Shown one piece after another: positions 1 through 64,000 of a stretch of 64,000 bases of DNA; position 1 is the stretch's first letter, and each line of letters opens with the position of its first letter. Position numbers and translations under genes: made by a program. The notes under the pieces were generated by a model. It ran no database searches, had not been told where the DNA came from, and saw only the letters and a program-made list of their open reading frames with translations. The DNA comes from Candidatus Woesebacteria bacterium. Its GTDB lineage: Bacteria > Patescibacteriota > Microgenomatia > UBA8517. The stretch lies in assembly GCA_963716475.1 (NCBI GenBank), contig OY970314.1, positions 74,479 through 138,478 of the forward strand, in the 5' to 3' direction.

Positions 1-133
1 AAATAATAATCTTATATACCTAAAAAGCAATAGAACCTTTTTCAAAACTTGCCATTACGGCTTGCTTTAGGGAGCTAACGCTAGGTTATATGAACAGGTA
101 TAAAACCAGTCCATAGTGTTGTAGAATGAACTA

Positions 134-1759
134 ATGATTAGGGATCAACTTGAAAAAATCTTGGGATTTGGGTTGGAAGCAACCGAAAATCCCGCCTTTG
201 GAGATTATTCTTCAGCAGTGGCTCTAAGTGGCGGTTCACCCAAGAAAAAAGCTGAGGAAATTGTAGAAAAGTTAAAAACCGACAAGGAACTATCCAACAT
301 TGTTGACAAAATAGAAGTTGCCGGCCCGGGTTTTATCAACTTTTGGCTGAAAAAAGATGCACTTATCGACAATGTGATACAGATTGAACATAGCAAAGAC
401 AAATATGGAACCTCGGACGCCGGAAAAGGCAAGACCGTCATTATTGATTATTCCTCACCCAATATCGCCAAACCTTTCGGGATAGGGCATCTTAGATCAA
501 CCATAATCGGAGCGGCTTTGTACAATCTTTATACAACCTTGGGTTACTGTGTCGTTGGAGATAATCATTTGGGGGATTGGGGAACGCAGTTCGGGAAGCT
601 TCTTTACATGATTAAATTAAAAAATTTAACCGATTTTGACATTGCCAAGCTTGAAGAACTGTATGTTGAATTTCATAAGCTTGCAGAAAAGGACAATAGC
701 CTTGATGAGAAAGCCCGTGAATGGTTTAAAAAACTGGAGGACGGAGACCCTGAGGCCAAATCAATCTGGCAAAAGTGCGTTGATGTTTCAATGGAAGAGT
801 TCGACAGAGTTTACAGGACCCTTGGCGTAAAAGTGGATTTTGCTTTCGGGGAAAGCTACTACTTAAGTGAAATGAAGCAGATGGTGAATGACCCGACCTT
901 CAAAAAATACCTATCGAAAGGAGAGGATGGGGCCCTGATTATTGATTTGGCCGAGGAAGGAATAAAAACGCCTTTGATGTTATTAAAAAGCGATGGGGCC
1001 ACAACTTATGCGACGCGCGACTTAGCTACAATTAAGTTCCGGGTTAGAAAATGGGATCCCGAAATCATTATTTATGAGGTCGGGGCGGAGCAATCGCTTC
1101 ACTTTAAGCAAGTATTCGCCGCTGCGAGACTTTTGGGACTTGTAGATGAGAGAGTTACACTGGTACACACGGCTCACGGCCTTTATTTGGCGTCTGACGG
1201 GAAGAAATTCAGTACCAGGGAAGGAAAAACCATAAAATTGGAGGAAGTCTTGGACGAAGCAATAAAAAGAGCTGAGAAATTGGGGAATAGTGACGGCAAG
1301 GTAGCCAAAGAAGTGGGGATAGGTGCCATAAAATATTTTGACCTGATGCATTCAGTTCAGAGCAATGTTGTTTTTGAATGGGACAAGGTGATGAATATGG
1401 AGGGCAATTCCGGTCCTTATCTTCAATATACGGTTGCCCGAACAAACTCGGTTCTGGCAAAGGCAAAAGCCCTAAACGCCGATCTTAAAGTAGCGGATTT
1501 AAACAGCGGGGAAGAATTGGTTCTTCGGAGCCTGATTAAATTTCCGGAAGTCGTTGAATTAAGCGCAAAACTATTTTCGCCCAATCTTCTCTGCAACTAT
1601 CTGTATGACTTAGCGCAGAAATATAATAATTTCTACAACATAAATAGAATAATCGGTTCGGATAGTGAAGATTTCCGACTTGCTTTGACTTTTGGAGTAG
1701 GGCAAGTATTAAAAAATGGGCTGAAGCTTCTTGGAATACAGACTCCTGAAAGGATGTAA
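134..1759 (+). CDS. argS: arginine--tRNA ligase
   Basis: 541 aa. Class I aaRS HIGH-like motif (PNIAKPFGIGHLRSTIIG). N-terminal Arg-tRNA synthetase domain and C-terminal DALR anticodon-binding region (…YLYDLAQKYNNFY…). Confidence 0.9.
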   Translation: MIRDQLEKILGFGLEATENPAFGDYSSAVALSGGSPKKKAEEIVEKLKTDKELSNIVDKIEVAGPGFINFWLKKDALIDNVIQIEHSKDKYGTSDAGKGKTVIIDYSSPNIAKPFGIGHLRSTIIGAALYNLYTTLGYCVVGDNHLGDWGTQFGKLLYMIKLKNLTDFDIAKLEELYVEFHKLAEKDNSLDEKAREWFKKLEDGDPEAKSIWQKCVDVSMEEFDRVYRTLGVKVDFAFGESYYLSEMKQMVNDPTFKKYLSKGEDGALIIDLAEEGIKTPLMLLKSDGATTYATRDLATIKFRVRKWDPEIIIYEVGAEQSLHFKQVFAAARLLGLVDERVTLVHTAHGLYLASDGKKFSTREGKTIKLEEVLDEAIKRAEKLGNSDGKVAKEVGIGAIKYFDLMHSVQSNVVFEWDKVMNMEGNSGPYLQYTVARTNSVLAKAKALNADLKVADLNSGEELVLRSLIKFPEVVELSAKLFSPNLLCNYLYDLAQKYNNFYNINRIIGSDSEDFRLALTFGVGQVLKNGLKLLGIQTPERM

Positions 1760-1760
1760 G

Positions 1761-2231
1761 TTATTTACCCTCGTCTTTTTCCAATTTCTCGATTCTTTTG
1801 AGAATATCCAGCATCATTTCATCCTGTTTCTCCAGATGAAGTAAAATGGCTTCAATTTCTTTTTCGGCTTTAACATTGGTTTCGTAATCGTGCTGGGCTC
1901 TGAGTTCTGCGTGCCTACTCTGCAGGTTTTGCCCGACCAAAATTAATGGCAAAAGTATAAGTTGCAGGTATCCTGAAGAAAAGTACTGAACCGTTGGCAT
2001 GGCCCAGCTAAAGATAAGGGGTAGGGTAACAAGTACCAGGCAGAAGTAGAAAAAACCCATCGTTCCGACTTTTGCAGTAATAAAAAGGGCCAGTTTGTCG
2101 GTTTTACTTAAACGGCTTTTATGTACCTCATTAGTATTGGCTATCGGTGCGAACTCGCGTTTAAGGTCGGCTACCGTTTTAATCGCGGGAGCGTGATCAT
2201 TTTTCTCGAGATGGGGTTGCGTTTCGGGCAT
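1761..2231 (-). CDS. small two-TM membrane protein with C-terminal coiled coil (DUF1003-like)
   Basis: 156 aa. Two hydrophobic helices, a GQNLQSRHAE motif reminiscent of DUF1003, and a Glu/Lys-rich coiled-coil tail. Convergent with argS. Confidence 0.4.
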   Translation of the reverse strand: MPETQPHLEKNDHAPAIKTVADLKREFAPIANTNEVHKSRLSKTDKLALFITAKVGTMGFFYFCLVLVTLPLIFSWAMPTVQYFSSGYLQLILLPLILVGQNLQSRHAELRAQHDYETNVKAEKEIEAILLHLEKQDEMMLDILKRIEKLEKDEGK

Positions 2232-2254
2232 TTATTAAGTATATAATACAAAAC

Positions 2255-3532
2255 ATGGATTACAAACTTCACAAAATGCCCTCGGGCCTAAGAGTGGTAA
2301 CAGTTCCCATGCCGGGACTGGAATCGGTGACCATAACTATTTGGGTCAGAACAGGCAGCCGAAACGAGGATGAAAAGGTAGGCGGAATCAGCCACTTCCT
2401 GGAGCATATGGTTTTTAAAGGCAGCCCAAAGCGCCCAACCGCAAAAGACATTTCTCAGGCAGTGGATGCAATCGGCGGAGAATTCAACGCCGCGACCAGC
2501 AAGGACTGGACGAATTTTTACATTAAAGCAGCCAAAGAAAACCTGGAAACCGCCTTCGATGTCCTAAGCGACATGGTTCTCAACCCCCTTTTGAAGTCGG
2601 ATGAGATAGAAAGGGAAAAGGGGACCATTATTCAGGAAATAAGAATGTATGAGGATACTCCGATGATGAGAATAGGAGACGTTTTTGAAGAGCTGGCATT
2701 TAACGGTAATCCATTGGGACGCGACACGGCCGGAATCGAAGCCACAGTCAAAGGGATCAAGAGGGACGATTTTGTAAGATATAGAAAGATACATTATCAT
2801 TCAGAAAATATGCTGGTTACGGTAGCCGGAGGAATAGACCAGGATGTGGTATTGAAATTGGTCGAAAAGTATTTTGACTCGGTTAAGCCCTTTAAAGGAG
2901 TTTTATTTAAAGGTCAGGAATTTAAGAATAAACAAACCAAACCCCAATTTAAACTCCAAACCAAGAAAAGCGAACAGGCTCATCTGATTTTGGGGTTTAT
3001 GGCTGAGGGCAGGGGATACCCGGCCCGATTTGCCCAAAGTATTCTCTCCGTAATTTTGGGCGGGGGAATGAGCTCGAGACTATTTATTGAGGTCAGGGAA
3101 CGGCGTGGCCTGGCATATTCCGTAAGGACAAATGCCGACAGATACCAGGAAATCGGATATATGGGGACATATGCCGGAGTAAACGTAGCTAAGTCCGATG
3201 AAGCCATTAAAGTCATCTTGGACCAATGCTATGGCTTGTCTTCCGGCAAGTATCCGGTAACCGCTAAGGAACTAACCAAGGCTAAAGGTTTTCTCAAAGG
3301 TAACCTCGCACTGGCTCTTGAGGACACGCATGACGTCAGCGGGTTTTACGGTGAACAGAACCTTTTCCTAGAAAAAGTTTTGACACCCGAGGAAATTTAC
3401 AAGAAAGTTGACGCAGTTACAATAAAAGACGTTAATTTTGAGGCTAAAAAACTATTCACCCCATCTCGCCTCAATTTAGCCATAATCGGTCCTTTCAAAG
3501 ATAGCAAGAAATTTGTACAATTATTGGAATAA
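2255..3532 (+). CDS. M16 family zinc peptidase (insulinase/pitrilysin-like)
   Basis: 425 aa. Inverted zinc-binding HxxEH motif (HFLEHMVFKG) near the N-terminus and a downstream glutamate-containing region typical of M16. Confidence 0.8.
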   Translation: MDYKLHKMPSGLRVVTVPMPGLESVTITIWVRTGSRNEDEKVGGISHFLEHMVFKGSPKRPTAKDISQAVDAIGGEFNAATSKDWTNFYIKAAKENLETAFDVLSDMVLNPLLKSDEIEREKGTIIQEIRMYEDTPMMRIGDVFEELAFNGNPLGRDTAGIEATVKGIKRDDFVRYRKIHYHSENMLVTVAGGIDQDVVLKLVEKYFDSVKPFKGVLFKGQEFKNKQTKPQFKLQTKKSEQAHLILGFMAEGRGYPARFAQSILSVILGGGMSSRLFIEVRERRGLAYSVRTNADRYQEIGYMGTYAGVNVAKSDEAIKVILDQCYGLSSGKYPVTAKELTKAKGFLKGNLALALEDTHDVSGFYGEQNLFLEKVLTPEEIYKKVDAVTIKDVNFEAKKLFTPSRLNLAIIGPFKDSKKFVQLLE

Positions 3533-3533
3533 T

Positions 3534-3995
3534 ATGGAAAGAACGGTAGTACTCATCAAGCCGGATGGTATTCAGAGAGGACTGGTAGGCGAGATAATGC
3601 ACAGATTTGAAAGAAAAGGGCTTAAACTGGTCGGACTTAAGATGGTCACCATGACCGATGCGATGCTTGACAGCTGGTATGTCCACCACAAAGATAAACC
3701 CTTTTTCCAGGACCTTAAGAGCTTTATGCGCTGGACTCCTGTGGTTGCCATGGTTTGGGAAGGCTTGGAAGCGGTTGCCGCCGTCAGAAAGATCGTGGGA
3801 ATTACCAAGGCGAGAGAAGCCGAAGCAGGTTCAATCCGGGGGGATTTTGGTATGAGTGGCTCACAAAATATAATCCACGCGTCAGATTCTCTGGAATCTG
3901 CGGAGAAAGAATTAGGATTAATATTTAACGGCGACGAAATCTTCGATTACGAAAGCGGTATGGACCGCCTTATTTACTCCAAAGAGGAAACTTAA
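3534..3995 (+). CDS. ndk: nucleoside diphosphate kinase
   Basis: The ORF track starts at 3513, but conserved NDK sequence begins at MERTVVLIKPDGIQRGLVGEI (ATG 3534, directly after the upstream stop). An NDK active-site His region (NIIHASD) is present. Confidence 0.9.
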   Translation: MERTVVLIKPDGIQRGLVGEIMHRFERKGLKLVGLKMVTMTDAMLDSWYVHHKDKPFFQDLKSFMRWTPVVAMVWEGLEAVAAVRKIVGITKAREAEAGSIRGDFGMSGSQNIIHASDSLESAEKELGLIFNGDEIFDYESGMDRLIYSKEET

Positions 3996-4034
3996 GATAA
4001 TATTTTGTATTTTCCTGATATAATTAGCCATATT

Positions 4035-4106
4035 CGGGGTGTAGTGAATCGGTATCACGTTACGTTCGGGACGTAAAGACACTGGGTTCAATTCCCAGCA
4101 CCCCGA
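4035..4106 (+). tRNA. tRNA-Pro (anticodon CGG)
   Basis: Hand-folded cloverleaf. Acceptor CGGGGTG/CACCCCG with the C1:G72 pair typical of tRNA-Pro, U8A9, D-arm GTGA/TCAC, anticodon stem TTACG/CGTAA with loop TTCGGGA giving anticodon CGG, T-arm CTGGG-TTCAATT-CCCAG, and discriminator A. No encoded CCA. Confidence 0.75.
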
Positions 4107-4121
4107 CCGAAGAGTAAATAA

Positions 4122-4196
4122 GCCCTCGTAGCTCAACGGATAGAGCAAACCCGTCCTAAGGGTGAGATGACAGTTCAATTCCGTCCGAGGGCACCA
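4122..4196 (+). tRNA. tRNA-Arg (anticodon CCU)
   Basis: Hand-folded. Acceptor GCCCTCG/CGAGGGC, D-arm GCTC-AACGGATA-GAGC, anticodon stem AACCC/GGGTG with loop GTCCTAA giving anticodon CCT, T-arm GACAG-TTCAATT-CCGTC with one A·C mismatch, discriminator A, and an encoded 3' CCA. Confidence 0.75.
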
Positions 4197-5399
4197 TTAC
4201 TTTACTGTCAGTGTATAAAGATTAGCAGAGGTCGTTGGGGCTCCTAAGTTTGTAAGAATCAAGATCTTGGTTGTATTTGAAAAAGGAAATGCAGCCGGAG
4301 CAAAATACGAGCCTGAATAGACTACCTGGCGGTTGGTTCCGTCATAGTCCATTATCACAATCTGCCCGCTTTGAGCCAGGAGCAGATGCCTGCTCGTAGA
4401 CATCCATCTTAATGCTCCCGTTTGAGGATTATCTATATTATTTATGCTAACGGGCTGGTCCGTGATCAGAAAGTTCCGGTCCTCTTTAGTATCGTAAATA
4501 TAAGTGTGTCCTGTCTGGATACTTCTTTCCTGCCTTTGTGTTGAGGCTCCCGGAAGAGGTCTAATTAAACCTTCCGGCAAAGTGCCGGAAGAACTGGCAG
4601 TGTAAAGGATCATATTACCATCTGGTGAAAATACGAAGTCCGAAGATTTTCTGGAAAGGACATCGCTTACCTCCGGAGGTAAATTCCTGATTAAATTTTG
4701 GTTATTTGTCACAGTTTCCGTTTTCCACTGTGCAAGAGTTACGTTCTCTTTCGAAGCAATATTTACCCTTTGATTTTGGGCTATAAATGATCCGGTATCT
4801 AATAGAAAGACGCTGTTAGATATTGTTAGAAGTACCTGACGTCCGTCTGGTGAAAAAACATAGGTTGCCCCTGTCATATCTCCGTCCGTCATTCTTTTTG
4901 GTCCGGCTCCGAATCCCAAAGGCAAACTCAAGGTATCGAGTTCCCAGAGCCCGGCTTTATCGTTCACGGTATCCGTGGAGGGAAGTATGCTGAAAACAAT
5001 TTTTGATCCGTCCTCAGCCATTACAGGGTTAATGGCTCCTGTTGAAGTAACCGGTGAGAGGGAAGGGACGTTTTTGAAAAGCGAAATTGTGGCTTGAGTA
5101 ACAATTTCTTTTTCGATGGTTAGCCTTTTATACCAGCTAAAATAACCGTCTTTTCTGACCTCAACGTCGTAGGTTCCGGGGGAAAGAGAAATACTGGCAT
5201 TGGTTGCAGTTTTGAGATCCCCGTTGACAAAGACTGAGGCTCCATCCGGCTCGGATTTAAGCACTAAAATGCCGTTCGGCTGGAACTTAAACGTTTTAAG
5301 ATTAAACCGATAGCCTCGGGCATAATATGAGGCAAAAAGCCCCACGCTTCCTACAACGACCAAAGTAATCAGGAAAAAAATAACTCTGACTTTTGTCAT
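4197..5399 (-). CDS. membrane-anchored PEGA-domain / PD40 (TolB-like) beta-propeller repeat protein
   Basis: 400 aa. N-terminal TM helix. PEGA-like segment (LVLKSEPDGASVFVNGDLKTATN…GTYDVEVRKDGYFSW). Repeated ~FSPDG motifs (VFSPDGRQVLL, FVFSPDGNMILY) typical of PD40 beta-propeller blades. Confidence 0.55.
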   Translation of the reverse strand: MTKVRVIFFLITLVVVGSVGLFASYYARGYRFNLKTFKFQPNGILVLKSEPDGASVFVNGDLKTATNASISLSPGTYDVEVRKDGYFSWYKRLTIEKEIVTQATISLFKNVPSLSPVTSTGAINPVMAEDGSKIVFSILPSTDTVNDKAGLWELDTLSLPLGFGAGPKRMTDGDMTGATYVFSPDGRQVLLTISNSVFLLDTGSFIAQNQRVNIASKENVTLAQWKTETVTNNQNLIRNLPPEVSDVLSRKSSDFVFSPDGNMILYTASSSGTLPEGLIRPLPGASTQRQERSIQTGHTYIYDTKEDRNFLITDQPVSINNIDNPQTGALRWMSTSRHLLLAQSGQIVIMDYDGTNRQVVYSGSYFAPAAFPFSNTTKILILTNLGAPTTSANLYTLTVK

Positions 5400-5466
5400 A
5401 TGAGTGCATTATACCAAAGAACTGTCTGCTTTGGATCATCTTTGAATCTGATATAATCCGATTAAT

Positions 5467-6474
5467 ATGTGGAGGAAGAATATTGCCATTGATTTAGGGA
5501 CTGCAAATACGCTTGTGTGGGTGGTGGGTGAAGGACTAGTTGTTAATGAGCCTACGGTTGTGGCTATTTCGGCGGATGATAATAAGGTGGTAGCGGTTGG
5601 AGAGGAAGCTAAAAGAATGCTCGGACGTACCCCCGAAGCTCTTATAGCCTCGCGTCCCATGAGAGACGGGGTAATTGCGGATTATCAGGTGACCGAGGCA
5701 ATGCTTAGGTATTTTATAGGCAAGGTTTTAGGTAGGTTTCAAATTTTTAAGCCTAATGTTATGGTTTGTGTACCTGCGGGTTGTACCCAAGTAGAACGTC
5801 GGGCGGCACTTGATGCCACTCTTTCGGCCGGTGCAGGGCACGCATACCTGATTGATGAACCTCTGGCTGCCGCAATCGGAGCTCAAATTCCGGTTTCGGC
5901 CCCATCCGGGCATATGATAATAGACATTGGAGGAGGTTCAACCGAGGCTGCTGTAATTTCACTGGGGGGTGTAGTTAGCCATAAGTCTGTCCGGGTTGCC
6001 GGAAACAAGATTGATGAAGCAATCCAGACTTATCTTAAAAAGAAACACAATCTGATAGTGGGAGATCAAACGGCGGAGGATATTAAACTCAAAATTGGAT
6101 CCGCAACCGCGACCCCTAAGGCCGAAAAGCTGGAGATATCCGGTCGCGACCTCGTTTTTGGGCTTCCGAGAACCGTTATTATCACTTCAGGGGAAGTAAC
6201 TGAAGCGATAAAGCCAATTTTGATGCAGATAATCAGTGCAGTAAAGGGTGTTTTGGAGGATACACCTCCGGAACTTGCCTCAGATATTATCGATAAGGGT
6301 ATCATTATGAGTGGGGGATCTGCGCTTCTCAGGAATTTTGATAAAATGATAACGACTGAAACCGGAGTTCCGGCTCATGTTGCCGATGAGCCGCTTCTTT
6401 GTGTTGTTAGAGGAACAGGACTCGTATTGGAAAACATCGAACTTTGGAAAAGAAGTGTAACGACAAGGGGGTAA
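5467..6474 (+). CDS. mreB: rod shape-determining actin homologue MreB
   Basis: 335 aa. Actin-fold phosphate-1 motif IAIDLGTANTLVWV, DxGGGTT-like IIDIGGGSTE and MSGGSALLRN motifs. Confidence 0.9.
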   Translation: MWRKNIAIDLGTANTLVWVVGEGLVVNEPTVVAISADDNKVVAVGEEAKRMLGRTPEALIASRPMRDGVIADYQVTEAMLRYFIGKVLGRFQIFKPNVMVCVPAGCTQVERRAALDATLSAGAGHAYLIDEPLAAAIGAQIPVSAPSGHMIIDIGGGSTEAAVISLGGVVSHKSVRVAGNKIDEAIQTYLKKKHNLIVGDQTAEDIKLKIGSATATPKAEKLEISGRDLVFGLPRTVIITSGEVTEAIKPILMQIISAVKGVLEDTPPELASDIIDKGIIMSGGSALLRNFDKMITTETGVPAHVADEPLLCVVRGTGLVLENIELWKRSVTTRG

Positions 6475-6864
6475 CTCTATAATATAGGGTAGTGTGAATA
6501 ATAGGAAGCTATTATTAATATAGGTTTATAATTTCTGGATTTTCAAGTTGAATACTCATACTTTGTATTAACAGGAGCTAAGCATAAATATATGATCTAT
6601 AGTGATAGGTAAAATAAGCAATATATATTGTTCATCGTTTGAGGATAAGTTCGTTAATATGTAGTTCAGTAATTGGATAATAAATATACACAAGTTTGCT
6701 TTTTTAGAACGTATGTTTATCAATATAATTTACCTGTAGTAAAAGTAATAATTATTACTTTTCAATTATTAATTTTCAATATAATATAAGATATACACAG
6801 TTGCGGGGAAAACGAGGCTAATTATACCAATTCTGCAATCTATAAGATAAATACCATTTTTGAC
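6475..6864. promoter_or_regulatory. AT-rich non-coding region upstream of the GT26 gene containing a 24-bp perfect palindrome (6741-6764)
   Basis: About 390 bp with no credible ORF. Contains AAAAGTAATAAT|ATTATTACTTTT. Confidence 0.3.
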
Positions 6865-7650
6865 ATGATAAGAACACAAAAAAACCACATAGAATTAGGC
6901 CGTAAAGACGGTAAAATCCTTGGAATTAATGTTACTGGCACTTACATTAATGAAGTGCTAGCAAGAGTAAAGGAGAATATAGCCGATAGTGTCAAATTTT
7001 ACATAGTAACACCCAACCCCGAGATCATTTTAATGGCACAGAAGTTCAAAAAGTTAAAGATTGCTTTAAATGGAACCGACTTGGCGATACCGGATGGAGT
7101 AGGACTAAAGTTTGCTATTCCCGGCTTAAATATTATTAGAGGAAGAGAGCTTTTTTCGGAACTTATAAAACTTTCCAGTGAGAAAAAATGGAAGTTATTC
7201 TTGCTGGGAGGGCTTGGTGACGAGGCGGGATTGTCAGCCAGGAAGCTCAAGGCTCAACATGCAGAACTCAAGATTGAAACATTTAAGGGTCCAAAATTGG
7301 ATAATGACGCTGAACCTGTGTCCGAAAACGATAAAGAGCTTCAAAAGGAGGCAATCGACAGAATTAACAAGTTTGCCCCGCAGCTTCTATTTGTAGCCTT
7401 TGGCAACCCGAAGCAGGAAATTTGGGTTTACGAAAACTATTCAAAATTAAATATCGGGGGGGCAATGGCCGTGGGAGGGGCATTTCGTTACGTAGCCGGG
7501 TTATCCAAGGTCCCGCCAAAATGGATAGCTGATCTGGGTCTTGAGTGGCTCTGGAGGCTTATTAACGAGCCGTTCCGGATTGGCCGCATTTGGAATGCAG
7601 TTATCATTTTCCCTCTAAGAGTATTTATTTTTAAAGTTTTCTCTGTATAA
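6865..7650 (+). CDS. WecB/TagA/CpsF family glycosyltransferase (GT26)
   Basis: 261 aa. Family-typical LLFVAFGNPKQEIWV motif and overall length. Confidence 0.75.
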   Translation: MIRTQKNHIELGRKDGKILGINVTGTYINEVLARVKENIADSVKFYIVTPNPEIILMAQKFKKLKIALNGTDLAIPDGVGLKFAIPGLNIIRGRELFSELIKLSSEKKWKLFLLGGLGDEAGLSARKLKAQHAELKIETFKGPKLDNDAEPVSENDKELQKEAIDRINKFAPQLLFVAFGNPKQEIWVYENYSKLNIGGAMAVGGAFRYVAGLSKVPPKWIADLGLEWLWRLINEPFRIGRIWNAVIIFPLRVFIFKVFSV

Positions 7651-7657
7651 TGACCCC

Positions 7658-7891
7658 ATGTCATGCGATATTTCGCGGACCGGAGAGTGTGACCGTATTG
7701 CTGCGGAAGAATATCATTGTGACGATTGTAGCGATTTTATAGCTTTGGCCCAAGGCGCCATTACAGGTGGCGGTTTTGTTTTGGTTTACTCAAGTCCTAA
7801 CAAGGCTGCTGTTTACAATAGAAACGGCTATTTGCTGATGGAGATTGATAACGGAATGTTTAGGAAAAAGGGGAACATCGGTTCATCTTGA
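7658..7891 (+). CDS. hypothetical small Cys-rich protein
   Basis: 77 aa. CxxxxxxC…CxxC pattern (CDISRTGEC…HCDDC). Fills the gap between the GT26 gene and the sigma factor. Coding status uncertain. Confidence 0.3.
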   Translation: MSCDISRTGECDRIAAEEYHCDDCSDFIALAQGAITGGGFVLVYSSPNKAAVYNRNGYLLMEIDNGMFRKKGNIGSS

Positions 7892-8410
7892 ACCTCCTGA
7901 CCATACTTTAGAAAATTCTTCTTTTGCCCTATAAAGCCTGCCTTCAACCGCCCGCTCGCTTATGCCCATTATTTTTGAGATTTCTATGTAAGACATATCT
8001 TTCCAGTATCTGAACCAAAGAAGTCTCCTTTTGTCGTCGGGGAGCAGGTTTAAGCAATCATTAACGGACCTTCTGAGGTCTTTTAGAGCCAGGCTTTCCT
8101 CGGGGGAGAGGGACTTTTCGTCTTTTTGAGTTATTGCCTCAATTAGAGGCACAACAATTCCGGATCTGGAATTTATCTGGTCGTGGTAATAATCGGCAAT
8201 TTTATTTAGTGCGATCCTGCAAAGCCAAGTAAAATAGCTGCTTTTGTGCCTGAAAGTTGTGAGTCCCCTCCATGCGGCCACAAATGTTTCCTCAACGATT
8301 TCATCTACCTCGTCTTTGTTTGCACCGATCCTTTTCATTACGAATTTGGTCAGAGGGAGAGCCAGTTTTTTATAAAATTCGTCAAACCAGACGCGTGGGT
8401 TATTTGGCAT
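7883..8410 (-). CDS. RNA polymerase ECF-type sigma-70 factor
   Basis: 175 aa. Region 2 (…VEETFVAAWRGLTTF…YFTWLCRIALNKIADYY) and region 4 HTH (…MSYIEISKIMGISERAVEGRLYRAKEEF). Confidence 0.8.
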   Translation of the reverse strand: MPNNPRVWFDEFYKKLALPLTKFVMKRIGANKDEVDEIVEETFVAAWRGLTTFRHKSSYFTWLCRIALNKIADYYHDQINSRSGIVVPLIEAITQKDEKSLSPEESLALKDLRRSVNDCLNLLPDDKRRLLWFRYWKDMSYIEISKIMGISERAVEGRLYRAKEEFSKVWSGGSR

Positions 8411-8431
8411 ATCGAAGACTAATTATATAAC

Positions 8432-8686
8432 ATGGACATTTCCGGAGTATTGTCAAAATATTTGAGGCTGGGTAGGGAGAGGGAAGGCGGTACCTTTTTT
8501 GAAGAGACTTCCTTCTATCGCGATGCAGGTGGGGATATGGGATTAGTGCAGGACGCCGGTGATGGTCGGTATATTTTGGATAAACATCAACTTCAAATCC
8601 TAATGCGGAGGGACCCCAAATCTTCCGATTTTGAGGTAAAAATGCTTCAGGAAGGAAAATTTCTTGTGGGGTTTAAAAAGGAGTAG
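8432..8686 (+). CDS. hypothetical protein
   Basis: 84-aa ORF filling the intergenic gap. No recognisable motif. Confidence 0.25.
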   Translation: MDISGVLSKYLRLGREREGGTFFEETSFYRDAGGDMGLVQDAGDGRYILDKHQLQILMRRDPKSSDFEVKMLQEGKFLVGFKKE

Positions 8687-8699
8687 AATAGGGCCTCAT

Positions 8700-9491
8700 A
8701 TGAAGAATTTGATTCTGATTAAGCTTGGTGGAAGCATAATTACCGATAAGAAAAAGGGCTATTCGGTACGCGGGGCCAATATCTTACGATTGGGGAGAGA
8801 GATAAAAAGTGCCTTAAAAGCCGGCAATTGCAAAGTAATTATCGGTCACGGAGCTGGCAGTTTTGCCCATGTCCCAGCACACAAATATAAAACTAAAGAA
8901 GGACTAATTAATAAAAATAGCCTTTACGGAATGAGTGTTACTGGGGATGCGGCACGGAAGTTGAACTCCATTGTGCTAAAAAATTTTCTTACTTTGGGAC
9001 TTCCGGTGTTTTCTTTTTCTCCGGCAAGTTTCCTGATATCTGATAGATATAGATATAGTAAATCATATATAGATCCTATCAAAAAGGCTTTAAATATTGG
9101 AATTATACCGGTAGTTTATGGGGATGTTATTCTGGACAAGGTAACCGGCTGCACAATTTTTTCCACCGAAAAAATTCTTTCAATATTGGCAAGGCAGTTA
9201 ACAGGGGATTATAAAATCAGAATTATTTATGCAACCGATACAGATGGTGTTTATGATGAAAAAGGGAAAACAATGGAAAAAATTATACAATCAAGCTTTG
9301 ACAAAGTTAAAAAAGTAGTTTCTAGTGCTGGAACGACGGACGTAACCGGTGGGATGCTTCACAAAGTGGAAGAGTCGCTGAAATTAGCCAAAGAAACTGG
9401 AATTGAAACCACTATTGTAAACGGAAACAAAAAAGGTAATTTGTTAAGAGCTGTCCTGGGAGAATCTGTAAGATCTACGATTATCTCCTAA
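8700..9491 (+). CDS. isopentenyl phosphate kinase-like (amino acid kinase family)
   Basis: N-terminal LIKLGGS glycine motif and GHGAGSFAH motif (compare IPK HGGGSFGH). About 264 aa from ATG 8700; the ORF track starts at 8664. Co-located with idi and prenyl synthase genes. Confidence 0.65.
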   Translation: MKNLILIKLGGSIITDKKKGYSVRGANILRLGREIKSALKAGNCKVIIGHGAGSFAHVPAHKYKTKEGLINKNSLYGMSVTGDAARKLNSIVLKNFLTLGLPVFSFSPASFLISDRYRYSKSYIDPIKKALNIGIIPVVYGDVILDKVTGCTIFSTEKILSILARQLTGDYKIRIIYATDTDGVYDEKGKTMEKIIQSSFDKVKKVVSSAGTTDVTGGMLHKVEESLKLAKETGIETTIVNGNKKGNLLRAVLGESVRSTIIS

Positions 9492-9715
9492 AATTCGTCA
9501 GAGCTGTCCATTCCTTCATCCTCTTGTCTTAGGATACTTTTTGTGATGTTGGCAGCAAGATCCGAGTTCTTCGGCTTACTTAGGTCAAGGCTCTCGGTTT
9601 CGCCGCTTTCCACATTTTCCATCTTGACTCTGCAACCACGCAGGTGAGTGTAAAGGTTCCCACCTCTTGGATCAAAATCATAATTGTCTATATTATAGTG
9701 ACTACCTTTTTCCAT
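9488..9715 (-). CDS. hypothetical small acidic protein
   Basis: 75-aa ORF occupying the 266-bp gap between the IPK-like gene and idi. No motif recognised. Confidence 0.25.
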   Translation of the reverse strand: MEKGSHYNIDNYDFDPRGGNLYTHLRGCRVKMENVESGETESLDLSKPKNSDLAANITKSILRQEDEGMDSSDEF

Positions 9716-9757
9716 ATTCGTGAGATATTATATCATATAGCTAAAATTTGTTTAAAA

Positions 9758-10270
9758 ATGGCAAAACCTTTGGTTTTGGTTGATAAAAAAGATAGCGTAC
9801 TGGGATTTAAGGAAAAATTTGCTACTCATAAAATTCCGGTTCCGCTTCATCGGGCGATATCAATTGTTATTTTTAATAAAGGTAAAACAAAGATGCTTAT
9901 TACCAAAAGGGCCGAGGTTAAACCAACCTGGCCTGAATTTTGGACAAACGCGGTTTGCAGCCACCCGTATCCGAAAGAAACTTATCAAAAAGCGGCCGAA
10001 AGAAGGATTTACGAGGAGCTTGGCTTTAAAACAACGCTCAAAGAGGTTTTTCTCTTCACATATGAAGCGGAAATGGATAACAAAGTCTGGGGTGAGCATG
10101 AACTTGACCACGTATTTAAAGGAACTTACGAGGGGCCGGTTAAACCGGATCCGAACGAGACCTCGGGCTATGAATGGATAAGAATAGGGGATTTAAAGAA
10201 AGACGTAATAAATAACCCCCAAAAATATTCCCCATGGTTTATGATTATTTTAGAAAAGCTTAAGATATGA
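9758..10270 (+). CDS. idi: isopentenyl-diphosphate delta-isomerase, type 1 (Nudix fold)
   Basis: HRAISIVIFN and WTNAVCSHP motifs match IDI-1 (HRAFSVFLFN / WTNTCCSHP). Likely start MAKPLVLV at ATG 9758, giving about 171 aa; the ORF track begins at a GTG at 9644. Confidence 0.75.
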   Translation: MAKPLVLVDKKDSVLGFKEKFATHKIPVPLHRAISIVIFNKGKTKMLITKRAEVKPTWPEFWTNAVCSHPYPKETYQKAAERRIYEELGFKTTLKEVFLFTYEAEMDNKVWGEHELDHVFKGTYEGPVKPDPNETSGYEWIRIGDLKKDVINNPQKYSPWFMIILEKLKI

Positions 10271-10324
10271 AAGATATTCCCCTGGTTTGCTTCCGGGATA
10301 GTTGGATGTTATTATACCTATAAT

Positions 10325-10630
10325 ATGGCAGAAAGAATCGTCGAAGTGAGGATGTTTCCACCGGCTGTGGAAAATTTAAGATGTGCTTCAGATGAAAGGA
10401 TATGCACGGTAACCGGCAAGATAAAGGATGTATTACAGTCAAAAGGCTATATCAAGCCCGGCGAAAGAGTGGAGGTACGGCTAATTCCCGATTCTGAGGT
10501 TGATCCAGAATCTCTGTTAAGTACAGCTGCAGTGACCGAGGCGGTTACGGATGATGAACGTCATTTTTTTAAGATAGGTGATCCAGTGAGTGTACCCAAC
10601 ATTGAAGTCCCGGGTGTCAGGCAGAACTAG
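10325..10630 (+). CDS. hypothetical protein
   Basis: 101 aa, no motif recognised. Convergent with the prenyl synthase gene. Confidence 0.3.
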   Translation: MAERIVEVRMFPPAVENLRCASDERICTVTGKIKDVLQSKGYIKPGERVEVRLIPDSEVDPESLLSTAAVTEAVTDDERHFFKIGDPVSVPNIEVPGVRQN

Positions 10631-10636
10631 ACGGTT

Positions 10637-11518
10637 TTAGTACTTTCTCTCAAGGACGAAGTTGATCAGCTCCTTCAGCTCGCTTCTGGCAGGCTCTTTC
10701 GAAAGAAAGCCGAGGTTTTTATCAAATATTTCCAGGGCTTTGGTTTTAGCATCATTCGCCAGTTTCCTTGCATAGGGTACGCCTCTTGTATTTGCTAAGG
10801 TCATTTTTCCCTCTTTACCGTCTTGTTCTATATCCAGAATATCATCAATCAGTTGAAAACACCGTCCAAGATATAAACCAAAATCAGTAATCTTATTTAA
10901 TTGATTATGGGTTGCTCCGGCGAGGATCGCCCCCAGCCTCATCGGCCCGGCCATTGAGTAATATGCACTTTTACTGTCGGCTATAAAAAAATATTCATCC
11001 TGACTTACCTTTTTGGCCTTTTTATTGGTCCAAATTTGTTCGACTCCTTGTCCGAGGGCGGTTCTGAGTAGCATTTTGTAAAACTCTTCACTAATGGCCT
11101 TGGAGTTTTGGTCATTAATAATTTTCCACATAATAATGTGCAGAGAGTCACCGGCGTTAATTGCCAGCTCGTGGCCGTAAATTTTATGTAAAGCGGGCTT
11201 ACCTCTTCTAACCGCCGAGCCGTCTTCAATATCGTCATGGATTAAGATCCATTCTTCGGAGAGCTGCATCGCCGCAGCAACCTTAAAAGCCTTTTGCCTT
11301 TTGGCTCCAAGAGCCTGTGCCGTGAGAAGAACCAGGGTGGGGCGCAGGTACTTGCCCTTCCTTTCCGGGTAAATTCTGTTTATTTTCCAGTACAAATTTA
11401 TGTCCTTTTTGTATTTGTCTGGGATCCGGAATTGGGTAGGGTAACTCGGATCCCTCAAATATTTTTTAATTTCTGGCCAGACGAGCTGTCTGGTCCTTTC
11501 TAAAGTTTTCTGTATCAC
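10637..11518 (-). CDS. trans-polyprenyl diphosphate synthase (FPP/GGPP synthase family)
   Basis: First Asp-rich motif ILIHDDIEDGS and second FQLIDDILD. The ORF track extends to 11611, but that would overlap the uppS 5' end and promoter. A GTG at 11518, preceded by a minus-strand TATAAT, gives a family-typical N-terminus (VIQKTLERTRQLVWPEIKKYL). Confidence 0.75.
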   Translation of the reverse strand: MIQKTLERTRQLVWPEIKKYLRDPSYPTQFRIPDKYKKDINLYWKINRIYPERKGKYLRPTLVLLTAQALGAKRQKAFKVAAAMQLSEEWILIHDDIEDGSAVRRGKPALHKIYGHELAINAGDSLHIIMWKIINDQNSKAISEEFYKMLLRTALGQGVEQIWTNKKAKKVSQDEYFFIADSKSAYYSMAGPMRLGAILAGATHNQLNKITDFGLYLGRCFQLIDDILDIEQDGKEGKMTLANTRGVPYARKLANDAKTKALEIFDKNLGFLSKEPARSELKELINFVLERKY

Positions 11519-11524
11519 AGCCGT

Positions 11525-11557
11525 ATTATATCGCACGAATGCCTTGTGGTATAATTT
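11525..11557. promoter_or_regulatory. back-to-back -10 elements for divergent, apparently leaderless ispA-like and uppS transcripts
   Basis: Plus strand TGGTATAAT (11549-11557) lies 6-7 nt before the uppS ATG at 11564. Minus strand GATATAATA (complement of 11525-11533) lies about 6 nt before the GTG at 11518. Confidence 0.35.
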
Positions 11558-11563
11558 CCTGAT

Positions 11564-12841
11564 ATGTCGGAGACAATATCGCTTCCCAGAGGCACAGTAA
11601 TTCCCAGCCACATCGCTATGATCTTAGACGGCAACAGACGTTGGGCCAGGGCCCGCGGTCTGAAGCCTTGGGAAGGTCATTATCATGGTTTTAAAGCGGT
11701 CGAAAAGCTTGCCGAAGCTGCCAGGCAATTGGGAGTACATACCTTTACCGTTTGGGCATTTTCTACAGAAAATTGGGAGCGTCCCAAAGAGGAGGTCGAC
11801 GCGATAATGAATCTCTTCCGGAAGGCTCTTAAAGAAAAAGAAAAAGAATTCCATCGGGACAGGGTTGCCTTAGTTCACCTGGGCAGGAAAGACAGATTGC
11901 CTGAGGATATCAGCCGGGAATTAACCAGAATCGAAAAAGATACAGCGGTTTACTCTCAAAACCACGTCTTTAACTTGGCGGTAGATTATGGGGGTAGAGA
12001 TGAGATTTTAAGGGCCACTAAGAAAATCGTTGAAAATAAAGTTCCGGCAGCCAAGATTGATGAAAAACTGTTTGAAAGCTACCTGGATACAGCAGGACAA
12101 CCGTATCCGTCCCCGGATCTATTTATTCGCACATCAGGAGAGCAGCGTACAAGCGGCCTTCTTCCTTGGCAGATGAGTTACACTGAATTTTATTTTGAGT
12201 CCGAGCACCTTCCGGATTTTACTCCTGAAAAACTTAAAGTGGCGGTTTTAGACTTTAGCAGGCGCAGGCGTAGGTTTGGCGGTGACGATACTACCAGGCA
12301 TTTTGAATTCAACCCGGGAGTTACGGCAAGACTTGAGATTGATTGGTGGAGGCTTCGGAATGTTCCCGGAGGTATGAGGATAAGGGACTATGCGATGAAG
12401 CACCTTAGAGAGCAATACGGGCTTTCTAAGAAGCTTGCAATTGAAGCCGCCAAATATTTGATTGAAGCAGTCGCCGAGGAGAAGGATGAAAAATGGGACA
12501 AGGCCACCGAAAGAATGAAAAAGTTCTATATGCTTATAAAAGAGGAGGTTAAACTTGCTTTCGAACCCAGGATAGTTGCTTCAATGGAGGTAGATTTTGT
12601 CAGGAAAATGGAAGGTAAAGATAGTGTGGCCGCGTCTTCCGAGGCAGAAAATATTGCCCGGGAGCATCTCGCCGAAGTATACAGAATCTCACTTCTTCAA
12701 GCCGCCAAGGCGGCTCATCTTAAGGTTCTGGCCTCGGTTGAAAGAAACATGGCTCTGGCCGGCTTGGGGGAAGAGCATTGGGCTAAAGCCGAAGATTACT
12801 TGTCAAAATATTACTCGGCACTAAAGGAACGCGTGGCATAG
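11564..12841 (+). CDS. uppS: undecaprenyl (cis-prenyl) diphosphate synthase with about 180-aa C-terminal extension of unknown function
   Basis: HIAMILDGNRRWA, TVWAFSTENWERP and RTSGEQRTSGLLPWQ…FSRRRRRFGG motifs across about 245 aa. An additional about 180 aa (RLEIDWWRLRNVPGG…) has no recognisable domain. Confidence 0.8.
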   Translation: MSETISLPRGTVIPSHIAMILDGNRRWARARGLKPWEGHYHGFKAVEKLAEAARQLGVHTFTVWAFSTENWERPKEEVDAIMNLFRKALKEKEKEFHRDRVALVHLGRKDRLPEDISRELTRIEKDTAVYSQNHVFNLAVDYGGRDEILRATKKIVENKVPAAKIDEKLFESYLDTAGQPYPSPDLFIRTSGEQRTSGLLPWQMSYTEFYFESEHLPDFTPEKLKVAVLDFSRRRRRFGGDDTTRHFEFNPGVTARLEIDWWRLRNVPGGMRIRDYAMKHLREQYGLSKKLAIEAAKYLIEAVAEEKDEKWDKATERMKKFYMLIKEEVKLAFEPRIVASMEVDFVRKMEGKDSVAASSEAENIAREHLAEVYRISLLQAAKAAHLKVLASVERNMALAGLGEEHWAKAEDYLSKYYSALKERVA

Positions 12842-12968
12842 TTTCCAATAATCTTCAAATTTGTAGTGATCTTGTTATCTACACGTCTAAATGGCTATTG
12901 ACACAGTTGTTTCACTTTGATATTTTCTGACTAAGAAAGATAAGAGTTAGGCAGGAGACACTATAAAA

Positions 12969-13187
12969 ATGGATCAAAGCACTAAAAAGAAAATCAGATT
13001 GGAAGATCTTCCGGATCTTCTTACAGTACGGGAGGTAAGCGAACTCCTGCGGGTCTCGCCTTTAACAATTAAGCGTTGGGGTAAAAGGGGAAAACTCCCG
13101 GCTATCCGCATTAACTCCCGTGGAGACCGCAGATATAAAAAAGAGGCTGTCCTTTGGCTTCTGGGAATGCAGGCTAAGGAAGAGTAA
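12969..13187 (+). CDS. excisionase/AlpA-family helix-turn-helix DNA-binding protein
   Basis: 72 aa. LLTVREVSELLRVSPLTIKRWGKRGKLPAIRINSRGDRRYKKEAV matches the HTH_17/excisionase family pattern. A TTGACA-N17-TATTTT promoter-like sequence lies at about 12897-12930. Confidence 0.6.
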   Translation: MDQSTKKKIRLEDLPDLLTVREVSELLRVSPLTIKRWGKRGKLPAIRINSRGDRRYKKEAVLWLLGMQAKEE

Positions 13188-13219
13188 CTTCTTCGTTCCT
13201 TCTCCGTGTTAATATAATA

Positions 13220-13489
13220 TTGATGAAGAAGCATGGAGGCTATCATTATATTCTTACGGCACTCGAGGTTTTGCTGAGTAAAGCCGCGTTTTTATTGGTT
13301 AGTATTGCAGCAGTACTGGCAGGTTATCTTATTTTCGTTGGTCAAAAAACTCCTTTAAAATTCATCTTCGGTATTCCTCTTATACTTGGCGGAGCCGGTT
13401 TGACCATAAACTTATTATGGACAATTATCCTGGTTATCTTTTCACCAAAATATAATCGCGGGGTTTGCAAGATCTGCAATCCAAGCTGA
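13220..13489 (+). CDS. small membrane protein (2-3 TM)
   Basis: 89 aa, strongly hydrophobic. No motif recognised. Confidence 0.35.
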   Translation: MMKKHGGYHYILTALEVLLSKAAFLLVSIAAVLAGYLIFVGQKTPLKFIFGIPLILGGAGLTINLLWTIILVIFSPKYNRGVCKICNPS

Positions 13490-13615
13490 TCTACTTAGTT
13501 CTAATTGACTATTCGTTTTTCATAGGATAAAACACCCTTTAGAAGAACTTGACAGCAACCTTCTGCCCGAGGGAACTCCAATCTTCGTTTTTACTGGCAT
13601 GGTGCTTAACATTTT

Positions 13616-13834
13616 ATGATGCTTATATTTGCATTTCTGACACTTGGTTATTTTGCCGGCGTAATCACGGCACTTGTCATATTCCCTCCAAAGGTAAAAG
13701 AGATTGAAATGCAGGAAAAAGATGCTGCCGGACCGGTTAACGACCTGATTACGTATGAAGAACCGCAGCTTAACCCGGTAATAGGCAAAGATTTGAGAAT
13801 AGAAATTGGTAATACGCAACCCGCTTCGCTATAG
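13616..13834 (+). CDS. small membrane-anchored protein
   Basis: 72 aa. N-terminal TM helix then acidic region. Confidence 0.3.
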   Translation: MMLIFAFLTLGYFAGVITALVIFPPKVKEIEMQEKDAAGPVNDLITYEEPQLNPVIGKDLRIEIGNTQPASL

Positions 13835-13845
13835 AATTAAATGTA

Positions 13846-15228
13846 ATGTATCCTCCCCAAACCTCCCTGATCCCGGTTGCAGTAGCTCTTGCCAGGTTTT
13901 TGGGAGAGAAGGGCTTATCAGCCTTAACCTCCAGTTATCCTTATTGGTATCTGGGAACGACTCCTTACGGGTATTTGACAGGACCCGTTATCCCGATCCT
14001 CTCAGTTTTAGTTAAAAAAATCGCTTCAGGAGCTACATATTTTGATATCGAAATAGTATTGGTTCTTGCTTCCTGTCTGGCGTCTTCAGTAGGCTGGTCT
14101 CTTCTTGTAGCCAGAATTAAAGAAGAAAAAATAAATCTGTCATCTTTTGCGATCTATTTTCTGCTTTTCGCGGTTCTGCCTTGGAAGTACCTCAACGGAT
14201 TAGCTTTAGCCGAGCCCTCGGCATTTATTGCGGAAATGCTTATTCCGTATGTATTTTTGGCCGTGGCGAAAAACCGCTATCTTGGAATCATCTCGGTTTT
14301 GACAGTACTTCTTATTAGTACAAACGTGCTGCCGGTTTTAATTGTGGGGATGGCAGTTCTGGCCTTGACCGGATCGTTTACTGGGGGAAAATTAAAAAAA
14401 TGGAAGGAGTCTGTAAAAAGAAGCATTATAATTTTGATTTTTGGACTCGCTTTAGCGACTTTTTACTACACGCCGGGCTTTTGGCTGACAGTTTTGGTTA
14501 ATCCCTCTGTCGGGGGAGTTCCCGGGGTAAAAGCCATGCTGTCACTGATCGGAATGGCAAGAAACGCGATACCCATACTTCTTGCCTTTATTGTAATTTA
14601 CCTTTCAAGGAGAATTCCGGATAAAATTAGCTTTTTTGGCTGGGCATGGGTATTGGTTTTTGCTTTTCTGACCGTTTGGAGAGCTCTAGGTAACATCCAT
14701 TTTTGGATGGACTGGATAAGTTGGTTTGGGGAAATCGAGATAGGTTTAGGAATCCTGATTGCGGCCAATCTTAAGAACCTCCGCCGGCTTTTTCTTTTGG
14801 TTTTGCCGTTTCTTGCGACATTTCTGGTTTTTAATGCAATCGGGAAGCCCGTGCTTATCACAAAGAGTCCTCCGCCCGAAATAACAAGTATTTCCAAACT
14901 CGCGGGTCTTGCGGGCGGAAGTCTTGTTTTTACTTCAGGGACAGGTGTGTTTTGGTTGAATGCTTTTTATAATACACCGCAGGTGCGGGGAGGAAGGGAC
15001 GAGGTATCGGTCAGTTCCATGTGGCTTCCTGTTTCATATGCCCTAAGGGAAGGAACTGACGAAAAAGTTATTTCTCAGGACCTGGGTGAACTTGGTATTT
15101 CCTACATATTGGTCAATTCATATGCATCTTACGACTATTACCATGATTATAAGAACGTTAACCTTTGGGACAGTGTTGCTAAAGCGGTTTGGCAGGGGTC
15201 GGGAGACGTTATTTACGTATTCAAGTAA
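13846..15228 (+). CDS. polytopic membrane protein (about 12 TM), possible GT-C-type glycosyltransferase
   Basis: 460 aa, nearly entirely hydrophobic helices with a soluble C-terminal tail. No catalytic motif recognised. Confidence 0.5.
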   Translation: MYPPQTSLIPVAVALARFLGEKGLSALTSSYPYWYLGTTPYGYLTGPVIPILSVLVKKIASGATYFDIEIVLVLASCLASSVGWSLLVARIKEEKINLSSFAIYFLLFAVLPWKYLNGLALAEPSAFIAEMLIPYVFLAVAKNRYLGIISVLTVLLISTNVLPVLIVGMAVLALTGSFTGGKLKKWKESVKRSIIILIFGLALATFYYTPGFWLTVLVNPSVGGVPGVKAMLSLIGMARNAIPILLAFIVIYLSRRIPDKISFFGWAWVLVFAFLTVWRALGNIHFWMDWISWFGEIEIGLGILIAANLKNLRRLFLLVLPFLATFLVFNAIGKPVLITKSPPPEITSISKLAGLAGGSLVFTSGTGVFWLNAFYNTPQVRGGRDEVSVSSMWLPVSYALREGTDEKVISQDLGELGISYILVNSYASYDYYHDYKNVNLWDSVAKAVWQGSGDVIYVFK

Positions 15229-15350
15229 TCCTGTAGTTGTTGCGGTAATTATTCTTTTCATAGACCCATAGCATATTCTGGCTTCAGTTTGTGTATATTT
15301 TCACTCAAAATCGTACCATTTCCCTATTTCTTATGTGGCCTATAAGGCTA

Positions 15351-15394
15351 TTGACAAACGTTCCCATGGTTGGTAACAATTAATTAGTAGCAAA
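15351..15394 (+). promoter_or_regulatory. sigma-70-like promoter upstream of giant gene 1, sharing a 15-mer with the gene 2 promoter
   Basis: TTGACA (15351) -N17- TAACAAT. ATGGTTGGTAACAAT is identical to 20453-20467. Confidence 0.4.
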
Positions 15395-18300
15395 ATGCCC
15401 ACAAAAGAAAAAATCTCCGCGGTAAAAAAAGTTTTGGAAGGAATTTCTGTCTCTTCTGTTGCATCTGAGGCCGGGGTTGCCAGAAAAACAATATATTCGT
15501 GGCTAAATATTTATAAAGCCGCTGCCAAAAGAAACAAAAAAACCTGTCTCTTGCCCAAATATGTGGCGGGAAGGGCTCACCCGAGGGAATATACGCACAC
15601 TTTGGAGCAGAAGACAGTAAGACTAATAAAGAAGGACCCGACACTTAGCGTTTCCAAAATGGCTGAAAGATTAAACGCAGGACATCATGCGGTTTACAAT
15701 CTTTTAAAGGCCTTAAAATTGAACACAGAAGATTCCAGGCTTGCATACTCCCGGATTTACTCATATCCCGGTATTTTTGACCCCCAAATTAAGGAATCGG
15801 TTGCAAGGAAAATTGTGAATTCGGAAGGAAAAGTCACGGATATTTCCAGGGAGCTACGGGTTTCCAGAAAGACTATATATAAATGGTTAAAAGAATACAA
15901 AGAGAAGGGAACAGTAAGAAATAACTATTTGAAAGGTTTTGAACACCCCAGATCACTTGGCCCGGAGGCGGAAGCGTCAGTGCTCTCGCAAGTCGTAAAG
16001 GCGCCGGAACTTTCAATTCATGCCTTGGCCACCGGTTTAAACTTTTCCAATCATGCGGTTTTTAATATTCTAAAAAGAAATTTCCTGACTCAAAGAAATG
16101 CCAGGATTATCTATTCTCAGGCTCAGGCTATCCGGGTTTCCGAAAAACCGGAAGCTATCGGTTTTATCGACAGGATAAAGAGTGTTTTTGAAACCTTTAC
16201 TCCGAATCTGGCCCCGGCTCCGCCTCCGGGGGGAAAATCCAAGTTTAGCCCTCTTCTTAAAATCTCCCTGGCTTCGATAATCGTTTTACCGCTTTTCACT
16301 CTTGCCCTGGTCTATTGGGTGAATCTATTAAGGTCCGGTGCAGCAGGGAACGTCGTCGGGCTTATCTTTGCCACAATATCCCTGATTATGGGTACTTTCT
16401 TCTTTTTATATTCACTCAAATATTATTTTACGGTCGCTTTGGTTCTTTCCCGCACCCAGCAGGAAGGGTCAAAAAGCCGTACTTCTATCGGTCTTGAACC
16501 CAATCTCGATCACGTAATTCTCACAAAGAAGCCATACATATCAGTTCATATACCTTTTTATAATGAGAAGAATGTAGTAGAGCGTGCAATTGAGGCTTCA
16601 ACCAATTTCGATTACCCGGAGTATGAAGTGATTCTTTGTGATGATTCAACCGATGAAACAACAACCATTATCAGGGATTATCAAAAGAAATATCTTTCAA
16701 AAGGGGAGAGCTTAAAAATAACTACCAATAGTCAAGACGGCTGGGAGCTGTCCCATGTGGATGTCAGACCGGGAGTAACCCTTAAACATCTTCACAGGAT
16801 CTCAAGAGAAGGTTACAAGGGGGGAGCACTCAGGCTAGCTCTTACTCAGACTGATCCCAGGGCTGAGTTTGTCTCTGTCTTTGATGCCGATTTTGTTCCA
16901 TATCCTGATTCTCTAAACCTTTTCCTCAAGTACTTTAAAGCTGAGAATAACATGAGTGAGGATTATACAGTAAGTAAGGTTGCTGCGGTTCAAGGTTACC
17001 AGTGGCATGTACTTAATAAATCCGAAAACTGGATAACCAGGGGTGTCAGAAGTGAATATGCAGGTAGCTACGTTATCGAAAGAGCGGGAACTGAAATCTA
17101 TGGGGGACTAAAACAAATCTCGGGGTCAGTATATATGATTAGACGTAAGCCCCTAGAAGAAGTAGGCTGGGCCACATCAATCACTGAGGACTTTGAACTT
17201 ACTCTCAAACTATATAATGCCGGCTACAAGGTGGTCTATACACCTTATATACAAGCTCCTGCAGAATGTGTATCAACCCTAAGACGCTTAGTGAGGCAAC
17301 GTATGCGTTGGGCCGAGGGTCATTCTTTCAATGTCAAAAAGATGTTTGCAAAGCTTATGTTCTCTCCGAAACTTTCTTCTGCCGAGAAGTTTGAAACGGT
17401 TTACCTTGCCCCTTACTACCTTCAGGCATTCTTTTTTGTAGTCGGAACTCTTTCCTGGTTTATCAGTGAGACTCTCCTGCCTGCCCGTCTGCCTTTCTGG
17501 ACAGAACTTTGGGGATGGAGTCTGGTCTTAACCAACATGGTAGCCCTTCCCCTTATGAACACCGTCGGAATGTTCCTGGAAGAAAGTGAACAGAAGGACT
17601 ATACAGGAATACTATCATTCGTCGCTCTTTCATACCTTGTGGTCCCGTTTCAGGCCTACGCGGCTGTCAAGGGCTTTCTGGAGACCTCAGAAGGGCCTTG
17701 GTTTAGAACTCCCAAGACCGGTAGAATCACAGACGTCTTTGCCAGGGGTAAATTCTACAGGCTTATCAGACAGATCCTTCCCAGAAGAGCCACCTCATTC
17801 CAAAGTACTTATTCATACAACTACATTACCTTAACGACAGCAAATAATAGATTTAGCAATTTTAAAATAAAAAGGTCGGGAAATAAATATATTTCAAAAG
17901 CATTACTTACGGGATTAACGATTATTATTTTACTTTTGAATCAACTTAGCTTCTTTGCCCCGGGAGTACTTGCGGCAAGTCCTAACCCTACTATTGAACA
18001 ACAAATAAATTTTATGGATAAATTATACTCTACAACCAGCACGAGTGCCGCACCGGGCGATAATTCTTTAGGAATGTTTACTTGGAATGACTCAAAATAT
18101 AATAACGCAACTGTTAATATGGACTATGATGCTGGGAAAAGCGGAAACTTGTCTTATGGCCTAACTTCTGTGGGACTTTCTTTGGTTAATGGAACAACAT
18201 ACACACCGGCAATAAGGTATCAATGTCTTGCAGTGAGTGGAATAGCAACCGAATACGCTATTCCAGGGTTATATACGTCAGGTGGAGTTTTAGTTCAATT

Positions 18301-19282
18301 CTCAGAAGTTTCAATTTCTCTCGGCGAGGTTCCGGGTGGGAAATGTCCTACTTCAGCGAACAGAACACCTGCATATATTGCTGCGGCACGCCTAAGAATT
18401 GTACAGACAAATGCTACCGGAATTACAAATACCAGAAACATGATTGAACTGGGAGATGGTGAAACCATTTCAACAGGTACAACAGCAACTCAGCTAACTT
18501 ACCCCAAATATTGGCTTTATACATCGGGAAATTATGACGGGACTGTTACTACGACTTTTGAAGCGACTGTTTGGAGGGCCGGTGGCAGTTCATACACCGC
18601 CTACGTATGTCTGTATTCTACAGCAGGCAGTGAGATCGGGTGTGTGAGTACCACAAGTACATCCCCGGCTTACCCGACCGCAGTAAGCGTAACCCTGTCA
18701 AACGGAACCGAATATGAAGTAAGAGTCAAAGCCAGCGCAGCCGCAAAAACTGTATATATTGCAAACGCTAAAGTTATAGTTGATCAAGCAGCGGCAGGGG
18801 GAATTACCAAATTGGAAACAGTGCAACATTATAATAACACTCTGGCAACGGAATCAACATCTTCCTATGTTTCTAAGCAATTTTTAACCGAGTTTGTTTT
18901 GGATAACTGGTATGGCGGAACGTTTGCTGCCTATTTTGAGTCGGATATAAAGACTAATAACAGTTCAAATGCCTATTATGCTCGTTTGTACGATATTTAT
19001 AATGCTACCCCTATGGGAGAGATTACAGGTAATGATACTTCCTATGTTAGAAAAACCAGTTCGGATATATGGAGTTCTCTTGCTGCGGGTGGCAATACAA
19101 TGATAGACGTTCAACTGAAAAATAATTCGACCAGCACCACCTCATCATCAAATTCTTGGTTAATCATTAAAGTAACAAATTTACAAGTGCCCGAGAAGCT
19201 TATTTTTGCCCTGCCGTTGATATCCTTAATCCCGATTATAATTAAAAAAAGGAAGGAGATTCTATTAAATAGAAATGGTTGA
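15395..19282 (+). CDS. giant multi-domain surface protein 1: IS630-like HTH repeats + processive GT2 (cellulose-synthase-like) + Ser/Thr-rich ectodomain + VPE-type exosortase sorting tail
   Basis: 1295 aa. Two HTH pairs (…ARKTIYSWLNIYK…, …SRKTIYKWLKEYKEKG…). GT2 motifs VHIPFYNEKNVVERAIE, ILCDDSTDETT, FDADFVP and QRMRWAEGH (QxxRW), plus gating-loop-like WFRTPKTGRITD. Multiple TM helices. C-terminal tail VPEKLIFALPLISLIPIIIKKRKE. Confidence 0.85.
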   Translation: MPTKEKISAVKKVLEGISVSSVASEAGVARKTIYSWLNIYKAAAKRNKKTCLLPKYVAGRAHPREYTHTLEQKTVRLIKKDPTLSVSKMAERLNAGHHAVYNLLKALKLNTEDSRLAYSRIYSYPGIFDPQIKESVARKIVNSEGKVTDISRELRVSRKTIYKWLKEYKEKGTVRNNYLKGFEHPRSLGPEAEASVLSQVVKAPELSIHALATGLNFSNHAVFNILKRNFLTQRNARIIYSQAQAIRVSEKPEAIGFIDRIKSVFETFTPNLAPAPPPGGKSKFSPLLKISLASIIVLPLFTLALVYWVNLLRSGAAGNVVGLIFATISLIMGTFFFLYSLKYYFTVALVLSRTQQEGSKSRTSIGLEPNLDHVILTKKPYISVHIPFYNEKNVVERAIEASTNFDYPEYEVILCDDSTDETTTIIRDYQKKYLSKGESLKITTNSQDGWELSHVDVRPGVTLKHLHRISREGYKGGALRLALTQTDPRAEFVSVFDADFVPYPDSLNLFLKYFKAENNMSEDYTVSKVAAVQGYQWHVLNKSENWITRGVRSEYAGSYVIERAGTEIYGGLKQISGSVYMIRRKPLEEVGWATSITEDFELTLKLYNAGYKVVYTPYIQAPAECVSTLRRLVRQRMRWAEGHSFNVKKMFAKLMFSPKLSSAEKFETVYLAPYYLQAFFFVVGTLSWFISETLLPARLPFWTELWGWSLVLTNMVALPLMNTVGMFLEESEQKDYTGILSFVALSYLVVPFQAYAAVKGFLETSEGPWFRTPKTGRITDVFARGKFYRLIRQILPRRATSFQSTYSYNYITLTTANNRFSNFKIKRSGNKYISKALLTGLTIIILLLNQLSFFAPGVLAASPNPTIEQQINFMDKLYSTTSTSAAPGDNSLGMFTWNDSKYNNATVNMDYDAGKSGNLSYGLTSVGLSLVNGTTYTPAIRYQCLAVSGIATEYAIPGLYTSGGVLVQFSEVSISLGEVPGGKCPTSANRTPAYIAAARLRIVQTNATGITNTRNMIELGDGETISTGTTATQLTYPKYWLYTSGNYDGTVTTTFEATVWRAGGSSYTAYVCLYSTAGSEIGCVSTTSTSPAYPTAVSVTLSNGTEYEVRVKASAAAKTVYIANAKVIVDQAAAGGITKLETVQHYNNTLATESTSSYVSKQFLTEFVLDNWYGGTFAAYFESDIKTNNSSNAYYARLYDIYNATPMGEITGNDTSYVRKTSSDIWSSLAAGGNTMIDVQLKNNSTSTTSSSNSWLIIKVTNLQVPEKLIFALPLISLIPIIIKKRKEILLNRNG

Positions 19283-19838
19283 AAAAAGGAAAATTATAAA
19301 TATTTTGCTTATAGCCAGCCTAATTTTGGCTTTACTGCCTTTTTATGTGAGCTTTCAGGATTTACTTACAAATATAGTTATGAAGGTAAATTTGTATAAA
19401 GCTTTACAAAACACAATTGTGCCATATGAAATGAAAGTGGTAGGCGGAATTATAAACCTGTTACGTTTTCCGATTAGCGCAGGCAGTAGTTATTTTTCAT
19501 GGAATATAGCCAATGGTAAAAAAGAAGCAGTCTATTTGGCCTGGAACTGTATTGGTTGGCAGACTATGATACTGTTTTTGGTGACATTAGTTACAGGTTT
19601 TTCAAAAAGACACCTCTTAAGTTCAAAAATTGAAGCTATTTTAATAGGAGCGCTAGGGACATATATAATAAACATTGTAAGGATTACTGTTGTTATTTTG
19701 ATCTATTTCTGGTTTGGCCGGGGGTTTGGAATAATATTCCACGATTACTTCTCATCTCTAATTACAATATTCTGGTTAATAGGGTATTGGCTGTTTGTTT
19801 ATAAACATACCCTAATAGAAAAATCCGTCGAAGAGTAG
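19275..19838 (+). CDS. mini exosortase/archaeosortase-like polytopic membrane protein (cassette 1)
   Basis: 187 aa, about 5 TM. Conserved WNCIGWQ (Cys), NIVRITV (Arg) and IFHDYF (His) shared with the two paralogues downstream of the other giant genes. Its ATG overlaps the giant gene's end by 8 nt. Confidence 0.7.
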   Translation: MVEKRKIINILLIASLILALLPFYVSFQDLLTNIVMKVNLYKALQNTIVPYEMKVVGGIINLLRFPISAGSSYFSWNIANGKKEAVYLAWNCIGWQTMILFLVTLVTGFSKRHLLSSKIEAILIGALGTYIINIVRITVVILIYFWFGRGFGIIFHDYFSSLITIFWLIGYWLFVYKHTLIEKSVEE

Positions 19839-20437
19839 CGGAACAGGTTGTTTTGGTAAAAATATTCTTCCACAATACACAAGACATGGATGTATTGATT
19901 AACCTAATTGGTTGTCGTTTTCTGGTGGCTTTCGTATAGATATATTTTGGAAGATAAGGAAAGCACGGGAAAGGATATAGTTGAGGTTTGAGCATATATT
20001 TTACTCCATCATATATGCCGTATAGATGGGATTTACTGTCAATCCACTGGTTAAAGTGAACACCAAACCAAGGGAAATTTCTTCATCAATATAGGTTGTA
20101 TTATTTAACGAAACCGGCTGACATTTGACCCAAATCCGGAAGAATAATCTCTAACCAATCATCGTTTTTAAATGATTCTTTTGAGGCCGGATCAACAGCT
20201 TTCTGACTATCTGTGGGTTGAGAATTCGATGGGAATGACTTTTCTGAGCCAGCATAAAGACCTGGCCATGCACACCCAGGAAGTACAAAGACCGATAGTA
20301 TATAATCTCCGCACCGATAGTATATTTGAGGCCAATTGTATCTTCATTTCGTGCCTGTTTCGACTTTTTTGTCTATGTCCAGCCTGGCCGTGAGGCCGAA
20401 TTTATCCACCGCCATTTTATGAGCCTGTAGTTAGTAC

Positions 20438-20473
20438 TTGACAGGTGTTAGGATGGTTGGTAACAATGAATAT
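20438..20473 (+). promoter_or_regulatory. sigma-70-like promoter upstream of giant gene 2
   Basis: TTGACA (20438) -N17- TAACAAT, then ATG 20474. The ORF track's TTG start at 20438 is this -35 box. Confidence 0.4.
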
Positions 20474-23400
20474 ATGCCCTTTTCCGAAGCTAAAAGAGAA
20501 AAGATCGTTTTATCCGTACTAAAGGATAATATTGCGGTTTCGGAAGTCTCCAGAAACTACTCTGTTGCCCGAAAAACTATTTACTCTTGGATAAAGAGGT
20601 ATAAAAAGGGAAGTCTTGCTCCACTATATACAAAGGGCAGGAAACACCCGGCGGCCGTATACCCGAAAGCCTATTCTTATATAAGTAGATGGGCTGTAGG
20701 GCACCCCAAGTGGGGATGCCGCACTTTGAGTAAAAGATTAAATGAAAAAGGAATCAGCTTGAGCTACGTTCAGGTTAACAGATTGTTGAACACAATCGGA
20801 GCGGAGACTTATGACAGAAGGTTGAATTATGCCAGAAACTTTGCCGGTCCGGGGAGAACCAGGGAGGATGTCAGGCTTGAAATTGTCAAAAAGGCCGTTA
20901 CCGGGAAAATTTCCATTACAACTCTTTCCGAAAACTACAAAGTTGCCCGTAAGACCATATATAAATGGATAGCGAAATACCGGGCCATTGGTAACATTAA
21001 AGATTCGTACGTCGTTGGTGAGGCTCATCCCAAGGCAATCTACCCGAAAATTACGCAGCAAGTACTCGACTTGGTCGTTACAAACCCCGGTTATTCGGTA
21101 CGCACTCTGGCTAAATCATTTCCGGCATCCTCTTGGACCATCTGGAGTATTTTAAATAGAAATAATCTGAATACATATAATTTAAGGCTCGAATATTCCA
21201 GGAATATATCTGAGGCTGCCGAAGAGAAAGTCTCGACAACGGGAGTTTCCGAAAGGATAAGATCTGTTTTTGAAAGCTTTACTCCAAATCTGGCTCCGGC
21301 CCCGCCTCCGGGGAAACGTAAAATCTTCAACTTCTTCATTATTTCAGTCTTCCTCTTATCAATATCCTTAGCAATTTTCTATTGGGGATCCGTAATTGTT
21401 CACGCTCCGAATATTGCCGGGTCCATAGGCATGATTTTTGCAGGCGTCTCACTGTCACTCGGAATGTTTTTCTTCCTTTATTCTCTTAAATACTATATTT
21501 CTACAGCGATAGTGCTTTCATATTCACAGAAAGAGGGCTTAGATGCCTCGAGAGTAAGCGCTACCGGCTTAAACTCAGACCTCAGTAACATTCATCTTGA
21601 ACGGCATCCTTATGTCTCGGTTCATCTGGCTCTCTATAACGAGAAGAATGTGGTGGAAAGACTGATGAAAGCAGCTACTTCTTTCGATTACGACAATTAT
21701 GAAGTAATCATCGCGGATGACTCAACTGATGAAACCACCGACAAAATCAGGGAGTTTCTGAAAACATTCCTTCCTAAAGGTGAATCGCTTCGGCAAACCA
21801 AAGGGGACGGGTGGGCAATGACAGAAGTTGACATAAGGAGCGGGGTTGTCTTTAAACATGTCCATAGAACCACAAGGATGGGTTATAAAGGGGGAGCGCT
21901 GAAGCTTGCCCTTTCTCTTACCGACCCGAAAGCTGAATTTGTTTCTGTCTTTGATGCCGATTTTGTGCCTTACCCAGATTCCCTGATGCTATTTCTTAAA
22001 TACTTCAAACTACAGAATAATGGATCAGAAGACTACAAAACAAGTAATACTGCATCAGTTCAGGGCTATCAGTGGCACGTACTTAATAAATCAGAAAACT
22101 GGATTACTAGGGGAGTCAGAAGTGAGTATGCAGGTAGCTACGTAATAGAAAGAGCCGGAACCGAAATCTACAAAGGCCTAAAGCAAATCTCGGGATCAGT
22201 TTACATGATCAGGCGCGATGTTTTGGAAGGAATAGGTTGGGGTACTTCTATCACTGAGGACTTTGAGCTTACCCTGAAACTCTACGAAAAAGGCTACAAA
22301 GTGGTTTATACGCCGTATATTCAGGCTCCGGCTGAATGCGTATCGACCCTAAGAAGACTTGTCAGACAACGTATGCGTTGGGCGGAAGGACATTCTTTCA
22401 ATGTCAAAAAGATGTTCGCAAAGCTTATGTTCTCTCCAAAACTTTCTTCCGCCGAGAAGTTTGAAACGGTTTATCTTGCCCCTTACTATCTACAGGCATT
22501 ATTCTTCCTCATCGGAACTCTCTCCTGGTTCATTTCGGAAACCATTTTACCCGCCCGCCTTCCTTTCTGGACAGAGCTTTGGGGATGGAGTTTGGTTCTG
22601 ACCAATATGATTTCACTGCCGCTTCTAAACACAGTCGGACTTTTCTTAGAGGAATCGGACAGAAAGGATTACTCGGGTATTCCATCTTTTATAGCTCTTT
22701 CATATATAGTTGTTCCGTTTCAGGCCTATGCGGCTGTAAAAGGCTTTCTGGAGAAGGAGGAAGGACCATGGTTTAGAACTCCGAAAACCGGCCGCATTAC
22801 GGATGTTTTCAAAAGAGGTAAGTTCTACAAATTTATTTCCGGGATCTTGCCGGGGAAGGCTGCCGGTTCTGCCACGAGTTATGATCTAAGTCCTTATCTT
22901 GCCCTGACCTCAGCCAATAATAGATTCAGCTCGTTCTCCATTCAAACAAGAAAAGGCAGAAGGTGGGTGGGAAAACTAATGCTAACCTCAATGCTTATTA
23001 TTTCCAATCTTCTTCTTTCTTTTTCTCCTTATATTGAATCAAGGGACGGCAACAGCCAACCTCCTCCGGGAACAGGTATTCTTATGGATGGCAGTACAAA
23101 AGGATCGGGAGGCAAGGTCAATTTAACTCCTGAGCAGCAGCAGTCTTTGGACAAATCGATTAAAGCGAATAACCAAAAAACAAGCTTTAAACTGGTTAGC
23201 GATGTCTCGGCAGCAGAAATATCCGGAGGCAGTGAGGTGAACACCTCCTTTGATGTTAAAAAGAAAGACCTTGAACTTAGCGGGGGAAATACCACCTTTA
23301 CAACTGATGAAAATCCCCAATTTACCTTAAAGCAGAACGACGGTTTTTGGGAATTTATCAAGAATATTTTCATTAAAGAAAAACCCTTGAAAGATCAGGT

Positions 23401-26400
23401 TGTTGTAACAGTTTTGGACTTAAAAGGTAAGGAGGTGGGAAGCCCGCAGGTGGTAGAAGGTGGAATTGATGATTTAAGTATAAATCTTGACAAAACAACC
23501 CTTACTCCGGGCGGATATACTCTTGAGATCAAAAGTGGGAGTAGCCCCGTTATCACCCAGGATTTCAGTTGGGGAGTGCTGGCAATAAATACCAATAAGT
23601 CGGTATATAGTCCGGGTGAAGACGCCTCCATTTCAATGGGGGTTCTTAATGAAGTTGGAGAAACGCTTTGTAGCGCGGGACTAACGCTTGATATTACAGA
23701 CACGGCAGGCACAGTTACCGCTTTAACCACAAAGGAGGGCACCATTAAAGTCAGCGATGAATGCAGCCTCAAGGGCTTCAGCCTGAAACCCGACTATGAA
23801 GCAGCCTACAAAACAACGGTTGCAGGAAAGTACAGCATGGTTCTGACTGCAGAGACTCTTAACGGCAAATATGTTATCAAGGGTTGGTTTGAGGCAAAAG
23901 ACTCGGTCGATTTTGACGTCGAAACGATTACGGCCTCCAGAATTAATCCGGTTTATGAATACCCGGTTATTTTTATAGTTAAGGCGGGTAAAGACTACAA
24001 TGGCATTGTTGAAGAAAAAGTCCCGGCCGGCTTTGAAATCAGTAAACTCAACGACTTAAAGTTGAATAACTATCTGGATTCTAAAGGGGAAAGTACGGCA
24101 AGCGGTAAACTTCAGGAGACACTGGTTAATGACGGTTCACAGGAGGCGGGACAAAAAACACTCCGTTGGATTGTTGACTGGAAAAAAGACCAGACTTATG
24201 TTCTTGCATACGCTTTTAAAGCGCCGATGGTCAGTCCAGAATTTTATCTACTCGGGCCGCTCTGGATCGGGGCATATGAGGGAGCGGGAGGTTGGCAGAT
24301 AGCCGCGGATAAGGTCCCTGCTGGGATTATTGTCGGTTGGCCGTCAACTGTAGCCTCAATTCCTAATCACTGGAGCAGGGTTTCAGGCGCGGCTCTTGAC
24401 GGGTACTTTTTAAGATCAGTAACAGCAACTGATCCGTCGGGTACTCCCGGAGGAAATGCCAGCCATACTCATTCACCGGCGAGTCATACTCATTCCGTTC
24501 CTGTCCATACACATACAGTTCCCGCTTTTGCCCAATCAACCAATACTTCGGCAACGACGGGTAACTCTACGGGTTCCGCCCGTGATACTCATACTCATGC
24601 GGCATTTAGTTCCGGAAATTCCAACGTAACCGTCAATAATGCCCAGACGGTTCCTTTTGCGGGACTTTCCAATGACCCCGATAATTCAACCGTCATCTGG
24701 ATCCAGTCGGACGGAGACCCGTCTACCGAAATTCCGGTAGGGTCTTATGTTTACTTTGACTCAAACACCATGCCGGGAGCCAACTGGGGTAGAGTAAAGG
24801 GAAATTACTTCCTTAAAGGTGCGGCAACGGGTTTAGGGGGAGGAACCGATACGGTAACAGGTTCCGCAACTCATACCCACGCCGCCTCAGCCGACCATAC
24901 CCATACTGAGGCTGCCCATACCCATTCAGGGAGCTCGGCAGGAGGTTCACTTGCTGTTTCCAGTACGGGAACTGGGTCTTACTCTCCGAGTGGCCATACA
25001 CATACCGTTACCTCAAGCTCCGTTGCGGCAACGGAGGGAGGAGCATCGGTAACCCCGACAGTCGGAGTGGCCGCTCCCTCGGGAGAACCTCCTTGGTACA
25101 AACTTAATATCATTAGTAAGTCTACAGGTGCTAATGAAACTCCTTTAAATGTCATTGCCATGTGGACCGGAACTCTGGCAACAATTCCCGACGGTTGGGT
25201 AATTTGTGACGGAACAAATGGAACTCCAAACCTGGGTACAAACTTTATCAAAGGCGCAAATGCCGACGGGGAGCTCAATACCACCGGGGGTTCCCTTACC
25301 CACACTCATGGGGCAGGCAATACCCATACACATACAATAAATGCTCACGTACACACCTGGACGGTTGGAGCTGCCTCCGGAACCGGTGTTGGATTAACGG
25401 GAAATGGAAGATCAGCCGTGGTCAGTACTCATACACATACCCTCAGCGCTGCGCAAACATCAAGTGGCGGAGGTTCAACAGGAACGGCAACTATTACGGC
25501 CGACTCGCAATCTAATCTTCCTCTCTACAAAGAGGTTGCCTACATTATGTATATCGGTAAGACTGTTGCCGGTAAAGCCTATTCGGATGAAGCAACCAGT
25601 ATCTGGGCCGGTTGTGACAACTCGACTGCCAGAATAAGTTTGGTAGTTAACGGCGGTACAGCCTCCACAACCTCATGCAGCAGTTCAGACGGATCTTTCA
25701 GTTTCAAGAATGTTACTCACGCGACAGATAATCCAATATCGGTATTTTTTAATACCGCAGGTAGCAATGCCGACAAAGGTGTGGCAGTTACTATCGCCAA
25801 CGATGCCACTACTCCGATTACCCTTAATCCCAGAAAAAATATTGTCTGGATGAGGAGTGAGAAAGCAACACCGACCATTACCAACTCCAATCTGGCTCAT
25901 TGTTATGCCTCAACCCCCGCAAGCTGTGCCAATGTCCCGTATTCTGCTTCGGGAGCCAATATAACCCTAACTACTGGAGTTGAGCTTCATGTAGAAAGCA
26001 GTATGACATATGATCCCGGGGGAACCACTGCAACCACCGGTACCGGAAGTCTGCATGTGGATGACAATGCTGTCGCATACTTGGATACTACTGGCAATAC
26101 CATTGCTAATAATATTTTAGTGGATGCCGGGGCGACCATTCATATTGATGCCAGTACGGCAGTAAACGGGGGAAATATCACGGTTACAGGTAACGGAATA
26201 GTATCTTCAGCCGCCGGAACCGTAACTATGGGGGCAAGCGGAACCATTGGGGGAGGATCAACAGGATCTACCTTCCAGTTAACAGATCTTGTTGTTTCTT
26301 CGGGGACTACAACCCTGGGGACGGATGCCGACAATATACTGGACTTTACCGGGGATATCAACGTTTCGGCCGGAGCCGTGCTTGCCATGAACAATAAAAC

Positions 26401-29400
26401 CGCTAATGTAGACGGAGGAAATCTGACGACAACTTCTACCGGGTCAGTTACCTGTTCAGGTTGTACGACTGGCGGTTTAACAATTTCAGGAGTCGGAACA
26501 ACAAATGGTATAGGCGGGGGAGGTGGAGCTATAACTTTATACAACCTGACACTTGACGGATCAACCAATACCACAACAGTCGGGTCAAGCGCCATTACGG
26601 TAACCAATGATGTAACAATAGGTACGGGAAGAACCCTGTCAGGAGCCGCATCAGGAACAATCTATGTGGGACACAACTGGGCCAACAGCGGCACTTACAA
26701 TGCCAACTCGGGAACTATTAATTTAAATGCAGCAGCCGATACTGTTCAACAGATAACAGGTGCGACCACATTTTATAATTTATATGTAGCTACTGGAGAT
26801 AGGATTATTAAATTTGGTTCATCAACCGCTTTTACCATTGATACCGGAGGAACCTTTACGGCAACAGGGGATTCCTGTTCGGCACTTGTGGTAATCCGTT
26901 CAACCACTTCCGGGAGTGCCGCAACAATTACCAAGACAGGTTCCGTTTCCTTCTCATATATAGATATACAGGATATCAACTTTTCGGCTTCTGCCTCGGC
27001 TTCTAATTCAGTCGATTCCGGAAACAACAGTAGTATCGTCATTGCAGCCAATAGCTGTCTTGGTGCATCAACCAATAACCAAGCCGCAACAGGTCATTCA
27101 TTCCAGAGAAAAGTATTCTATGATTCCGGGAATAATGTCTACTGGGGTTTCTACCATGACGGAACCCAGATCGAAGTCAGGTATTCATCAAATAGTGGCT
27201 CTACTTGGAATGTAGAAAATGACCATCTGGTACAAAATACCAACGACTTTTCCGTCTGGGACCAGACAATCTCCTCCTACTACGTCTTTTTGGCAGCCAA
27301 AAGCAGCGACAGTATTGTCTTAAGAAGAGGAACAATAACTTCAGGTGCAATCTCATGGGACAGTGAAACAACTCCGGTTACAGCCTTTACGGGGACGGGT
27401 TCAGGCGATTCTTATTCCTATCCCTATATCTCTGCCGATTCATCCGGTAATCTCTGGGTGGGAGCCAGATATTTTAACGGATCAAGTTATGTCTACAAAG
27501 CAGTCAAAAGTAACAATGCAGGAAGTGCTACCTGGACAAACGCTGCTTTTACCTGGGGAGATCCTTCTCAAATCTCTAATGATCAAGCCGACCCTAACGT
27601 TTTTGGCAATGTAGTATCCATAGGCTCGCTGAATATGTACGCAACATTCGTAGTAGGTACAACTATCAAAGGCTGTAAATACACCAATTCTCCTCCTGCC
27701 TGGAAGAATTCAGCAGGGACAGATTCATGCGTAACAACCGAGGGTAGTGGCGGCGGGGAGTCAACATATTTTGATAGCTTAAGTACCGGGTTAGTTGCGT
27801 ACTGGAAAATGAATGAAACTTCCTGGACAGGAGCGAGTAACGAGGTGGTTGATTCATCAGGCAACGGTAACAATGGAACTCGTGTAGGCGATGCAACAAC
27901 AACGGCTGCAGGGTTTTATAGGTCAGGAACGTTCGATGGGACGGGAGATAGGGTTTCTGTTCCTGACAAGACAGACTGGACATTATCGTCCGGAATAGAT
28001 CTGACATATTCAACCTGGATTAATTATACCGTATTGCCGGGGAGCACCAATTGGCCTGGTATTGTTGAAGGAGGTGATGATATGTATGGTTTCCAAATGA
28101 ATGGGCCCACTACCGGGAATATAGTTGTAGATTGGTGGGACGGTACTGTTGACCATACATCATCTTCGCAGGCTGTATCTGTCGGTACCTGGTATCATGT
28201 CGTGATAACTTTAGATTTTGGTGTAACTAATGGTTCCCATTGGTATTTTAACGGTAGAGACCTTGGAACTTTTACCGCACAAGATCGCAGTGTAAATCCT
28301 GATGCACTATATATCGGAGGTAGTGTTACCAATCCCGTTTCAAACAACGCTGTTAATGGAAAGATTGACGATCTGAGAATTTATAACAGGCTACTCTCTG
28401 GTGAAGAGGTTGCCAAACTTTATCAATATGCCCCGGATAGAGTCAATATCGACGATGCCAGTGATTTTAATGCTCCGTCCGGTAGACAAGTTGTTAGAGC
28501 GAAAAACGGGGATTTGTATACTTTTGTCAATGATGCGGGGACATGTGGGGTATGGAAGTCAACTGATGGAGCAAGTTGGTCAGAACAGGATAGTACTCAT
28601 CATAAAACTTGTATGAGTTATTCGGGGGTATCAATAGCGATTGATTCAACTGATAAGTTACATCTTTTATACGCTTCAGGATCCAACACCTTACAATATG
28701 ACACGTTTACTGCCGGGGCTTTTTCTATTCTTAATGAAAATATTTATAATGATGTTGGTGGCAATGGGCTAGGGGGTTTTGATATTGCTGTTGATGCAAA
28801 TAATATTCCCCACGTAGTCTATGTATACATAGACACGTTTACCGATAATCAACTTGGTTACGATAACCGTGTAGGTGGCGCTTGGAATGGTTCAGATGCT
28901 AACCCCGATACTGATAGTGTCGGATTGCTGTCTCCAACAATAGAGATTAATGAAACTGGGTATCCGGAAGTCTCATATATAAAGGCTAGTACTGGGGTTT
29001 TAGTGGCTAAGGCGGGAAACGGAAATGACCCCAATTTATGGGCAGGTTATAGTATAGATACGAGCGTTAATGTTACTGGCGGTCAGGGGGGTGCTTCAAT
29101 TGCAGTAGACACCTTGACCGGTAATACGTGGATAGCGTATGTCGACGGGGATAACGATATTTCTTTGGCAAAATATTCAGGGACGGATTATTCCGGATGG
29201 GAGACAGCCGGTAACTGGGCCACCGTGACCAGTAAAAGCGACGATGGGTACGACCCGTCAATTGCCATTACCGGACCTTCCGATATTTATGTTTTTTATC
29301 AGGATGATGGGGTGGCGGATAACGGAACTAATAAAAGGATCTCTTACGATATATATGATTCGATAGGAGAAGATTGGGCCGGGGAAGTTCCCCTACAAAC

Positions 29401-31612
29401 TCCAAGTTCAGGAGATTTTAAAACTGTTAAAGCCAAGTGGAGTTTTGAATGGAATAATTATGGTGCAAACAGGATTGATTATCTTTTCTCCGACGGAACC
29501 GATGTCTTCTGGAGCTATCTATACCTCCGCCGTCAGCCGACCAATATAGATGACGCCTCAAATATGGGAGCTCTTCCGGGAGAAGGCAGGCAGGTGGTGA
29601 GAACGTCAAGCGGGTATCTTTACTCTTTTATTGCCGGGAAAATGTGGAAATCAACCGATGGTGGAGCGACCTGGGCTCAAAAAGGTGCGAGTAAATCAGG
29701 CATTTTTAACACTCTAGCAGTGGGGTCGGATGATACATTACATGTCACCTTTGGGACGAGTACTACAGGTATTTTTTATGATACTTTTTCTACGTCTTCT
29801 GAAGCTTTTGCGGGATTAAATCAATCGATACATGCTTATACTGCAGGAGAGTCTATTGAAGATAGTGTGTCGATGGCATTGGATTCGAATGATATACCGC
29901 ATGTAGTTTATATTTATAACAATTCAGGCGCCACGGATACTTTTTTGATTTATGACAGCAAAGTCGGGGGTTCATGGCATACTCACTACTTGGTTTTGGA
30001 AGATAACGCGACGGGAGGCACAACCGATATTTTTAGCCCCGAAATAACGATTAATGAATCTGATTATCCTGAGGTTGTTGAATATAATGCCATGACCGGA
30101 ACGGTTCGAGGCAAGGCGGCAAATGCCAATGCTGCGACGGCGTTTGCGACCTATGTTATAGATGACAGTGTTGTAGGAACGCCGACTATCGGTATTGATT
30201 CGTCAGGAAATACCTGGGTGGCCTACGCAGACTCGGGAGATAAAATATCACTTGCAAAATACTCGGGCACTGATTTCACAGGCTGGTATACCTCGGGAAA
30301 CTGGGCTGTGAATACAAGTAAAACTCAAAAAGGATATAAACCTTCGATCGTAGTTGACGGAACTAATATTCGTGTTTTATATCAGGACGACCAAAACGAT
30401 ATTGTTTATGACACGTTTAACGGAACAAGTTGGAGCGGGGAGACTCTTCTGGAGGAACATGCAGCCCTGCAGGATGTTAAAGCCAGAGGGAGCTTTCTGA
30501 ATAATTATGATTCAACCGGGGTAGCACAGTTGAAATATAATACCTATTATTTTAATACTTACGATGGCGAACTTGGTGATCCGAATGGCGTATGGGGTAA
30601 TGATGCAAGCGCCTTTGATGGAAATACCGGTACCTCTGCCACTTCCGGCGTAAATGGGTCAACATCAAGTAATTATTTAATGGGTACAGGAACCAGTGCG
30701 CCGGCAAGCGGAGAAACGATCAGTAGTGTTCAGGTAAGATTTTATGGTGGTCAAGTTGTTGATTCTAATACAACGGTATATGCGACAGTTTCTTCTGGCG
30801 GAACAGAAATTGGAACAGCTACTATTTTTAAACTCAATGATCCCGCCTGGAGTGGTTTTGTTACTCTTTCTGCGCCCGGGGGAAGCTGGGACTGGTCTGA
30901 GGTGCAGGGATTAAATGTAAAATTATATGCCACAGGCATAGTGACTGGCTCTGTAGCGGTAAGGAAAGTGGAGATACAGGTCAAATCGACAAGTACAACT
31001 TCTCAGGCAGAAGTTGATTATGTGTATTCTGATGGCACGGATGTGTTTTACAACCGCCTGCTTTTAGGCGGTACCAGCTCAATTTCGGGAACCCAGGATC
31101 CGATTGACGACTTGATCCCCGCTGATATATCTAAAAATATCTCAACAGTTGCCGACGGGAGCGGGAATGTCCACATACTTTATATCAAGGACTCCGCTAC
31201 GGATTATGTAGCTTACAAGAAGTGGAACGGGACAAGCTGGGATGTAAGCCCGACGAGTATTGAATCAAACGCCAACGCAGCCTATCTGACACTATCCCGT
31301 GCCTCGGATACGGGAGATCTCTATGCCCTTTGGATTGACACATCCGCCAATACAATCAGAAAAAGTATATTTACCTCAAGCTGGTCCGGTCCTACCGCCT
31401 GGCAGAATCCGGGTGTAACAATCACAAACCTTTCCTCTTCGTATTCTGCATCCGCAGTATTTTCTGAGTGGACAATCGGAGCCCTTGCTCCTTTTGAAAT
31501 AAATGCTGGCGTGCTTAAAGTTCCAGAATATCTGCTTTTATTCCTACCCCTTGCACCGCTTTTGCCGTTTTTATCAAGAGTTAAGAAGAAAAGGGGAGCT
31601 CTGATTAGGTAG
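20474..31612 (+). CDS. giant multi-domain surface protein 2: HTH repeats + GT2 + ectodomain (His/Thr repeats, beta-helix-like, LamG-like, tandem BNR-like modules) + VPE-type sorting tail
   Basis: About 3712 aa from MPFSEAKREK, by analogy with the gene 1 N-terminus MPTKEKIS. GT2 motifs VHLALYNEKNVVERLMKA, IIADDSTDETT, FDADFVP and QRMRWAEGH, plus WFRTPKTGRITD. LamG-like block (…DDLRIYNRLLSGEEVAKLYQ). BNR/Asp-box WKSTDGGATW. Tail VPEYLLLFLPLAPLLPFLSRVKKKRG. Confidence 0.85.
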   Translation: MPFSEAKREKIVLSVLKDNIAVSEVSRNYSVARKTIYSWIKRYKKGSLAPLYTKGRKHPAAVYPKAYSYISRWAVGHPKWGCRTLSKRLNEKGISLSYVQVNRLLNTIGAETYDRRLNYARNFAGPGRTREDVRLEIVKKAVTGKISITTLSENYKVARKTIYKWIAKYRAIGNIKDSYVVGEAHPKAIYPKITQQVLDLVVTNPGYSVRTLAKSFPASSWTIWSILNRNNLNTYNLRLEYSRNISEAAEEKVSTTGVSERIRSVFESFTPNLAPAPPPGKRKIFNFFIISVFLLSISLAIFYWGSVIVHAPNIAGSIGMIFAGVSLSLGMFFFLYSLKYYISTAIVLSYSQKEGLDASRVSATGLNSDLSNIHLERHPYVSVHLALYNEKNVVERLMKAATSFDYDNYEVIIADDSTDETTDKIREFLKTFLPKGESLRQTKGDGWAMTEVDIRSGVVFKHVHRTTRMGYKGGALKLALSLTDPKAEFVSVFDADFVPYPDSLMLFLKYFKLQNNGSEDYKTSNTASVQGYQWHVLNKSENWITRGVRSEYAGSYVIERAGTEIYKGLKQISGSVYMIRRDVLEGIGWGTSITEDFELTLKLYEKGYKVVYTPYIQAPAECVSTLRRLVRQRMRWAEGHSFNVKKMFAKLMFSPKLSSAEKFETVYLAPYYLQALFFLIGTLSWFISETILPARLPFWTELWGWSLVLTNMISLPLLNTVGLFLEESDRKDYSGIPSFIALSYIVVPFQAYAAVKGFLEKEEGPWFRTPKTGRITDVFKRGKFYKFISGILPGKAAGSATSYDLSPYLALTSANNRFSSFSIQTRKGRRWVGKLMLTSMLIISNLLLSFSPYIESRDGNSQPPPGTGILMDGSTKGSGGKVNLTPEQQQSLDKSIKANNQKTSFKLVSDVSAAEISGGSEVNTSFDVKKKDLELSGGNTTFTTDENPQFTLKQNDGFWEFIKNIFIKEKPLKDQVVVTVLDLKGKEVGSPQVVEGGIDDLSINLDKTTLTPGGYTLEIKSGSSPVITQDFSWGVLAINTNKSVYSPGEDASISMGVLNEVGETLCSAGLTLDITDTAGTVTALTTKEGTIKVSDECSLKGFSLKPDYEAAYKTTVAGKYSMVLTAETLNGKYVIKGWFEAKDSVDFDVETITASRINPVYEYPVIFIVKAGKDYNGIVEEKVPAGFEISKLNDLKLNNYLDSKGESTASGKLQETLVNDGSQEAGQKTLRWIVDWKKDQTYVLAYAFKAPMVSPEFYLLGPLWIGAYEGAGGWQIAADKVPAGIIVGWPSTVASIPNHWSRVSGAALDGYFLRSVTATDPSGTPGGNASHTHSPASHTHSVPVHTHTVPAFAQSTNTSATTGNSTGSARDTHTHAAFSSGNSNVTVNNAQTVPFAGLSNDPDNSTVIWIQSDGDPSTEIPVGSYVYFDSNTMPGANWGRVKGNYFLKGAATGLGGGTDTVTGSATHTHAASADHTHTEAAHTHSGSSAGGSLAVSSTGTGSYSPSGHTHTVTSSSVAATEGGASVTPTVGVAAPSGEPPWYKLNIISKSTGANETPLNVIAMWTGTLATIPDGWVICDGTNGTPNLGTNFIKGANADGELNTTGGSLTHTHGAGNTHTHTINAHVHTWTVGAASGTGVGLTGNGRSAVVSTHTHTLSAAQTSSGGGSTGTATITADSQSNLPLYKEVAYIMYIGKTVAGKAYSDEATSIWAGCDNSTARISLVVNGGTASTTSCSSSDGSFSFKNVTHATDNPISVFFNTAGSNADKGVAVTIANDATTPITLNPRKNIVWMRSEKATPTITNSNLAHCYASTPASCANVPYSASGANITLTTGVELHVESSMTYDPGGTTATTGTGSLHVDDNAVAYLDTTGNTIANNILVDAGATIHIDASTAVNGGNITVTGNGIVSSAAGTVTMGASGTIGGGSTGSTFQLTDLVVSSGTTTLGTDADNILDFTGDINVSAGAVLAMNNKTANVDGGNLTTTSTGSVTCSGCTTGGLTISGVGTTNGIGGGGGAITLYNLTLDGSTNTTTVGSSAITVTNDVTIGTGRTLSGAASGTIYVGHNWANSGTYNANSGTINLNAAADTVQQITGATTFYNLYVATGDRIIKFGSSTAFTIDTGGTFTATGDSCSALVVIRSTTSGSAATITKTGSVSFSYIDIQDINFSASASASNSVDSGNNSSIVIAANSCLGASTNNQAATGHSFQRKVFYDSGNNVYWGFYHDGTQIEVRYSSNSGSTWNVENDHLVQNTNDFSVWDQTISSYYVFLAAKSSDSIVLRRGTITSGAISWDSETTPVTAFTGTGSGDSYSYPYISADSSGNLWVGARYFNGSSYVYKAVKSNNAGSATWTNAAFTWGDPSQISNDQADPNVFGNVVSIGSLNMYATFVVGTTIKGCKYTNSPPAWKNSAGTDSCVTTEGSGGGESTYFDSLSTGLVAYWKMNETSWTGASNEVVDSSGNGNNGTRVGDATTTAAGFYRSGTFDGTGDRVSVPDKTDWTLSSGIDLTYSTWINYTVLPGSTNWPGIVEGGDDMYGFQMNGPTTGNIVVDWWDGTVDHTSSSQAVSVGTWYHVVITLDFGVTNGSHWYFNGRDLGTFTAQDRSVNPDALYIGGSVTNPVSNNAVNGKIDDLRIYNRLLSGEEVAKLYQYAPDRVNIDDASDFNAPSGRQVVRAKNGDLYTFVNDAGTCGVWKSTDGASWSEQDSTHHKTCMSYSGVSIAIDSTDKLHLLYASGSNTLQYDTFTAGAFSILNENIYNDVGGNGLGGFDIAVDANNIPHVVYVYIDTFTDNQLGYDNRVGGAWNGSDANPDTDSVGLLSPTIEINETGYPEVSYIKASTGVLVAKAGNGNDPNLWAGYSIDTSVNVTGGQGGASIAVDTLTGNTWIAYVDGDNDISLAKYSGTDYSGWETAGNWATVTSKSDDGYDPSIAITGPSDIYVFYQDDGVADNGTNKRISYDIYDSIGEDWAGEVPLQTPSSGDFKTVKAKWSFEWNNYGANRIDYLFSDGTDVFWSYLYLRRQPTNIDDASNMGALPGEGRQVVRTSSGYLYSFIAGKMWKSTDGGATWAQKGASKSGIFNTLAVGSDDTLHVTFGTSTTGIFYDTFSTSSEAFAGLNQSIHAYTAGESIEDSVSMALDSNDIPHVVYIYNNSGATDTFLIYDSKVGGSWHTHYLVLEDNATGGTTDIFSPEITINESDYPEVVEYNAMTGTVRGKAANANAATAFATYVIDDSVVGTPTIGIDSSGNTWVAYADSGDKISLAKYSGTDFTGWYTSGNWAVNTSKTQKGYKPSIVVDGTNIRVLYQDDQNDIVYDTFNGTSWSGETLLEEHAALQDVKARGSFLNNYDSTGVAQLKYNTYYFNTYDGELGDPNGVWGNDASAFDGNTGTSATSGVNGSTSSNYLMGTGTSAPASGETISSVQVRFYGGQVVDSNTTVYATVSSGGTEIGTATIFKLNDPAWSGFVTLSAPGGSWDWSEVQGLNVKLYATGIVTGSVAVRKVEIQVKSTSTTSQAEVDYVYSDGTDVFYNRLLLGGTSSISGTQDPIDDLIPADISKNISTVADGSGNVHILYIKDSATDYVAYKKWNGTSWDVSPTSIESNANAAYLTLSRASDTGDLYALWIDTSANTIRKSIFTSSWSGPTAWQNPGVTITNLSSSYSASAVFSEWTIGALAPFEINAGVLKVPEYLLLFLPLAPLLPFLSRVKKKRGALIR
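28442..30560 (+). repeat. intragenic tandem duplication of an about 370-aa BNR/Asp-box-containing module within giant gene 2
   Basis: Module A starts VNIDDASDFNAPSGRQVVRAKNGDLYTF…; module B starts TNIDDASNMGALPGEGRQVVRTSSGYLYSF…. Shared blocks: NIPHVVYVY/DIPHVVYIY, ISLAKYSGTDYSGW/ISLAKYSGTDFTGW, YVFYQDD/RVLYQDD. A third degenerate copy lies near 31080. Confidence 0.7.
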
Positions 31613-31624
31613 TACAATGACATA

Positions 31625-33550
31625 ATGAAAAGAAAATTTAATTTAAATGTTATCGGTAAGATATTTCTTTTGGCTTCGTTTCTAATACCTTTTGTTATTT
31701 ACCTTAAGACGCTTTGCCCGACGCTTTCCTCCTATGCTGATGCGGGAGAGTTCCCGACCTTTGCTTATATAAGCGGTTTTGCCCATCCTCCTGGGTACCC
31801 CCTGTATATTCTGATACTCAAGTTGTTCCTTTTATTGCCGGTCGCGGGGAGTGTTGCCATGAAAGCCAATTTGGCATCGGCATTTATCTCCGCGGCTTGC
31901 GTCGCCCTTACCTATCTTTGGCTGAGAAGACTAAAATTGGAAGAGGGCGTTGCCTTCACAACCTCGCAAATACTGGCCTTTACACCGATTTTTTGGAGAA
32001 ACGCGTTGATTTCCGAGGTCTTCGGTCTTCTGACGTTATTTATTGTTTTAACCAATTACATGTATCTAAGATGGACCGAGACGGGGGAGAAGAGGGACTT
32101 TTATCTTTTTCTTTTCTTTTGCGGTCTTGGCCTTTCCCATCACCAGCTTTTGATGATAGCTCTTGTTCCGCTTTTAGTGCATTTCATTATTACCAAGAAA
32201 TGGAAATTGATTAATTATAAAAATGTAATAATCGGAATAGCTCTGTTTTTGATTGGGTTCTTACCGTATTTATATATATTGTTATATTCTGCACCGCGTT
32301 GGCCTCTAATGAACTGGAACAACCCCAGCAGTTTGGTAGGTCTTAAGGAATTGATCACCCGTTCGACTTATGGCACTTTTACACTGACGAATCAGTATCA
32401 GGCGTCCGATTTAAAGGTACAGGCCTGGGGGATATTAAAGTTGATTTATAGTAATTATTCGCTTTTTGGAATCGTACTTTTTCCTTTCGGATTAATTTAC
32501 CTCCTTCTAAAAAAGAAGTGGGGCATGACCGCAACCAGCCTCTTTGTAATAATTGCTATTTTTCTTTTCTCCCTCTATTCGGGTATGCCGGTTTTGCAGA
32601 ACAGCCAAATACAATATCTGGAGCGTTTTCAACTTGCAAGCACGGCCTTTATGATTCTTATCATTGCCTTTGGAATTTCCTTTTTCAGGGACCTTGTTTT
32701 TTCCATTAAGCCTCTGAGAGTTCCGGTGCTAATTTTGTTCATGCTGATTCCGGCCGGCCTTGTCTATACAAATTACGCAAAAGTGGATCAAAGTAAAAAT
32801 TACTTTGCAGATAACCTTGCGGATGATATTTTTGCTTCCATCCCTAAAGACAGCATTTTTTTGATGGAGGGGGACAATGTCATTAATGATGTTTTTTATA
32901 ACCGCTACGTTTTGGGACAAAGGAAAGACATCATTTTTATCATAGGCGGACTTATGGACGCCCAGAGTCCCTGGTACCTACAGGAACTGAGGCGTTTTTA
33001 TCCGGACCTGGTTCTGCCTGAAGTTACCGACGACAGAACAGACTACTTAGACGCTTTCCTGGCAGAAAATTCGATAAAAAGGCAAATAATCTTGTATTTA
33101 CCCTCGCTTGAAAACGATTTGGGAATATACATCAATAAAGTAAATAGGGGAATTGTCTGGAAATTTGTCAGGGAGGATGAAGAAGTTTATCTGGGTGATG
33201 TTCAGGATGAAATCCTTGCGCTCACCGGTAGCTACAAAAACCTGAAAGGGAGATTAAATTATACGCTCGATTCTCCCGAATACGCTTTATTGAACCTTTA
33301 TACCCAACCTTATATTTATCTGGCTCAGATGAACGATGACGATCCTGTCTTATCAGAAGAGTACTATAAAAAGGCATTGGCAATTACGCCGGATAATTAT
33401 CAGGCTTTGACCGAGATGGGTGATGACTACTTGATGTATGGGGAGTATGAGAAAGCGGTCGCAAGCTGGAAGCAAGCTCTGAATTATATTTACGATAGTG
33501 ATTTGAGGGATGAAGTTTTGGCAAAAATAGACGAATACCAAAACCAGTAA
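31625..33550 (+). CDS. DUF2723/TMTC-like GT-C membrane glycosyltransferase with C-terminal TPR
   Basis: 641 aa. N-terminal signature …YADAGEFPTFAYISGFAHPPGYPLY… (HPPGYPL hallmark of DUF2723 O-mannosyltransferase-like proteins). About 11 TM. C-terminal TPR-like YYKKALAITPDNYQALTEMGDDYLMYGEYEKAVASWKQAL. Confidence 0.7.
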   Translation: MKRKFNLNVIGKIFLLASFLIPFVIYLKTLCPTLSSYADAGEFPTFAYISGFAHPPGYPLYILILKLFLLLPVAGSVAMKANLASAFISAACVALTYLWLRRLKLEEGVAFTTSQILAFTPIFWRNALISEVFGLLTLFIVLTNYMYLRWTETGEKRDFYLFLFFCGLGLSHHQLLMIALVPLLVHFIITKKWKLINYKNVIIGIALFLIGFLPYLYILLYSAPRWPLMNWNNPSSLVGLKELITRSTYGTFTLTNQYQASDLKVQAWGILKLIYSNYSLFGIVLFPFGLIYLLLKKKWGMTATSLFVIIAIFLFSLYSGMPVLQNSQIQYLERFQLASTAFMILIIAFGISFFRDLVFSIKPLRVPVLILFMLIPAGLVYTNYAKVDQSKNYFADNLADDIFASIPKDSIFLMEGDNVINDVFYNRYVLGQRKDIIFIIGGLMDAQSPWYLQELRRFYPDLVLPEVTDDRTDYLDAFLAENSIKRQIILYLPSLENDLGIYINKVNRGIVWKFVREDEEVYLGDVQDEILALTGSYKNLKGRLNYTLDSPEYALLNLYTQPYIYLAQMNDDDPVLSEEYYKKALAITPDNYQALTEMGDDYLMYGEYEKAVASWKQALNYIYDSDLRDEVLAKIDEYQNQ

Positions 33551-33554
33551 GAAA

Positions 33555-34127
33555 ATGAATCAAAAAGCGCTTTTTAAACAAATACTGGCAACCCTTGTAA
33601 TTATATTGGCAGTTTTACCTGTGATTGTGACTTTTTCGGCAGTTTTGACTTCATTTTTCGAAAAAATTAAGCTTTATGTGTGGCTTCAGGATCTGGCTGT
33701 TCCTTTTGAAAGCAGACTGGTTGCGGTTCTAATCCAACTCTTTGGAATCAAAGGAATTATAACCCCCGGCAGCAGTTTTGCCATGGTTTTGCGGACATCC
33801 TCGGGGACTTTTACCCCGGTTGCATTGGAATGGAACTGTTTGGGCTGGCAAAGCCTGATTCTATTGGGTCTTACCCTAATAACAGGCCTCAGGGGAGCTT
33901 ACACGGGTTTAAGTAAAGCCCAGGTTGTTCTTTTCGGAATACTCGGAACTTTTTTATCAAATCTATTCAGGATGGCTTTTATTGTCATTCTGGCTTTTTA
34001 TTGGAATTCATTTGCAGCTATGATTATCCATGATTATTTTGCCAGTTTTGTCGCTATCATCTGGATGTTATTTTTCTGGTGGTTCTCCTACAGGTATATT
34101 TTGGAGGAAAAACCTGCGGGAAACTAA
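33555..34127 (+). CDS. mini exosortase/archaeosortase-like polytopic membrane protein (cassette 2)
   Basis: 190 aa. WNCLGWQ, NLFRMAF and IIHDYF motifs. Paralogue of 19275-19838 and 41283-41888. Confidence 0.7.
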   Translation: MNQKALFKQILATLVIILAVLPVIVTFSAVLTSFFEKIKLYVWLQDLAVPFESRLVAVLIQLFGIKGIITPGSSFAMVLRTSSGTFTPVALEWNCLGWQSLILLGLTLITGLRGAYTGLSKAQVVLFGILGTFLSNLFRMAFIVILAFYWNSFAAMIIHDYFASFVAIIWMLFFWWFSYRYILEEKPAGN

Positions 34128-34435
34128 ACCAATTTTTGCAATTTGAAATCGGGGAAGAGACGCTTTTTAATCAGGATGTCGCTTTCCTCGCCTATTTTAA
34201 TCGCTTCCAGTAAATTCTTCACCCCAGCCAAATTGATGCCCTTATTTTGCGTTAGGTAGCGTACAAATTGGAGTTTATTGATATCCTCAATGGAGAATAG
34301 TCTTCTTTTGGACTCGGATCGGTAGGGAGTAATGAGCCCGAGACTTTCGTAAAGCATAATTGTCCGTGGATGAACTTTCAAAAGTCTCGCAGCTATGGAT
34401 ATAGGCAGAATTGGACTCTCACTAAGCTCAGTCAT
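34124..34435 (-). CDS. MerR-family (HspR-like) transcriptional regulator
   Basis: 103 aa. MerR HTH (…ISIAARLLKVHPRTIMLYESLGLITPYRSESKRRLFSIEDINKLQFVRYL…). Confidence 0.75.
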   Translation of the reverse strand: MTELSESPILPISIAARLLKVHPRTIMLYESLGLITPYRSESKRRLFSIEDINKLQFVRYLTQNKGINLAGVKNLLEAIKIGEESDILIKKRLFPDFKLQKLV

Positions 34436-35012
34436 ATTAATATGATAATAATTAAGTATATTAACCTGAAGATAATACTGTCAAGAGGAAAAAGAAATAA
34501 AATCTATTGTCGATTTTTTATTATAGCCAATACGTTCGATAATTTGATAGGATTAGGGTTCTAATAAAGTATTTACTCAATCGTGAAAAGCTATCAAAGA
34601 AAATAGCAACAACCCTTATAGAACATAATAATACCTATATATATGTATCCTGATCAATATTTTTCAATAATTACCATAAACATATAGGAGAATAACAGAT
34701 GCCGGACGGGCAGAAAGGTTAACATTTGAGGCTGATTTCGGAGTAATAAAATGACTCATATAGCCAGTTCTCTTATAACCAATCGTTATATTTCGAGATA
34801 TTAGTTTAGAAATATCTATATCCTCTAGTAACATAGCTATATTTGAATTGGAAAATATGAGATTTAAACCGTTATTATCAACAGTATTTTAACCCATAGC
34901 CTCTTAAATGAGGATACTATTGACCATTGACAGATGTTACCCACAAGGTGTTAACATAATATATTAGCATCGTTTTCACGGGATTTAGAAACTAATGTGT
35001 TAACACCCTGCC

Positions 35013-38000
35013 ATGACACCTAAGTTATCAAAAGAGGGCCGTTTAAAGCTCATTGAACGCGTTGAAAAAGGCGAATCTGTCGCCAAGCTTTGCGCTGAAG
35101 CAGGAATTTCCCGGGTTCTTTTCTATAGATGGTATAAAAAGTATAAAAAGGGAGGTTTAATTGGCCTTAAACCTGGAGAAGCAGGCAGGCCGCAAACGTT
35201 TCACGCGCCTGAAAAGGGCAGGGTATACACAATTCTTTCACCAAAGGCCAGGAGTTTGATGGTCAAGGAAGTAGTAGAGCAGAATCAGGACGCAACAGAA
35301 GTCGCCGGACGCTATAACGTAAGCCGCGTCACACTATATAAATGGATAGACAGATATAAGGCTGATTTGGCAAAAGGTGTGGAACCGGATATGACCTCAA
35401 GAAAACCGTATGTGGAAAGGTATTTCAGGCAGGTTCCGGAGAAACACGAGCAGGCGGTTTTACAAATAGTAGAACAGCACCCTGAATGGGGTATTAGGAA
35501 AATTGTAGCCAATTTGCCGCAAGTTGCCGGAATCCCCATTATTGGACACCACGGTGTCCAAAACATACTTAACAGGCATAATCTGTCTACTTATGAGGTG
35601 CGCCTTGCCTACGCCAGATCCCGTGTTACTCCTATTACCCAGGGTATTGGTGGGGTACTGGAAAAAGTTACGGAGTTTTTCCAAATTGCTCCCGAAAAAA
35701 GGAAATCCTTTATCAAAAACTTCACCCGCATAAGTTTTGGGCTTTTTTCGCTGGTTGTAGTTCTCGGAGTTGTCAGTTACATTGCACGTTCCTTCTCGCA
35801 GGAGGCAGGAGCTTCACCACTGGGCTTAGGGTTTGCTTTTATAGCCCTTCTAATGGGCACAATATTCCTGTTCTATTCGTTTAAATACTATTTCAGCATT
35901 GCCATGGTGCTTTCATTTTCCCAGAATGAAAGTGGAAGTATTAGAAAGAGGGGGATTGGACTTACTCCAGACCTTTCGCATATAAAGCTTCTGAAAAGAC
36001 CGTATGTTTCGGTGCACATACCTTTTTATAACGAAAAGTATGTAGTTGAGCGTGCCATGGAGGCAGCATCGGGTTTTGATTATCCGGAGTATGAAGTGAT
36101 TCTTTGTGATGATTCTACTGATGAAACAACCAAAATAATCAGTAATTACCTGCATGCTAATGGAAAGAGCATTCAGAAGAAATCTGGAAACGGTTGGGAG
36201 CTTCAATGGACCGAAATAAAACCCGGAGTTACTTTTAAGCATCTTCACAGAACCAGCCGTGGCGGTTACAAAGGAGGAGCATTAAACCTGGCACTAAAAC
36301 TTACCGATCCCAGAACAGAATATGTATCAATTTTTGATGCGGACTTCGTGCCTTACCCGGATACATTGGAACTGTTCCTTAAGTATTTTCAGGTTGAAGG
36401 CAATAGGCCGGAAATCGCCGCGGTTCAGGGATATCAGTGGCACGTACTCAATAAATCCGAAAACTGGATTACCAGGGGAGTCAGAAGCGAATATGCGGGT
36501 TCCTATGTCATAGAAAGGGCAGGAACTGAGATCTACGGTGGTTTAAAGCAGATCTCCGGTTCGGTTTATATGATTAAGAAAGATGTCTTGCAGCAAATCG
36601 ACTGGGGGACTTCTATTACCGAGGATTTTGAACTAACCCTTCGGCTCTACGCTCAGGGCTACAAAGTTCTTTACACTCCCTATATACAGGCTCCGGCGGA
36701 GTGTGTTTCCACAATTAGGCGCTTGGTGCGTCAAAGAATGCGCTGGGCTGAGGGACACTCTGCCAATGTCAGAAAGATGTTCTTGAGGCTTATGAGAAGT
36801 CCCAAGCTTAATGCTACAGAAAAATTTGAATTTGTATATCTTTCACCCTACTACCTCCAGGCATTTTTCTTTTTGGTTGGGACTGTTTGCTGGTTTCTTT
36901 CTGAGGCCGTTTTTAAGGCAAGACTTCCTTTTTGGACTGAGCTTTGGGGTTGGAGTTTGGTATTAACCAACATGATTTCTCTCCCGCTTTTAAACGCGGT
37001 TGGAATGTTTCTCGAGGAAAGTGGGGAAAGGGATTACCTGGGCTTGGCATCATTTGCGGCTTTAAGCTATATCCTGGTGCCTTTCCAGGCATACGCTTCC
37101 GTTAAAGGATTTTTGGAGGATAAAGAAGGCCCCTGGTTTAGAACCCCAAAGACAGGCAGGATCACAGATATATTCAAAAGAGGTAAGTTTTACAGGTTTA
37201 TTTCCGGAATTTTGCCGGGGAAAGCCTCCGAGCCGGCTTCCGCTACCGGAAAACTTCTGCCGGGAGAAGCCCATGACATTGAGGCCAATTATTATTTGAA
37301 CTTAAACTCTGCCAATAATACCTTCAGCAACTTTAAAATTAAATCCAAAAAGGCTTATTGGATTGGGAATGCCGTAATCGGTATTACTGTTGCACTCAGC
37401 GGCTTACTTGTTTATTCCGGTTCGTTGATAAGCAAAGGAACTCTAATGGATTTACCGATTTCAACACGTGTTATTTCCGAAAGCCGTCCCAAGACGTTTC
37501 TTTCCAGACTGGAAATGTTTAAAGTCAAGGAGGTAATGGCCAATACCCTGCCACTACGAAAATCACTTCTGGCTCACGGAGAAAAAACATTGCCCCAACT
37601 CCTGGGAATATGGCCGATATTTATTTTTGCGCTTTTTGTCGCCCTACTTATTATCCTATTTATTAAGAGACGAAGTTTATTCAAGAAGGTGGTTTCGGTT
37701 GGTTTAATTATCTCGCTTGTCGCAAGTTGGCTTTTGTCCGGCTGGCCGGCCATTTGGAATTACCCGAGAATCCCGCCAAAGATCCGGGAAGCAAAGGCTG
37801 CGTTTGACGAGAGAACGGAAACAAACGTACAAGGAGCAAGCCTGAGTAGTCCTTATCAGGCCACTCTTGCTGTTCCTACCGGTACAACTAACGGAGACAT
37901 AATGTTCACTTGGATCGGTTCATATAGTGCTACCGTAACGACCAATGCTGCCTGGACTTTGATTGGAAGCAATACTACTAACAGTGATAAATATTACCTG

Positions 38001-41000
38001 TATGCTCGGGTAGCCTCAAGCGAACCGGCGTCATATGTCTGGACATTTTCAGGGACTTCAACATATAAAGCTACTTGTACCACCTATATAGCCAGTAGTG
38101 ATTTTAGTGTGACTAATGTTTCTACTGATCTTACCGTCAGCAATACTCCTTATAGAACATCTAATGGGACAAATCGTGCGGCGTCTTTTAGTGTTCCCAA
38201 TGCGAATTCGCCGTTATTGTTTTTCGGAGGCGTGTATTCTACAAGTTCCAAGACTCAGACTCCTCCTACAAACCCGGGAACATTCGCTGAAGATTATGAC
38301 ACGGGAAGCACCACTCCGGACTTTTGGTTGGAAATTGCTTCATATATTTGGGCCGGCTCCGGAACTAGCGGAGATATAGATTCCACGATTTCTGCTACTT
38401 TGACTACCAAACACGCTTTTGCTGTGGCATTGAAACCGCCGGCTGCTACAGTAAGCACAGGTGGCGGCCAAAAAGCTGGAATGGCCATTTCCAGCACTGA
38501 CAATTATGTCGGAGGGGAATTTATTATAGAGGAAGGTAGTGGGGGATCACGTAATGTAACAGGTATTACCATTGCCGAACAGGGGACAGTGAATGCCCAG
38601 ACGAACTTGGATAATATTAAACTTTATTATAATTCGGATACGAGTGCCCCCTATGATTGTGCCAGCAAAGCCTATACAGACGGAGACCTGAACCAATTCG
38701 GTTCCACTGACACAGATGGCTTCAGTGCGGCAAACGGTACCTCTGCTTTTACCGGTTCAGTGGGTATCAGCACCACTTCAACGATGTGTGTTTATGTGGT
38801 TTTGGATATCGGTTCGGGTGCCGGGAATGGAGATACATTAGAAATCCAGATTACCAATCCTTCAACTGATGTAACAGTCAGCAGCGGTTCGGTTAAACCA
38901 ATTACTGCCGTGCTTATCTCCGGAATTACTACAATTATGAATCCGGGCGTGATAGGCACTTTAGGAAAGTCCGCGGACGGTTGGGGTGGCGTCATTCCTG
39001 TTTATATGGAATTGGTCGGTGTAGATCAGGCAAGCTATCCCTATGCCAGGGCACAGGTTGTTACCCCAGCCTCAGAAACGTATTACACCACGATGACTTG
39101 GGATAGCGGGGATAACCGCTACGAGGGAGCGATTTATATCGGTTCCTGGTATTGTAATGCGTGTGCTGATAATCATACCGGAAGCTTTGCAGTGACGGTA
39201 CAGCTGGATAATAACTCCGGTTTTCCTTCAATAGATTACTCGGATAGCGTCGGCAATTTTGCTACAACGGTTACCCGCAGGCGAAGCTCCATCGGAGGAA
39301 CGACCAACTATGCAAAATATGCTGCGGTTTGGAGTACCGACCATTGGAATGTTCAGGCTTATGATTTTGATCTTTATACGGATTCGGGAACTATTACAAA
39401 TGCCGTTATCGGTATGGCTTTTCACCCCACGACGGCGGACATTTCCATTACCCAGGTCAGATTAAGTGATGGAGCGTGGATAACTACTCAATCTGCCGTC
39501 GACGGCACCGGTAACGGCTGGTGGTGGGACAGTTCGACCCATTCTCTGTATGTAAGAGTAGCTTCTCTGACGACCACTGCCCAAAATCTTGATTTTGAAT
39601 TTACTTCTTCGACTGACCTTTGGGCAACGCGTTTTGACAATGTCCAGACTACAGATATGGGGGAGCGTGACTTTTGGAACGGACTCTATATAAATAACCG
39701 TTATTACACAACCAGTATCTATGGATCTTCGCTTAACGTAGCCTTTAGCGGTACTGATCATGATAATGACGGAGTTCAGGCGGAATCAAGATCTCACAGG
39801 GATGGAACTTTAGAGAACGTAACAACCGACTGTATGGAAAGACTAGCGGTACACGTAGGACCTGACGGAGGAGGTACCCCAAGTGTGGCGAGACAGGATA
39901 ACAGCGTTGATTATAGCTACGATGTTAAATGGAAAGCGAACGATTTTGCAAATTGGATACAAAGTGAAAACGATGACCAAATGGTACTCTATGAAACCTC
40001 CGACGATCAGGGAAGTTGTACCGGTGGCAACATTCAGGCTTGGGCTCAATACTGCGATAATCAGATCGCAGCTCAAAGAACTCAAACTTTTTATGCAGGG
40101 AAACCCTACCTTAAAAACTATTATAAATTTATAAACAATGATACTAGTAGTCATTATTATGATATGGTTTGGGGAAGGGAGCAGTGGCTTAATGATTCTG
40201 CCGCTTCCACCAATGACCGGGGGATGACCTATGACAGCAATCCGAAGACAGTTGAGTGGTCCGGAGTTGACGATGAAAATCCGGATCAACCAACTTCTGC
40301 TCACCCATGGTTTGCCGCTTATGATATTACAGGTACCAACTTAATGGACGGAGTTTGTTATAAGTCCAACGATATTGCGACTAATAATTATTTTCTGTCA
40401 TACGCACCCCTTCAATCAGGATCCACCGCAGCCGAATGGCCGATTGATCATGGCCAGACAGGTACAGATGCTGCCGATACTTTCTTCAATAAATCTTTTG
40501 GTGTCGTTGGCGCAGGAAGTTCTGTAAACTTTACTTTTTGGCAGTTTAACTATTACGGAAGCTCTTTTGCCGATCTTAAATCAACAATTGATACAAATTG
40601 CACGGCGTTAAACGCACCCACATATAACCAATCCGCCTTCCGTTGGTTTAGTAATGATAATTCGGTATCAGTAGGTTCCCCAATAGTAAGTCAGGATACG
40701 GCGATGAGTAGTGAAACACCGCCTCAGGGGACACCTTTCCGTATGCGTGTCCTTCTACATGTGGATGGTAGCGATTTGGCCTCAAGCGGTCAGAATTTCA
40801 AGCTCCAGATTGCCTCGAAAGTAGGAGCGTCTTGTGATACTGATATGGATACAACCGACGAGTCGTACTCCGATCTGGTGACTACAACCGGAGCTATCCG
40901 TTATTATGACAACACTTCAGCCACGGATAATACAGCACTGACCGCGGATGTGACAAATGACCCCAGCCATAGTGGTCATACTAAAGTAACTCAAACCTAC

Positions 41001-41273
41001 AAAGATTTGGATACGAGCGATAGCAATATTAATTTCACTAATTCGGAAGGGGCGATACCTGTCGGTCAGGACGGAGAATGGGATTTTACCATCGTTGACA
41101 ATTCGGCCACGGAGGGAACGGATTATTGTCTTAGAATTGTTAAAGCTGACGATACAGTACTTGATACCTATTCCGTGGTGCCTGAATTTACTACGGTTCC
41201 GGAAAACCCGCTTCTCCTTTTTGGTCTGTATCCCCTATTTGCGGGATTTTTGAAAAAGCTGAGAAGGAAATAA
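35013..41273 (+). CDS. giant multi-domain surface protein 3: IS630-like HTH repeats + GT2 + Ser/Thr/Asn-rich ectodomain + VPE-type sorting tail
   Basis: 2086 aa. HTH (…SRVLFYRWYKKYKKGGLIGLKPGEAGRPQTF…, …VSRVTLYKWIDRYK…). GT2 motifs VHIPFYNEKYVVERAME, ILCDDSTDETT, FDADFVP and QRMRWAEGH, plus WFRTPKTGRITD. Tail TVPENPLLLFGLYPLFAGFLKKLRRK. Confidence 0.85.
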   Translation: MTPKLSKEGRLKLIERVEKGESVAKLCAEAGISRVLFYRWYKKYKKGGLIGLKPGEAGRPQTFHAPEKGRVYTILSPKARSLMVKEVVEQNQDATEVAGRYNVSRVTLYKWIDRYKADLAKGVEPDMTSRKPYVERYFRQVPEKHEQAVLQIVEQHPEWGIRKIVANLPQVAGIPIIGHHGVQNILNRHNLSTYEVRLAYARSRVTPITQGIGGVLEKVTEFFQIAPEKRKSFIKNFTRISFGLFSLVVVLGVVSYIARSFSQEAGASPLGLGFAFIALLMGTIFLFYSFKYYFSIAMVLSFSQNESGSIRKRGIGLTPDLSHIKLLKRPYVSVHIPFYNEKYVVERAMEAASGFDYPEYEVILCDDSTDETTKIISNYLHANGKSIQKKSGNGWELQWTEIKPGVTFKHLHRTSRGGYKGGALNLALKLTDPRTEYVSIFDADFVPYPDTLELFLKYFQVEGNRPEIAAVQGYQWHVLNKSENWITRGVRSEYAGSYVIERAGTEIYGGLKQISGSVYMIKKDVLQQIDWGTSITEDFELTLRLYAQGYKVLYTPYIQAPAECVSTIRRLVRQRMRWAEGHSANVRKMFLRLMRSPKLNATEKFEFVYLSPYYLQAFFFLVGTVCWFLSEAVFKARLPFWTELWGWSLVLTNMISLPLLNAVGMFLEESGERDYLGLASFAALSYILVPFQAYASVKGFLEDKEGPWFRTPKTGRITDIFKRGKFYRFISGILPGKASEPASATGKLLPGEAHDIEANYYLNLNSANNTFSNFKIKSKKAYWIGNAVIGITVALSGLLVYSGSLISKGTLMDLPISTRVISESRPKTFLSRLEMFKVKEVMANTLPLRKSLLAHGEKTLPQLLGIWPIFIFALFVALLIILFIKRRSLFKKVVSVGLIISLVASWLLSGWPAIWNYPRIPPKIREAKAAFDERTETNVQGASLSSPYQATLAVPTGTTNGDIMFTWIGSYSATVTTNAAWTLIGSNTTNSDKYYLYARVASSEPASYVWTFSGTSTYKATCTTYIASSDFSVTNVSTDLTVSNTPYRTSNGTNRAASFSVPNANSPLLFFGGVYSTSSKTQTPPTNPGTFAEDYDTGSTTPDFWLEIASYIWAGSGTSGDIDSTISATLTTKHAFAVALKPPAATVSTGGGQKAGMAISSTDNYVGGEFIIEEGSGGSRNVTGITIAEQGTVNAQTNLDNIKLYYNSDTSAPYDCASKAYTDGDLNQFGSTDTDGFSAANGTSAFTGSVGISTTSTMCVYVVLDIGSGAGNGDTLEIQITNPSTDVTVSSGSVKPITAVLISGITTIMNPGVIGTLGKSADGWGGVIPVYMELVGVDQASYPYARAQVVTPASETYYTTMTWDSGDNRYEGAIYIGSWYCNACADNHTGSFAVTVQLDNNSGFPSIDYSDSVGNFATTVTRRRSSIGGTTNYAKYAAVWSTDHWNVQAYDFDLYTDSGTITNAVIGMAFHPTTADISITQVRLSDGAWITTQSAVDGTGNGWWWDSSTHSLYVRVASLTTTAQNLDFEFTSSTDLWATRFDNVQTTDMGERDFWNGLYINNRYYTTSIYGSSLNVAFSGTDHDNDGVQAESRSHRDGTLENVTTDCMERLAVHVGPDGGGTPSVARQDNSVDYSYDVKWKANDFANWIQSENDDQMVLYETSDDQGSCTGGNIQAWAQYCDNQIAAQRTQTFYAGKPYLKNYYKFINNDTSSHYYDMVWGREQWLNDSAASTNDRGMTYDSNPKTVEWSGVDDENPDQPTSAHPWFAAYDITGTNLMDGVCYKSNDIATNNYFLSYAPLQSGSTAAEWPIDHGQTGTDAADTFFNKSFGVVGAGSSVNFTFWQFNYYGSSFADLKSTIDTNCTALNAPTYNQSAFRWFSNDNSVSVGSPIVSQDTAMSSETPPQGTPFRMRVLLHVDGSDLASSGQNFKLQIASKVGASCDTDMDTTDESYSDLVTTTGAIRYYDNTSATDNTALTADVTNDPSHSGHTKVTQTYKDLDTSDSNINFTNSEGAIPVGQDGEWDFTIVDNSATEGTDYCLRIVKADDTVLDTYSVVPEFTTVPENPLLLFGLYPLFAGFLKKLRRK

Positions 41274-41282
41274 TCGTGAACC

Positions 41283-41888
41283 ATGCCTAAAAACACATTC
41301 AAGACAATTTTGGTTGTATTTTCAATTATCATAATGCTTTTACCCATTTTTGCGGCTCTGAATGGCTTTTTGACGGGGGTTTTAGATAACGCCGGCTGGT
41401 ATAGACCTGTCCAGCAGTTTATTGTTCCCTGGCAGGCGAGGATAGTAGCCGGGGTAATCCGCCCTTTCGGAATTAACTCCAAAGTAACTCCGGGAAGTTC
41501 GCTGTCAACTTTCTATATGATTAAAAAGGAAACTGCCATCCCTGTCGATTTGTCCTGGAACTGTTTGGGGTGGCAATCTATCTTGTTGCTAATAGTATCC
41601 CTGATAACAGGGTTAAGAGGGCCATTTACTCATCTTTCAAGGATAAAGTGCGTCCTGTTCGGTTTGGTGGGTACTCTGCTTATCAATATCTTAAGAATGA
41701 GTGTTATTGCCCTGGGAATCTATTATATTAATGCCCTGGCTGCACAAATTATTCATGATTACTTGGCAGCCTTTTTTACAATAATTTGGCTATTTATCTT
41801 CTGGTGGTTTTCATATAGATACATCCTGGAAGAAAAGGAAAGCCATGATACGGGGAATGATAATATGGAAGTTACACCGAAGGGTTGA
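41283..41888 (+). CDS. mini exosortase/archaeosortase-like polytopic membrane protein (cassette 3)
   Basis: 201 aa. WNCLGWQ, NILRMSV and IIHDYL motifs. Confidence 0.7.
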   Translation: MPKNTFKTILVVFSIIIMLLPIFAALNGFLTGVLDNAGWYRPVQQFIVPWQARIVAGVIRPFGINSKVTPGSSLSTFYMIKKETAIPVDLSWNCLGWQSILLLIVSLITGLRGPFTHLSRIKCVLFGLVGTLLINILRMSVIALGIYYINALAAQIIHDYLAAFFTIIWLFIFWWFSYRYILEEKESHDTGNDNMEVTPKG

Positions 41889-41965
41889 AATAGAATCTTA
41901 TAAAAGACCAGGAATCAAGCGCAAACTCCTTAATCACAGCACACACAATAAGGGGGAAGATAAAA

Positions 41966-42988
41966 TCATCGGTTCTTACCGCTCTTGATTTGTTTATCAA
42001 TTTGTTGATATATGGATAATGAAATATCCTGAATAACTCCCTCCAAGGACTGATAATCGTGCCCCCTGGTCATTATGCAAGCCATGTAGGGGTAGGATGG
42101 GTAGTAGACGATGCCACAGTCATGCAGTTGGATAAATGCGCCGTTTGCATCCCCGTATTCACCGAATTTGTGTGCAACTTCTATATTGGCCGGCAGTTTT
42201 GAGGTTAAACCCAAGTTAAATTTGGTTTGAGTTAAAAGTGAAAGAACTTTATTCGAATCACCTTTATTTAAATAGGAAGCATTATATAAAACGCTGTAAA
42301 AAGCTGAATATGCGTGAACGGATAAAGAAGGTTGATTGCCCATGAGTTCGGGTGCTTCAGCAAGACCAAGATCTGTATAAACACGTAGGTATCTGTCTTC
42401 GGAATCGAAGTTCAAAACCAAAAGATTTTTGGCATTATTGTCCGATTCGATAATCATTTTTTCGATTAATTGTTCGACTGTGTAAGTTTGTCCAACTTCG
42501 ATGGGGTTATCCGGTTTATAATGTTCGCTGGTATTAAAGTCTTCGAGGATTTTTGCTGTACTGTCTTGGTAACTAATTTCTTTTTTCAGAATAGTTGGAT
42601 CCTCCTCGGACCATTTATAATAGGCAACCGCAATCGGCAGCTTCAGAAGGCTCGCGGGGAAAAAATTTTGATCTTCCTGGATTCCGAACCACCCACCACT
42701 ATTGAGACTTTTAAAATAAACGGCGATTTCATCCGCCTTACCATCCTGCAGTTTTTGACTTACGACTTGGTTAACATCAGTTTTAAAATTTTTCAAAGCA
42801 TTGACGTAAAGTCCACTGTCAATTTGGTAATCAATAAGAGGGTTTACCAATCCGTTCTGTGAAGCCCGTATCAGTTTAATGGAGTAATTTGACAGGCTTA
42901 GGTTGTTTTTTCCTAAAAAGTAACCTACGAAGCCAGCCGCTCCTATCAGTAGGATAATCAGGAGCAAAAATAATATTCGTTTTAGCAT
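41966..42988 (-). CDS. membrane-anchored serine hydrolase, class A beta-lactamase-like
   Basis: 340 aa. N-terminal TM. SxxK (ASLLK), SDN (ESDNNAKN) and a degenerate KTG-like (HKFGEYG) motif. Confidence 0.5.
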   Translation of the reverse strand: MLKRILFLLLIILLIGAAGFVGYFLGKNNLSLSNYSIKLIRASQNGLVNPLIDYQIDSGLYVNALKNFKTDVNQVVSQKLQDGKADEIAVYFKSLNSGGWFGIQEDQNFFPASLLKLPIAVAYYKWSEEDPTILKKEISYQDSTAKILEDFNTSEHYKPDNPIEVGQTYTVEQLIEKMIIESDNNAKNLLVLNFDSEDRYLRVYTDLGLAEAPELMGNQPSLSVHAYSAFYSVLYNASYLNKGDSNKVLSLLTQTKFNLGLTSKLPANIEVAHKFGEYGDANGAFIQLHDCGIVYYPSYPYMACIMTRGHDYQSLEGVIQDISLSIYQQIDKQIKSGKNR

Positions 42989-43117
42989 GACAGGTAGATT
43001 ATCAGAAATAGTATACTAGAAAAAGATTTAGGTACAATGGGACAAAAAAGAATCCATTGTGCGAAAACCCATTGACGTATATTGGGGTGTTTGGGTACAC
43101 TTGGGGCTGAATTAAAA

Positions 43118-43813
43118 ATGAAAATTGCCTTGATTATTCCCACATACAATGAAGCCGAAAATATTGTTAACCTGATACGGGGTGTAAAACTCCGAAATCT
43201 TAATTTAAAAATAATTGTAGTTGATGACGCCTCACCTGACGGTACCGGAAAGAAGGTTTCGAAATTTCCTGAGGTAATATTGATTTCCAGAAAGGGAAAA
43301 CTGGGTCTGGGGTCTGCCTATAAGGAAGGTTTTAAATATGCTTTAAGGCAGGGATATGATGTTATCGGAACAATGGATGCGGACTTTTCCCACGACCCGA
43401 AATTTCTTCCGGAAATGGTAACCGCAATAAAAAGGTGCGACATGGTAATAGGTTCCAGATATGTCAAAGGTGGGAATATAGTCGGTTTTAATTTTTGGAG
43501 AAAATTAATAAGCGGATCGGCGCAGTTCATGTCAAGGAAACTTTTGGGAATAAACGTTAAAGACGCCACAAGCGGTTTTAGATTATATAAAAAAGATGTT
43601 CTTATAACAACCGGTTATGCATCGATTAAGTCCCAGGGGTATTCTTTTTTGATCGAATCTCTATTTTTATCCCTAAAACACGGCTTTAATGTATGTGAAG
43701 TACCAATCGTTTTTGAAAACAGAAGACTGGGAACATCAAAAATATCGGGCTCGGAAATTATAAAGGCCCTATTTACAGTTGTCAGGCTTAAGTATAAATT
43801 TAATTTGGCTTAG
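43118..43813 (+). CDS. polyprenol-phosphate sugar synthase (Dpm1/GtrB-like GT2)
   Basis: IIPTYNEAENI, VVDDASPDGT and GTMDADFSHDP motifs. ATG at 43118; the ORF track begins at a TTG at 43082. Confidence 0.8.
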   Translation: MKIALIIPTYNEAENIVNLIRGVKLRNLNLKIIVVDDASPDGTGKKVSKFPEVILISRKGKLGLGSAYKEGFKYALRQGYDVIGTMDADFSHDPKFLPEMVTAIKRCDMVIGSRYVKGGNIVGFNFWRKLISGSAQFMSRKLLGINVKDATSGFRLYKKDVLITTGYASIKSQGYSFLIESLFLSLKHGFNVCEVPIVFENRRLGTSKISGSEIIKALFTVVRLKYKFNLA

Positions 43814-45154
43814 ATGAAAGAAAATATTCCCAAGGAGGAGGAGAAAATTTCAGCCATCAGGGCGGCCAGGGTGTCTGAAAAAATCCGTCAGGCAAAACTT
43901 GGCCTTTTGGCAAGGAGGGCCTGGTGGAGTGACGGTCCTCTCGAAGATGCTGTACTTCTTCTGGTTTTATTCTTAAATTTTTATCTGATCTTTCCTTTGA
44001 TTGGGAAGGAAGCTCCGATTGTCACTTTTTCGGGACCTGTTATCCCGGTTCTTACAAATTTACTTTCTTCACTAATTAATAGCCCGTTTTATTATTCTCT
44101 TCAGATAGTATATATAGTGTTTTTTCTGGCTTTTCCGGTTACTTTTTATTTCTTGATTAAAAAATTGACAAACCGGAAGCTAATTGCTTTTTTTGCATGT
44201 CTTTTTTCCACTATTCCCATATACATGTTGGGTAGAACCAGACTGATGTCGATGTTTTTCGGTCAGGACGGGCCGCACGTGGTTTCACTTACAGTGATAC
44301 CTGTTGCCTTATACTTCTTGATTATCTATTTGAAAGAAGGATCCATAAAAGACCTGATTTACGCCGGCTTGAGCGCTGCCCTTGTAGCTTTGATTTCCCC
44401 TTTCGGGTTTTTAAATTATCTTATATTTGCCGGAATATTTACTTTTTCCGAAATCTTGCTGGGCCAGGGGAGGACAAAAATACTGAAATTCCTTCTTATC
44501 CTTGTGACTGCAGGAGCTTTATCGGCCTTTTGGTATAATCCGTCATTTTTTATCTGGATGCTGACAGGCCCTATGGGAAGCGACATCAGATCTATGGTTT
44601 CCAAACTTTTACCCGTTTCCTTTTTTGCCATTCCGATTCTGGCAACATTCGGCTATCTTTTATTTGACCGTAAACCCAATTTGCAGCCTCTTTTTATTGT
44701 CAGTTTTTGCACAATAGCATTTTTTATTATTACCGTTGCCGGCGGGAACCTTGTTCCTTCAAGCCCGGCAAGATACCGGACGGAATTGGGGATTACCGTT
44801 TCTTTCTTGGCGGCATTTCTATTTGTTTCTTTAATTGAACTTTTTAAGTTTCGGGTTATTAAAGTAAACCTTACCGGAAAAGTTTGGGATTTTTTGTCGA
44901 ATTTGGTAGTTCCGGCCTTGGGGGTAGCATTCCTTGTTACCGGGATTTTAATTCGTGACGTAATGATCTACGACAGCACGGATGTACTCGGGATTTGGAC
45001 GGAGATTCCAAAAGGAAGTGTCTGGGTAGCCAGAGATAATTTTATGGGCTACCACGCGTATATAGGTTATTCAATAACTGCGATAGCGTTAGGAGCTTTG
45101 ATTTACTTAGCCGTTAAAGGCAACTCTGTAGCTAAAATAAAAACAATTGTCTAA
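43814..45154 (+). CDS. polytopic membrane protein (about 12 TM), possible GT-C glycosyltransferase
   Basis: 446 aa, hydrophobic throughout. Start abuts the upstream stop. Confidence 0.5.
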   Translation: MKENIPKEEEKISAIRAARVSEKIRQAKLGLLARRAWWSDGPLEDAVLLLVLFLNFYLIFPLIGKEAPIVTFSGPVIPVLTNLLSSLINSPFYYSLQIVYIVFFLAFPVTFYFLIKKLTNRKLIAFFACLFSTIPIYMLGRTRLMSMFFGQDGPHVVSLTVIPVALYFLIIYLKEGSIKDLIYAGLSAALVALISPFGFLNYLIFAGIFTFSEILLGQGRTKILKFLLILVTAGALSAFWYNPSFFIWMLTGPMGSDIRSMVSKLLPVSFFAIPILATFGYLLFDRKPNLQPLFIVSFCTIAFFIITVAGGNLVPSSPARYRTELGITVSFLAAFLFVSLIELFKFRVIKVNLTGKVWDFLSNLVVPALGVAFLVTGILIRDVMIYDSTDVLGIWTEIPKGSVWVARDNFMGYHAYIGYSITAIALGALIYLAVKGNSVAKIKTIV

Positions 45155-46153
45155 ATGAAAAAAGCATTAGTTACTGGAGGGGCAGGCTTCATAGGAACGA
45201 ATCTGGTTTTGAAACTCCTGGAAAACGGTTGGAAAGTTACAGTTTTGGACAACCTTTCCAGAAAAGGAACAAAATTTAATCTTGATTTAATAAGGAAAAG
45301 TGCAGGAAAAGGTTTCCTGGAATTATTAATTAGAGATATCAGAGAGAAAAATATTTTTGACAACCTTATTAATACAGATGCCATCTTTCACCTGGCCGGG
45401 CAAACTGCAGTGACCACTTCAGTAATAAACCCGTCGGAGGATCTGGACATTAATTTATTTGGAACATTCAATCTACTGGAGAGCATGAGAAAGAAAAAAA
45501 GCAGGTCAGTTCTTATTTATGCATCAACGAATAAAGTTTACGGGTCGCTCTCTTATCTAAGTCGCACGAAATTAATGGATGGTGTCTCTGAGGAAACTAA
45601 TCTGGATTTCCATTCTCCTTACGGTTGTTCAAAAGGATCAGCGGAAAGTTATATCCGTGACTACGCGAGAATTTATGATATCAATAGTGTCGTTTTCCGG
45701 CAGTCTTGTATTTACGGAACTCATCAAATGGGAGTTGAGGATCAGGGTTGGGTGGCCCATCTGGGAGCGAGGGCGATTTTGGGCAAAACTATAAATATTT
45801 ACGGCAGCGGGGGTCAAGTTCGCGATCTTCTTTATGTAGACGATTTAGTTGATTTATACCTTTTATCTGTTCGGAGTCAAGATAAGGTTAAGGGTAAAGT
45901 GTTTAATGTTGGGGGAGGACGACAAAATGCAATTTCAGTTTTAGAGTATATAGATTTTTTGTCGTATTATTTGAAGAAAGACATTAAAACGTCCAAAAAT
46001 GATACTCGGCCTGGGGACCAGGAAGTTTTTATCTCCGACAACTCTTTAGTCAAACGGGTACTTGATTGGCAACCTAAAGTCGGTTATAAGATAGGTCTTG
46101 TAAGGATGCTTTCATGGATAAAGGAAAATCAACAAATCTTCAAAAACCTTTGA
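45155..46153 (+). CDS. NAD-dependent sugar epimerase/dehydratase (extended SDR)
   Basis: 332 aa. VTGGAGFIGTNL Rossmann motif, YASTNKVYG, and catalytic YxxxK (YGCSKGSAESY). Confidence 0.8.
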   Translation: MKKALVTGGAGFIGTNLVLKLLENGWKVTVLDNLSRKGTKFNLDLIRKSAGKGFLELLIRDIREKNIFDNLINTDAIFHLAGQTAVTTSVINPSEDLDINLFGTFNLLESMRKKKSRSVLIYASTNKVYGSLSYLSRTKLMDGVSEETNLDFHSPYGCSKGSAESYIRDYARIYDINSVVFRQSCIYGTHQMGVEDQGWVAHLGARAILGKTINIYGSGGQVRDLLYVDDLVDLYLLSVRSQDKVKGKVFNVGGGRQNAISVLEYIDFLSYYLKKDIKTSKNDTRPGDQEVFISDNSLVKRVLDWQPKVGYKIGLVRMLSWIKENQQIFKNL

Positions 46154-47379
46154 AAGTAGTATTTATTCATTGCGGTTTTATTTATTCGGGAGGCGGTGAA
46201 AGAATCGTTCTTGAGGAAGCAAAAGGTCTTGCCCAAAGGGGTTATAAAGTTGAAGTTTATGCGCCAACCGTTGATTACAAAAAATGTTTTCCTGAGTTTC
46301 TGAAAGAGCTGAATGTCAAAATGCTCCTCCCCAGTTTTACAGAACGTCTTCCTTATCGAAATGCTATTCGTATGGTTGCTTCGAGTTTTTTGGCTCCGTT
46401 TCTTGCACTTTGGTTTAGGGATGCGGACATTTTAATTGGTGCAAATCAACCCGGAATTTGGATTGCTTTTTGTGCCGCCAAAATACTTGGCAAACCTTAT
46501 ATAGCATATTTGAATCAACCCAATAGGGTGATTTATCCGAGACCCGTTGATATTGAATATGGCTGGTACACAACCAATAAAGACTACCACATTCTTTATA
46601 GAATTTTGAAGATCGGAGGGACTTTCTTAAGATTTCTTGACCGGGAGTCAATTTCTCAAGCGGATAGTGTTTTAACAAATGGAGGTTATATCGGTTCAAT
46701 TATTCAAAATGTATATTCTGTTAAGACTATAGACGATCCTGCCGGTTCACATTTTCAACCAATCAAAAATATTAGCGGCAAAAAGGGTCAGACATACAAA
46801 GGTTCCTTAAGAATTTCGGGGACGATAATTAATAAACCATATCTTTTAATAACCAACAGGCATGATCCTCAAAAGAGATTCGATTATGTGATTAATGCGT
46901 TTGCTTATGTATTAAAAAAGAATCCAAAAGTAGAGCTTGTGATCCCCGGGCCGTTTACCGAACACACAGCGACACTTATTAGATTAGTCAAAAAGTTGGG
47001 TATAAGCGGAAAAGTTCATTTTACGAAGGGGATTACCGAAAATGATCTACAAAAACTTTATAAAAACGCGTGCGTTTATTGTTATCCGTCTCCACAGGAA
47101 GATTTTGGTCTTGGTCCTTTGGAGGCAGGAGGCTGGGGGGTTCCTACTGTTGCCTGGAATCATGCGGGCCCGACAGTCACAGTAGATAACGGTAAAACAG
47201 GGTATCTGGCTAAGCCTTTCGAAATTGAAGATTATGCGAAGCAGATACAAAAAATTTTGGAGAACAAAAATTTACGGTTAAAACTCGGGGTATTGGCTTG
47301 GCAAAGAACCAAAAATATTTTTTCCTGGGACAGGCACATAGATGTCCTTGAAAAGGAGATAAGGAAGAATATACCATAG
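46114..47379 (+). CDS. glycosyltransferase family 4 (GT-B)
   Basis: 421 aa. EDFGLGPLEAGGWGVPTVAW (EX7E motif). Start uncertain: ATG 46114 overlaps the epimerase by 40 nt, and an alternative TTG at 46150 gives a 4-nt overlap. Confidence 0.75.
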   Translation: MDKGKSTNLQKPLKVVFIHCGFIYSGGGERIVLEEAKGLAQRGYKVEVYAPTVDYKKCFPEFLKELNVKMLLPSFTERLPYRNAIRMVASSFLAPFLALWFRDADILIGANQPGIWIAFCAAKILGKPYIAYLNQPNRVIYPRPVDIEYGWYTTNKDYHILYRILKIGGTFLRFLDRESISQADSVLTNGGYIGSIIQNVYSVKTIDDPAGSHFQPIKNISGKKGQTYKGSLRISGTIINKPYLLITNRHDPQKRFDYVINAFAYVLKKNPKVELVIPGPFTEHTATLIRLVKKLGISGKVHFTKGITENDLQKLYKNACVYCYPSPQEDFGLGPLEAGGWGVPTVAWNHAGPTVTVDNGKTGYLAKPFEIEDYAKQIQKILENKNLRLKLGVLAWQRTKNIFSWDRHIDVLEKEIRKNIP

Positions 47380-47384
47380 ATGGT

Positions 47385-48995
47385 ATGTTTGGGAACCTTT
47401 TCGATAAGATTTTGGGTGGTGAGGAGAATGTTGTTGAAGAGATCAAAAGCGAGGTAGTTGAACAAAAAAGCAATTTGAGTCCTGCCAAGATAAAAAATTT
47501 TCTAAAAAACTCCTGGCAACCACTTCTTGTATTCTTGATAGCTTTAGCTCCAAGACTAATTTTTCTTTTTACACATGACCCGCAAAATGCCGGTATGGAT
47601 TGGTATGGCGATGTCTACCATCATTGGCAAATTGCTTATCTTTCCGGAAAAATAGGGTTTGGCGTTTCCTTTTTGAGACTGTGGGACTTGAAAGGCTTGG
47701 AGTTTTTTTGGGGATTGGGACATCCTTTAGTTTTAAATATACTTTTTTGGTTAACAGGAAGTGTAAGTATAATAATTCCAAGACTTTTATCCGTGGTTTG
47801 CGGCTCACTTGTAGTTTCTTTCATTTTTGTTTTGGTGAAACGCTACTTTAGTCTGCCAACCGCCATTCTGGTTGCTGCCTGGGCGGCATTTTTCTCTGTA
47901 GCTTTATTCTCAGACACTTTGGGCATGCAGGAACAGTTGGGTCTTGTTGCGCTTCTCGGAGGAATAATTGCCTGGCCGGCTGCCCCGTTAGCCACTGGTT
48001 TAGCTTGGTTTTTTGCTTCTACCGTCCGTTCGGAATACTGGCTTTTTGCTTTAGGGCTTTTTCTAGTTGCATTGCTAAGGCACGAAGATAAAGGTTCCGG
48101 AAAGAAGGCCGTTTTAGCCTTGGCTTACCTCCTGCCGATAATTTTTTACATGAAGTACTTATTACAATATACAGGCAACGCCATTTTTCCTATCTACTGG
48201 AATTTTCTGGCATCGGTTATCGGTAAATGGTTTACGAATGTTGACACTCCTTTTACAGCAGAGCAAGTTACGGCAAGACTTATCGGCAAGGGAATATTTG
48301 CCTTAGGTTTTATCGGAACTGTCGTAACTTTCTTTAAAAAACCAAAGGCCAACCTGCTATTTTTAGCTGGGTTTTTAAATATCACTTTTGTAGGTTTTAT
48401 TTTTGGATTTGCTGCCTATACTCATGGATTTTTTGACCGCTTTTGGGTGGACAGACTGTTTGCTTATCCATACGTTTTTGCTGGGATGACGGTTCTTATT
48501 GCTGTTTGCGAATGGCTGCCGAAACTTCTTAAAACCGGTAAAAAAGCTTTCATCGGGATCGGAGTTGTGGTTTTGTTGGTTATTTTGGGTGTGGGACAGC
48601 TGGCATGGGTGAAAATTGATAAATACTGGGCAATAGCACAGGGTCCTTATAAAAATGAATTGGCTGTAGGGGAGTTCTTGGGCAAAAATATCGGCTCCGA
48701 CGGAAAAGTACTTTTCCCGGCGGATCGTCCTGTTTTGACGTATGTTTTGGTATATGACCATAAATTTGACGGGGCAAGAATTGTATCTCAAATGTACGAC
48801 CCTTATTACTATGCAAACGGAGAGGATAAATCGATAATCGAGGAAAAGTTTTTAACTTGGCTTAAGAAGGAAAATATTAAATATATTGTCTATACGAACA
48901 GGGTAGAATACCTGGAGGTGTTTGCCAAATACCCTGGTGAATTTAAGAATATGGGCGATAGTCTCGGAACCTCCCTATATGAAGTTTTTCAATAG
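47385..48995 (+). CDS. polytopic membrane protein, possible GT-C glycosyltransferase
   Basis: 536 aa. About 45-aa soluble N-terminus, then about 13 TM and a C-terminal soluble domain. Confidence 0.5.
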   Translation: MFGNLFDKILGGEENVVEEIKSEVVEQKSNLSPAKIKNFLKNSWQPLLVFLIALAPRLIFLFTHDPQNAGMDWYGDVYHHWQIAYLSGKIGFGVSFLRLWDLKGLEFFWGLGHPLVLNILFWLTGSVSIIIPRLLSVVCGSLVVSFIFVLVKRYFSLPTAILVAAWAAFFSVALFSDTLGMQEQLGLVALLGGIIAWPAAPLATGLAWFFASTVRSEYWLFALGLFLVALLRHEDKGSGKKAVLALAYLLPIIFYMKYLLQYTGNAIFPIYWNFLASVIGKWFTNVDTPFTAEQVTARLIGKGIFALGFIGTVVTFFKKPKANLLFLAGFLNITFVGFIFGFAAYTHGFFDRFWVDRLFAYPYVFAGMTVLIAVCEWLPKLLKTGKKAFIGIGVVVLLVILGVGQLAWVKIDKYWAIAQGPYKNELAVGEFLGKNIGSDGKVLFPADRPVLTYVLVYDHKFDGARIVSQMYDPYYYANGEDKSIIEEKFLTWLKKENIKYIVYTNRVEYLEVFAKYPGEFKNMGDSLGTSLYEVFQ

Positions 48996-49794
48996 CCACG
49001 AAGTTTTTTATCCCTGGCCAAAGGCTCTCAGGGCAAGCGGTTTTAAATATCTTTTTAGACCCAGGGAGGTTTTTTGGTTGGAAAACCTTATACAACTTGG
49101 TTCCCAAAAAGGGCAGAAAGCGTTGGAGGTAGGTTGCGGCCGGGGGGTAACCTTGGATCGGCTTAAGAAGGAATTTGGACTGGATACTTTTGGAGTGGAT
49201 ATTGCGGATGAGGCAATAACTGATGCCAAAAAAGAGTGTTTATTTAAACATGATTTGAGAGTGGGAAGTGCTACCAAACTGCCCTTTGAAGACGATTTTT
49301 TTGATTTGGTTGTGACTTTTGATGTTTTAGAACACATAGAAGATCAAAAGAAAGCAATATCGGAAATGGCCAGGGTAGTTAAAAAAGGGGGAAAGATTCT
49401 TATCTATACTATCAATAAGAACCAAACGGGAACCTGGAATTGGTTGCTCGATAAACTGGGGATAGATGTTTACAAACGATCGGATCATGACCCGAATCTT
49501 TTTTTGGACTCTAAATGGCTTGAAAGAGAATTGACCGGCTGCGGAATTAAGTTGGAAGAAGTTTCCTACTATGATGCTTTTTGGACCCTAGCTGCCAATG
49601 AGATTATTACGGTGTGCTTTATGCTATTCGGCCGAATATTTAATTGGGAAAAAAGCGCTGATTTTGGTAAGATGAAGTTAGGTTTTGCTACCTTATTTTC
49701 GAGATTTGTCGGTTTGATTTTGCGGATTTTGGATTTACCTTGGACAATATTCGGAAAATCTAATGCAGTTTTGGTTTGGGGTTATAAAGAATGA
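48979..49794 (+). CDS. class I SAM-dependent methyltransferase
   Basis: Motif I ALEVGCGRGVTLDRL and FDLVVTFDVLEHIED. Start taken at MKFFNSHE (ATG 48979); the ORF track begins at 48922. Confidence 0.7.
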   Translation: MKFFNSHEVFYPWPKALRASGFKYLFRPREVFWLENLIQLGSQKGQKALEVGCGRGVTLDRLKKEFGLDTFGVDIADEAITDAKKECLFKHDLRVGSATKLPFEDDFFDLVVTFDVLEHIEDQKKAISEMARVVKKGGKILIYTINKNQTGTWNWLLDKLGIDVYKRSDHDPNLFLDSKWLERELTGCGIKLEEVSYYDAFWTLAANEIITVCFMLFGRIFNWEKSADFGKMKLGFATLFSRFVGLILRILDLPWTIFGKSNAVLVWGYKE

Positions 49795-52790
49795 ATAAAG
49801 CTTTTCGGATCATTAAGTATTTAATTGAATTTGGGTTTTTGCTTCTCTGTTTTGGAGTTACCCTTTATGTAACCTATTACTTTGGCTGGATGCTTTTAGT
49901 CAAAGGGCCAATGTCTGGTAATGATATTGCTTCGGCCATGAATAATATTGTCTATTTGGAAAAATGGTTCCCTCCAATTCCCCAATGGAGTTATCTTGGA
50001 AGTGGGGGAATGCCGTTTTTACAAATTTACCCCATTGCTCCTTTTGTTCTGACTTTTTTTCTAGGAAAAGCTATGCATTTTGATGTGCTCCAGATATTTA
50101 AATTTGTTTGCTTCATGAGTTTGCCGTTGGCAGCAACAGGTGTGGCTGCTTTGGGTCGGGTTTTGACCAAAAGCTGGTGGGTAGGTCTTTTGGCCGGGGT
50201 AATCATGCTCATTTCACCGGATTCATGGCTATGGATCACCTACGGGGGATTTTATGCCGTAAATTTTTCCGTTCCGTTTTTTGCTTGGTCTTTAGTCTTT
50301 TTTTGTTTGGCTTTGGAAATGAAGAGTTTTTGGTGGTCGCTGGTTGCTGCTATTTTTTATGGAGTTACCTGGCTGGCACATCCCATGTCGGGAATGCTGG
50401 GCGCTGTGGTCATGGCGTTTTTGGGGATGGGGTACGGATTTAAGAATTATAATTGGAAATTATCCTGGAAATCGGTCTTACAAACAATGGGGATTGGTTT
50501 ACTGGGAATAGGTATTTTTGCCTGGTGGATTGTCCCGTTTTTAACCCGTGAGGATGTGGGTGGAATTTCTCTCGGTGCGGAACAAATGTTCAGAATGACC
50601 TTTTTGGAATTGGCCGGGCTTCAGCTGCCGGAATCGCTTATTTATAACACTTCCACCTTTTACGCCCTCTCTGCAATTATTTTATTTATTTTCGGGTCGG
50701 TTGTTGTATTTTTTAGAAGAAGTATCTTGAGGTGGGCGGTTTTGGCTTGTGGATTGGCAGTTTTTATAATGACGGCGCCCTATTATGCCCAGCCGATTGT
50801 TAAGATTTTCCAACTCTTTTGGGCGGCAACAAATGTGCGTTCAGGTCTGATTCTAAGAATACTGGGTCCGGTTGTGGGCGCATATGGTGCAGTTAGTGTT
50901 GTTAGGCCTTTGTTTTTTGCAGTGGAACATTTTGTTAAGGGGCTGAAAGAAAAAAGTTGGTGGTTCTATCTAACTGAAACTGTAGGAGGTGGGGTTGGAA
51001 TAATAATCTTTTTATTGCTGGTATTTAAAGGTCCGATAATTATCCCTCCCTGGCAGGGTGAAGGAGATAAAAGTTTGGCCTATTCAGGCTACGGACCTTT
51101 AAGAAACTGGTTTTTAACCGTTAGGAAGGATGGAACGCTTTGGGCTGTCTTAACTGATGAAAAAGGCAAAGAAACCATTAAACCTCTGTATAAAAATAGC
51201 CAGGAAATTATTTCAGATTTAACTCACCTGACTTCATTGGTTTTGAAGTCGGAAGAGTCCTATTGGGATCTGGTTCTTAGGGCCATGGTTGAAAAGAGTG
51301 GAGTAACAGAGAAGGACAGAATAGATTTTCCTCCGGGTTGGTCTATAGTTGGGGCGATCGGCAATTATTCCCAAGTCGGCACGGTACAGGCCTACATTGG
51401 CTCGAGCTTAATTCAGCCTATGATAGGCTGGCAGATTGATTGTGTTTTTTACAATAAACTTTGCGGTCCCAAACAAATCGCCGATATCTATAAGTGGTTT
51501 GGTGTGAGCCAAATTTGGATCGGGCAGGGCGATATTCAAAACCCGACGAATTATTTGGCCAGATTTTATAACCAGGATTTTTGTAAATGGGAAAAATTGA
51601 ATCTGGGCTCATTTAGCAAGGAGGAAGAGTCCTTGAATATTTGCCGTATGCCGGAAAATACTTTGGCCAGCATCACCAATAAACCCGCTATTTTGGTTAT
51701 TGGCGACAACCCCCCAAATAATGATGTTTTTGCCTCAGTTTTTAAAGACTTAACCAAAGTTGATTTCGGCTATCAAAACGCATGGAGTGTAAAAGGGAAA
51801 AGATTTATAGACGATTATCCGCTTGAGGAATTACAAAAATTTGAAGGCATATTCCTTTATGGCTATCAATATCACGATAAAACCAAAGCCTGGAATCTTT
51901 TGGATAAATATGTTTCGGGTGGCGGAAATCTATTTATAAATTCCGGATGGCAATATATGTCTCCGGATTGGGGTGCTGTAAAGAATGGAGTTTATCAAGA
52001 ATACCCCTTACCCAATCTGTTTCCTGTGAGTAAAACTACCTGGGGCCAGATTGAAAACGGTAAATGGAACCTAACTCTAGGTTCGCATCAGATTACACAA
52101 GGATTGGATACTACTGATTGGGGGGAGCCCTTATGGGAAGAGAAATATTGGGGTGTAGCCTACGCAAAGAAATCGGATTTAAGAAATGGGGCGACCAGTG
52201 TTCTGGAAAACAATGGGAAAGTATTGATGGCAGTAATGGACCATGGAAAAGGAAAAGTTGCCTGGACGGGTTTCGATTTTTGGGGACACTTGAACATTTA
52301 TCAAGCCGACAGTGAAAGGCAGTTGGTAAAGAATACTTTGACTTGGCTTTTGGGGAATAGCGGTACCGAGACAAAACTTGATTTTACAAGGGTCAGGCCT
52401 GAACTTATTAAGATTAAATTTACAGAATTATCGGGAGAAAATAAATTGATGTTTAAGGAAGTAGCCGATAATCACTGGTCGGCTAGTGCTACTTCTCAGA
52501 ACGGAAAGAAAATCTCTCTACCTATATATAAAGCCGGGCCGGGGTGGAAAATGGTCATAATTCCTTCCTCATTGGGTTCGGGTACTGTTACTTTTAGTTT
52601 TCATAAAAATATGATCCAAATTATTGGCATAATCATCTCGGCAATTAGTATTTGTTTGGTCGTTTTCCTGATTATCCTGAAATATAAAGGCAAGAATTTT
52701 GTTCAAGAAGTCAAGCAAAAGATTTCACTGATTTTTTCAAAAAAATTTAAGGATATCAAAAATAAATGGGAGGATGATACCGATGCGTAA
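49791..52790 (+). CDS. large membrane protein: N-terminal about 12-TM domain + about 500-aa extracytoplasmic domain + C-terminal TM (YfhO-like architecture)
   Basis: 999 aa. Paralogous to 52774-55557 (e.g. DHGKGKVAWTGFDFWGHL vs NIGKGKVVWSGANFFYR). Confidence 0.6.
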   Translation: MNKAFRIIKYLIEFGFLLLCFGVTLYVTYYFGWMLLVKGPMSGNDIASAMNNIVYLEKWFPPIPQWSYLGSGGMPFLQIYPIAPFVLTFFLGKAMHFDVLQIFKFVCFMSLPLAATGVAALGRVLTKSWWVGLLAGVIMLISPDSWLWITYGGFYAVNFSVPFFAWSLVFFCLALEMKSFWWSLVAAIFYGVTWLAHPMSGMLGAVVMAFLGMGYGFKNYNWKLSWKSVLQTMGIGLLGIGIFAWWIVPFLTREDVGGISLGAEQMFRMTFLELAGLQLPESLIYNTSTFYALSAIILFIFGSVVVFFRRSILRWAVLACGLAVFIMTAPYYAQPIVKIFQLFWAATNVRSGLILRILGPVVGAYGAVSVVRPLFFAVEHFVKGLKEKSWWFYLTETVGGGVGIIIFLLLVFKGPIIIPPWQGEGDKSLAYSGYGPLRNWFLTVRKDGTLWAVLTDEKGKETIKPLYKNSQEIISDLTHLTSLVLKSEESYWDLVLRAMVEKSGVTEKDRIDFPPGWSIVGAIGNYSQVGTVQAYIGSSLIQPMIGWQIDCVFYNKLCGPKQIADIYKWFGVSQIWIGQGDIQNPTNYLARFYNQDFCKWEKLNLGSFSKEEESLNICRMPENTLASITNKPAILVIGDNPPNNDVFASVFKDLTKVDFGYQNAWSVKGKRFIDDYPLEELQKFEGIFLYGYQYHDKTKAWNLLDKYVSGGGNLFINSGWQYMSPDWGAVKNGVYQEYPLPNLFPVSKTTWGQIENGKWNLTLGSHQITQGLDTTDWGEPLWEEKYWGVAYAKKSDLRNGATSVLENNGKVLMAVMDHGKGKVAWTGFDFWGHLNIYQADSERQLVKNTLTWLLGNSGTETKLDFTRVRPELIKIKFTELSGENKLMFKEVADNHWSASATSQNGKKISLPIYKAGPGWKMVIIPSSLGSGTVTFSFHKNMIQIIGIIISAISICLVVFLIILKYKGKNFVQEVKQKISLIFSKKFKDIKNKWEDDTDA

Positions 52791-55557
52791 ACTTTGGAAG
52801 ATTTTAGGGGCTATTGGAGTAGTCATCTTGTCCCTGGCGGCGATTGGAATAACCGGCGCTTTTCTTTTTACACAAGTTAAAGATTGGATTTTTCTTCCTA
52901 AATTTGTCGGAACCGATACCTCGCAGTATATCCACATGGTTTTCTACTATATAAAGAATCCGCATTTCATCGTAGACGCATGGGACCACGTCTGGTTCAA
53001 CGGAGTTCCCAGATTAATTGATACCTCATGGATTCACTATACTCTGATAGCAACCTTTGCAAGATATTTTGGTGTCTATCAGGTTCTTAAAATTTATCCT
53101 GTTATTACTTTCTTTCTTGGAGCTGTGTTTGTTTATCTTTTTTTCTATGAAATTTCCAGAAGTATTTTGGTATCCCTTGCCTTAAGCATTTCTTTCGTTC
53201 TGGGGAAGGGATATTATACGGCTCTTTTTGAAAACGGCGTTGTAATATCCACCATGTCGCAGATGTTTCTCCCCATGCAGCTTTACTTTTTGGCAAGGTT
53301 TGTCAAAAGAGGCAATTACAAAAACCTTATTCTGGCATCAATAGTGAGCTCAATAGGCATGGGCGGGCACGTTTTGCTCATGCTCGTGTTTGGTGTGATT
53401 CCCTCGCTTATTTTTCTGCTTTTTAGTAACAGCAAAGGGAAGCATATATGGAGTATTTTCAGTAAAGAGGCTTTTTTAAATACATTTTTATTTGGTTTCT
53501 TAACATTACTTTTAGGTGCCGTTAGTCTTTGGCCGTATTTGGATTTGCTGTTTAGTGGTGGCGCTGCTATTCAGTGGAGGGCGGGATATTTAATTAGTGA
53601 TCCAAAGACCTGGGGGATAATGATGGATCTGAACAATCCCGGAAGCGGTATTGGTTTGGCGGCCGCAGTAATTATCGCCATACCCTTTATCATTTTCAAA
53701 AGGAGGCTGGATAAGGCTTTTGGGTCAATTTTTGCATTATTTATTTGGTATACGCTTTGGATGATTTCCTACACAGTAGTCGGCAATCTTTTTTTCCTTG
53801 TAATGTTTCCCGGTAGAATATATTGGATTTGGTCTTTGGTTTTGGGAGGTATGACTTCTGTTTTGGTGGCGTCAATGGATTTTGATGCAGAAGCGGGCGG
53901 TGTTGTTAAGAAGATTGGAAAATTTGCCATTGCCAACTTTAGCAAGATTGTGGTTGCGGGTGTAATTCTTTATGCAACTTTTATACCGTTTAGAGAAGAT
54001 CTGAGTCCATTTTTAAGTCAACTCAATATCCCCGCGAAATGGGAAACGGTAGATATAGTCAAACAAACCGAACAAAATGTTAGCTTCATACTCTCGCATA
54101 TTGATAACAGCAATACTAATCAGAGATTATGGACCCACAACTCGTTTATAAATCTTTCCTGGATACCCGTCTCAAATGTTCCTTTGTCTGAAGGCTATGC
54201 ACACTTTTGGACCCGCTACTCCAGACTTTGGGAAGGGTGGTTCTACGGGACGGTTTCCGCATCGAATTGGCAAAGTCAGGAGATACCCAGAGACATGGCC
54301 ACAGAGCAGTCCTTATTTTTCATTGATTGGTATGGAATTAAATATTTGTCAGCCCAGAAAAATGTAGGCGCGGAATGGGATGTTGCCGATCATTTCTATA
54401 TCAAATCCGATTATGTTGAAAGTATTGCATTAAATGATGCGGGGCTGAGCGTGATTACTATTTCTCCCGACTATACGTCGCCCATCGTTTCGTCAGTTAA
54501 TACCCCGGTTGTTGGATTTGTGGGTAGCGATGACTCGTATATGTCTTTTGTAAAAGATGTTGCGGTCCTGAACTTAAACACTTCCTACATGATTCCTGTG
54601 AGATTATCGAATACATTGTCCGAGCTTAGCAACGATAAATTGAAATACATGGACGCATTGGTTATTTATGATTATAAAAATGGATTATTTGGAAATTTAA
54701 AGTGGAGTGAAATTGAAAATTTTGTAAATAGGGGGGGCAAAGTCTGGATTGAAACAGGAGGGAATTCGATACTAAGTCAAAGCGGAAATCTTCCTAAAAT
54801 ATTTCCTATCTCCCGAAACAGTTATGGTTCACTAGGTGAAGAATGGGTGGCGGGGGGAGATATAGCAGGTAAAGTTGACTTTTCCCTGATGTCGAAACTT
54901 ATTTTCAAAGGAACTCCTTGGAAGTTATCATATGCTTCAACAAGTGATTTAAGAGAAGGAGCAAATGTACTTTTGACACAAAAGGGTAATCCTATTGCTG
55001 TATCTCAGAATATAGGGAAAGGCAAAGTAGTTTGGAGCGGAGCCAATTTTTTCTACAGACCCGAGGAATATAGACAAAATGGAATGAATGAAGTAAAACC
55101 GATAAATTTATTATTCCATGATTTATTGGGTGATCTTCCTAAAATCAAAATCGATTCTAAAGTAACCATGTCCACCCCGGAAAAGATAACTCTTACAGGA
55201 GTAAATTTATCAGGAGTAGTTCTCAAAGAAAATCATTGGCCGGGTTGGGTGGCAAAAGTAAATGCCGCAGGTAAAAATTATTCCGTTCCGGTTTTTTCCG
55301 CAGGGCCGGAATTAATGTATATTCCCATACCCAGGGAGGTCAGAAACGGTAATATAAGTGTAAATATGGATTATTTGGGCAGTCCGATAAATTGGATGGG
55401 GTTTGTAGTAACCGTATTTTCCTTAATTGCCTGTATAATTTATCTCTTATTTGGTAATATATTTCATATTAAACTTGGAGGTAAGGTGACTTCCTACTTG
55501 GATGCGAAAAAATATATATCCAAAATTTCCGGCTGGTGGGGGAAAGAGGATGAGTAA
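52774..55557 (+). CDS. large membrane protein, paralogue of the preceding gene (YfhO-like architecture)
   Basis: 927 aa. Same architecture and shared C-terminal-domain motifs. Alternative ATG at 52783 overlaps the upstream stop. Confidence 0.6.
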   Translation: MIPMRKLWKILGAIGVVILSLAAIGITGAFLFTQVKDWIFLPKFVGTDTSQYIHMVFYYIKNPHFIVDAWDHVWFNGVPRLIDTSWIHYTLIATFARYFGVYQVLKIYPVITFFLGAVFVYLFFYEISRSILVSLALSISFVLGKGYYTALFENGVVISTMSQMFLPMQLYFLARFVKRGNYKNLILASIVSSIGMGGHVLLMLVFGVIPSLIFLLFSNSKGKHIWSIFSKEAFLNTFLFGFLTLLLGAVSLWPYLDLLFSGGAAIQWRAGYLISDPKTWGIMMDLNNPGSGIGLAAAVIIAIPFIIFKRRLDKAFGSIFALFIWYTLWMISYTVVGNLFFLVMFPGRIYWIWSLVLGGMTSVLVASMDFDAEAGGVVKKIGKFAIANFSKIVVAGVILYATFIPFREDLSPFLSQLNIPAKWETVDIVKQTEQNVSFILSHIDNSNTNQRLWTHNSFINLSWIPVSNVPLSEGYAHFWTRYSRLWEGWFYGTVSASNWQSQEIPRDMATEQSLFFIDWYGIKYLSAQKNVGAEWDVADHFYIKSDYVESIALNDAGLSVITISPDYTSPIVSSVNTPVVGFVGSDDSYMSFVKDVAVLNLNTSYMIPVRLSNTLSELSNDKLKYMDALVIYDYKNGLFGNLKWSEIENFVNRGGKVWIETGGNSILSQSGNLPKIFPISRNSYGSLGEEWVAGGDIAGKVDFSLMSKLIFKGTPWKLSYASTSDLREGANVLLTQKGNPIAVSQNIGKGKVVWSGANFFYRPEEYRQNGMNEVKPINLLFHDLLGDLPKIKIDSKVTMSTPEKITLTGVNLSGVVLKENHWPGWVAKVNAAGKNYSVPVFSAGPELMYIPIPREVRNGNISVNMDYLGSPINWMGFVVTVFSLIACIIYLLFGNIFHIKLGGKVTSYLDAKKYISKISGWWGKEDE

Positions 55558-57009
55558 ATGAAAATTGCTTTCTGTTATCCTCCATTCACAAAAAATGGAC
55601 GCTATCCTAACCTGCCTCAAAATCGCCAATTTATCTATGAGGCTTCAAATGAGGTAAAAATCTACCCCGTGGTTCTTGCAACAGCAGCTACATGGTTAAA
55701 AAATTTAGGCCACGAAGTTCTTTGGCTGGACGGAGTGACAAGGCGTTTAAAAATGACCGAATTTAATTCGAAGCTAAATAAGTTTAAACCGGATATAGTT
55801 ATATTGGAGTGCAAAGCCCCGATCATGAATAAAATTTGGAACTTTATTAATAAAAATAAATTTCCAAAATCAGTTATATTGGGAGATCATGTAAGTTTTT
55901 TTCCTGAGGAGTCATTTAAAAAGTCCAAGGTAGATTATATTTTGACAGGTGGCGATTACGACTTTCTTATTAAAGATTTAGTGGAACACATTACTAAAGG
56001 TAAGCGATTAGGAAAAGGTGTTTGGTATAGGGAAGAAGGAAGAATAAAAAACACGGGGGAATTTGTTCCCAATAACGACCTTAATGAAGTACCTGTTATA
56101 GACAGAGAGCTTACAAGATGGAAGGACTATGGAGAGGCATACTTGTATCGCCCCTGCGCTTATATTATGTCAGGGAGAGGCTGCGGAATAGACAAGGAAA
56201 AATGTGGCATCTGCACTTTCTGTATATGGGAACACGCACTTTGGAAAAGGCAGGCAAGGCTTGCGATGCCGGAACAGGTTTTGAAAGAAGTAAAAAATCT
56301 TGCGAGCTTGGGTGTAAAAGAAATATTTGATGATTGCGAAAGCGGGGGGATGTGGAATATTGAATGGCTGAAAAGGTTTTATGAACTTCTCAAAAAGGAA
56401 AAACTTTTGGGTAAAGTTACGTTCTCCTCTAATGCAAGAGGAGACCAGCTTACCAAAGAAAAATGTAAACTTCTCAAAAAAATGAATTACAGACTACTTA
56501 AAGTGGGTTTGGAATCAGGTTCAAACAAAACTTTGGAACAAATTGCCAAAAGAGAAGTAATTGAAGATATCATTAAAGGTGTAAAAACGGCAAAAGATGC
56601 TGGTTTAAGAGTAATGCTTACGATAATGGTAGGTTATCCATGGGAGACGGAGGAAGAAGTGCAAATAACCTACGAGATCACCAAGAAACTGTTGCTTTAT
56701 AAAACCAGAGCGGGAGATTGTCTGCAATCGTCGGTAATTGTTTCCTACCCCGGGACGCCGCTTTGGAATATGGCAAAAACCAATAAATGGTTGAAAATTA
56801 ACCCTCTGGATTACGAGAAATACGATATGTCCAGGCCTATTCTTAAATCAAAATACAATCCCGTTAAATGGTGTCAAAAAATATGGTCGATTCAGAGTAG
56901 CCCATTGTTTATTGCTAAATCTGCAATTGGTATGAACAGCTTTCAGGACATGGCTCTTCTGGCACGAGGTGCAAAGTCTCTCGTAGGGCATATAATGGAT
57001 TTTTCATAA
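55558..57009 (+). CDS. B12-binding domain radical SAM protein (paralogue 1, atypical Cys cluster)
   Basis: 483 aa. N-terminal cobalamin-binding-like Rossmann segment. Cys cluster SGRGCGIDKEKCGICTFC. Paralogous to the next two rSAM genes. Confidence 0.65.
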   Translation: MKIAFCYPPFTKNGRYPNLPQNRQFIYEASNEVKIYPVVLATAATWLKNLGHEVLWLDGVTRRLKMTEFNSKLNKFKPDIVILECKAPIMNKIWNFINKNKFPKSVILGDHVSFFPEESFKKSKVDYILTGGDYDFLIKDLVEHITKGKRLGKGVWYREEGRIKNTGEFVPNNDLNEVPVIDRELTRWKDYGEAYLYRPCAYIMSGRGCGIDKEKCGICTFCIWEHALWKRQARLAMPEQVLKEVKNLASLGVKEIFDDCESGGMWNIEWLKRFYELLKKEKLLGKVTFSSNARGDQLTKEKCKLLKKMNYRLLKVGLESGSNKTLEQIAKREVIEDIIKGVKTAKDAGLRVMLTIMVGYPWETEEEVQITYEITKKLLLYKTRAGDCLQSSVIVSYPGTPLWNMAKTNKWLKINPLDYEKYDMSRPILKSKYNPVKWCQKIWSIQSSPLFIAKSAIGMNSFQDMALLARGAKSLVGHIMDFS

Positions 57010-57026
57010 GGTTTATTTTTAATTAA

Positions 57027-58397
57027 ATGAAAATTGTATTGGTTCATTCTGCTCAAAAAGCCTGGACAAAAGCTGCCCTAATACCTTTAGGTATTGGATA
57101 TATTGCCTCGTATTTGGAAAAAAATGGCTTTGACGATATCAGGATAGTTGATTATAGTGTTGAACGTAAAGCCAGGCTCCCTAAGGCCGATGTGGTTGGA
57201 ATATCCGCAACCACGGCATCAATAAAATCTGCCTGGAATTTTGCTAAAAAAGCAAAAAAAATGGGGGCTATTACTATAATTGGAGGAACTCATGCCTCAG
57301 CCTTACCGGAAGAGACAATACGGTTACCATATGTTGATATTGTTTGTATTGGAGAAGGTGAGCAAACAATGCTCGAGATATGCCGAATGATTAAATCAGG
57401 TAAAAATTCTTTTGAGAAGATTAAGGGTATTTGCTACAAAAAGAATGGGAAAATATTCTTTAACAAGCCACGGCCTTTTATTTCAGATTTAGATAGTCTT
57501 CCTTTTCCTGCCTATCATTTATTTAAGCTCCCGCTGTATTCAACTGCGCAACCCCTCGTTTCGTTCCGCAAACCTGTTGCCAATCTGGTTACATCCAGAG
57601 GCTGTCCATTTGGCTGCAATTTTTGTTATAAAGGTACCTTTGGTCGCACCTGGAGGCCCAGAAGTATAGAAAATGTTCTTGCTGAGTGGGAGTATTTAGT
57701 TAAAGAAGTTAAAGTATCCGAAATAGCTATGGTGGATGATGCCTTTAACTTGGACGTGAACCGTGCTATTAAAATTTGTAAGGAAATTAAAAAAAGAAAC
57801 CTAGTAATTCCCTGGAGATCCTCAAGTGGCATAAGAGCTGATCGTTCCTCTAAAAAATTATTAAAAATTATGAAAGAAGCTGGATGTTTTCATCTGGCTT
57901 TTGGAGTTGAATCTGGCGTGCAAAAAGTATTGGATGAGATTATTCATAAACAGCTTAAATTAAGTAGTGTAAAAAAGGCCTTTAAAATGTGCCGAGAGTT
58001 AGGCATTACATCGTGGGCATTTTTTATGATTGGAAATGTTGGTGAAACGTTAAAGAATGTACAAAAAACCATCGATTTTGCAATAAAACTGGACCCGGAC
58101 TTTGCCCAGTTTACTGTAGCAACGCCATTTCCCGGTACCTCTCTTTATCAGTTGGTCACCAAGGGTGGACAATTAAAAGTTAAGGACTGGGATAAATTTT
58201 ATATGTTTGGAAATAAAGGTTATTTTAACAATAATCTTAAAGCAGGAGACATAGAGCGATTAACTACCCACGCATATAGAAAATTCTATCTTAGACCGAA
58301 AGTTGTTTTTAGATTATTTAGGCGAAAGCAAACTTATTTGGCTTTATCGAATGTAATATCCGGAGCTTTTCACTATTTTTTTAATTACAACTTTTAA
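57027..58397 (+). CDS. B12-binding domain radical SAM protein (paralogue 2)
   Basis: 456 aa. N-terminal B12-binding-like domain. Canonical CxxxCxxC (TSRGCPFGCNFCYKG). Confidence 0.8.
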   Translation: MKIVLVHSAQKAWTKAALIPLGIGYIASYLEKNGFDDIRIVDYSVERKARLPKADVVGISATTASIKSAWNFAKKAKKMGAITIIGGTHASALPEETIRLPYVDIVCIGEGEQTMLEICRMIKSGKNSFEKIKGICYKKNGKIFFNKPRPFISDLDSLPFPAYHLFKLPLYSTAQPLVSFRKPVANLVTSRGCPFGCNFCYKGTFGRTWRPRSIENVLAEWEYLVKEVKVSEIAMVDDAFNLDVNRAIKICKEIKKRNLVIPWRSSSGIRADRSSKKLLKIMKEAGCFHLAFGVESGVQKVLDEIIHKQLKLSSVKKAFKMCRELGITSWAFFMIGNVGETLKNVQKTIDFAIKLDPDFAQFTVATPFPGTSLYQLVTKGGQLKVKDWDKFYMFGNKGYFNNNLKAGDIERLTTHAYRKFYLRPKVVFRLFRRKQTYLALSNVISGAFHYFFNYNF

Positions 58398-58399
58398 TC

Positions 58400-64000: not shown

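Follow-up and report, generated by a model that had tools for sequence, protein, structure and literature searches.

Genes of the Cluster and Its Surroundings

The window, that is, the whole 64-kb stretch of DNA that was analyzed, originates from a Woesebacteria/Microgenomates-like (CPR) bacterium with a tiny genome. Sequence matches give Woesebacteria/Microgenomates as its nearest named relatives, and database matches locate 100%-identical IPK, UppS, and MreB sequences on a contig of 982,852 bp (hereafter the source contig). Four enzymes are encoded at 8700–12841, namely an isopentenyl phosphate kinase (IPK), a type-1 isopentenyl-diphosphate delta-isomerase (IDI), a short-chain trans-prenyl diphosphate synthase (transPT or tPT), and a cis-prenyltransferase (UppS) (table 1). 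The ORF positions and the co-location of these genes are exactly those given by the original prediction. The E-values of the family matches range from 1e-32 to 1e-72 and thus exclude chance matches for all four enzymes.

Table 1. Features of the isoprenoid cluster and of its surroundings in the window.
Feature	Coordinates	Strand	Remarks
WecG/TagA gene	6865–7650		Enzyme type typically using polyprenol-linked substrates
ECF-type sigma factor gene	7883–8410	-	Sigma70_r2 and r4_2 domains; TIGR02937 89.5 bits
Sigma–IPK spacer	8411–8699	.	289 bp; site of MVK and decarboxylase in relatives
ORF in spacer	8432–8686		84 aa
IPK	8700–9491	+	263 aa; contains LIKLGGS and GHGAGSFAH
Type-1 (Nudix-fold) IDI	9755–10270	+	171 aa from ATG; alternative start possible at GTG 9644
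Conserved small ORF (orf101)	10325–10630	+	101 aa; between IDI and transPT
Short-chain trans-isoprenyl diphosphate synthase (FPP/GGPP synthase type)	10637–11611	-	PF00348 161.9 bits
UppS-family cis-prenyltransferase	11564–12841	+	TIGR00055 223.9 bits (cutoff 109.55), residues 13–239
C-terminal extension of UppS	about 12296–12838		About 185 aa, helical
PMT_2/TMEM260-like GT-C gene	31625–33550		Enzyme type typically using polyprenol-linked substrates
GT2 gene	43082–43813		243 aa; enzyme type typically using polyprenol-linked substrates
PTPS-related membrane protein gene	49791–52790		Enzyme type typically using polyprenol-linked substrates

Many polyprenol-dependent glycosyltransferases (GT-C, Dpm1-like) had also been predicted for the window. 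This applies to the nearby WecG/TagA, GT-C, GT2, and PTPS-related genes, but the three largest glycosyltransferases of the 64 kb are processive GT2 fusions and not GT-C enzymes.

Family and Substrate of the Kinase

The kinase scores 201.4 bits against the NCBIfam model NF040647 (IPPK_Arch), thus passing the curated equivalog cutoff of 120, and 112 bits against PF00696 of the amino-acid-kinase fold. The models of other subfamilies of this fold (FosC, ProB, FomA, PyrH, and ArgB) reach 41 bits at most, far under their cutoffs (350 for FosC and 550 for FomA in NCBIfam), with FosC (41 bits), ProB (40), and PyrH (27.7) following IPPK_Arch. Similarly, the top PDB matches are all IPKs (121–136 bits), and FomA is found at 35 bits. 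Clustering with a different amino-acid-kinase subfamily was the outcome that the original prediction had named as its own refutation; the scores place the protein within the IPK family.

The protein of the window keeps each of the 11 residues listed as highly conserved in IPK (Dellas et al. 2013, PMC3857490 Table 2). The correspondence from Methanocaldococcus (M.) jannaschii is K6 to K8, G8/G9 to G10/G11, K15 to K17, G54 to G51, H60 to H57, P140 to P137, G144 to G141, D213 to D214, T215 to T216, and G216 to G217, and the partly conserved K221 equals K222. The conserved residues are invariant across 20 homologues, and M. jannaschii His60 is the signature histidine of IPK (PMC9654404). Judged from family and residues, the kinase probably phosphorylates isopentenyl phosphate (IP), and probably dimethylallyl phosphate (DMAP) too, to IPP/DMAPP.

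It is very improbable that this is an IPK-like protein with a changed substrate, which in place of IP would use a prenyl monophosphate of greater length or, in the manner of FomA/FosC, a phosphonate. The fosfomycin kinases FomA and FosC are related to IPK, as seen in their weak matches, and a Met is aligned with M. jannaschii F83, which we take to be a pocket residue, reportedly on the basis of the mutagenesis work of Dellas and Noel. On the contrary, the distance between the IPK equivalog score (201 bits) and those for FosC/FomA (at most 41) argues against such a change, as does the retention of every conserved residue, signature His included, and archaeal IPKs aligned from PDB also show the Thr at the position equivalent to I86.

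Isomerase, trans-Synthase, and UppS

The IDI passes both NF002995 (149.8 bits, cutoff 127) and TIGR02150 (127.8 bits, cutoff 105.8). In the alignment to 1I9A, it keeps the equivalents of E. coli H25, H32, C67, H69, E87, E114, E116, and W161; the catalytic Cys and Glu and the metal ligands are conserved. Orthologues occupy the corresponding place in L088 (74%), L015 (72.5%), and L012 (62%), and the gene is missing without remnant in L001, L008, L003, L090, and L005 among the loci compared.

Downstream of IDI, inside the cluster, lies a 101-aa ORF that was absent from the original prediction. It has no match in Pfam or NCBIfam. L008, L001, L003, and L090 each have a homologue at the equivalent site, and the N-terminal sequence MAERIV does not vary among them.

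As its orthologues measure 293–310 aa, the trans-synthase probably begins at a start codon located downstream of GTG 11611. The best PDB match is 1WMW, the geranylgeranyl diphosphate synthetase of Thermus (147 bits), and both Asp-rich motifs are present (DDIED and DDILD). The context of the first motif, WILIHDDIEDGS, is close to that of 1WMW, the two sharing the near-identical W(I/V)L(I/V)HDDIEDGS. A bulky Trp occupies position -5 of this motif, which carries no insertion. According to the chain-length rules, a bulky -5 residue and a first motif free of insertion lead to a C15–C20 product. The best NCBIfam models are those of GGPP synthase and IdsA short-chain synthases, and since all remain under their equivalog cutoffs, we infer the product length, which would be C15 or C20.

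UppS contains the catalytic motif DGNRRWA. Its C-terminal extension is 64–86% identical across Woesebacteria loci and has no sequence match in Pfam or PDB. The AlphaFold2 model of the extension is all-helical (pLDDT 70.6), and a Foldseek search with this model against PDB gave no match at E<1.

Gene Order in Relatives and the Missing Upstream Genes

The sigma factor gene is the conserved left boundary of the cluster, within the synteny frame ArgRS-M16-NDK-PEGA-MreB-WecG-sigma(-)-IPK...UppS. In relatives, MVK and the decarboxylase (DMD) sit between sigma and IPK: L012 has the junction sigma(-)/MVK-DMD-IPK, whereas L016 and L088 have sigma(-)/..DMD-IPK. In the window and in L001, L003, L005, L008, L011, L017, L018, and L090, the junction is sigma(-)/IPK. 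The spacer of the window contains only a nonconserved ORF, with no family and no homologue among the relatives examined.

The full operon HMGR-HMGS-thiolase-OB(DUF35)-MVK-decarboxylase-IPK is found in L072 and L084, and in L072, UppS is also ≤1 kb downstream of IPK. The order is MVK-DMD-IPK-IDI-tPT-UppS in L012 and L014, DMD-IPK-IDI-tPT-UppS in L088, IPK-IDI-orf101-tPT-UppS in the window, IPK-orf101-tPT-UppS in L008 and L001, and IPK-UppS in L090 and L005. In five divergent loci, the end of the decarboxylase gene and the start of IPK share 4 bp (ATGA). UppS lies ≤4 kb from IPK in 39 of the 49 CPR-side loci versus one of the 34 archaeal-side loci, and with IPK and IDI paired in 18 of the 49 CPR-side loci, the IPK-UppS pair is the most constant one. 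Thus, IPK-IDI-transPT-UppS is supported as an evolutionarily conserved module.

The best PDB match of the CPR decarboxylases is 6N0X/6N0Y (291 bits), the former being presumably the phosphomevalonate decarboxylase of Anaerolinea, versus 224 bits for the best deposited mevalonate diphosphate decarboxylase (MDD). These decarboxylases have Lys and Asn at the equivalents of S. epidermidis K21 and I27, which is MDD-like (PMC3857490 Table 4). The signature in the relatives is thus mixed (Lys/Asn as in MDD, His as in the MPD structure) and does not single out one substrate of the decarboxylase even there.

MVK, decarboxylase, and HMGR, either intact or degraded, are all absent from the 64-kb window, where tblastn with CPR seeds of the three gave nothing better than E=0.47. 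A large-database search seeded with the decarboxylase of a close relative did not return the source contig among the best 120 matches listed, which extend to ~56% identity; as Woesebacteria-group decarboxylases share 61–75% identity, a copy in that contig should have appeared. The source contig was also not among the best 120 matches of a Woesebacteria-group MVK search (~51–58% identity), with the limit that identity between MVKs of the group can be as low as 46%. The matches listed for both genes include the L012 contig (482,216 bp), and four other long contigs with the sigma/IPK junction (1,078,985; 872,458; 780,708; and 954,911 bp) are not among the best 120 of either. The original prediction of IPP supply through the alternative mevalonate route is therefore not supported: the required MVK and decarboxylase are absent upstream of IPK and in the 64 kb, and no copy from the source contig is among the best 120 matches for either gene.

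Proposed History and the Source of Isopentenyl Phosphate

Since relatives carry MVK and the decarboxylase upstream and the window has neither, the cluster is read as the surviving end of a mevalonate operon present in an ancestor. We lean slightly toward this view, in which the genes at 8700–12841 would be the downstream half of an ancestral CPR isoprenoid operon, together with the pathway and the stepwise loss outlined here. The enzymatic steps are assigned from family membership and conserved catalytic residues, and the evolutionary reading comes from synteny. From the product of IPK, IDI would balance IPP and DMAPP, the short-chain trans-synthase would form the FPP/GGPP primer, and the cis-prenyltransferase would add IPP units to it until a long polyprenyl diphosphate results. 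Once dephosphorylated, the polyprenyl product may serve the nearby WecG/TagA- and GT-C-type glycosyltransferases as the lipid carrier for sugars of the cell surface. The ancestral order would have been (HMGR-HMGS-thiolase-DUF35-)MVK-decarboxylase-IPK-IDI-transPT-UppS, with genes deleted step by step and differently in each Woesebacteria sublineage. The source genome would have lost MVK and the decarboxylase at the locus and kept IPK, IDI, transPT, and UppS; its closest relatives would have further lost IDI (L008 and L001) or both IDI and transPT (L090 and L005), leaving IPK-UppS as the invariant core.

IPK is under purifying selection in the "orphan" genomes and must therefore still receive substrate. 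Our leading guess for its source is salvage, either of a C5 prenyl monophosphate or of prenol that a different kinase phosphorylates, taken from a host or the surroundings; we infer that salvage is the most likely origin, ranking it above de novo mevalonate. On a rival view, the genome would run a complete alternative mevalonate pathway of the haloarchaea/Chloroflexi type (PMC3857490), with upstream genes elsewhere on the chromosome and IPK as the final, committed reaction in making IPP de novo. The window IPK resembles that of this pathway in its signature His and conserved residues, related CPR genomes hold the MVK-decarboxylase-IPK set in one operon without phosphomevalonate kinase (PMVK), their decarboxylase is nearest to 6N0X/6N0Y, and MVA genes occur in most Microgenomates (Hoshino and Gaucher 2018, PMC6107057). 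Such a pathway is nevertheless unlikely here, as the MVK and decarboxylase steps are gone from their conserved site without remnant, the source contig is not among the best 120 matches of searches that did recover the L012 contig, and the ongoing loss of module genes in close relatives fits decay better than relocation.

It is equally doubtful that IPP comes from another complete pathway (MEP, or the classical MVA route through PMVK and MDD) and that IPK merely rephosphorylates IP/DMAP released by phosphatases or Nudix hydrolases, a recycling role as proposed for plant IPK and one to which we give a similarly low probability. Functional IPKs are known alongside the full classical pathway (PMC3857490), and the MDD-like Lys/Asn of the CPR decarboxylases is compatible with a classical route plus IPK, which is the view of Hoshino and Gaucher for CPR (PMC6107057). 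Yet the MEP pathway occurs only sparsely across CPR, no decarboxylase or MVK of the source contig is among the best 120 matches listed, and recycling alone leaves unexplained why IPK, and not the IPP-producing genes, is linked to UppS most tightly and most universally.

Comparison with Known Systems

Hoshino and Gaucher (2018, Mol Biol Evol, PMC6107057) reported Microgenomates IPKs in synteny with IDI-1 and a cis-prenyltransferase, as well as "orphan" IPKs; the pattern of an IPK cluster without upstream genes is already described for this bacterial group. Their cases and the window are alike in phylogenetic group, in the archaeal-type IPK, and in its synteny with IDI-1 and cis-IPPS, but their paper does not mention the source genome by name. 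New here are the deletion series at the level of the locus, the exact site of the MVK/decarboxylase loss, and the recognition of IPK-UppS as the most constant pair.

As in the bacterial ispA-uppS system, a trans short-chain synthase would prime a cis-prenyltransferase making the glycan-carrier lipid. Whereas ordinary bacteria have the two genes associated with those of the MEP pathway, their counterparts in the window associate with IPK. Furthermore, the trans-synthase is nearest to the Thermus GGPP synthase and not to IspA, and UppS has an additional conserved C-terminal domain in comparison with the bacterial uppS products.

A likeness to the engineered isopentenol utilization pathway (promiscuous alcohol kinase plus IPK; PMC9654404) may be drawn as functional speculation only. 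Both would offer a one- or two-enzyme entry to IPP/DMAPP that bypasses MVA/MEP, and both end with IPK followed by IDI; the engineered pathway is synthetic, and here neither a natural prenol kinase for the first step nor a transporter for uptake was identified. Tentatively, and at rather low probability, this lineage and several sister lineages (near-complete contigs of 0.8–1.1 Mb) might live without any de novo C5 pathway, obtaining all their IPP by IPK-dependent salvage of host-derived or environmental isopentenyl/dimethylallyl phosphate, or of prenols that some further kinase would phosphorylate. If this is true, the IPK-UppS pair would represent a minimal system of the "carrier-lipid from scavenged C5" kind and the natural equivalent of that engineered pathway.

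The Isoprenoid Gene Cluster of the Window

The genes for isopentenyl phosphate kinase (IPK), type-1 IPP isomerase (IDI), a trans-prenyl diphosphate synthase and the cis-prenyltransferase UppS, which the original prediction had placed at 8700–12841, were borne out by the ORF map and profile searches (see table). The identity of the kinase also held, as its score exceeds the cutoff of the IPK model and clustering with another amino-acid-kinase subfamily was not seen. In detail, UMP kinase (PyrH), glutamate 5-kinase (ProB), acetylglutamate kinase (ArgB) and FomA/FosC were rejected as assignments; these and carbamate kinase all score ≤41 bits, far under their cutoffs. Among solved structures, six archaeal IPK sequences matched with 121–136 bits and FomA with 35 bits, while a seventh IPK match, 3LKK (70 bits), is deposited as a gamma-glutamyl kinase-related protein. 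The residues reported as highly conserved in IPKs (K6, G8, G9, K15, G54, H60, P140, G144, D213, T215 and G216 in Methanocaldococcus jannaschii numbering; Dellas et al. 2013, PMC3857490) are all present in the window's enzyme when aligned to 3K4O (K8, G10, G11, K17, G51, H57, P137, G141, D214, T216 and G217; 11/11), and are invariant across 20 aligned homologues. His60 is the signature residue of IPKs and stabilises the terminal phosphate (PMC9654404).

In the IDI alignment, the positions that match the metal ligands and the catalytic Cys and Glu of the E. coli enzyme are retained. Both Asp-rich motifs are found in the trans-synthase, and its nearest structure is 1WMW, a geranylgeranyl diphosphate synthetase of Thermus thermophilus (147 bits vs. 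89 for the next match), with which it has the WxLxHDDIEDGS context in common. From published chain-length rules, a C15–C20 product is predicted. Judged by family membership and conserved residues, the four neighbouring genes encode a kinase for IP/DMAP, an isomerase for IPP/DMAPP, a trans-synthase of the short-chain class and a cis-prenyltransferase of the long-chain class.

The catalytic domain of UppS (residues 13–239) is followed by a C-terminal extension, which is 64–86% identical among related Woesebacteria loci and has zero sequence matches in Pfam or PDB. It was modelled as all-helical (AlphaFold2, single sequence, pLDDT 70.6), and a Foldseek search of the model against PDB gave no match at E<1. 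In one related locus (L024), a stand-alone ORF similar to this extension is located just upstream of UppS.

Features of the window and of selected related loci (positions of the window unless another locus is named)
Feature	Position	Strand	Description
IPK	8700–9491	+	263 aa, amino-acid-kinase fold; NF040647 201.4 bits (cutoff 120)
Type-1 IDI	9755–10270	+	above cutoff in both type-1 IDI models
orf101	10325–10630		unannotated, 101 aa; between IDI and trans-synthase
Polyprenyl synthetase (trans-synthase)	10637–11611	−	PF00348, 162 bits
UppS	11564–12841	+	passes TIGR00055, 224 bits
UppS C-terminal extension	about 12296–12838		~185 aa
Nucleotide-conserved stretch	12887–13000		ahead of HTH_17 gene
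HTH_17/MerR-like gene	12969–13187		72 aa, excisionase-type
Giant protein	15395–19282		1295 aa
Giant protein	20438–31612		3724 aa
Giant protein	35013–41273		2086 aa
Radical-SAM gene	55558–57009
Radical-SAM gene	57027–58397		B12-binding domain
Methyltransferase	58400–59185
Radical-SAM gene	59185–60615		weak B12-binding match
Decarboxylase/IPK overlap locus, L012	9033–10792		ATGA
Decarboxylase/IPK overlap locus, L016	9018–10795		ATGA
Decarboxylase/IPK overlap locus, L088	2761–4532		ATGA
Decarboxylase/IPK overlap locus, L084	9036–10798		ATGA
Decarboxylase/IPK overlap locus, L072	4772–6570		ATGA
ORFs in the upstream place of MVK, L088	1778–2764		132 aa, and 193 aa weakly Nudix-like; also in L089

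Conservation of the Cluster in Related Genomes

The sample consisted of the surroundings of IPK homologues at 80 loci from genomes and several from metagenomes, annotated by phmmer with the window proteins and seeds from candidate-phyla (CPR) bacteria, and split into two sides on the neighbor-joining tree of IPK. UppS lies within 4 kb of IPK in 39/49 loci of the CPR side, and near IPK in one of the 34 of the archaeal side. At the same distance on the CPR side, IDI and the trans-synthase are found in 18/49 loci each, an MDD-like decarboxylase in 14/49 and mevalonate kinase (MVK) in 6/49. The IPK–UppS pairing is conserved across CPR and forms the constant core of the cluster.

Database copies of IPK, UppS and MreB with 100% identity to those of the window each lie on a 982,852-bp contig (NCBI and ENA). 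The named carriers of related IPKs are MAGs of Candidatus Woesebacteria/Microgenomates, and the best match among GTDB representatives is 78% identical. The order ArgRS-M16 peptidase-NDK-PEGA-MreB-WecG-sigma(−)-IPK...UppS is common to many Woesebacteria contigs. The Woesebacteria synteny MreB-WecG-sigma-IPK-UppS is also seen in many TPA MAG records that bear the title "uncultured Gammaproteobacteria" or "Pseudomonadales" (L012, L015, L018–L022, L024 and others), and a "Bathyarchaeia" record (L027) has the CPR-like order sigma-decarboxylase-IPK-UppS; these titles appear to be taxonomically mislabelled.

Loci whose IPKs are nearest to that of the window form a graded series in one syntenic frame. 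The longest arrangement, sigma(−)/MVK-decarboxylase-IPK-IDI-trans-synthase(−)-UppS, is found in L012 and L014, followed by sigma(−)/...decarboxylase-IPK-IDI-trans-synthase(−)-UppS in L088, the closest relative still carrying the decarboxylase. The window has sigma(−)/IPK-IDI-orf101-trans-synthase(−)-UppS, with a gap of only 289 bp from sigma to IPK; L008 and L001 have IPK-orf101-trans-synthase(−)-UppS, and L090 and L005 solely IPK-UppS. IDI is probably ancestral at this site, because L088, L015 and L012 have 62–74% identical orthologues in this very place. A search for IDI remnants in the relatives without IDI found none. Of the small ORFs that stand next to IPK in relatives (116-aa, 73-aa, 132-aa, 193-aa Nudix-like, 86-aa and 56-aa), the window has no equivalent.

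The small orf101 also occurs in L001, L003, L008 and L090, between IPK/IDI and the prenyltransferases, with an invariant N-terminus (MAERIV) and a fast-evolving remainder. Downstream of UppS, the HTH_17 gene is conserved in most related loci. The stretch ahead of it is 88% (L090) and 79% (L088) conserved in nucleotides and holds a promoter-like TTGACA-17-TATTTT site. A promoter and terminator scan of 7600–13400 gave consensus-level matches only, and operon boundaries were not clear.

The Complete Operon and Its Decarboxylase

Two CPR loci, L072 and L084, carry a contiguous operon of HMGR-HMGS-archaeal-type thiolase-OB/DUF35-MVK-decarboxylase-IPK, inside which there is no phosphomevalonate kinase (PMVK); in L072, UppS is also located <1 kb downstream of IPK. 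The stop of the decarboxylase overlaps the start of IPK by 4 bp (ATGA) in five divergent loci, which suggests translational coupling. The upstream place of MVK is taken by two other ORFs in L088 and L089, and by an unrelated Cys-rich ORF of 167 aa in L016.

The CPR decarboxylase scores above the cutoff of the mevalonate diphosphate decarboxylase (MDD) model (295 bits) and below that of the haloarchaeal phosphomevalonate decarboxylase (PMD) model. Among solved structures it comes closest to 6N0X/6N0Y (291 bits; best classical MDD 224 bits), and 6N0X we take, from the literature, to be the Anaerolinea PMD. The enzyme has Lys and Asn at the positions of S. epidermidis K21 and I27, which is MDD-like, and also keeps the His mutated in the engineered 6N0Z variant. 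Compared with the active-site Table 4 of Dellas et al. (PMC3857490), this signature is mixed, so that the residues assign the enzyme neither to PMD nor to MDD (mevalonate-5-P vs. mevalonate-5-PP). CPR relatives may therefore run either MVK, PMD and IPK in sequence or the classical route plus IPK, in line with Hoshino and Gaucher (PMC6107057).

Search for Mevalonate Genes in the Window and Its Contig

Searching the 64 kb by tblastn with CPR seeds of MVK, decarboxylase and HMGR gave no match better than E=0.47. None of the remaining large ORFs of the window (≥120 aa) turned out to be an MVA or MEP enzyme when scanned with Pfam, and pseudogene remnants of MVK, decarboxylase and HMGR, sought in the window, were not found.

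Beyond the window, the decarboxylase of L016 was used as query in a large-database search, where the best 120 clusters reached down to ~56% identity; decarboxylases inside the Woesebacteria group are 61–75% identical to each other. Long contigs, that of L012 (482,216 bp) among them, are represented in the matches listed, and no match within these best 120, to ~56% identity, comes from the window's 982,852-bp contig. The same applies to four other long contigs (1,078,985 bp, that is, CP066686.1, deposited as chromosome; 872,458, 780,708 and 954,911 bp), whose IPK either comes straight after the sigma gene or is a near relative of one that does. Searching for MVK led to the same result among the matches listed, with less power, because MVKs in the group can be only 46% identical. 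This indirect genome-wide test took in the MDD-family decarboxylase and MVK. There is fairly good evidence that the MDD-family decarboxylase is absent from the window's genome, and weaker evidence that MVK is.

Other Features of the Window

The three giant proteins have in common an unusual layout, in which N-terminal transposase-like HTH domains (HTH_28/HTH_23/HTH_32) are followed by a processive GT2 domain (Glyco_trans_2_3) and this by a C-terminal part of great length. A Laminin_G_3 domain is present in one of the three. At 55558–60615, radical-SAM genes are interleaved with a methyltransferase and flanked by glycosyltransferases, and this region may be a surface-glycan modification cluster.

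Source of Isopentenyl Phosphate and Role of IPK

Dependence on hosts for lipids is assumed for CPR bacteria, yet their surfaces are glycosylated, and polyprenyl-phosphate carriers are thus needed. Starting from isopentenyl phosphate, the module would yield the polyprenyl diphosphate needed for glycan carriers; these would probably serve, among others, WecG/TagA, encoded 1 kb upstream, and GT-C-type enzymes further downstream.

As for the source of isopentenyl phosphate, the original prediction of an archaeal-type alternative mevalonate route stood in part: the IPK family and the IPK–UppS pairing conserved in CPR agree with it, whereas the absence of MVK and decarboxylase from the locus and the 64 kb, and of a contig decarboxylase among the best 120 matches, speaks against it. 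The reading we prefer is that C5 prenyl phosphates or alcohols are salvaged, since IPK keeps all its functional residues in genomes without an adjacent decarboxylase, though the strong form of this proposal is tentative. Relocation of the MVA genes elsewhere in the genome would retain the alternative route, and in view of the decarboxylase result among the best 120 matches we regard it as rather improbable. Equally doubtful is a supply of IPP from another pathway with IPK acting in recycling.

Archaeal-type IPK is known in CPR, mostly in Microgenomates. Its synteny with IDI-1 is common and extends to species without most MVA genes, and CPR MVA genes cluster with a cis-prenyltransferase gene (Hoshino and Gaucher 2018, PMC6107057). 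That a Microgenomates genome should have IPK beside IDI and prenyltransferases is thus already known. Literature searches on the mevalonate pathway under the names Woesebacteria and Patescibacteria returned nothing relevant. Added here are the locus-resolved deletion series, the IPK–UppS constant core, the decarboxylase–IPK overlap and the conserved UppS extension.

The locus is of value as a clean test case rather than as a discovery. It offers a gene-by-gene view of the trimming of a mevalonate operon in Woesebacteria, with IPK and UppS kept throughout. The function of CPR IPK was stated as unknown by Hoshino and Gaucher (2018, PMC6107057), and such trimming makes their question concrete and testable, with two candidate roles for the enzyme: last step in an alternative mevalonate route, or salvage.

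What the first reader, a model, noticed from the sequence alone, without database searches (positions are those of the whole stretch)
15351..41888. Three tandem cassettes: giant HTH-GT2-ectodomain protein with exosortase-type C-terminal tail plus its own mini exosortase-like partner
Three consecutive same-strand units: 15395-19838, 20474-34127 and 35013-41888. Each encodes a very large protein (1295, about 3712 and 2086 aa) with the same unusual architecture. Cytoplasmic IS630-like HTH repeats are followed by 2 TM helices, then a processive GT2 synthase domain (QxxRW, FRTPKTG gating loop), more TM helices and a huge Ser/Thr-rich extracellular region. Each ends in VPE-hydrophobic helix-Lys/Arg. 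Each is followed within 2-12 nt by a 187-201-aa polytopic membrane protein carrying conserved Cys/Arg/His; in cassette 2 a DUF2723 glycosyltransferase sits in between. PEP-CTERM/exosortase systems are normally one exosortase serving many small substrates. Here there is a dedicated mini-sortase per substrate, and the substrate is itself fused to a polysaccharide synthase. I do not recognise this arrangement as a described system. It could be a self-contained module that makes a glycan, displays or anchors a giant glycoprotein and processes its C-terminus.
Basis: partly seen in the sequence, partly recalled or inferred. Interest (0 to 1): 0.95.

Follow-up and report, generated by a model that had tools for sequence, protein, structure and literature searches.

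The report
Glycan synthase–surface protein with private exosortase
Three neighbouring gene pairs in a candidate-phyla-radiation bacterium each encode a giant protein (sugar-polymer synthase fused to a surface domain) ending in a "cut here" tail, plus its own small membrane protease; the design recurs across bacteria and archaea and I found no paper on it.

Summary
The three giants (1295, 3712 and 2086 aa) share about 850 N-terminal residues: two transposase-type HTH domains, then a BcsA-like processive GT2 synthase. Their Ser/Thr-rich ectodomains are unrelated. Each ends in VPE, a hydrophobic helix and Lys/Arg.

The three small proteins (187-201 aa) all pass the NCBIfam exosortase/archaeosortase signature TIGR04178. 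They keep the Cys-x-Gly, Asn-x-x-Arg and His motifs. None reaches the cut-off of any named Xrt/Art subfamily, and the tails match no curated CTERM model.

The pairing recurs in about 50 Microgenomates loci, often as tandem cassettes. Of 102 long homologues, 80 carry a [VI]PE-helix-basic tail.

- In Nitrososphaerales archaea, synthase, ectodomain, VPEN tail and sortase form one polypeptide.
- Anaerolineales-type relatives replace the HTH with a receiver domain.
- A PF10131-like membrane protein and a MerR/HspR-like regulator are recurrent neighbours.

The closest described system is XrtG/Firmicu-CTERM with its two glycosyltransferases in Firmicutes, so dedicated sortases are not new. What is new is that the substrate is itself the synthase.

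Cleavage, the acceptor and the glycan product are all inferred, not shown.

The parts
13846..15228 (+). Conserved neighbour: 460-aa polytopic membrane protein, PF10131 (PTPS_related)-like. Probably a glycan-handling membrane enzyme.
   Evidence: Homologues lie on the same strand next to cassettes in 20 related loci. Six of 15 family members hit PF10131, best E 1.4e-8. It has at least 6 hydrophobic segments.
15351..15380 (+). Promoter-like TTGACA-18-AACAAT block. It is shared with 20438-20467, upstream of giant 2.
   Evidence: This is a consensus match and sequence conservation only.
15395..19282 (+). Giant 1 (1295 aa). 2x HTH, 2 TM helices, GT2 synthase (DDSTDE 416-421, FDADF 496-500, TED 596-601, QRMRW 635-639, WFRTPKTG 769-776), TM helix at about 830-852, ectodomain at about 862-1264, then the tail.
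19187..19279 (+). Sorting-signal tail of giant 1: VPE, hydrophobic helix, KKRK.
19275..19838 (+). Mini exosortase/archaeosortase-family protein 1 (187 aa). Cys92, Arg136, His156.
   Evidence: TIGR04178 scores 38.3 bits against a cut-off of 23. Motifs.
20474..31612 (+). Giant 2 (3712 aa). Same N-terminal module. The ectodomain carries Laminin_G_3 (aa 2488-2647), His/Thr-rich repeats and BNR-like repeats.
31520..31609 (+). Sorting-signal tail of giant 2: VPEYLLLFLPLAPLLPFLSRVKKKR...
31625..33550 (+). DUF2723/TMEM260-like (PMT-type, GT-C) membrane glycosyltransferase with a C-terminal TPR. Candidate O-glycosylase of the ectodomain.
   Evidence: PF11028 scores 92.3 bits against a cut-off of 24.2, plus PMT_2 and TPR. 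TPR proteins of 970-990 aa sit in the same place in L018 and L030.
33555..34127 (+). Mini exosortase/archaeosortase-family protein 2 (190 aa). Cys95, Arg139, His159.
   Evidence: TIGR04178 scores 32.2 bits. AF2 model pLDDT is 87. Motifs.
34124..34435 (-). Divergent MerR/HspR-like transcription regulator (103 aa) between cassettes 2 and 3.
   Evidence: MerR_1 scores 53 bits against a cut-off of 21.6. HspR scores 76.6 bits, below its cut-off of 105. Close homologues lie in 7 related loci. MerR genes are also called in L001 and L003.
35013..41273 (+). Giant 3 (2086 aa). Same N-terminal module, with two extra TM helices before the ectodomain.
41196..41270 (+). Sorting-signal tail of giant 3: VPENPLLLFGLYPLFAGFLKKLRRK.
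   Evidence: The same tail type occurs in L036 and L046.
41283..41888 (+). Mini exosortase/archaeosortase-family protein 3 (201 aa). Cys94, Arg138, His158.
   Evidence: TIGR04178 scores 31.6 bits. Motifs.
43082..43813 (+). Context: small GT2 resembling polyprenyl-phosphate sugar synthases (PpgS/AglJ-like, below their cut-offs). A possible donor supplier for the GT-C enzymes.

Best explanation
Each cassette is a dedicated C-terminal protein-sorting pair built around a polysaccharide synthase.

The giant gene makes one polypeptide with these parts, in order:
- two cytoplasmic transposase-derived HTH domains, which are a swappable regulatory or input module;
- a BcsA-like membrane-embedded processive GT2 that polymerises and exports a beta-glycan;
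- a signal-anchor helix;
- a variable Ser/Thr-rich extracytoplasmic domain, probably O-glycosylated by the neighbouring GT-C-type enzymes;
- a tripartite sorting signal: [VI]PE directly abutting a Pro-containing helix, then Lys/Arg.

The small gene makes a compact exosortase/archaeosortase-family cysteine enzyme. Its Cys-Arg-His triad lies in the outer leaflet, at the depth where the VPE motif sits.

The most likely mechanism has three steps. The enzyme attacks the tail at or just after VPE. It removes the C-terminal helix through a thioacyl intermediate. It then hands the new C-terminus to an envelope acceptor, which would be a membrane lipid by analogy with ArtA. The glycosylated ectodomain would stay tethered beside the export pore of its own synthase.

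Shown here: family membership of the enzyme, the synthase fold and motifs, the conserved tail, conserved adjacency, and natural fusion of all parts.

Inferred: cleavage itself, the cleavage site, the acceptor, the glycan made, and the role of the HTH domains.
For: Enzyme:
- All three small proteins exceed the TIGR04178 cut-off.
- WNC-x-GWQ, N-x-x-R and H-D-Y are invariant in 56 homologues. They match the EpsH motifs of Haft 2006.
- Positive-inside counts place the N-terminus and loop 112-121 in the cytoplasm. Cys95 and His159 therefore lie at the outer helix ends.

Substrate tail:
- Only the 3 giants among the 50 window ORFs carry it.
- 80 of 102 homologues of at least 900 aa carry it, and most of the rest are truncated. 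The consensus is T-[VI]-P-E-N...A-P-F-I-P...KKRR.
- MAFFT independently aligns the P-E as nearly invariant.

Coupling:
- 52 of 62 sortase genes in about 50 loci have such a tail within 3.5 kb upstream. The gap is mostly -29 to +91 nt.
- HTH+GT2 lies upstream wherever enough DNA is present.
- Sortase clades track tail types.
- In the Nitrososphaerales-type proteins, GT2, ectodomain, DFPIEVPEN tail, linker and sortase form one polypeptide. This holds for 52 of the 119 best hits, with the PE-to-WNC distance fixed at 120-127 residues.
- In L057 the sortase sits directly upstream of a receiver-GT2-tail giant.

Synthase:
- The D, DxD, TED and QxxRW motifs are present.
- BcsA is the best PDB hit by sequence and by fold, E 8e-18, followed by hyaluronan, plant cellulose and chitin synthases.
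Against: - No experiment exists for any member.
- The tails match no curated CTERM model even at E<=10.
- The enzymes reach no named Xrt/Art subfamily cut-off.
- No solved homologue exists to check the active-site geometry.
- The ectodomain model has low confidence.
- After cleavage the ectodomain would still be held by the synthase at its N-terminal end, so the benefit of exchanging the C-terminal anchor is unclear.
- The C-terminal helix could correspond to BcsA TM8. Only one TM helix follows the gating loop.
- Some giants with tails lack an adjacent sortase (L045, L056).
- The tail/sortase correlation is confounded by genetic linkage.
Confidence: 0.66

Rival explanations
1. The enzyme cleaves the tail, but the outcome is release or regulation rather than anchoring. 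Hydrolysis frees the C-terminal end of the ectodomain. Alternatively, removing a TM8-like helix switches the synthase on or off. In this reading cleavage is a maturation or gating step for glycan secretion.
For: Only one TM helix follows the gating loop, whereas BcsA and HAS have a pair. The tail helix could therefore complete the channel (BcsA architecture is from my own knowledge). The N-terminal module is a swappable regulatory domain: HTH, receiver or none. Whether exosortases are transpeptidases at all is still open (Haft 2023 preprint).
Against: The only member of the family characterised biochemically, ArtA, couples cleavage to lipid attachment (as cited). The tail helix has only moderate or low AF2 confidence, and its packing could not be inspected.
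Confidence: 0.2
2. The small protein is a non-catalytic structural subunit of the synthase complex, and the VPE helix is just a membrane anchor like that of BcsB. No proteolysis occurs.
For: The giant is topologically analogous to a BcsA-BcsB fusion, with a large outside domain ending in one TM anchor (own knowledge). No cleavage has been shown.
Against: The Cys, Arg and His of the family triad are invariant in 56 sequences, and remain so in bacterial and archaeal relatives. A short signature motif abuts the helix and is conserved from CPR bacteria to Nitrososphaerales, while the ectodomains are unrelated. That pattern is typical of sorting signals (criteria).
Confidence: 0.08
3. The sortases mainly serve other substrates elsewhere in the genome (one-to-many), and their adjacency to the giants is incidental.
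For: L043 has three sortase-like genes after one giant. L045 and L056 have giants with no sortase next to them. The rest of the genome could not be scanned.
Against: Adjacency holds in about 50 loci with gene overlaps typical of translational coupling. No other tail-bearing ORF exists in the 64-kb window. Substrate and enzyme are physically fused in archaea.
Confidence: 0.04
4. The cassettes are remnants or cargo of IS630/IS481-type mobile elements, which would explain the HTH domains and the tandem copies.
For: The HTH domains score against IS630, IS481 and IS3 transposase models.
Against: Only the N-terminal DNA-binding part matches: profile positions 12-116 of 299, at 53 bits against a cut-off of 100. 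There is no DDE domain. No terminal inverted repeats were found. The copies are 49-58% identical old paralogues in a conserved chromosomal glycan locus.
Confidence: 0.02

Closest known systems
XrtG / Firmicu-CTERM system of Firmicutes (NCBIfam TIGR03110 XrtG, TIGR03111 XrtG-associated GT2; composition as listed in PMC12854382)
   Same: The host is a monoderm. The exosortase is compact (the XrtG profile is 187 positions; the proteins here are 187-201 aa). The cassette is small and dedicated: one CTERM target, the sortase and GT2-type glycosyltransferases side by side.
   Different: Here the target and the GT2 are one polypeptide, with HTH domains and a giant ectodomain. XrtG scores are 13-16 bits against a cut-off of 102.75, and TIGR03111 scores 24 bits against 364. 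No curated CTERM model in NCBIfam (the Firmicu-CTERM sorting domain is named in PMC12854382) matches the tails.
Archaeosortase A / PGF-CTERM (Haloferax volcanii S-layer glycoprotein)
   Same: Same enzyme superfamily and triad. The tripartite signal abuts the membrane helix. The substrate is a large, heavily glycosylated surface protein. Cleavage is coupled to lipid attachment.
   Different: ArtA is one enzyme for many substrates. Its substrates have signal peptides, not a synthase. The motif is PGF, not VPE. ArtC is the best specific model hit here, at only 15-31 bits against a cut-off of 100.
Exosortase A/B with PEP-CTERM in EPS loci of Gram-negative bacteria (Haft 2006, PMC1569441)
   Same: A Pro-Glu core motif followed by a helix and a basic cluster. 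The system is genomically linked to exopolysaccharide synthesis. The enzyme motifs Cys-x-Gly, Asn-x-x-Arg and His are present.
   Different: In that system the enzymes have at least 8 TM helices, there are many substrates per genome, and an outer membrane is required. Here the enzyme has 4-5 helices, the arrangement is close to one-to-one, and the hosts are monoderm CPR bacteria or archaea. TIGR02595 does not match the tails.
Bacterial cellulose synthase BcsA-BcsB (and the fused AcsAB form)
   Same: GT2 fold, catalytic motifs, a gating-loop-like FxTxK segment and a membrane channel. A large outside domain ends in a single TM anchor, as in BcsB (own knowledge).
   Different: There is no PilZ domain. 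The N-terminal module is HTH instead. The ectodomain is unrelated to BcsB. The anchor carries a sortase signal. CelA and PgaC equivalog cut-offs are far from met: 85-87 bits against 699 and 422.
Dedicated one-to-one C-terminal sorting pairs (for example JDVT-CTERM with its adjacent intramembrane protease; Haft 2023 preprint)
   Same: Target and sorting enzyme are products of consecutive genes, which is the stated criterion for dedicated systems.
   Different: The protease family is different (CPBP/Rce1-like there). No synthase is fused to the target.

Membership tests
Exosortase/archaeosortase family (TIGR04178 signature; EpsH family of Haft 2006) | HMM score at or above the curated cut-off | tested here: met
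   Scores are 38.3, 32.2 and 31.6 bits against a cut-off of 23, with E from 1e-9 to 1.5e-7. Pfam PF09721 itself is below its cut-off for the window proteins but is precomputed on many homologues.
Exosortase/archaeosortase family (TIGR04178 signature; EpsH family of Haft 2006) | Conserved Cys-x-Gly, Asn-x-x-Arg and His-x-x-x-Gly motifs (putative Cys-Arg-His triad) | tested here: met
   WNC-[LI]-G, N-x-x-R and H-D-Y are invariant in 11 and in 56 sequences. The motif definitions come from PMC1569441. The Gly after His is Ala or Ser here.
Exosortase/archaeosortase family (TIGR04178 signature; EpsH family of Haft 2006) | Triad located near the outer face of the membrane | tested here: inconclusive
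   This is inferred from AF2 helices, positive-inside counts and the cytoplasmic basic linker in natural fusions. No dedicated topology predictor or experiment was available.
Exosortase/archaeosortase family (TIGR04178 signature; EpsH family of Haft 2006) | Co-occurrence with a tripartite C-terminal sorting signal | tested here: met
Exosortase/archaeosortase family (TIGR04178 signature; EpsH family of Haft 2006) | Cysteine-dependent cleavage of the signal | not testable with these tools
   This needs biochemistry or proteomics.
Named subfamilies XrtG, XrtH, XrtS, XrtX, ArtC, ArtH, CrtC | Subfamily HMM at or above its cut-off | tested here: not met
   The best scores are ArtC at 31.2 bits against 100 and XrtG at 16.2 bits against 102.75. 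The others are at or below 16 bits.
   No family matched at E<=10 for any of the three tails.
   The median distance from PE to the protein end is 33 residues.
Processive membrane-embedded GT2 synthases (BcsA/HAS/CHS type) | D, DxD, TED and QxxRW motifs, and a GT-A domain flanked by TM helices with interface helices | tested here: met
   Motifs. AF2 core pLDDT is 85-97. The top Foldseek hits are BcsA (8e-18), HAS, CesA and chitin synthases.
Processive membrane-embedded GT2 synthases (BcsA/HAS/CHS type) | Equivalog-level identity to cellulose or PNAG synthase; the polymer made | tested here: not met
   CelA scores 85 bits against 699 and PgaC scores 87 bits against 422. The product cannot be determined from sequence.
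IS630/IS481 transposases | Full-length match including the DDE catalytic domain | tested here: not met
   Only the N-terminal HTH part matches. NF033545 scores 53 bits against 100 over profile positions 12-116 of 299. NF033577 scores 57-89 bits against 224.
DUF2723/TMEM260-like protein O-mannosyltransferase family (PF11028) | Pfam score above the gathering threshold | tested here: met
   The score is 92.3 bits against 24.2, plus PMT_2 at 38 bits.

The most novel reading that the evidence does not exclude
This is a self-contained machine found in both Bacteria and Archaea. A polysaccharide synthase carries its own surface domain. A private exosortase then joins the C-terminus of that domain covalently to the glycan chain emerging from the same polypeptide, or to a lipid beside it. 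The result would be a protein-polysaccharide fibre assembled in cis. The swappable N-terminal DNA-binding or receiver domain would couple fibre production to gene regulation. If correct, this would give the first defined acceptor and purpose for the long-noted exosortase-polysaccharide link.
Probability: 0.15. Interest if true: 0.92.

Novelty: new variant of a known kind. Interest (0 to 1): 0.8.

Why it matters
Exosortases were named for their unexplained association with exopolysaccharide loci. What they attach their substrates to is still unknown. Here the association is physical. The sorting signal sits on the synthase polypeptide itself, and in Nitrososphaerales-type archaeal proteins the sortase is fused to it too.

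This gives a minimal system of one or two genes in which to test cleavage, acceptor and glycan coupling by heterologous expression.

It also identifies a large family of variable giant surface proteins in Microgenomates, often several cassettes per genome. These organisms are thought to live attached to hosts, and their surface biology is essentially uncharacterised.

Finally, it shows a membrane glycan synthase whose cytoplasmic N-terminal module is a DNA-binding HTH pair in CPR bacteria, a receiver domain (sometimes with an RNAP alpha-CTD) in Anaerolineales-type relatives, and absent in archaea.

Tried and rejected
- Tails against NCBIfam CTERM models: no hits at E<=10.
- The afdb50 fold library was not available.
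- The window's own sortase was not on record in the contig index. The source organism is known only as a 982,852-bp contig in NCBI/ENA.
- Haft 2012 (PMC3256604) is not held in the library.
- Literature searches pairing exosortase or archaeosortase with Patescibacteria, CPR or Microgenomates returned nothing that held both kinds of term. A search with Nitrososphaera and Thaumarchaeota terms listed no paper describing such a system; two archaeal reviews mention both archaeosortase and these taxa.
- Rfam gathering scan: only two tRNAs, and no riboswitch before the giants.
- Intergenic repeats and terminators: nothing beyond chance, apart from the block shared upstream of giants 1 and 2.
- L027 looked like a substrate without GT2. 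It is a giant cut by the contig end and an N-run, and its first ORF begins with the conserved post-gating-loop segment.
- The mobile-element reading was rejected because there is no DDE domain and there are no element ends.
- The Mantel correlation of sortase against tail is real, but linkage alone would produce it. I do not use it as proof of specificity.
Full report
**1. Observation**

Small protein 1 overlaps giant 1 by 8 nt. The other junctions are 12, 4 and 9 nt, an arrangement typical of co-transcribed, translationally coupled genes.

The three giants share residues 1 to about 850 at 49-58% identity. After that they are unrelated. The three small proteins are 33-48% identical to each other. 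The cassettes are therefore old paralogues, not recent duplications.

The surrounding DNA is an ordinary bacterial chromosome: ArgRS, MreB, UppS and polyprenyl synthase upstream. Downstream lies a glycan-biosynthesis region with a PpgS-like GT2, a GT4, an epimerase, a methyltransferase and large PF10131-type membrane proteins. Homologues place the organism among the Patescibacteria/Microgenomates. The source is a 982,852-bp contig.

**2. The giants**

Pfam and NCBIfam find two HTH_28/HTH_32-type domains. These correspond to the N-terminal DNA-binding part of IS630/IS481 transposases. The scores are below those families' cut-offs and there is no catalytic domain.

A GT2 domain of the Glyco_trans_2_3 type follows. 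The motifs DDSTDE, FDADF, TED, Q(R)MRW and WFRTPKTG are present in all three giants and invariant in 59 aligned homologues.

BcsA is the best solved relative by sequence. An AlphaFold2 model of giant 1 residues 250-1295 gives pLDDT 85-97 for the synthase core. That core is closest in fold to BcsA (E 8e-18), then hyaluronan synthases, plant CesA and chitin synthases. The ectodomain is modelled poorly.

The helix order supports a specific topology. Two TM helices precede the GT-A domain. After it come an interface helix, two TM helices, an amphipathic helix and the gating-loop segment. One more TM helix follows, with five Lys/Arg before it and none after. The ectodomain is therefore outside, and the last helix returns to a cytoplasmic Lys/Arg cluster.

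The ectodomains are 23-25% Ser+Thr. Giant 2 contains a Laminin_G_3 domain.

**3. The small proteins**

All three exceed the curated cut-off of the exosortase/archaeosortase signature TIGR04178. No named subfamily (XrtG, XrtH, XrtS, XrtX, ArtC, ArtH) comes near its own cut-off.

WNC-x-GWQ, N-x-x-R and H-D-Y are invariant across 56 homologues. These are the Cys-x-Gly, Asn-x-x-Arg and His motifs that Haft defined for EpsH and proposed as a sortase-like triad (PMC1569441).

The AF2 model (pLDDT 87) has five long helices and a three-stranded sheet. Lys/Arg counts put the N-terminus and loop 112-121 in the cytoplasm. This places Cys95 and His159 at the outer ends of their helices. That conclusion is an inference, not a measurement.

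No solved structure resembles the model.

**4. The tail is a conserved signal, and the pairing is conserved**

A simple detector looks for PE, then 17 hydrophobic residues, then at least 2 Lys/Arg near the C-terminus. It marks only the three giants among the 50 window ORFs.

Among 102 homologues of the giant-1 N-terminal module that are at least 900 aa long, 80 carry the tail. Most of the rest are visibly truncated. The consensus is T-[VI]-P-E-N-x-[ILV]...A-P-F-I-P...K-K-R-R.

A scan of species-representative genomes returned 51 loci. Most are titled Woese-, Curtiss-, Gottesman-, Levy- or Chisholmbacteria. Of 62 sortase genes in these loci, 52 have such a tail within 3.5 kb upstream, mostly at -29 to +91 nt. 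Those without a tail lie mostly at contig starts. HTH+GT2 is found upstream wherever enough DNA is present, and tandem cassettes are common.

Sortase clades go with tail types. Linkage alone could produce this.

The pairing is not strictly one-to-one. L045 and L056 have tailed giants with no sortase next to them. L043 has three sortase-like genes in a row.

**5.

Natural fusions. A profile search of 1.84 billion representative proteins found 467 relatives of the sortase. Two of them are single polypeptides of GT2, ectodomain, FPIEVPEN, helix, basic linker and sortase. A follow-up search showed this is a family. Of the 119 best hits, 52 have this fused form. One is named by NCBI as Nitrososphaerales, and one sits on a 1.8-Mb contig. 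The PE-to-WNC distance is fixed at 120-127 residues. This is Rosetta-stone evidence that synthase, tail and sortase act together. It also fixes the sortase N-terminus in the cytoplasm.

A swappable N-terminal module. Relatives carry the same GT2 and the same [VI]VPE[NG] tail, but with an N-terminal receiver domain, sometimes with an RNA-polymerase alpha-CTD. NCBI names some of these as Anaerolineales. In one such locus a sortase of this family lies directly upstream of the giant, next to a two-component system. The N-terminal domain is therefore an exchangeable cytoplasmic input module, not transposition machinery.

Two recurrent neighbours. A 460-aa PF10131-like polytopic membrane protein (13846-15228) occurs in 20 related loci. 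A divergent MerR/HspR-like regulator (34124-34435, minus strand) occurs in 7.

**6. Mechanism**

I read each cassette as a dedicated sorting pair.

The synthase part polymerises and exports a beta-glycan. This rests on homology; the product is unknown.

The ectodomain is exported behind a signal-anchor helix. It is probably O-glycosylated by the DUF2723/TMEM260-like and PF10131-like enzymes, using polyprenyl-phosphate sugars. This rests on gene context only.

The exosortase-family enzyme recognises [VI]PE at the outer-leaflet boundary and removes the C-terminal helix. This rests on family membership, motif conservation, adjacency and fusion.

The fate of the new C-terminus is not known. It could be transferred to a lipid, as for ArtA. 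It could be transferred to the glycan. It could simply be hydrolysed. Because only one TM helix follows the gating loop, the tail helix may also serve as a TM8-like element of the channel. Cleavage would then regulate the synthase.

**7. Comparison with what is known**

The nearest described system is XrtG in Firmicutes. It combines a Firmicu-CTERM target, a compact exosortase and two glycosyltransferases in one small locus (PMC12854382; NCBIfam names). Dedicated one-to-one sorting pairs are an accepted category. So "a private mini-sortase" and "a sortase next to a GT2" are not new in themselves.

New features are these:
- the fusion of target and processive synthase;
- the HTH or receiver N-terminal modules;
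- the giant variable ectodomains in tandem cassettes;
- a tail class that no curated model recognises;
- the fully fused archaeal form.

No paper in the searchable library pairs exosortase or archaeosortase with CPR taxa. The Nitrososphaera/Thaumarchaeota search surfaced no description of such a system. Public annotations are only generic.

**8. Verdict**

This is a new variant of a known kind. It is of high interest because it ties exosortase action physically to a polysaccharide synthase and offers a one- or two-gene test system. Cleavage, the acceptor and the polymer are unproven.

Noticed in passing
window 34124-34435 (-): A MerR/HspR-like regulator (103 aa) lies divergently between cassettes 2 and 3. 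Close homologues sit beside cassettes in 7 related loci, and MerR genes are called in L001 and L003.
   Followed up: partly
window 13846-15228 (+): A 460-aa polytopic membrane protein with no Pfam hit of its own. Homologues flank cassettes in 20 loci, and 6 of 15 family members hit PF10131 (PTPS_related).
   Followed up: partly
window 15351-15394 and 20438-20473: A shared block of about 45 nt (TTGACA...GTT...ATGGTTGGTAACAAT) lies immediately upstream of giants 1 and 2. It could be a promoter or an operator. Giant 3 instead has a TGTTAACA palindrome pair at 34944-35010.
   Followed up: partly
P0312, P0354, P0392-P0440; L055, L058: Nitrososphaerales-type proteins fuse GT2, ectodomain, DFPIEVPEN tail and sortase in one chain of about 950 aa. 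The PE-to-WNC spacing is 120-127 residues.
   Followed up: yes
P0449-P0508; L056, L057: Anaerolineales-type relatives carry Response_reg, with or without an RNAP alpha-CTD, in place of the HTH. They sit next to GAF-histidine kinase/LuxR pairs and, in L056, a GGDEF gene. In L057 the sortase is upstream of the giant.
   Followed up: partly
P0254; P0284, P0305, P0307, P0311, P0333, P0349; L043 7437-10606: Some sortase-family members carry an extra C-terminal part. One is a SAM methyltransferase. Others of 430-470 aa have no Pfam hit. L043 has three sortase-like genes in a row.
   Followed up: no
L045 12947-18379: A second giant with a near-identical tail type is followed by a 440-aa membrane protein, not a sortase. 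It may share the sortase at 9899-10510.
   Followed up: partly
window 20474-31612 (giant 2 ectodomain): Contains long His/Thr-rich 'HTHT' stretches, a weak phage tail-collar hit, Laminin_G_3 and repeated BNR-like 'S-x-D-G-x-x-W' modules. The function is unknown.
   Followed up: no
window 43082-57009: A downstream envelope-glycan cluster: PpgS-like GT2, PF10131-like proteins of 446, 999 and 927 aa, epimerase, GT4, methyltransferase and a radical SAM protein.
   Followed up: partly
L008, L011, L012, L015, L017 and others: Many MAG records titled 'uncultured Gammaproteobacteria' carry these cassettes, which elsewhere occur in records titled Patescibacteria/Microgenomates. The record titles may be mislabelled; I did not check this.
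   Followed up: no
window 4035-4196: tRNA-Pro(CGG) and tRNA-Arg(CCT) genes in tandem.
   Followed up: no

Follow-up and report, generated by a model that had tools for sequence, protein, structure and literature searches.

Giant synthase genes and their cassettes

The 64-kb window, by which we mean the whole stretch of DNA analysed, carries three genes (g1 to g3) for giant proteins that share one architecture, starting with a helix-turn-helix (HTH) module and ending with a C-terminal sorting tail. The genes, the domains of g1 that follow its HTH module, and the neighbouring exosortase/archaeosortase-family genes are placed as follows.

15395-19282, + strand: g1, 1295 aa; HTH module, linker, transmembrane (TM) hairpin, GT2 synthase, TM bundle, exo-domain and C-terminal sorting tail
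16139-16246, + strand: Pro-rich linker of g1, aa 249-284, disordered in the AF2 model at aa 248-282 (pLDDT below 50), carrying a conserved F.P.LAPAPPP motif
16247-16456, + strand: TM hairpin of g1, aa 285-354 (TM prediction and AF2 model)
16520-17374, + strand: GT2 catalytic domain of g1, processive synthase type, with DDSTDE, FDADF, SITEDFE and QRMRW motifs
19275-19838, + strand: exosortase/archaeosortase-family gene after g1 (TIGR04178, 38.3 bits, cutoff 23)
20474-31612, + strand: g2, about 3712 aa from the revised start; g1-like architecture, with a Laminin_G_3 domain inside the exo-domain
33555-34127, + strand: exosortase/archaeosortase-family gene in the g2 cassette (TIGR04178, 32.2 bits, cutoff 23)
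35013-41273, + strand: g3, 2086 aa; g1-like architecture with 1.5 HTH repeats
41283-41888, + strand: exosortase/archaeosortase-family gene after g3 (TIGR04178, 31.6 bits, cutoff 23)

The start of g2 was revised in the course of the analysis. The list of open reading frames begins this gene at TTG 20438, a triplet that belongs to a TTGACA promoter hexamer, and the true start is likely ATG 20474 (MPFSEAK...). Read from there, g2 appears leaderless.

Downstream of the HTH module, all three proteins match Pfam Glyco_trans_2_3 (1.7e-18, 1.6e-16 and 7e-18). The four motifs listed for the g1 catalytic domain are found in each of them and are invariant across 56 homologues. AF2 modelled the GT2 core at pLDDT above 90, and Foldseek matched this part to BcsA (4.6e-16) and HAS (1e-13), as well as to chitin synthases, over a range of E from 1e-16 to 1e-8. 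Model and matches together describe a GT-A fold flanked by a TM channel, as in synthases of the BcsA/HAS/CHS type; by sequence and model, the giant proteins are predicted processive BcsA/HAS-type GT2 synthases.

The HTH module and the cytoplasmic GT2 domain are separated by two TM helices. This places the module on the GT2 side of the membrane and gives an integral membrane protein with a cytoplasmic domain of DNA-binding type. AF2 places no confident docking of the module onto the GT2 domain, and the linker between them is disordered.

At the other end of the chain, the tails of the three giants combine a PE-like motif (VPEK, VPEY and VPEN) with a TM helix and an Arg/Lys cluster, in the manner of PEP-CTERM proteins, and each giant has an adjacent exosortase/archaeosortase-family gene. 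A PEP-CTERM-like tail is present in 71 of 141 long homologues. Those of the remainder that were listed are a mixture: some break off within the exo-domain or tail, and some have another kind of ending. Each giant gene belongs to a conserved cassette. We found no description of exosortases in Patescibacteria/CPR in the full-text literature.

The N-terminal HTH module and its relatives

The three translated ORFs contain all the HTH peptides quoted in the preliminary description of this DNA, and the interval it had singled out, 15395-16150, encodes g1 residues 1-252, exactly the HTH module. The modules are laid out as follows.

15395-15772, + strand: g1 HTH repeat 1, aa 1-126 (HTH-A aa 3-42, G..HPR linker, HTH-B aa 68-106, tail helix aa 112-121)
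15773-16150, + strand: g1 HTH repeat 2, aa 127-252 (HTH-A aa 130-171, HTH-B aa 190-228, tail helix aa 234-248)
20474-21232, + strand: g2 HTH module, two repeats (20474-20854 and 20855-21232)
35013-35633, + strand: g3 HTH module, a lone HTH-A (35013-35231) followed by a full repeat (35232-35633)

The repeating unit of about 125 aa comprises a three-helix HTH-A, a G..HP[RK]/GRP linker, a three-helix HTH-B and a tail helix, and R30, Y34, W36, Y40 and Y118 are invariant in an alignment of the six units of g1 to g3. Two or more HTH pairs had been proposed for every protein; this holds for g1 and g2, which have two units each, and fails for g3 with its lone HTH-A and single pair. All three N-termini have Pfam matches above gathering, mostly in two stretches per protein, the families being HTH_23, HTH_28, HTH_32, HTH_29, HTH_Tnp_1 and HTH_Tnp_IS630, with E-values of 1.2e-16 for HTH_23, 5.7e-15 to 6.4e-17 for HTH_28 and 1.9e-9 to 1.2e-15 for HTH_32; matches to LZ_Tnp_IS481 are weak. 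AF2 modelled the module at pLDDT 94, and the model and its Foldseek matches show a bipartite DNA-binding domain of two HTHs with a linker. The earlier assignment to a transposase-type HTH is borne out by these matches and by the helical model, which speak against a non-transposase HTH family or a non-helical segment.

The modules are also strongly charged (net +24, +28 and +16, pI about 10). Among 110 homologous modules the median pI is 10.1 and 99% lie above 9, compared with 8.3-9.2 for the GT2 domains. Taken together, sequence and model indicate that the first 250 or so residues are a cytoplasmic, strongly basic, predicted DNA-binding module built of tandem bipartite units.

The preliminary description had assigned the module to IS630/Tc1-like transposases, and here sequence and fold give different answers. 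In NCBIfam scores per unit, the IS481 N-terminus ranks above IS630 in 5 of the 6 units (33-64 vs 26-40 bits). Repeat 2 of g1 is the sole, marginally IS630 unit (38.8 vs 35.7 bits for IS481), while the full repeat of g3 is the strongest IS481 match of the six (63.6 bits; 89 bits for the whole g3 module). When plasmids were searched by tblastn, every family-named match was IS481 and none IS630, the others being generic (integrase-core, transposase, HTH-domain protein). Foldseek matched the DNA-binding domains of Pax5/6, Mos1, Tc3, SETMAR and IstA over about 110 columns, the length of one unit, at probabilities of 0.93-1.0 but weak E-values of 0.05-0.5, and the best PDB sequence match of the module is a PRD paired domain. 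By sequence the unit corresponds to the whole DNA-binding part of a DDE transposase, the catalytic core being absent, with IS481 nearest and IS630 second; its modelled fold is like those of Pax paired domains and of the DNA-binding domains of Tc1/mariner. Of the proposed IS630/Tc1 identity, the Tc1 resemblance stands for the fold, while IS630 yields to IS481 at the level of sequence.

Each unit aligns to model positions of about 1-110 of the IS481 transposase (NF033577; HTH_28/LZ_Tnp_IS481 plus HTH_32), that is, to its whole DNA-binding part, but the rve integrase core is absent, the module scores far below the 224-bit full-length cutoff, and the unit is here tandemly duplicated and fused to a membrane enzyme. 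With IS630/Tc1-mariner transposases and Pax proteins (Tc3 1u78, Mos1 4u7b, SETMAR 7s03, Pax6 6pax) it shares two three-helix HTHs and a GRP-type linker, whereas DDE_3 is lacking and the IS630 profile (NF033545/HTH_Tnp_IS630) comes second to IS481. As previously noted, no DDE domain follows the HTHs: Pfam and NCBIfam found no DDE or rve catalytic family in the giant proteins, and the chain runs on through two TM helices into GT2. A profile built from the units and run against the six-frame translation of the window recovered only g1, g2 and g3 (1e-62 to 1e-97); the window holds no further module copies and no full-length IS630 or IS481 transposase.

The fusion is widespread. The search gave 1585 homologues, and transposase-type HTH Pfam domains occur in 102 of the best 120. 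With an HTH profile we obtained 205 cluster representatives at E<=1e-30, two HTH stretches being present in all of the top 150 and a GT2 domain in 52 of 55 long representatives. Some giant proteins carry the module but have no GT2 domain (P0131, P0137), and P0109 and P0110 have a MerR/HTH_17-type HTH in place of the transposase-type one. There is also a split version: the GT2 gene P0104 is preceded, at a distance of 24 nt, by an ORF of its own that encodes one full repeat. Most of the short HTH-only proteins in the database stop in the linker, TM or early GT2, and P0057 begins at a contig end; we considered them as stand-alone factors and judged them to be contig-end fragments.

These data show the fusion to be an old, conserved family of Patescibacteria (Woesebacteria-type). 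As it is conserved in frame in more than a thousand proteins, the module is domesticated, as had been suspected, rather than an IS insertion or a gene-calling artefact. The family has been named only by annotation pipelines. No published description of an HTH-GT2 fusion was found in the full-text literature, and a review of how mobile-element genes are recruited is silent on it.

An upstream element and the proposed autoregulation

A candidate cis element lies before each giant gene; the search for repeats covered the upstream intergenic regions. The elements are listed here with a MerR-family gene whose product competes with the HTH module as the candidate binding factor.

15351-15380, + strand: type A1 element before g1, TTGACA-AAC-GTTCCCATGGTTGGTAACAAT; readable as a -35 hexamer, 18-nt spacer and AACAAT, with a GTTCCC/GGTAAC dyad inside
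20438-20467, + strand: type A1 element before g2, TTGACAGGTGTTAGGATGGTTGGTAACAAT; an exact 15-mer is common to the g1 element
34124-34435, - strand: HspR-like MerR-family gene, 103 aa, divergent from g3
34927-34957, + strand: type B element before g3, TTGACA-GAT-GTTACCCAC-AAG-GTGTTAACAT; 19-nt spacer to TAACAT
34997-35006, + strand: palindrome GTGTTAACAC, second copy, 6 nt before the g3 ATG; also in loci L007 and L053

The pattern TTGACA-N12-20-G[GT]TAACA (about 30 bp) occurs 3 times in the window against 0.03 expected, only upstream of g1, g2 and g3. It also lies upstream of orthologues in genome loci picked by protein similarity, where same-register element pairs are 0.69-0.83 identical while four-fold degenerate sites of the orthologues are saturated (about 0.30 identity). 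An independent metagenome scan with a 21-nt type-A pattern gave 27 loci, of which 25 were readable, and a gene with the HTH module follows in all 25 (directly in 24, past an inserted ORF in 1). Part of the element reads simply as a sigma-70-like promoter, TTGACA-18-AACAAT. Recent duplication or gene conversion was rejected as the origin of the element common to g1 and g2, as the HTH-coding DNA of the two genes is unalignable and their GT2 DNA only 74% identical.

The element varies together with the third helix of the HTH. Comparing helix 3 with the boxes in 48 non-redundant genes, a sample in which shared subfamily ancestry is a confounder, we found the GGTAACA box paired with helix-3 [AS]RK[TAS][ILV]Y.W in 29/29 cases and the GTTACCCAC box with SRV..Y[RK]W in 7/7; the divergent boxes TCTGACA and TATGACA pair with SRDT or ARGT/SRNI. 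The same pattern is seen within this genome: the helix-3 octamers of g1 and g2 are nearly identical despite modules that are only 32% identical (GT2 domains about 75%, protein), and g3 differs from both in helix 3 and in element. P0108, which has the HTH-B half-module only, and P0109 lack the element, both being phylogenetically more distant GT2 homologues. P0104 and P0108 were intended as HTH-less controls and retain an HTH-B half-module, so they make a weak control.

We propose that each synthase is a membrane-tethered one-component autoregulator, acting through presumed binding of the module to the element at its own promoter, and give this proposal an even chance. The module would bind sequence-specifically to the dyad element of about 30 bp (GTTACC-type plus GGTAAC-type boxes), which would overlap the -35/-10 region of the protein's own promoter. 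Repression would be the more likely sign of regulation because the site covers the core promoter, and it would limit the expression of very costly giant genes. The preliminary description had raised autoregulation and nucleoid tethering as functions; of the two, autoregulation gains indirect support from the conserved, promoter-overlapping element, which covaries with the recognition helix. The link between module and element is correlational and confounded by shared subfamily ancestry. A multi-pass giant protein is, moreover, an awkward geometry for a tethered regulator.

Autoregulation might also operate in cis on the nascent chain, a version to which we attach a small probability. The module would leave the ribosome first and, during translation, occupy the operator in the promoter of its gene while the giant chain is being inserted into the membrane. 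The gene would thus be tethered to the insertion site, and its promoter would stay closed until diffusion or processing removes the protein. Cis-preference is known for transposases, for example IS911 OrfAB and IS10. If true, ultra-small cells would have in it a means by which surface synthases of extreme cost count themselves.

Alternatively, the module may bind DNA without regulating its own gene, serving instead to anchor the nucleoid, or some region of the chromosome, at the envelope, with the element being a MerR operator or a specialised promoter. We regard this combination as unlikely overall, with a chance still worth reckoning with. Tethering would act at the site of synthase and surface-protein assembly, either non-specifically or at other sites, and would suit a very basic module with four HTHs per chain and a flexible linker; non-specific tethering, however, needs no strongly conserved helix-3 motifs. 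The case for MerR is that a MerR-like gene recurs beside these clusters (upstream of g3 and in L053, L054, L008, L041 and L004), that the type-B element combines an over-long 19-nt spacer with a dyad within it, as in MerR-activated promoters, and that some homologues, P0109 and P0110, themselves bear a MerR/HTH_17-type HTH. Yet most type-A1 loci have no MerR gene across several kb of upstream flank, the dyad lies off-centre in the spacer, and MerR alone does not predict the covariation of helix residues with boxes. A MerR operator common to the MerR gene's own promoter was looked for and rejected: the promoters of the MerR genes lack the GTTACC/GGTAAC boxes. MerR may nonetheless bind at the GT2 promoters.

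It is a good deal more doubtful that the module has lost nucleic-acid binding and now serves the synthase for oligomerisation or regulation, much as PilZ does in BcsA or the leucine-zipper dimerisation region does in transposases. Many processive synthases (BcsA and relatives) do carry cytoplasmic regulatory domains, and both the LZ_Tnp_IS481 matches and the faster divergence of the module relative to GT2 would fit such a role. Against it stand the pI of about 10 in 99% of homologues, the conserved R, Y and W at recognition-helix positions, the lack of confident AF2 docking on GT2, the covariation of a gene-specific upstream element with helix 3, and the presence of the module on giant proteins that have no GT2 domain.

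Release of the module by proteolysis in the F.P.LAPAPPP linker, yielding a soluble transcription factor, would be a variant of autoregulation and seems improbable to us. In favour are a conserved linear motif in a linker that is disordered elsewhere, the DNA coding for this motif, which is the sole g1/g2-alignable stretch upstream of the GT2 region (86% over 64 nt), and the HTH ORF before P0104, a natural split version. However, neither a protease gene nor evidence of cleavage was found, the short HTH-only entries have the look of fragments from contig ends, and the motif could equally be a membrane-proximal anchor. Finally, an artefactual fusion (a GT2 ORF accidentally joined to a pseudogene or IS fragment, or a gene-calling error) has a negligible chance, since the conservation data as good as refute it. 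On general grounds, a transposase HTH at the 5' end of a gene is often what is left of an IS, and the listed g2 start was indeed wrong, but the in-frame architecture recurs in three paralogues and hundreds of cluster representatives from many genomes, with a conserved linker and promoter and no DDE remnant.

Significance and comparison with known systems

Were the module to bind its own promoter, a processive polysaccharide synthase would double as a DNA-binding regulator. Recruitment of transposase domains is well known in animals (Pax, CENP-B) and, to our knowledge, poorly documented in bacteria, where this would be a large and ancient instance of host gene control by a recruited transposase DNA-binding domain. 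It would also open a first way into the regulation of envelope and surface biology in Patescibacteria, which are ultra-small, largely uncultured organisms with few recognisable regulators that probably attach to hosts by giant surface proteins. The proposal is directly testable, given defined sites of about 30 bp, two specificity classes in one genome, and soluble modules of about 250 aa confidently predicted by AF2.

As processive synthases, the giants share the D, DxD, TED and QxxRW motifs with BcsA, hyaluronan synthase, chitin synthase, PgaC and NodC. The known enzymes are regulated via PilZ/c-di-GMP or partner proteins; we know of no processive GT2 synthase reported to carry an HTH DNA-binding domain or to be fused to a surface domain of PEP-CTERM type, and our search of the full-text literature found no such description. 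In exosortase/PEP-CTERM EPS systems (XrtG- and XrtP-associated GT2; TIGR03111, NF053846) a GT2 gene adjoins an exosortase-family gene, as it does here. The present system differs in that synthase and sorting substrate are a single polypeptide. In addition, its exosortase-like proteins have only 187-201 aa, and there are three copies of the cassette.

The nearest parallel for the proposed mode of regulation is with ToxR, CadC and TcpP, in which a cytoplasmic N-terminal DNA-binding domain is joined to the membrane by a flexible juxtamembrane linker, an arrangement likewise predicted for the giants. Direct promoter binding at the membrane is the mode proposed for the giants. ToxR, CadC and TcpP own an OmpR-type winged helix, a single TM helix and a periplasmic sensor, none of which is a feature of the giants; in these the HTH is of transposase type and in tandem, and its carrier is a processive glycosyltransferase that crosses the membrane several times and bears a giant exo-domain.

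Architecture of the N-terminal module

The preliminary description of the three giant membrane GT2 synthase genes, here g1, g2 and g3, held that a transposase-type helix-turn-helix (HTH) module is followed by a GT2 domain rather than a DDE catalytic domain, and this was borne out by Pfam on all three proteins.

Giant synthase genes (ORF list)
15395-19282, + strand: g1, 1295 aa
20438-31612, + strand: g2, 3724 aa from a mechanical TTG start
35013-41273, + strand: g3, 2086 aa

The peptides quoted in that description were all found in the translations, and residues 1-252 of g1 correspond to 15395-16150. The N-termini match HTH_23 (1.2e-16), HTH_28 (to 6.4e-17), HTH_32 (to 1.2e-15), HTH_29, HTH_Tnp_1 and HTH_Tnp_IS630, all above gathering thresholds, and these transposase-associated HTH matches mostly form two stretches in each protein. 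Downstream lie the GT2 families Glyco_trans_2_3, Glyco_tranf_2_3 and Glycos_transf_2; no rve/DDE family was matched anywhere along the three proteins. Within the module, a unit of ~125 aa (HTH-A plus HTH-B) is repeated in tandem, with R30, Y34, W36, Y40 and Y118 invariant across an alignment of six units. The claim of at least two HTH pairs per protein holds for g1 and g2 (two full units each) but not for g3, which has a lone first HTH and one full unit. As a profile built from the units matched only the g1, g2 and g3 ORFs in a six-frame translation of the whole window, with no additional module copy or full-length transposase found there, chance is an untenable explanation for the HTH resemblance.

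An IS630/Tc1 origin had also been proposed. One unit superposes on the DNA-binding domains of Pax5/6 paired, Mos1, Tc3, SETMAR and IstA (Foldseek: ~110 columns, probabilities 0.93-1.0, E-values weak at 0.05-0.5), and the top PDB sequence match is the Prd paired domain (E = 0.005). Because no IS481 DNA-binding domain was found among the PDB matches, fold comparison cannot separate IS481 from IS630/Tc1. With NCBIfam models each unit spans positions ~1-110, the complete DNA-binding part, and IS481 scores best for five of the six units (33.2, 55.0, 39.7, 38.5 and 63.6 bits, versus 25.7, 40.2, 27.5, 25.6 and 37.0 bits for IS630); g1 unit 2 alone is marginally IS630 (38.8 versus 35.7 bits). When the g3 unit was compared with 72,556 plasmids by tblastn, 31 records matched: those naming a family name IS481, the rest are labelled integrase-core, transposase or HTH-domain protein, and none is IS630-named. 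The transposase derivation and the paired/Tc1-like fold thus stand, while the nearest sequence family is IS481 rather than IS630/Tc1.

In AF2 models built with 43-56 homologues, mean pLDDT is 94 over residues 1-250 and 82 over residues 1-800. A unit opens with the three helices of HTH-A (3-42 and 130-171 in the two units); a linker of low confidence with G..HP[RK] (GRP in g3) leads to HTH-B, also of three helices (68-106 and 190-228), and a tail helix with an Arg invariant in the family (R115, R237) closes the unit. The stretch at 248-282 is disordered (pLDDT <50), and is followed by two long TM helices (285-314, 317-354), a GT-A domain (DDSTDE, FDADF, SITEDFE, QRMRW) and further TM helices. 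Given the two TM helices between them, the module and the GT2 domain are predicted to share the cytoplasmic side of the membrane. The module carries a net charge of +24, +28 and +16 in g1, g2 and g3 (pI ~10) and is more basic than the GT2 domains (pI 8.3-9.2); across 110 homologues its median pI is 10.1, exceeding 9 in 99%. A flexible tether carries this module, a basic and well-folded tandem of bipartite HTH units in the cytoplasm. The GT2 part resembles BcsA (4.6e-16), hyaluronan synthases, chitin synthases and CesA, and by homology is therefore likely to be a processive, membrane-integrated synthase.

An F.P.LAPAPPP motif in the disordered stretch, conserved throughout the family, could be a processing or docking site. 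Its coding DNA in g1 (16168-16231) and g2 (21250-21313) is 86% identical over 64 nt, the sole stretch 5' of the GT2 region that can be aligned between the two genes, and encodes (R)I(K/R)SVFE.FTPNLAPAPPPG.

Genomic setting and distribution of the fusion

The C-termini of all three proteins are PEP-CTERM-like (VPE[KYN], a hydrophobic TM helix and a K/R cluster), a tail type present in 71 of 141 long homologues, and short exosortase/archaeosortase-family genes lie close by (TIGR04178 cutoff, 23 bits).

Sorting tails and neighbouring genes
10637-12841: polyprenyl diphosphate synthase and undecaprenyl diphosphate synthase genes, upstream of the cassettes
19187-19282: VPE[KYN] tail of g1
19275-19838: exosortase/archaeosortase-family gene directly after g1 (TIGR04178, 38.3 bits)
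31520-31612: VPE[KYN] tail of g2
31625-33550: TMEM260/PMT_2-like GT-C with TPR repeats, between g2 and its exosortase-like gene
33555-34127: exosortase/archaeosortase-family gene after the GT-C gene behind g2 (32.2 bits)
41190-41273: VPE[KYN] tail of g3
41283-41888: exosortase/archaeosortase-family gene directly after g3 (31.6 bits)

With such a tail on each giant protein and an exosortase-family gene nearby, synthase and sorting substrate would be a single polypeptide. The polyprenyl/undecaprenyl and GT-C genes fit a locus for lipid-linked glycosylation or the envelope, and together with the tails and exosortase-family genes they mark the region as a series of tandem cassettes for envelope and surface glycans.

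With g1 residues 1-800 as query, 1585 homologues were found, named as Patescibacteria, Woesebacteria and Daviesbacteria. Transposase-type HTH Pfam domains and GT2 occur together in 102 of the best 120, on which basis an artefact was rejected; the fusion defines a family. Among cluster representatives the HTH profile matched 5226 (E<=1e-3), of which 205 reach E<=1e-30, with two HTH stretches in all of the top 150 and a GT2 domain in 52 of 55 long representatives. Unit number varies (0.5, 1, 1.5 or 2), and the loci are almost all from Woesebacteria or other Patescibacteria. The architecture is visible in database annotations (the JGI pipeline label is 'cellulose synthase/PNAG synthase-like glycosyltransferase/transposase...') and apparently undescribed in the literature, where no account of an HTH-GT2 fusion was found.

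Several variants depart from this plan. In the GT2 homologues P0109 and P0110 (locus L049, 3001-7074) a MerR/HTH_17-type HTH takes the N-terminal place of the transposase-type module, apparently through independent recruitment of another DNA-binding domain to that position. As P0131 (2396 aa) and P0137 (1772 aa) bear the double module on giant exo-proteins (MG2 or H-type lectin domains) without GT2, the module may be associated with giant surface proteins and not with the synthase as such. In a split architecture (L051 1-537, L052 3-440) a one-full-unit ORF ends 24 nt before the GT2 gene of P0104; the N-termini of P0104 and P0108 keep only the HTH-B half-module, in which Pfam detects no HTH. 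The unrelated proteins P0171 (773 aa) and P0228 (679 aa) have 10-13 tandem HTH-A subdomains (..IAEELxIPxxTVxxWxxPYK..) and no HTH-B, behind an N-terminus judged by eye to be ankyrin-like.

A conserved element at the synthase promoters

TTGACA...ATGGTTGGTAACAAT lies upstream of both g1 and g2, whose upstream DNA shares an exact 15-mer unique to those sites in the window. A related element, TTGACAGATGTTACCCACAAGGTGTTAACAT, precedes g3, with a second GTGTTAACAC palindrome 6 nt before its ATG. The pattern TTGACA-N12-20-G[GT]TAACA has three matches in 64 kb, exactly upstream of the three genes, against 0.03 expected. A relic of recent duplication was rejected as the source of the element shared by g1 and g2, since their HTH-coding DNA is not alignable. 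Equivalent elements precede orthologues in loci picked by protein similarity alone; although four-fold degenerate sites show saturation over codons 1-250 (mean identity 0.30), element pairs in the same register are 0.69-0.83 identical. Metagenome contigs scanned independently with a 21-nt type-A pattern yielded 27 loci, with an HTH-module gene downstream in all 25 readable ones, directly so in 24; at L037 a small ORF is inserted. The element is under selection and gene-specific: the promoters it overlaps are those of the module-encoding genes and no others.

The TTG listed as the start of g2 (20438) belongs to the TTGACA -35 hexamer, and the real start is probably ATG 20474. As this ATG lies only 6 nt past the AACAAT -10 hexamer, the g2 mRNA would have no leader or almost none. 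In several database homologues the start is wrongly placed at the ATG within the element, and the protein begins 'MVGNN...'.

Types of the element
A1: TTGACA-N3-GTT...ATGGT.GGTAACAAT; spacer 17-18 nt; g1, g2 and orthologues
A2: TTGACA.AGTACCCATGAAAGGTAACAATG; spacer 16 nt; proteins with first unit KAEAAR.LGVSRKT
B: GTTACCCAC-N3-GTGTTAACAT; spacer 19 nt; g3-like proteins
C: GTTACCCAC; shifted directly 5' of the -35 hexamer; single-unit proteins

Of the common boxes, GTTACC(C) is the inverted repeat of GGTAAC. Because its position shifts relative to the -35 hexamer, the GTTACCCAC box behaves like a candidate site for protein binding in its own right, separate from the core promoter. Among 48 non-redundant genes, the GGTAACA box goes with helix-3 [AS]RK[TAS][ILV]Y.W in 29/29 and the GTTACCCAC box with SRV..Y[RK]W in 7/7; the altered boxes TCTGACA and TATGACA accompany helices SRDT or ARGT/SRNI. 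Such a pattern would be expected of a protein-operator pair, albeit confounded by shared ancestry. Both the candidate operator and the way it covaries with the recognition helix are new, and both can be tested.

Other features were seen around the gene starts. A small four-helix-bundle ORF separates the promoter element from the HTH-GT2 gene at two unrelated loci (L009 5202-5700, L037 346-780), and on reading its sequence we take it to resemble the 23S-rRNA-IVS protein. Long leaders with heptamer-like repeats (GGTTTAG/GGTATAG, AGCGTTT) occur at L031, L032 and L033. Conservation also extends to a CTGCC(C)A string near start codons (L018, L009, L053, L025, L028, L034, L046 and others; in the window, CCTGCC at 35007-35012 before the ATG and TGCCCA at 15396-15401). 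In type-B genes the string precedes the ATG; in type-A genes it is read in frame as x-Ala-Gln, and there the first residue varies (S/P/T) but the nucleotides CT are constant, which hints at nucleotide-level constraint.

Proposed autoregulation and competing explanations

We propose that the module binds the element at its own gene's promoter, each synthase thereby acting as a membrane-tethered autoregulator, a reading to which we give an even chance. Binding would more likely repress, as the element covers the -35 to -10 region.

The chief rival is that a small HspR-like MerR protein binds the element. Its conserved gene (101-103 aa) recurs beside HTH-GT2 clusters, usually ~0.5-0.7 kb ahead of the first synthase gene and divergent from it, and a spacer of 19 nt, as in the type-B promoter, is typical of promoters activated by MerR.

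HspR-like MerR genes
Window: 34124-34435, - strand
L053: 605-910
L054: 520-825
L008: 4884-5195
L041: 121-501
L004: 13879-14196

However, most A1 loci have no MerR gene nearby, and GTTACC/GGTAAC-type boxes are absent from the MerR genes' own promoters; that of the window gene (TTGACA-18-TATACT, 34484-34455) is without synthase-type boxes. MerR binding would also leave the covariation of helix-3 with the box unexplained. Alternatively, the module might be freed by cleavage within the conserved linker, or might have a protein-protein role without DNA binding. Should the synthases indeed be tethered autoregulators, their kin among known systems would be the membrane-tethered HTH regulators and the domesticated transposase DNA-binding domains.

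Follow-up and report, generated by a model that had tools for sequence, protein, structure and literature searches.

Giant proteins of a Woesebacteria bacterium join a cellulose-synthase-type core to a variable ectodomain and a sorting tag at the C-terminus

What do the three giant membrane proteins encoded in this 64,000-nucleotide stretch of DNA (the window) do? The earlier note proposed that each of them holds a processive, cellulose-synthase-like glycosyltransferase of family GT2, and that the same polypeptide carries a giant ectodomain. We found that in all three, a sugar-polymerising core of the cellulose synthase type is joined to a large, variable outer part and to a sorting tag at the C-terminus, and that each has its own exosortase gene close by. 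The first protein, g1 (1295 amino acids; 15395..19282), was defined by its open reading frame, its translation, and its matches to Pfam and NCBIfam. Its paralogues are g2 (3724 amino acids; 20438..31612, although the true start is probably the ATG at 20474) and g3 (2086 amino acids; 35013..41273). (All features in this text are on the forward strand.) From N- to C-terminus, g1 has two helix-turn-helix (HTH) modules, two transmembrane (TM) helices, the GT2 domain, TM and interface (IF) helices, a gating-like loop, TM6, the ectodomain, and a VPE sorting tail.

Our best explanation, to which we give a probability of roughly 0.6, is that each protein is a self-contained envelope module, with a processive synthase of the BcsA/HAS type and an ectodomain that is sorted by an exosortase. 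The fold, the motifs and how well they are conserved, and the linkage of the genes are what our data show, whereas processivity, product, cleavage, and acceptor are the parts that we infer.

The GT2 core and its relatives

The GT-A signatures that the earlier note quoted are all present in the translations of g1, g2, and g3, at the places where it had put them. YNEK begins at nt 16559, 21635, and 36027, respectively; DDSTDE at 16640, 21716, and 36108; (F)DADF at 16880, 21950, and 36333 (the DAD of g1 starts at 16883); and QRMRW at 17297, 22367, and 36732. They are followed by WFRTPKTGRITD at 17699-17734, 22769-22804, and 37134-37169, so the core motifs span 21635-22804 in g2 and 36027-37169 in g3. 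The only amendment is to (F/L)YNEKNVVER: the motif is there, but the variant in g3 is FYNEKYVVER. The core also contains a TED motif (within SITED) that had not been listed, with TED at 17183, 22253, and 36618. In g1, hydropathy identifies a TM1-TM2 hairpin (amino acids 286-355; 16250..16459), which corresponds to helices 17-45 and 48-86 of the structural model described below. The GT-A catalytic domain and the IF2 helix (16526..17365) contain the YNEK, DDSTDE, DAD, TED, and QRMRW motifs. Judging from the sequences, these matches to GT2 motifs are far above the level expected by chance.

Several comparisons place the core among the processive synthases. Three Pfam families of GT2 (PF13632, PF13641, and PF00535) match at 1e-16 to 1e-18, which is over their cut-offs, and a phmmer search of PDB sequences finds BcsA at 2e-14. 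In an alignment of 92 homologues, the catalytic aspartates and the TED and RMRW residues are invariant. (In g1 numbering, DD at 416-417 and DAD at 497-499 are invariant in the 92 sequences and align with DDG and DCD of BcsA; SITED, with TED at 597-599, and QRMRW, at 635-639, whose residues are all either invariant or conserved to 90% or more, align with TVTED and QRIRW of BcsA.) Processive GT2 synthases share a GT-A GT2 domain with a D and a DxD that bind the nucleotide, the catalytic-base motif TED, and the acceptor-binding motif QxxRW, and the core has all of these. Taken alone, it is divergent but otherwise a typical representative of enzymes that are well known. A profile of the whole family aligns to E. 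coli BcsA with 98.5% probability (hhalign), in an alignment that ends at QxxRW, and the family profile's match to PDB sequences is confined to the GT-A part.

None of the specific synthase-family models in NCBIfam reached its cut-off for g1, g2, or g3. The PgaC and CelA models match at about 1e-24, yet below their cut-offs. We rejected cellulose synthase proper (BcsA; 85.4 bits for TIGR03030 against a cut-off of 699.1, and 58.7 for NF008558 against 992). PNAG synthase proper (PgaC/IcaA) was rejected as well (TIGR03937 gives 87, 67, and 86.5 bits against 422.3).

Predicted fold, gating-like loop, and proposed polymer synthesis

When the core of g1 was modelled with AF2 (pLDDT 87, pTM 0.83), the motifs fell in a GT-A domain that is flanked by membrane helices; as to this fold, the prediction passed the refutation test that the earlier note had set. 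The best match to this model in Foldseek is BcsA (4e-20), and the top matches (BcsA, HAS, Chs, and CesA) are all membrane-integrated processive GT2 synthases. The TM and interface helices are packed on the GT domain, and the structural similarity extends past the soluble GT-A core.

Between QRMRW and the loop, the earlier note described three TM helices. The model does have three long helices there, but the third seems to be an interface helix that does not cross the membrane, like IF3 of BcsA, because the topology requires this. This part of g1 (amino acids 674-762; 17414..17680) is thus two TM helices and a third, IF3-like helix with a proline kink.

The loop that follows, EGPWFRTPKTGRITD (amino acids 765-780; 17687..17734), was compared in the earlier note to the FxVTxK gating loop. 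In known synthases, the gating loop comes after IF3; it is FxVTxK in BcsA and of the WGTSGRK type in HAS. Our evidence on the loop comes from its conservation, the model, its spacing, and a weak alignment to BcsA. The W, R, T, K, G, and T of WFRTPKTGRIT are each at least 90% conserved among the 92 aligned homologues, and the loop in the g1 model has a pLDDT of about 90. Among the homologues listed that have both motifs, almost every one places the loop 134 residues past QxxRW; in E. coli BcsA, the distance is 124 residues. Also, WFRTPKTG comes after a proline-containing helix. Two alignments pair W-x-R-T-x-K-x-G with the F-x-V-T-x-K-G-G of BcsA (FNVTAKG), and both of them are weak and by themselves not significant (-1.4 bits, and an hhalign probability of 24% for a sub-profile in greedy mode). 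By spacing, by the preceding proline helix, and by W/T/K/G over F/T/K/G, the loop probably occupies the place of the gating loop in BcsA. From the 15 lysines or arginines that separate it from TM6 in g1, we predict that the loop is cytoplasmic.

As in BcsA (PDB:4p00, 4hg6, and 9b8v), then, a GT-A GT2 domain with D, DxD, TED, and QxxRW lies between TM helices, and an interface helix leads into a loop with T and K about 125-135 residues past QxxRW. Unlike BcsA, to which they are only about 20% identical and whose HMMs (like those for CelA) score them far below cut-off, these proteins have two N-terminal TM helices instead of four, WxRTxKxG instead of FxVTxK, and no PilZ domain in g1, g2, or g3 according to Pfam; they also have HTH modules at the N-terminus, a sorting signal, and an ectodomain in the same chain. 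Like these proteins, class I hyaluronan synthases and PgaC/IcaA start with a pair of TM helices, need no outer-membrane partner, and have a GT2 domain followed by a loop, which is a gating loop in those enzymes and a putative one here; but they lack the ectodomain, the sorting signal, and the HTH modules.

A GT2 core of this kind might instead be non-processive. It would then add single sugars to polyprenyl phosphate, a glycerolipid, or a protein, in the style of PcManGT, Dpm1/GtrB, or the MGlcDG synthase, with no translocation of a polymer. QxxRW is found in some lipid-glycosylating GT2s as well; one homologue (P0082) was named "1,2-diacylglycerol 3-beta-glucosyltransferase" by JGI; and the window is rich in genes for polyprenyl-linked glycosylation (UPP synthase, polyprenyl synthase, GT-C enzymes, and a Dpm1-like GT2). 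However, TED, QxxRW, and the BcsA-like T/K loop are present, conserved, and correctly spaced. Furthermore, the best match is to BcsA, over a region about 100 residues longer than the one that aligns to PcManGT (PDB:6yv7). The latter is a minimal cellulose-synthase-like mannosyltransferase and has just three TM helices (PMC10569066). We consider a non-processive core to be unlikely. The GT-A fold in the AF2 model, the best matches being synthases only, and the probable location of the loop support the BcsA-type polymerase and translocator that the earlier note proposed, and we likewise infer this function.

We therefore propose a mechanism for a processive synthase. In it, two TM helices precede the cytoplasmic GT-A (GT2) domain and its D, DxD, TED, and QxxRW signatures, and two more TM helices, the interface helix, and the cytoplasmic WxRTxKxG loop would complete a fold of the BcsA/HAS type. 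A glycan derived from nucleotide sugars would be polymerised and threaded through the protein's own TM bundle, and the loop may shut over the active site as it does in BcsA. A further TM segment would carry the polypeptide outside, into an ectodomain that varies across lineages, with sandwiches of CBM type in g1 and LamG among other folds in g2.

Ectodomains, sorting tails, and exosortase-family neighbours

In g1, TM6 (amino acids 832-861; 17888..17977) resembles a signal peptide, with a basic n-region and then ...APGVLAA/SP. The ectodomain after it (17978..19186) is all-beta, with CBM-like sandwich modules. Its model shows beta-sandwiches whose best matches are carbohydrate-binding modules, but the alignment behind the model is shallow, since the search for homologues gave just 7 relatives, and the first ~130 residues are unreliable. 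In g3, three TM segments separate the loop from the ectodomain. Among the ectodomain folds that the earlier note proposed, LamG alone is significant (Laminin_G_3 in g2, 2e-21); BNR is below threshold (14-18 bits for BNR_4 against a cut-off of 27.3, with two Asp-box motifs). A self-BLAST of g2 found no internal repeats.

Two features at the 3' ends of these genes had been overlooked. First, each giant protein ends in a conserved [V/I]PE, a short proline-rich helix, and a basic tail: VPEKLIFALPLISLIPIIIKKRKEILLNRNG in g1 (19187..19282), VPEYLLLFLPLAPLLPFLSRVKKKRGALIR in g2 (31520..31612), and VPENPLLLFGLYPLFAGFLKKLRRK in g3 (41196..41273). Second, downstream of each giant gene is a small gene of the exosortase/archaeosortase family. 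These encode x1 (187 amino acids; 19275..19838, overlapping the stop of g1 by 8 nt), x2 (190 amino acids; 33555..34127), and x3 (201 amino acids; 41283..41888), which score 38.3, 32.2, and 31.6 bits against TIGR04178 (cut-off 23). The Cys92 and His156 of x1 are conserved in 48 of 48 homologues and Arg136 in 47 of 48, so x1, x2, and x3 belong to the exosortase/archaeosortase superfamily by both score and conserved residues. Close homologues of x3 are already named "exosortase/archaeosortase family protein" in the source databases.

The same pairing is seen at related loci. PE, a TM segment, and a basic end are found in 42 of 50 complete homologues, and in 29 of the 50, an exosortase gene follows on the same strand at a distance of no more than 1 kb. 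In 4 of the 120 homologues listed, the exosortase is fused after the tail (for one fusion, P0096, PF09721 is above its Pfam cut-off). Across 43 tails, the consensus is [VI]PE-x9-P[FL][LI]P-x3-basic, with P in 43 and E in 41. Among 2473 ORFs, 24 carry a strict form of this motif, and the GT2 proteins account for 21 of them. With a motif, a hydrophobic helix, a basic end, and an adjacent or fused exosortase, this is a tripartite C-terminal sorting signal. It counts as unnamed because no named CTERM model in NCBIfam matched the last ~160 residues of g1, g2, or g3, even at E <= 1. Given the sorting signal, the exosortase genes, and the HTH modules, the "giant ectodomain" of the earlier note is probably a sorted surface domain.

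We propose that the ectodomain terminates in this tripartite signal ([V/I]PE, short proline-rich helix, basic tail), that the neighbouring small Cys/Arg/His protein of the exosortase family would cleave it, and that the new C-terminus of the ectodomain would be transferred to a lipid or glycan acceptor. We know of no member of this exosortase subfamily for which cleavage has been shown.

Could the C-terminal helix instead be a second membrane anchor that packs on the synthase, as the anchor of BcsB does with BcsA, and the exosortase-like neighbour serve another role? In BcsA-BcsB and in natural BcsAB fusions, the synthase is followed by extracytoplasmic folds of carbohydrate-binding type and a single C-terminal TM helix. 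The general layout here is parallel, and no exosortase was detected within 1 kb for 21 of the 50 homologues. On the other hand, we found no homology to BcsB by sequence or fold, and neither BcsB nor BcsC appeared among those window ORFs of at least 150 amino acids that were scanned with Pfam. The terminal helix here carries a conserved PE sorting motif, in the classical tripartite form and restricted to these proteins, and its own Cys/Arg/His exosortase homologue is adjacent downstream or fused. A second anchor is thus quite improbable.

A different possibility is that signal peptidase cuts after TM6, which would make each protein a polyprotein: a separate synthase, and a surface protein or adhesin that is sorted by the exosortase and merely co-translated with it. 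Besides the signal-peptide-like TM6 of g1, 9 of 75 homologues have the same arrangement, followed by a conserved IEQQINII(D/N). The g1 ectodomain also has homologues that are proteins of ~400 amino acids (P0125 and P0127), with no GT2 core in their aligned sequences. But there is no clear AxA site in g2, g3 has its three TM segments at that position, and the fusion has been retained across hundreds of homologues. We view the cut as possible, if less probable than an intact chain. It would refine our model of a synthase with an exosortase-sorted ectodomain rather than exclude it.

Among known systems, XrtG/Firmicu-CTERM of Firmicutes also groups the genes for an exosortase-family protein, for its target with a C-terminal tag, and for GT2 glycosyltransferase(s) (PMC12854382), and PEP-CTERM/XrtA systems are reportedly linked with exopolysaccharide loci (PMC1569441). 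The likeness extends to being "dedicated" systems, with one enzyme per target, in the sense of 10.1101/2023.06.07.544157. Both of those systems have the target and the glycosyltransferase as individual proteins, whereas here a single polypeptide comprises the two, and sometimes the exosortase is fused as well. The window's proteins do not match the XrtG system (24 bits for TIGR03111 against 364, and 13-16.2 for TIGR03110 against 102.75), and XrtP and its associated glycosyltransferase models are also far below their cut-offs. Archaeosortase A/PGF-CTERM and ArtC/PEF-CTERM involve the same enzyme superfamily, but here we have a bacterial host, VPE as the motif, and a synthase fusion as the substrate. 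(In archaeosortase A/PGF-CTERM, the tripartite signal is reportedly cleaved and the protein anchored to a lipid; PMC7157517.) ArtC is the best subfamily match for x1, at 31.2 bits; as its cut-off is 100 bits, we do not assign x1, x2, or x3 to ArtC, and they are also below the cut-offs for ArtH, XrtG, XrtH, XrtS, XrtX, and CrtC.

We read this as a dedicated exosortase system that has no name, and its substrate would be the synthase polypeptide itself. The arrangement is widespread yet unstudied, and it physically ties polysaccharide synthesis to protein sorting. We did not find it described in the literature on exosortases/archaeosortases, Patescibacteria/CPR, cellulose synthases or sortases of Microgenomates/Woesebacteria, PEP-CTERM, or XrtG.

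HTH modules, possible self-conjugation, and neighbouring genes

All three giant proteins begin with two transposase-type HTH modules, which the earlier note did not mention. In g1, this cytoplasmic N-terminal region (15395..16150) matches HTH_28, HTH_23, HTH_32, and HTH_Tnp_1 in Pfam at 1e-11 to 1e-14, above their cut-offs. Its similarity to the N-termini of IS481 and IS630 transposases is below the NCBIfam cut-offs, and the HTH region of g3 has no match among PDB sequences at E <= 0.1. We rejected IS-element or transposase identity: only the HTH modules are present, and Pfam and NCBIfam find no transposase catalytic domain. (Public annotation of homologues already reads [quoted passage not shown].)

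The resemblance of these modules to the N-termini of IS481, IS630, and IS3 transposases might suggest that the HTH-GT2 fusions are remnants of IS elements, frameshifts, or assembly chimeras, or that the GT2 domains are inactive relics. The architecture, however, occurs three times in the window and in most homologues from Patescibacteria, in independent assemblies, and the catalytic residues are all invariant. This conservation effectively refutes an artefact, which is barely credible. In our model of a synthase with a sorted ectodomain, the cytoplasmic N-terminus would bear the HTH pair, and its role is probably regulatory.

A speculative extension, which we doubt is correct in full, is that the module builds its own protein-glycan conjugate while the HTH pair binds its own promoter. 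The exosortase would cut at VPE and would ligate the C-terminus of the ectodomain to the glycan (or its lipid primer) as this leaves the channel that the protein itself forms. A single machine for a glycan-tethered surface layer would thereby unite the synthase, its cargo, the sorting tag, and, in some species, the sortase, and the membrane-tethered HTH pair would recognise the elements TGTTAACA / GTTA...TAACA in the promoter of its own gene. If this is true, then an acceptor for an exosortase would at last be identified. Ever since the PEP-CTERM/EpsH system was reported (PMC1569441), the acceptors to which exosortases attach their targets, and the reason for their association with exopolysaccharide genes, have been open questions. 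Here, a glycan synthase and a putative exosortase substrate are the same polypeptide, which in a few species includes the exosortase too, so the acceptor problem is reduced to one or two genes that could be expressed and analysed by mass spectrometry. Also, giant surface proteins in Patescibacteria of the Microgenomates type have this family as one of their chief sources. These bacteria are thought to live attached to other cells, so the variable ectodomains are candidate host-contact structures.

Two neighbouring genes may be part of the system. Between g2 and x2 is a GT-C-type (PMT_2/TMEM260-like) membrane glycosyltransferase with TPR (31625..33550; Pfam, 4e-26), which is probably an accessory. 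Upstream of g1 is a multi-TM protein of 460 amino acids (13846..15228) that matches nothing in Pfam or NCBIfam. It is a recurrent same-strand neighbour of these GT2 genes, with homologues at 23 of 73 related loci, mostly within ~1 kb, and is a possible further component.

The elements noted in the promoter fragments of g1, g2, and g3 are TTGACA-N-GGTAACAAT and TGTTAACA.

A BcsA-type core in three giant proteins

The window encodes three giant GT2 membrane proteins on the forward strand: g1 (15395-19282, an ORF of 1295 aa), g2 (20438-31612, 3724 aa), and g3 (35013-41273, 2086 aa). All of the glycosyltransferase motifs quoted in an earlier note on this sequence are present in the translations, at the positions given there: YNEK (at 16559 in g1, 21635 in g2, and 36027 in g3), DDSTDE (16640, 21716, and 36108), FDADF (16880, 21950, and 36333), QRMRW (17297, 22367, and 36732), and the loop motif WFRTPKTGRITD (17699-17734, 22769-22804, and 37134-37169). 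We also found a TED motif that the note did not list (17183, 22253, and 36618). Identity to the g1 core is 68% for the core of g2 and 64% for that of g3. Pfam's GT2 families are matched above the cut-offs (1e-16 to 1e-18), and a sequence search of the PDB finds BcsA (2e-14), with DxD, TED, and QxxRW in register. The NCBIfam models for PgaC and CelA give matches of about 1e-24, yet these are far below the models' own cut-offs. Because of these matches, we conclude that the motif set is not due to chance. Since the NCBIfam cut-offs are missed, we rejected the idea that these are cellulose synthases or PNAG synthases proper. We place the core in the class of processive GT2 synthases, as a divergent member.

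The core belongs to a large family. We found 1541 relatives of the g1 core at E ≤ 1e-5, and an exhaustive search, clustered at 50% identity, gave 404 clusters that reach E ≤ 1e-30; lengths range from 558 to 3654 aa among the best 150 of these 404. In an alignment of 92 homologues (add 269 to obtain the residue number in g1), D147, D148, D228, D230, T328, E329, D330, R367, M368, R369, and W370 are invariant. In the WFRTPKTGRIT loop, W500, R502, T503, K505, G507, and T510 are at least 90% conserved.

The earlier note had staked its proposal of a BcsA-like core on structure prediction. The AlphaFold2 model of the g1 core, built from the 92-sequence alignment, has a pLDDT of 87 (about 90 in the loop) and a pTM of 0.83. 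The best Foldseek matches in the PDB are BcsA from E. coli and Rhodobacter (4e-20 to 8e-15), followed by hyaluronan synthases, chitin synthases, and plant CesA. The core is thus predicted to have a BcsA-type fold, and on this point the note's proposal passes the test that could have refuted it. In the best-supported reading, this BcsA/HAS-like synthase-translocase part of the giant protein would make a glycan. The analysis shows the fold, the motifs, their conservation, and the gene linkage; we infer both processivity and the product. Rivals to this reading include a non-processive transferase similar to PcManGT and, very improbably, an artefact.

The gating-like loop and the ectodomains

In the model, QRMRW lies inside a long helix (model residues 360-386), which is followed by helices at 405-425, 433-459, and 464-493 (the last is Pro-kinked). 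The loop occupies residues 494-519, and a disordered linker connects it to the last helix (563-582). In g1, 15 Lys or Arg residues lie between the loop and TM6, the membrane helix that precedes the ectodomain. Beyond TM6, the ectodomain is all-beta, and the protein ends in a helix whose tail is basic. Given these features, the arrangement only makes sense if the loop is cytoplasmic. Therefore, the third helix after QRMRW is an interface helix like IF3 of BcsA, and there are two membrane crossings instead of the three that the earlier note counted.

That note also likened the loop to the gating loop of BcsA. The motif is conserved, and its distance from QxxRW is 134 residues in the window's proteins (133 or 134 in nearly all listed homologues with both motifs) versus 124 in E. 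coli BcsA (QRIRW at 493 and FNVTAKG at 617). When only the profile after QxxRW is used, HMMER and hhalign pair eegpWfRtpKtGritd with hkGkFnVtaKgGlvee of BcsA, but this alignment is weak (-1.4 bits, probability 24%). Overall, the equivalence is likely but not proven.

In the stretch 17888-18010, TM6 of g1 resembles a signal peptide inside the protein, with APGVLAA/SP as an AxA-type site. After it comes a conserved IEQQIN(I/F)(I/M)D motif, which is common to 9 of 75 homologues (loci with the motif and TM6 include L004, L014, L047, L048, L050, L062, L064, and L071). Signal peptidase may cut between the synthase and the ectodomain. A rival explanation, in which the gene product is a polyprotein that signal peptidase cleaves behind TM6, draws on both this site and the IEQQINIID motif that a subset of homologues share.

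In the minimal members among the listed homologues, only about 270-330 residues follow the loop, and the giants in the window are expansions of this region. Ser and Thr make up about 23% of all three ectodomains. Of the ectodomain folds that the earlier note suggested, LamG holds up in g2 (Laminin_G_3, 2e-21), but BNR is below threshold (BNR_4 at 14-18 bits versus 27.3), as is a phage tail collar match (18.8 bits versus 24). g2 also has two Asp-box motifs. Its His/Thr-rich segment (24278-25717, aa 1281-1760) contains nine [STA]H[STV]H motifs; part of it matches the "C24 protein" (PDB 6ov6; 8.7e-11), a tail-fibre protein (3e-4), and, with the sub-threshold score just given, the phage tail collar domain. 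A domain search of the g3 ectodomain gave no matches.

A sorting tail and a linked exosortase

The earlier note overlooked a tripartite tail at the C-terminus of each giant protein: VPEKLIFALPLISLIPIIIKKRKEILLNRNG in g1, VPEYLLLFLPLAPLLPFLSRVKKKRGALIR in g2, and VPENPLLLFGLYPLFAGFLKKLRRK in g3. Each is accompanied by a small multi-TM ORF: x1 (19275-19838) overlaps the stop codon of g1, x2 (33555-34127) is separated from g2 by a GT-C gene, and x3 (41283-41888) lies 3' of g3. These match the NCBIfam exosortase/archaeosortase signature TIGR04178 at 38.3, 32.2, and 31.6 bits, respectively (the cut-off is 23). None of NCBIfam's named subfamilies comes near its cut-off for x1-x3, and close homologues are labelled "exosortase/archaeosortase family protein" in public sources. 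All of 48 full-length exosortase homologues have Cys92 and His156, and 47 of them have Arg136.

We scanned one genome per species, which gave 403 related stretches, and fetched 73 loci. Among the GT2 ORFs in these loci, 50 are 600 aa or longer and have their 3' end inside the locus. In 42 of the 50, a PE, a hydrophobic helix, and a basic cluster form the C-terminal end, and 29 have an exosortase-profile match on the same strand, no more than 1 kb downstream. The consensus of 43 tails is [V/I]-P-E-x-x-[L/I]-[L/F]-L-L-x3-P-[F/L]-[L/I]-P-x-[L/I]-[V/I]-basic. A strict version of this motif occurs in 24 of 2473 ORFs, and 21 of the 24 are GT2 proteins. The other three may be split or truncated genes, because one has lost its 5' end to the contig boundary and another directly follows a tail-less GT2 ORF. 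Also, 4 of 120 listed homologues have an exosortase domain fused past the tail (P0093, P0096, P0102, and P0116); in P0096, this domain matches PF09721 above the cut-off.

In the best-supported reading, the neighbouring exosortase would process the extracellular, CBM-rich C-terminal extension at the VPE signal; we infer both the cleavage and an acceptor. Alternatively, the C-terminal helix could be a purely structural anchor, as in BcsB.

A "dedicated" system has one enzyme and one target in consecutive genes (10.1101/2023.06.07.544157). In these terms, the giant proteins and their exosortases are such a system. What is unusual is that the sorting target is the synthase polypeptide itself. PEP-CTERM/EPS loci share the theme of an exosortase, a GT2, and a tagged target. 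The XrtG/Firmicu-CTERM system also brings these three together (PMC12854382). In both systems these are separate proteins, whereas in the window the target and the GT2 are one polypeptide, and the HMMs of those systems do not match the window's proteins. Our literature search found no published description of the fused synthase-ectodomain-sorting-tail architecture. Its interest, which we rate as moderate to good, lies mainly in making the exosortase-acceptor question testable with one or two genes.

Cytoplasmic modules, upstream elements, and gene neighbourhood

At the N-terminus, each giant protein has a pair of transposase-type HTH modules (HTH_28, HTH_23, HTH_32, and HTH_Tnp_1; 1e-11 to 1e-15), and neither Pfam nor NCBIfam identifies a transposase catalytic domain in g1-g3. 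Most homologues from Patescibacteria are built in this way too. Chloroflexi-type homologues have a response-regulator receiver domain in place of the HTH pair, and in one group the stretch from the gating-like loop to TM6 contains three inserted RNA-polymerase alpha-CTD domains. (P0084, P0070, and P0075, from other phyla, have receiver or alpha-CTD modules; some members, such as P0047, have no N-terminal module.) Since the modules are swapped between lineages, the cytoplasmic face appears to be a slot for interchangeable, probably regulatory modules, with a role comparable to that of PilZ in BcsA.

Conserved cis-elements lie just 5' of the giant genes (15351-15380, 20438-20467, and 34936-35005). 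The element shared by g1 and g2, TTGACA-N18-...ATGGTTGGTAACAAT, occurs twice in the window versus never in 100 shuffles. Upstream of g3, the palindrome TGTTAACA occurs twice (the sole copies in 64 kb), with GTTACCCAC 5' of them. TGTTAACA is near the start of 16-17 of 73 homologous genes, versus about 0.7 expected. (Related loci with cis-elements are L001, L004, L006, L007, L010, L015, L022, L023, and L052.) These elements may serve as an operator to which the proteins' own HTH modules bind, or as a promoter for a special sigma factor. The TTG "start" of g2 (20438) is the -35-like TTGACA of the element, and the ATG at 20474 reads MPFSEAK..., in register with MPTKEK... of g1. The true start is probably this ATG, which would give a protein of 3712 aa and an almost leaderless mRNA.

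The window is an envelope-glycan island. It encodes a WecG/TagA transferase, an ECF-type sigma factor, polyprenyl and undecaprenyl diphosphate synthases, an epimerase, a GT4, methyltransferases, a PTPS_related membrane protein, and three radical-SAM enzymes. The GT-C between g2 and x2 (31625-33550; PMT_2/TMEM260-like with TPR repeats) and a Dpm1/PpgS-like GT2 after the g3 cassette (43082-43813; a polyprenyl-phosphate glycosyltransferase) could O-glycosylate the Ser/Thr-rich ectodomains. A 460-aa multi-TM ORF (13846-15228) may be a further component: in 23 of 73 loci, a homologue of it lies beside the GT2 gene, on the same strand. Another multi-TM ORF (43814-45154) has homologues near the GT2/exosortase genes, on the same strand, in 16 of 73 loci. 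The two are distantly related (25% identity, E = 9e-8); neither could be assigned to a family, and the PTPS_related match of the second is below threshold.

The three radical-SAM enzymes form a run (55558-60615) interleaved with SAM methyltransferases; a B12-binding domain is significant in one of them, and a second has a sub-threshold match only. 5' of this run are the PTPS_related membrane protein (999 aa) and a 927-aa protein without an assigned function.

The closest related loci are from Woesebacteria and other Microgenomates. Several public MAG records with this Patescibacteria-type gene bear the title "uncultured Gammaproteobacteria" or "Bathyarchaeia" (L005, L011, L012, L016, L017, L020, L052, and others), probably as a result of mistakes in binning or taxonomy.
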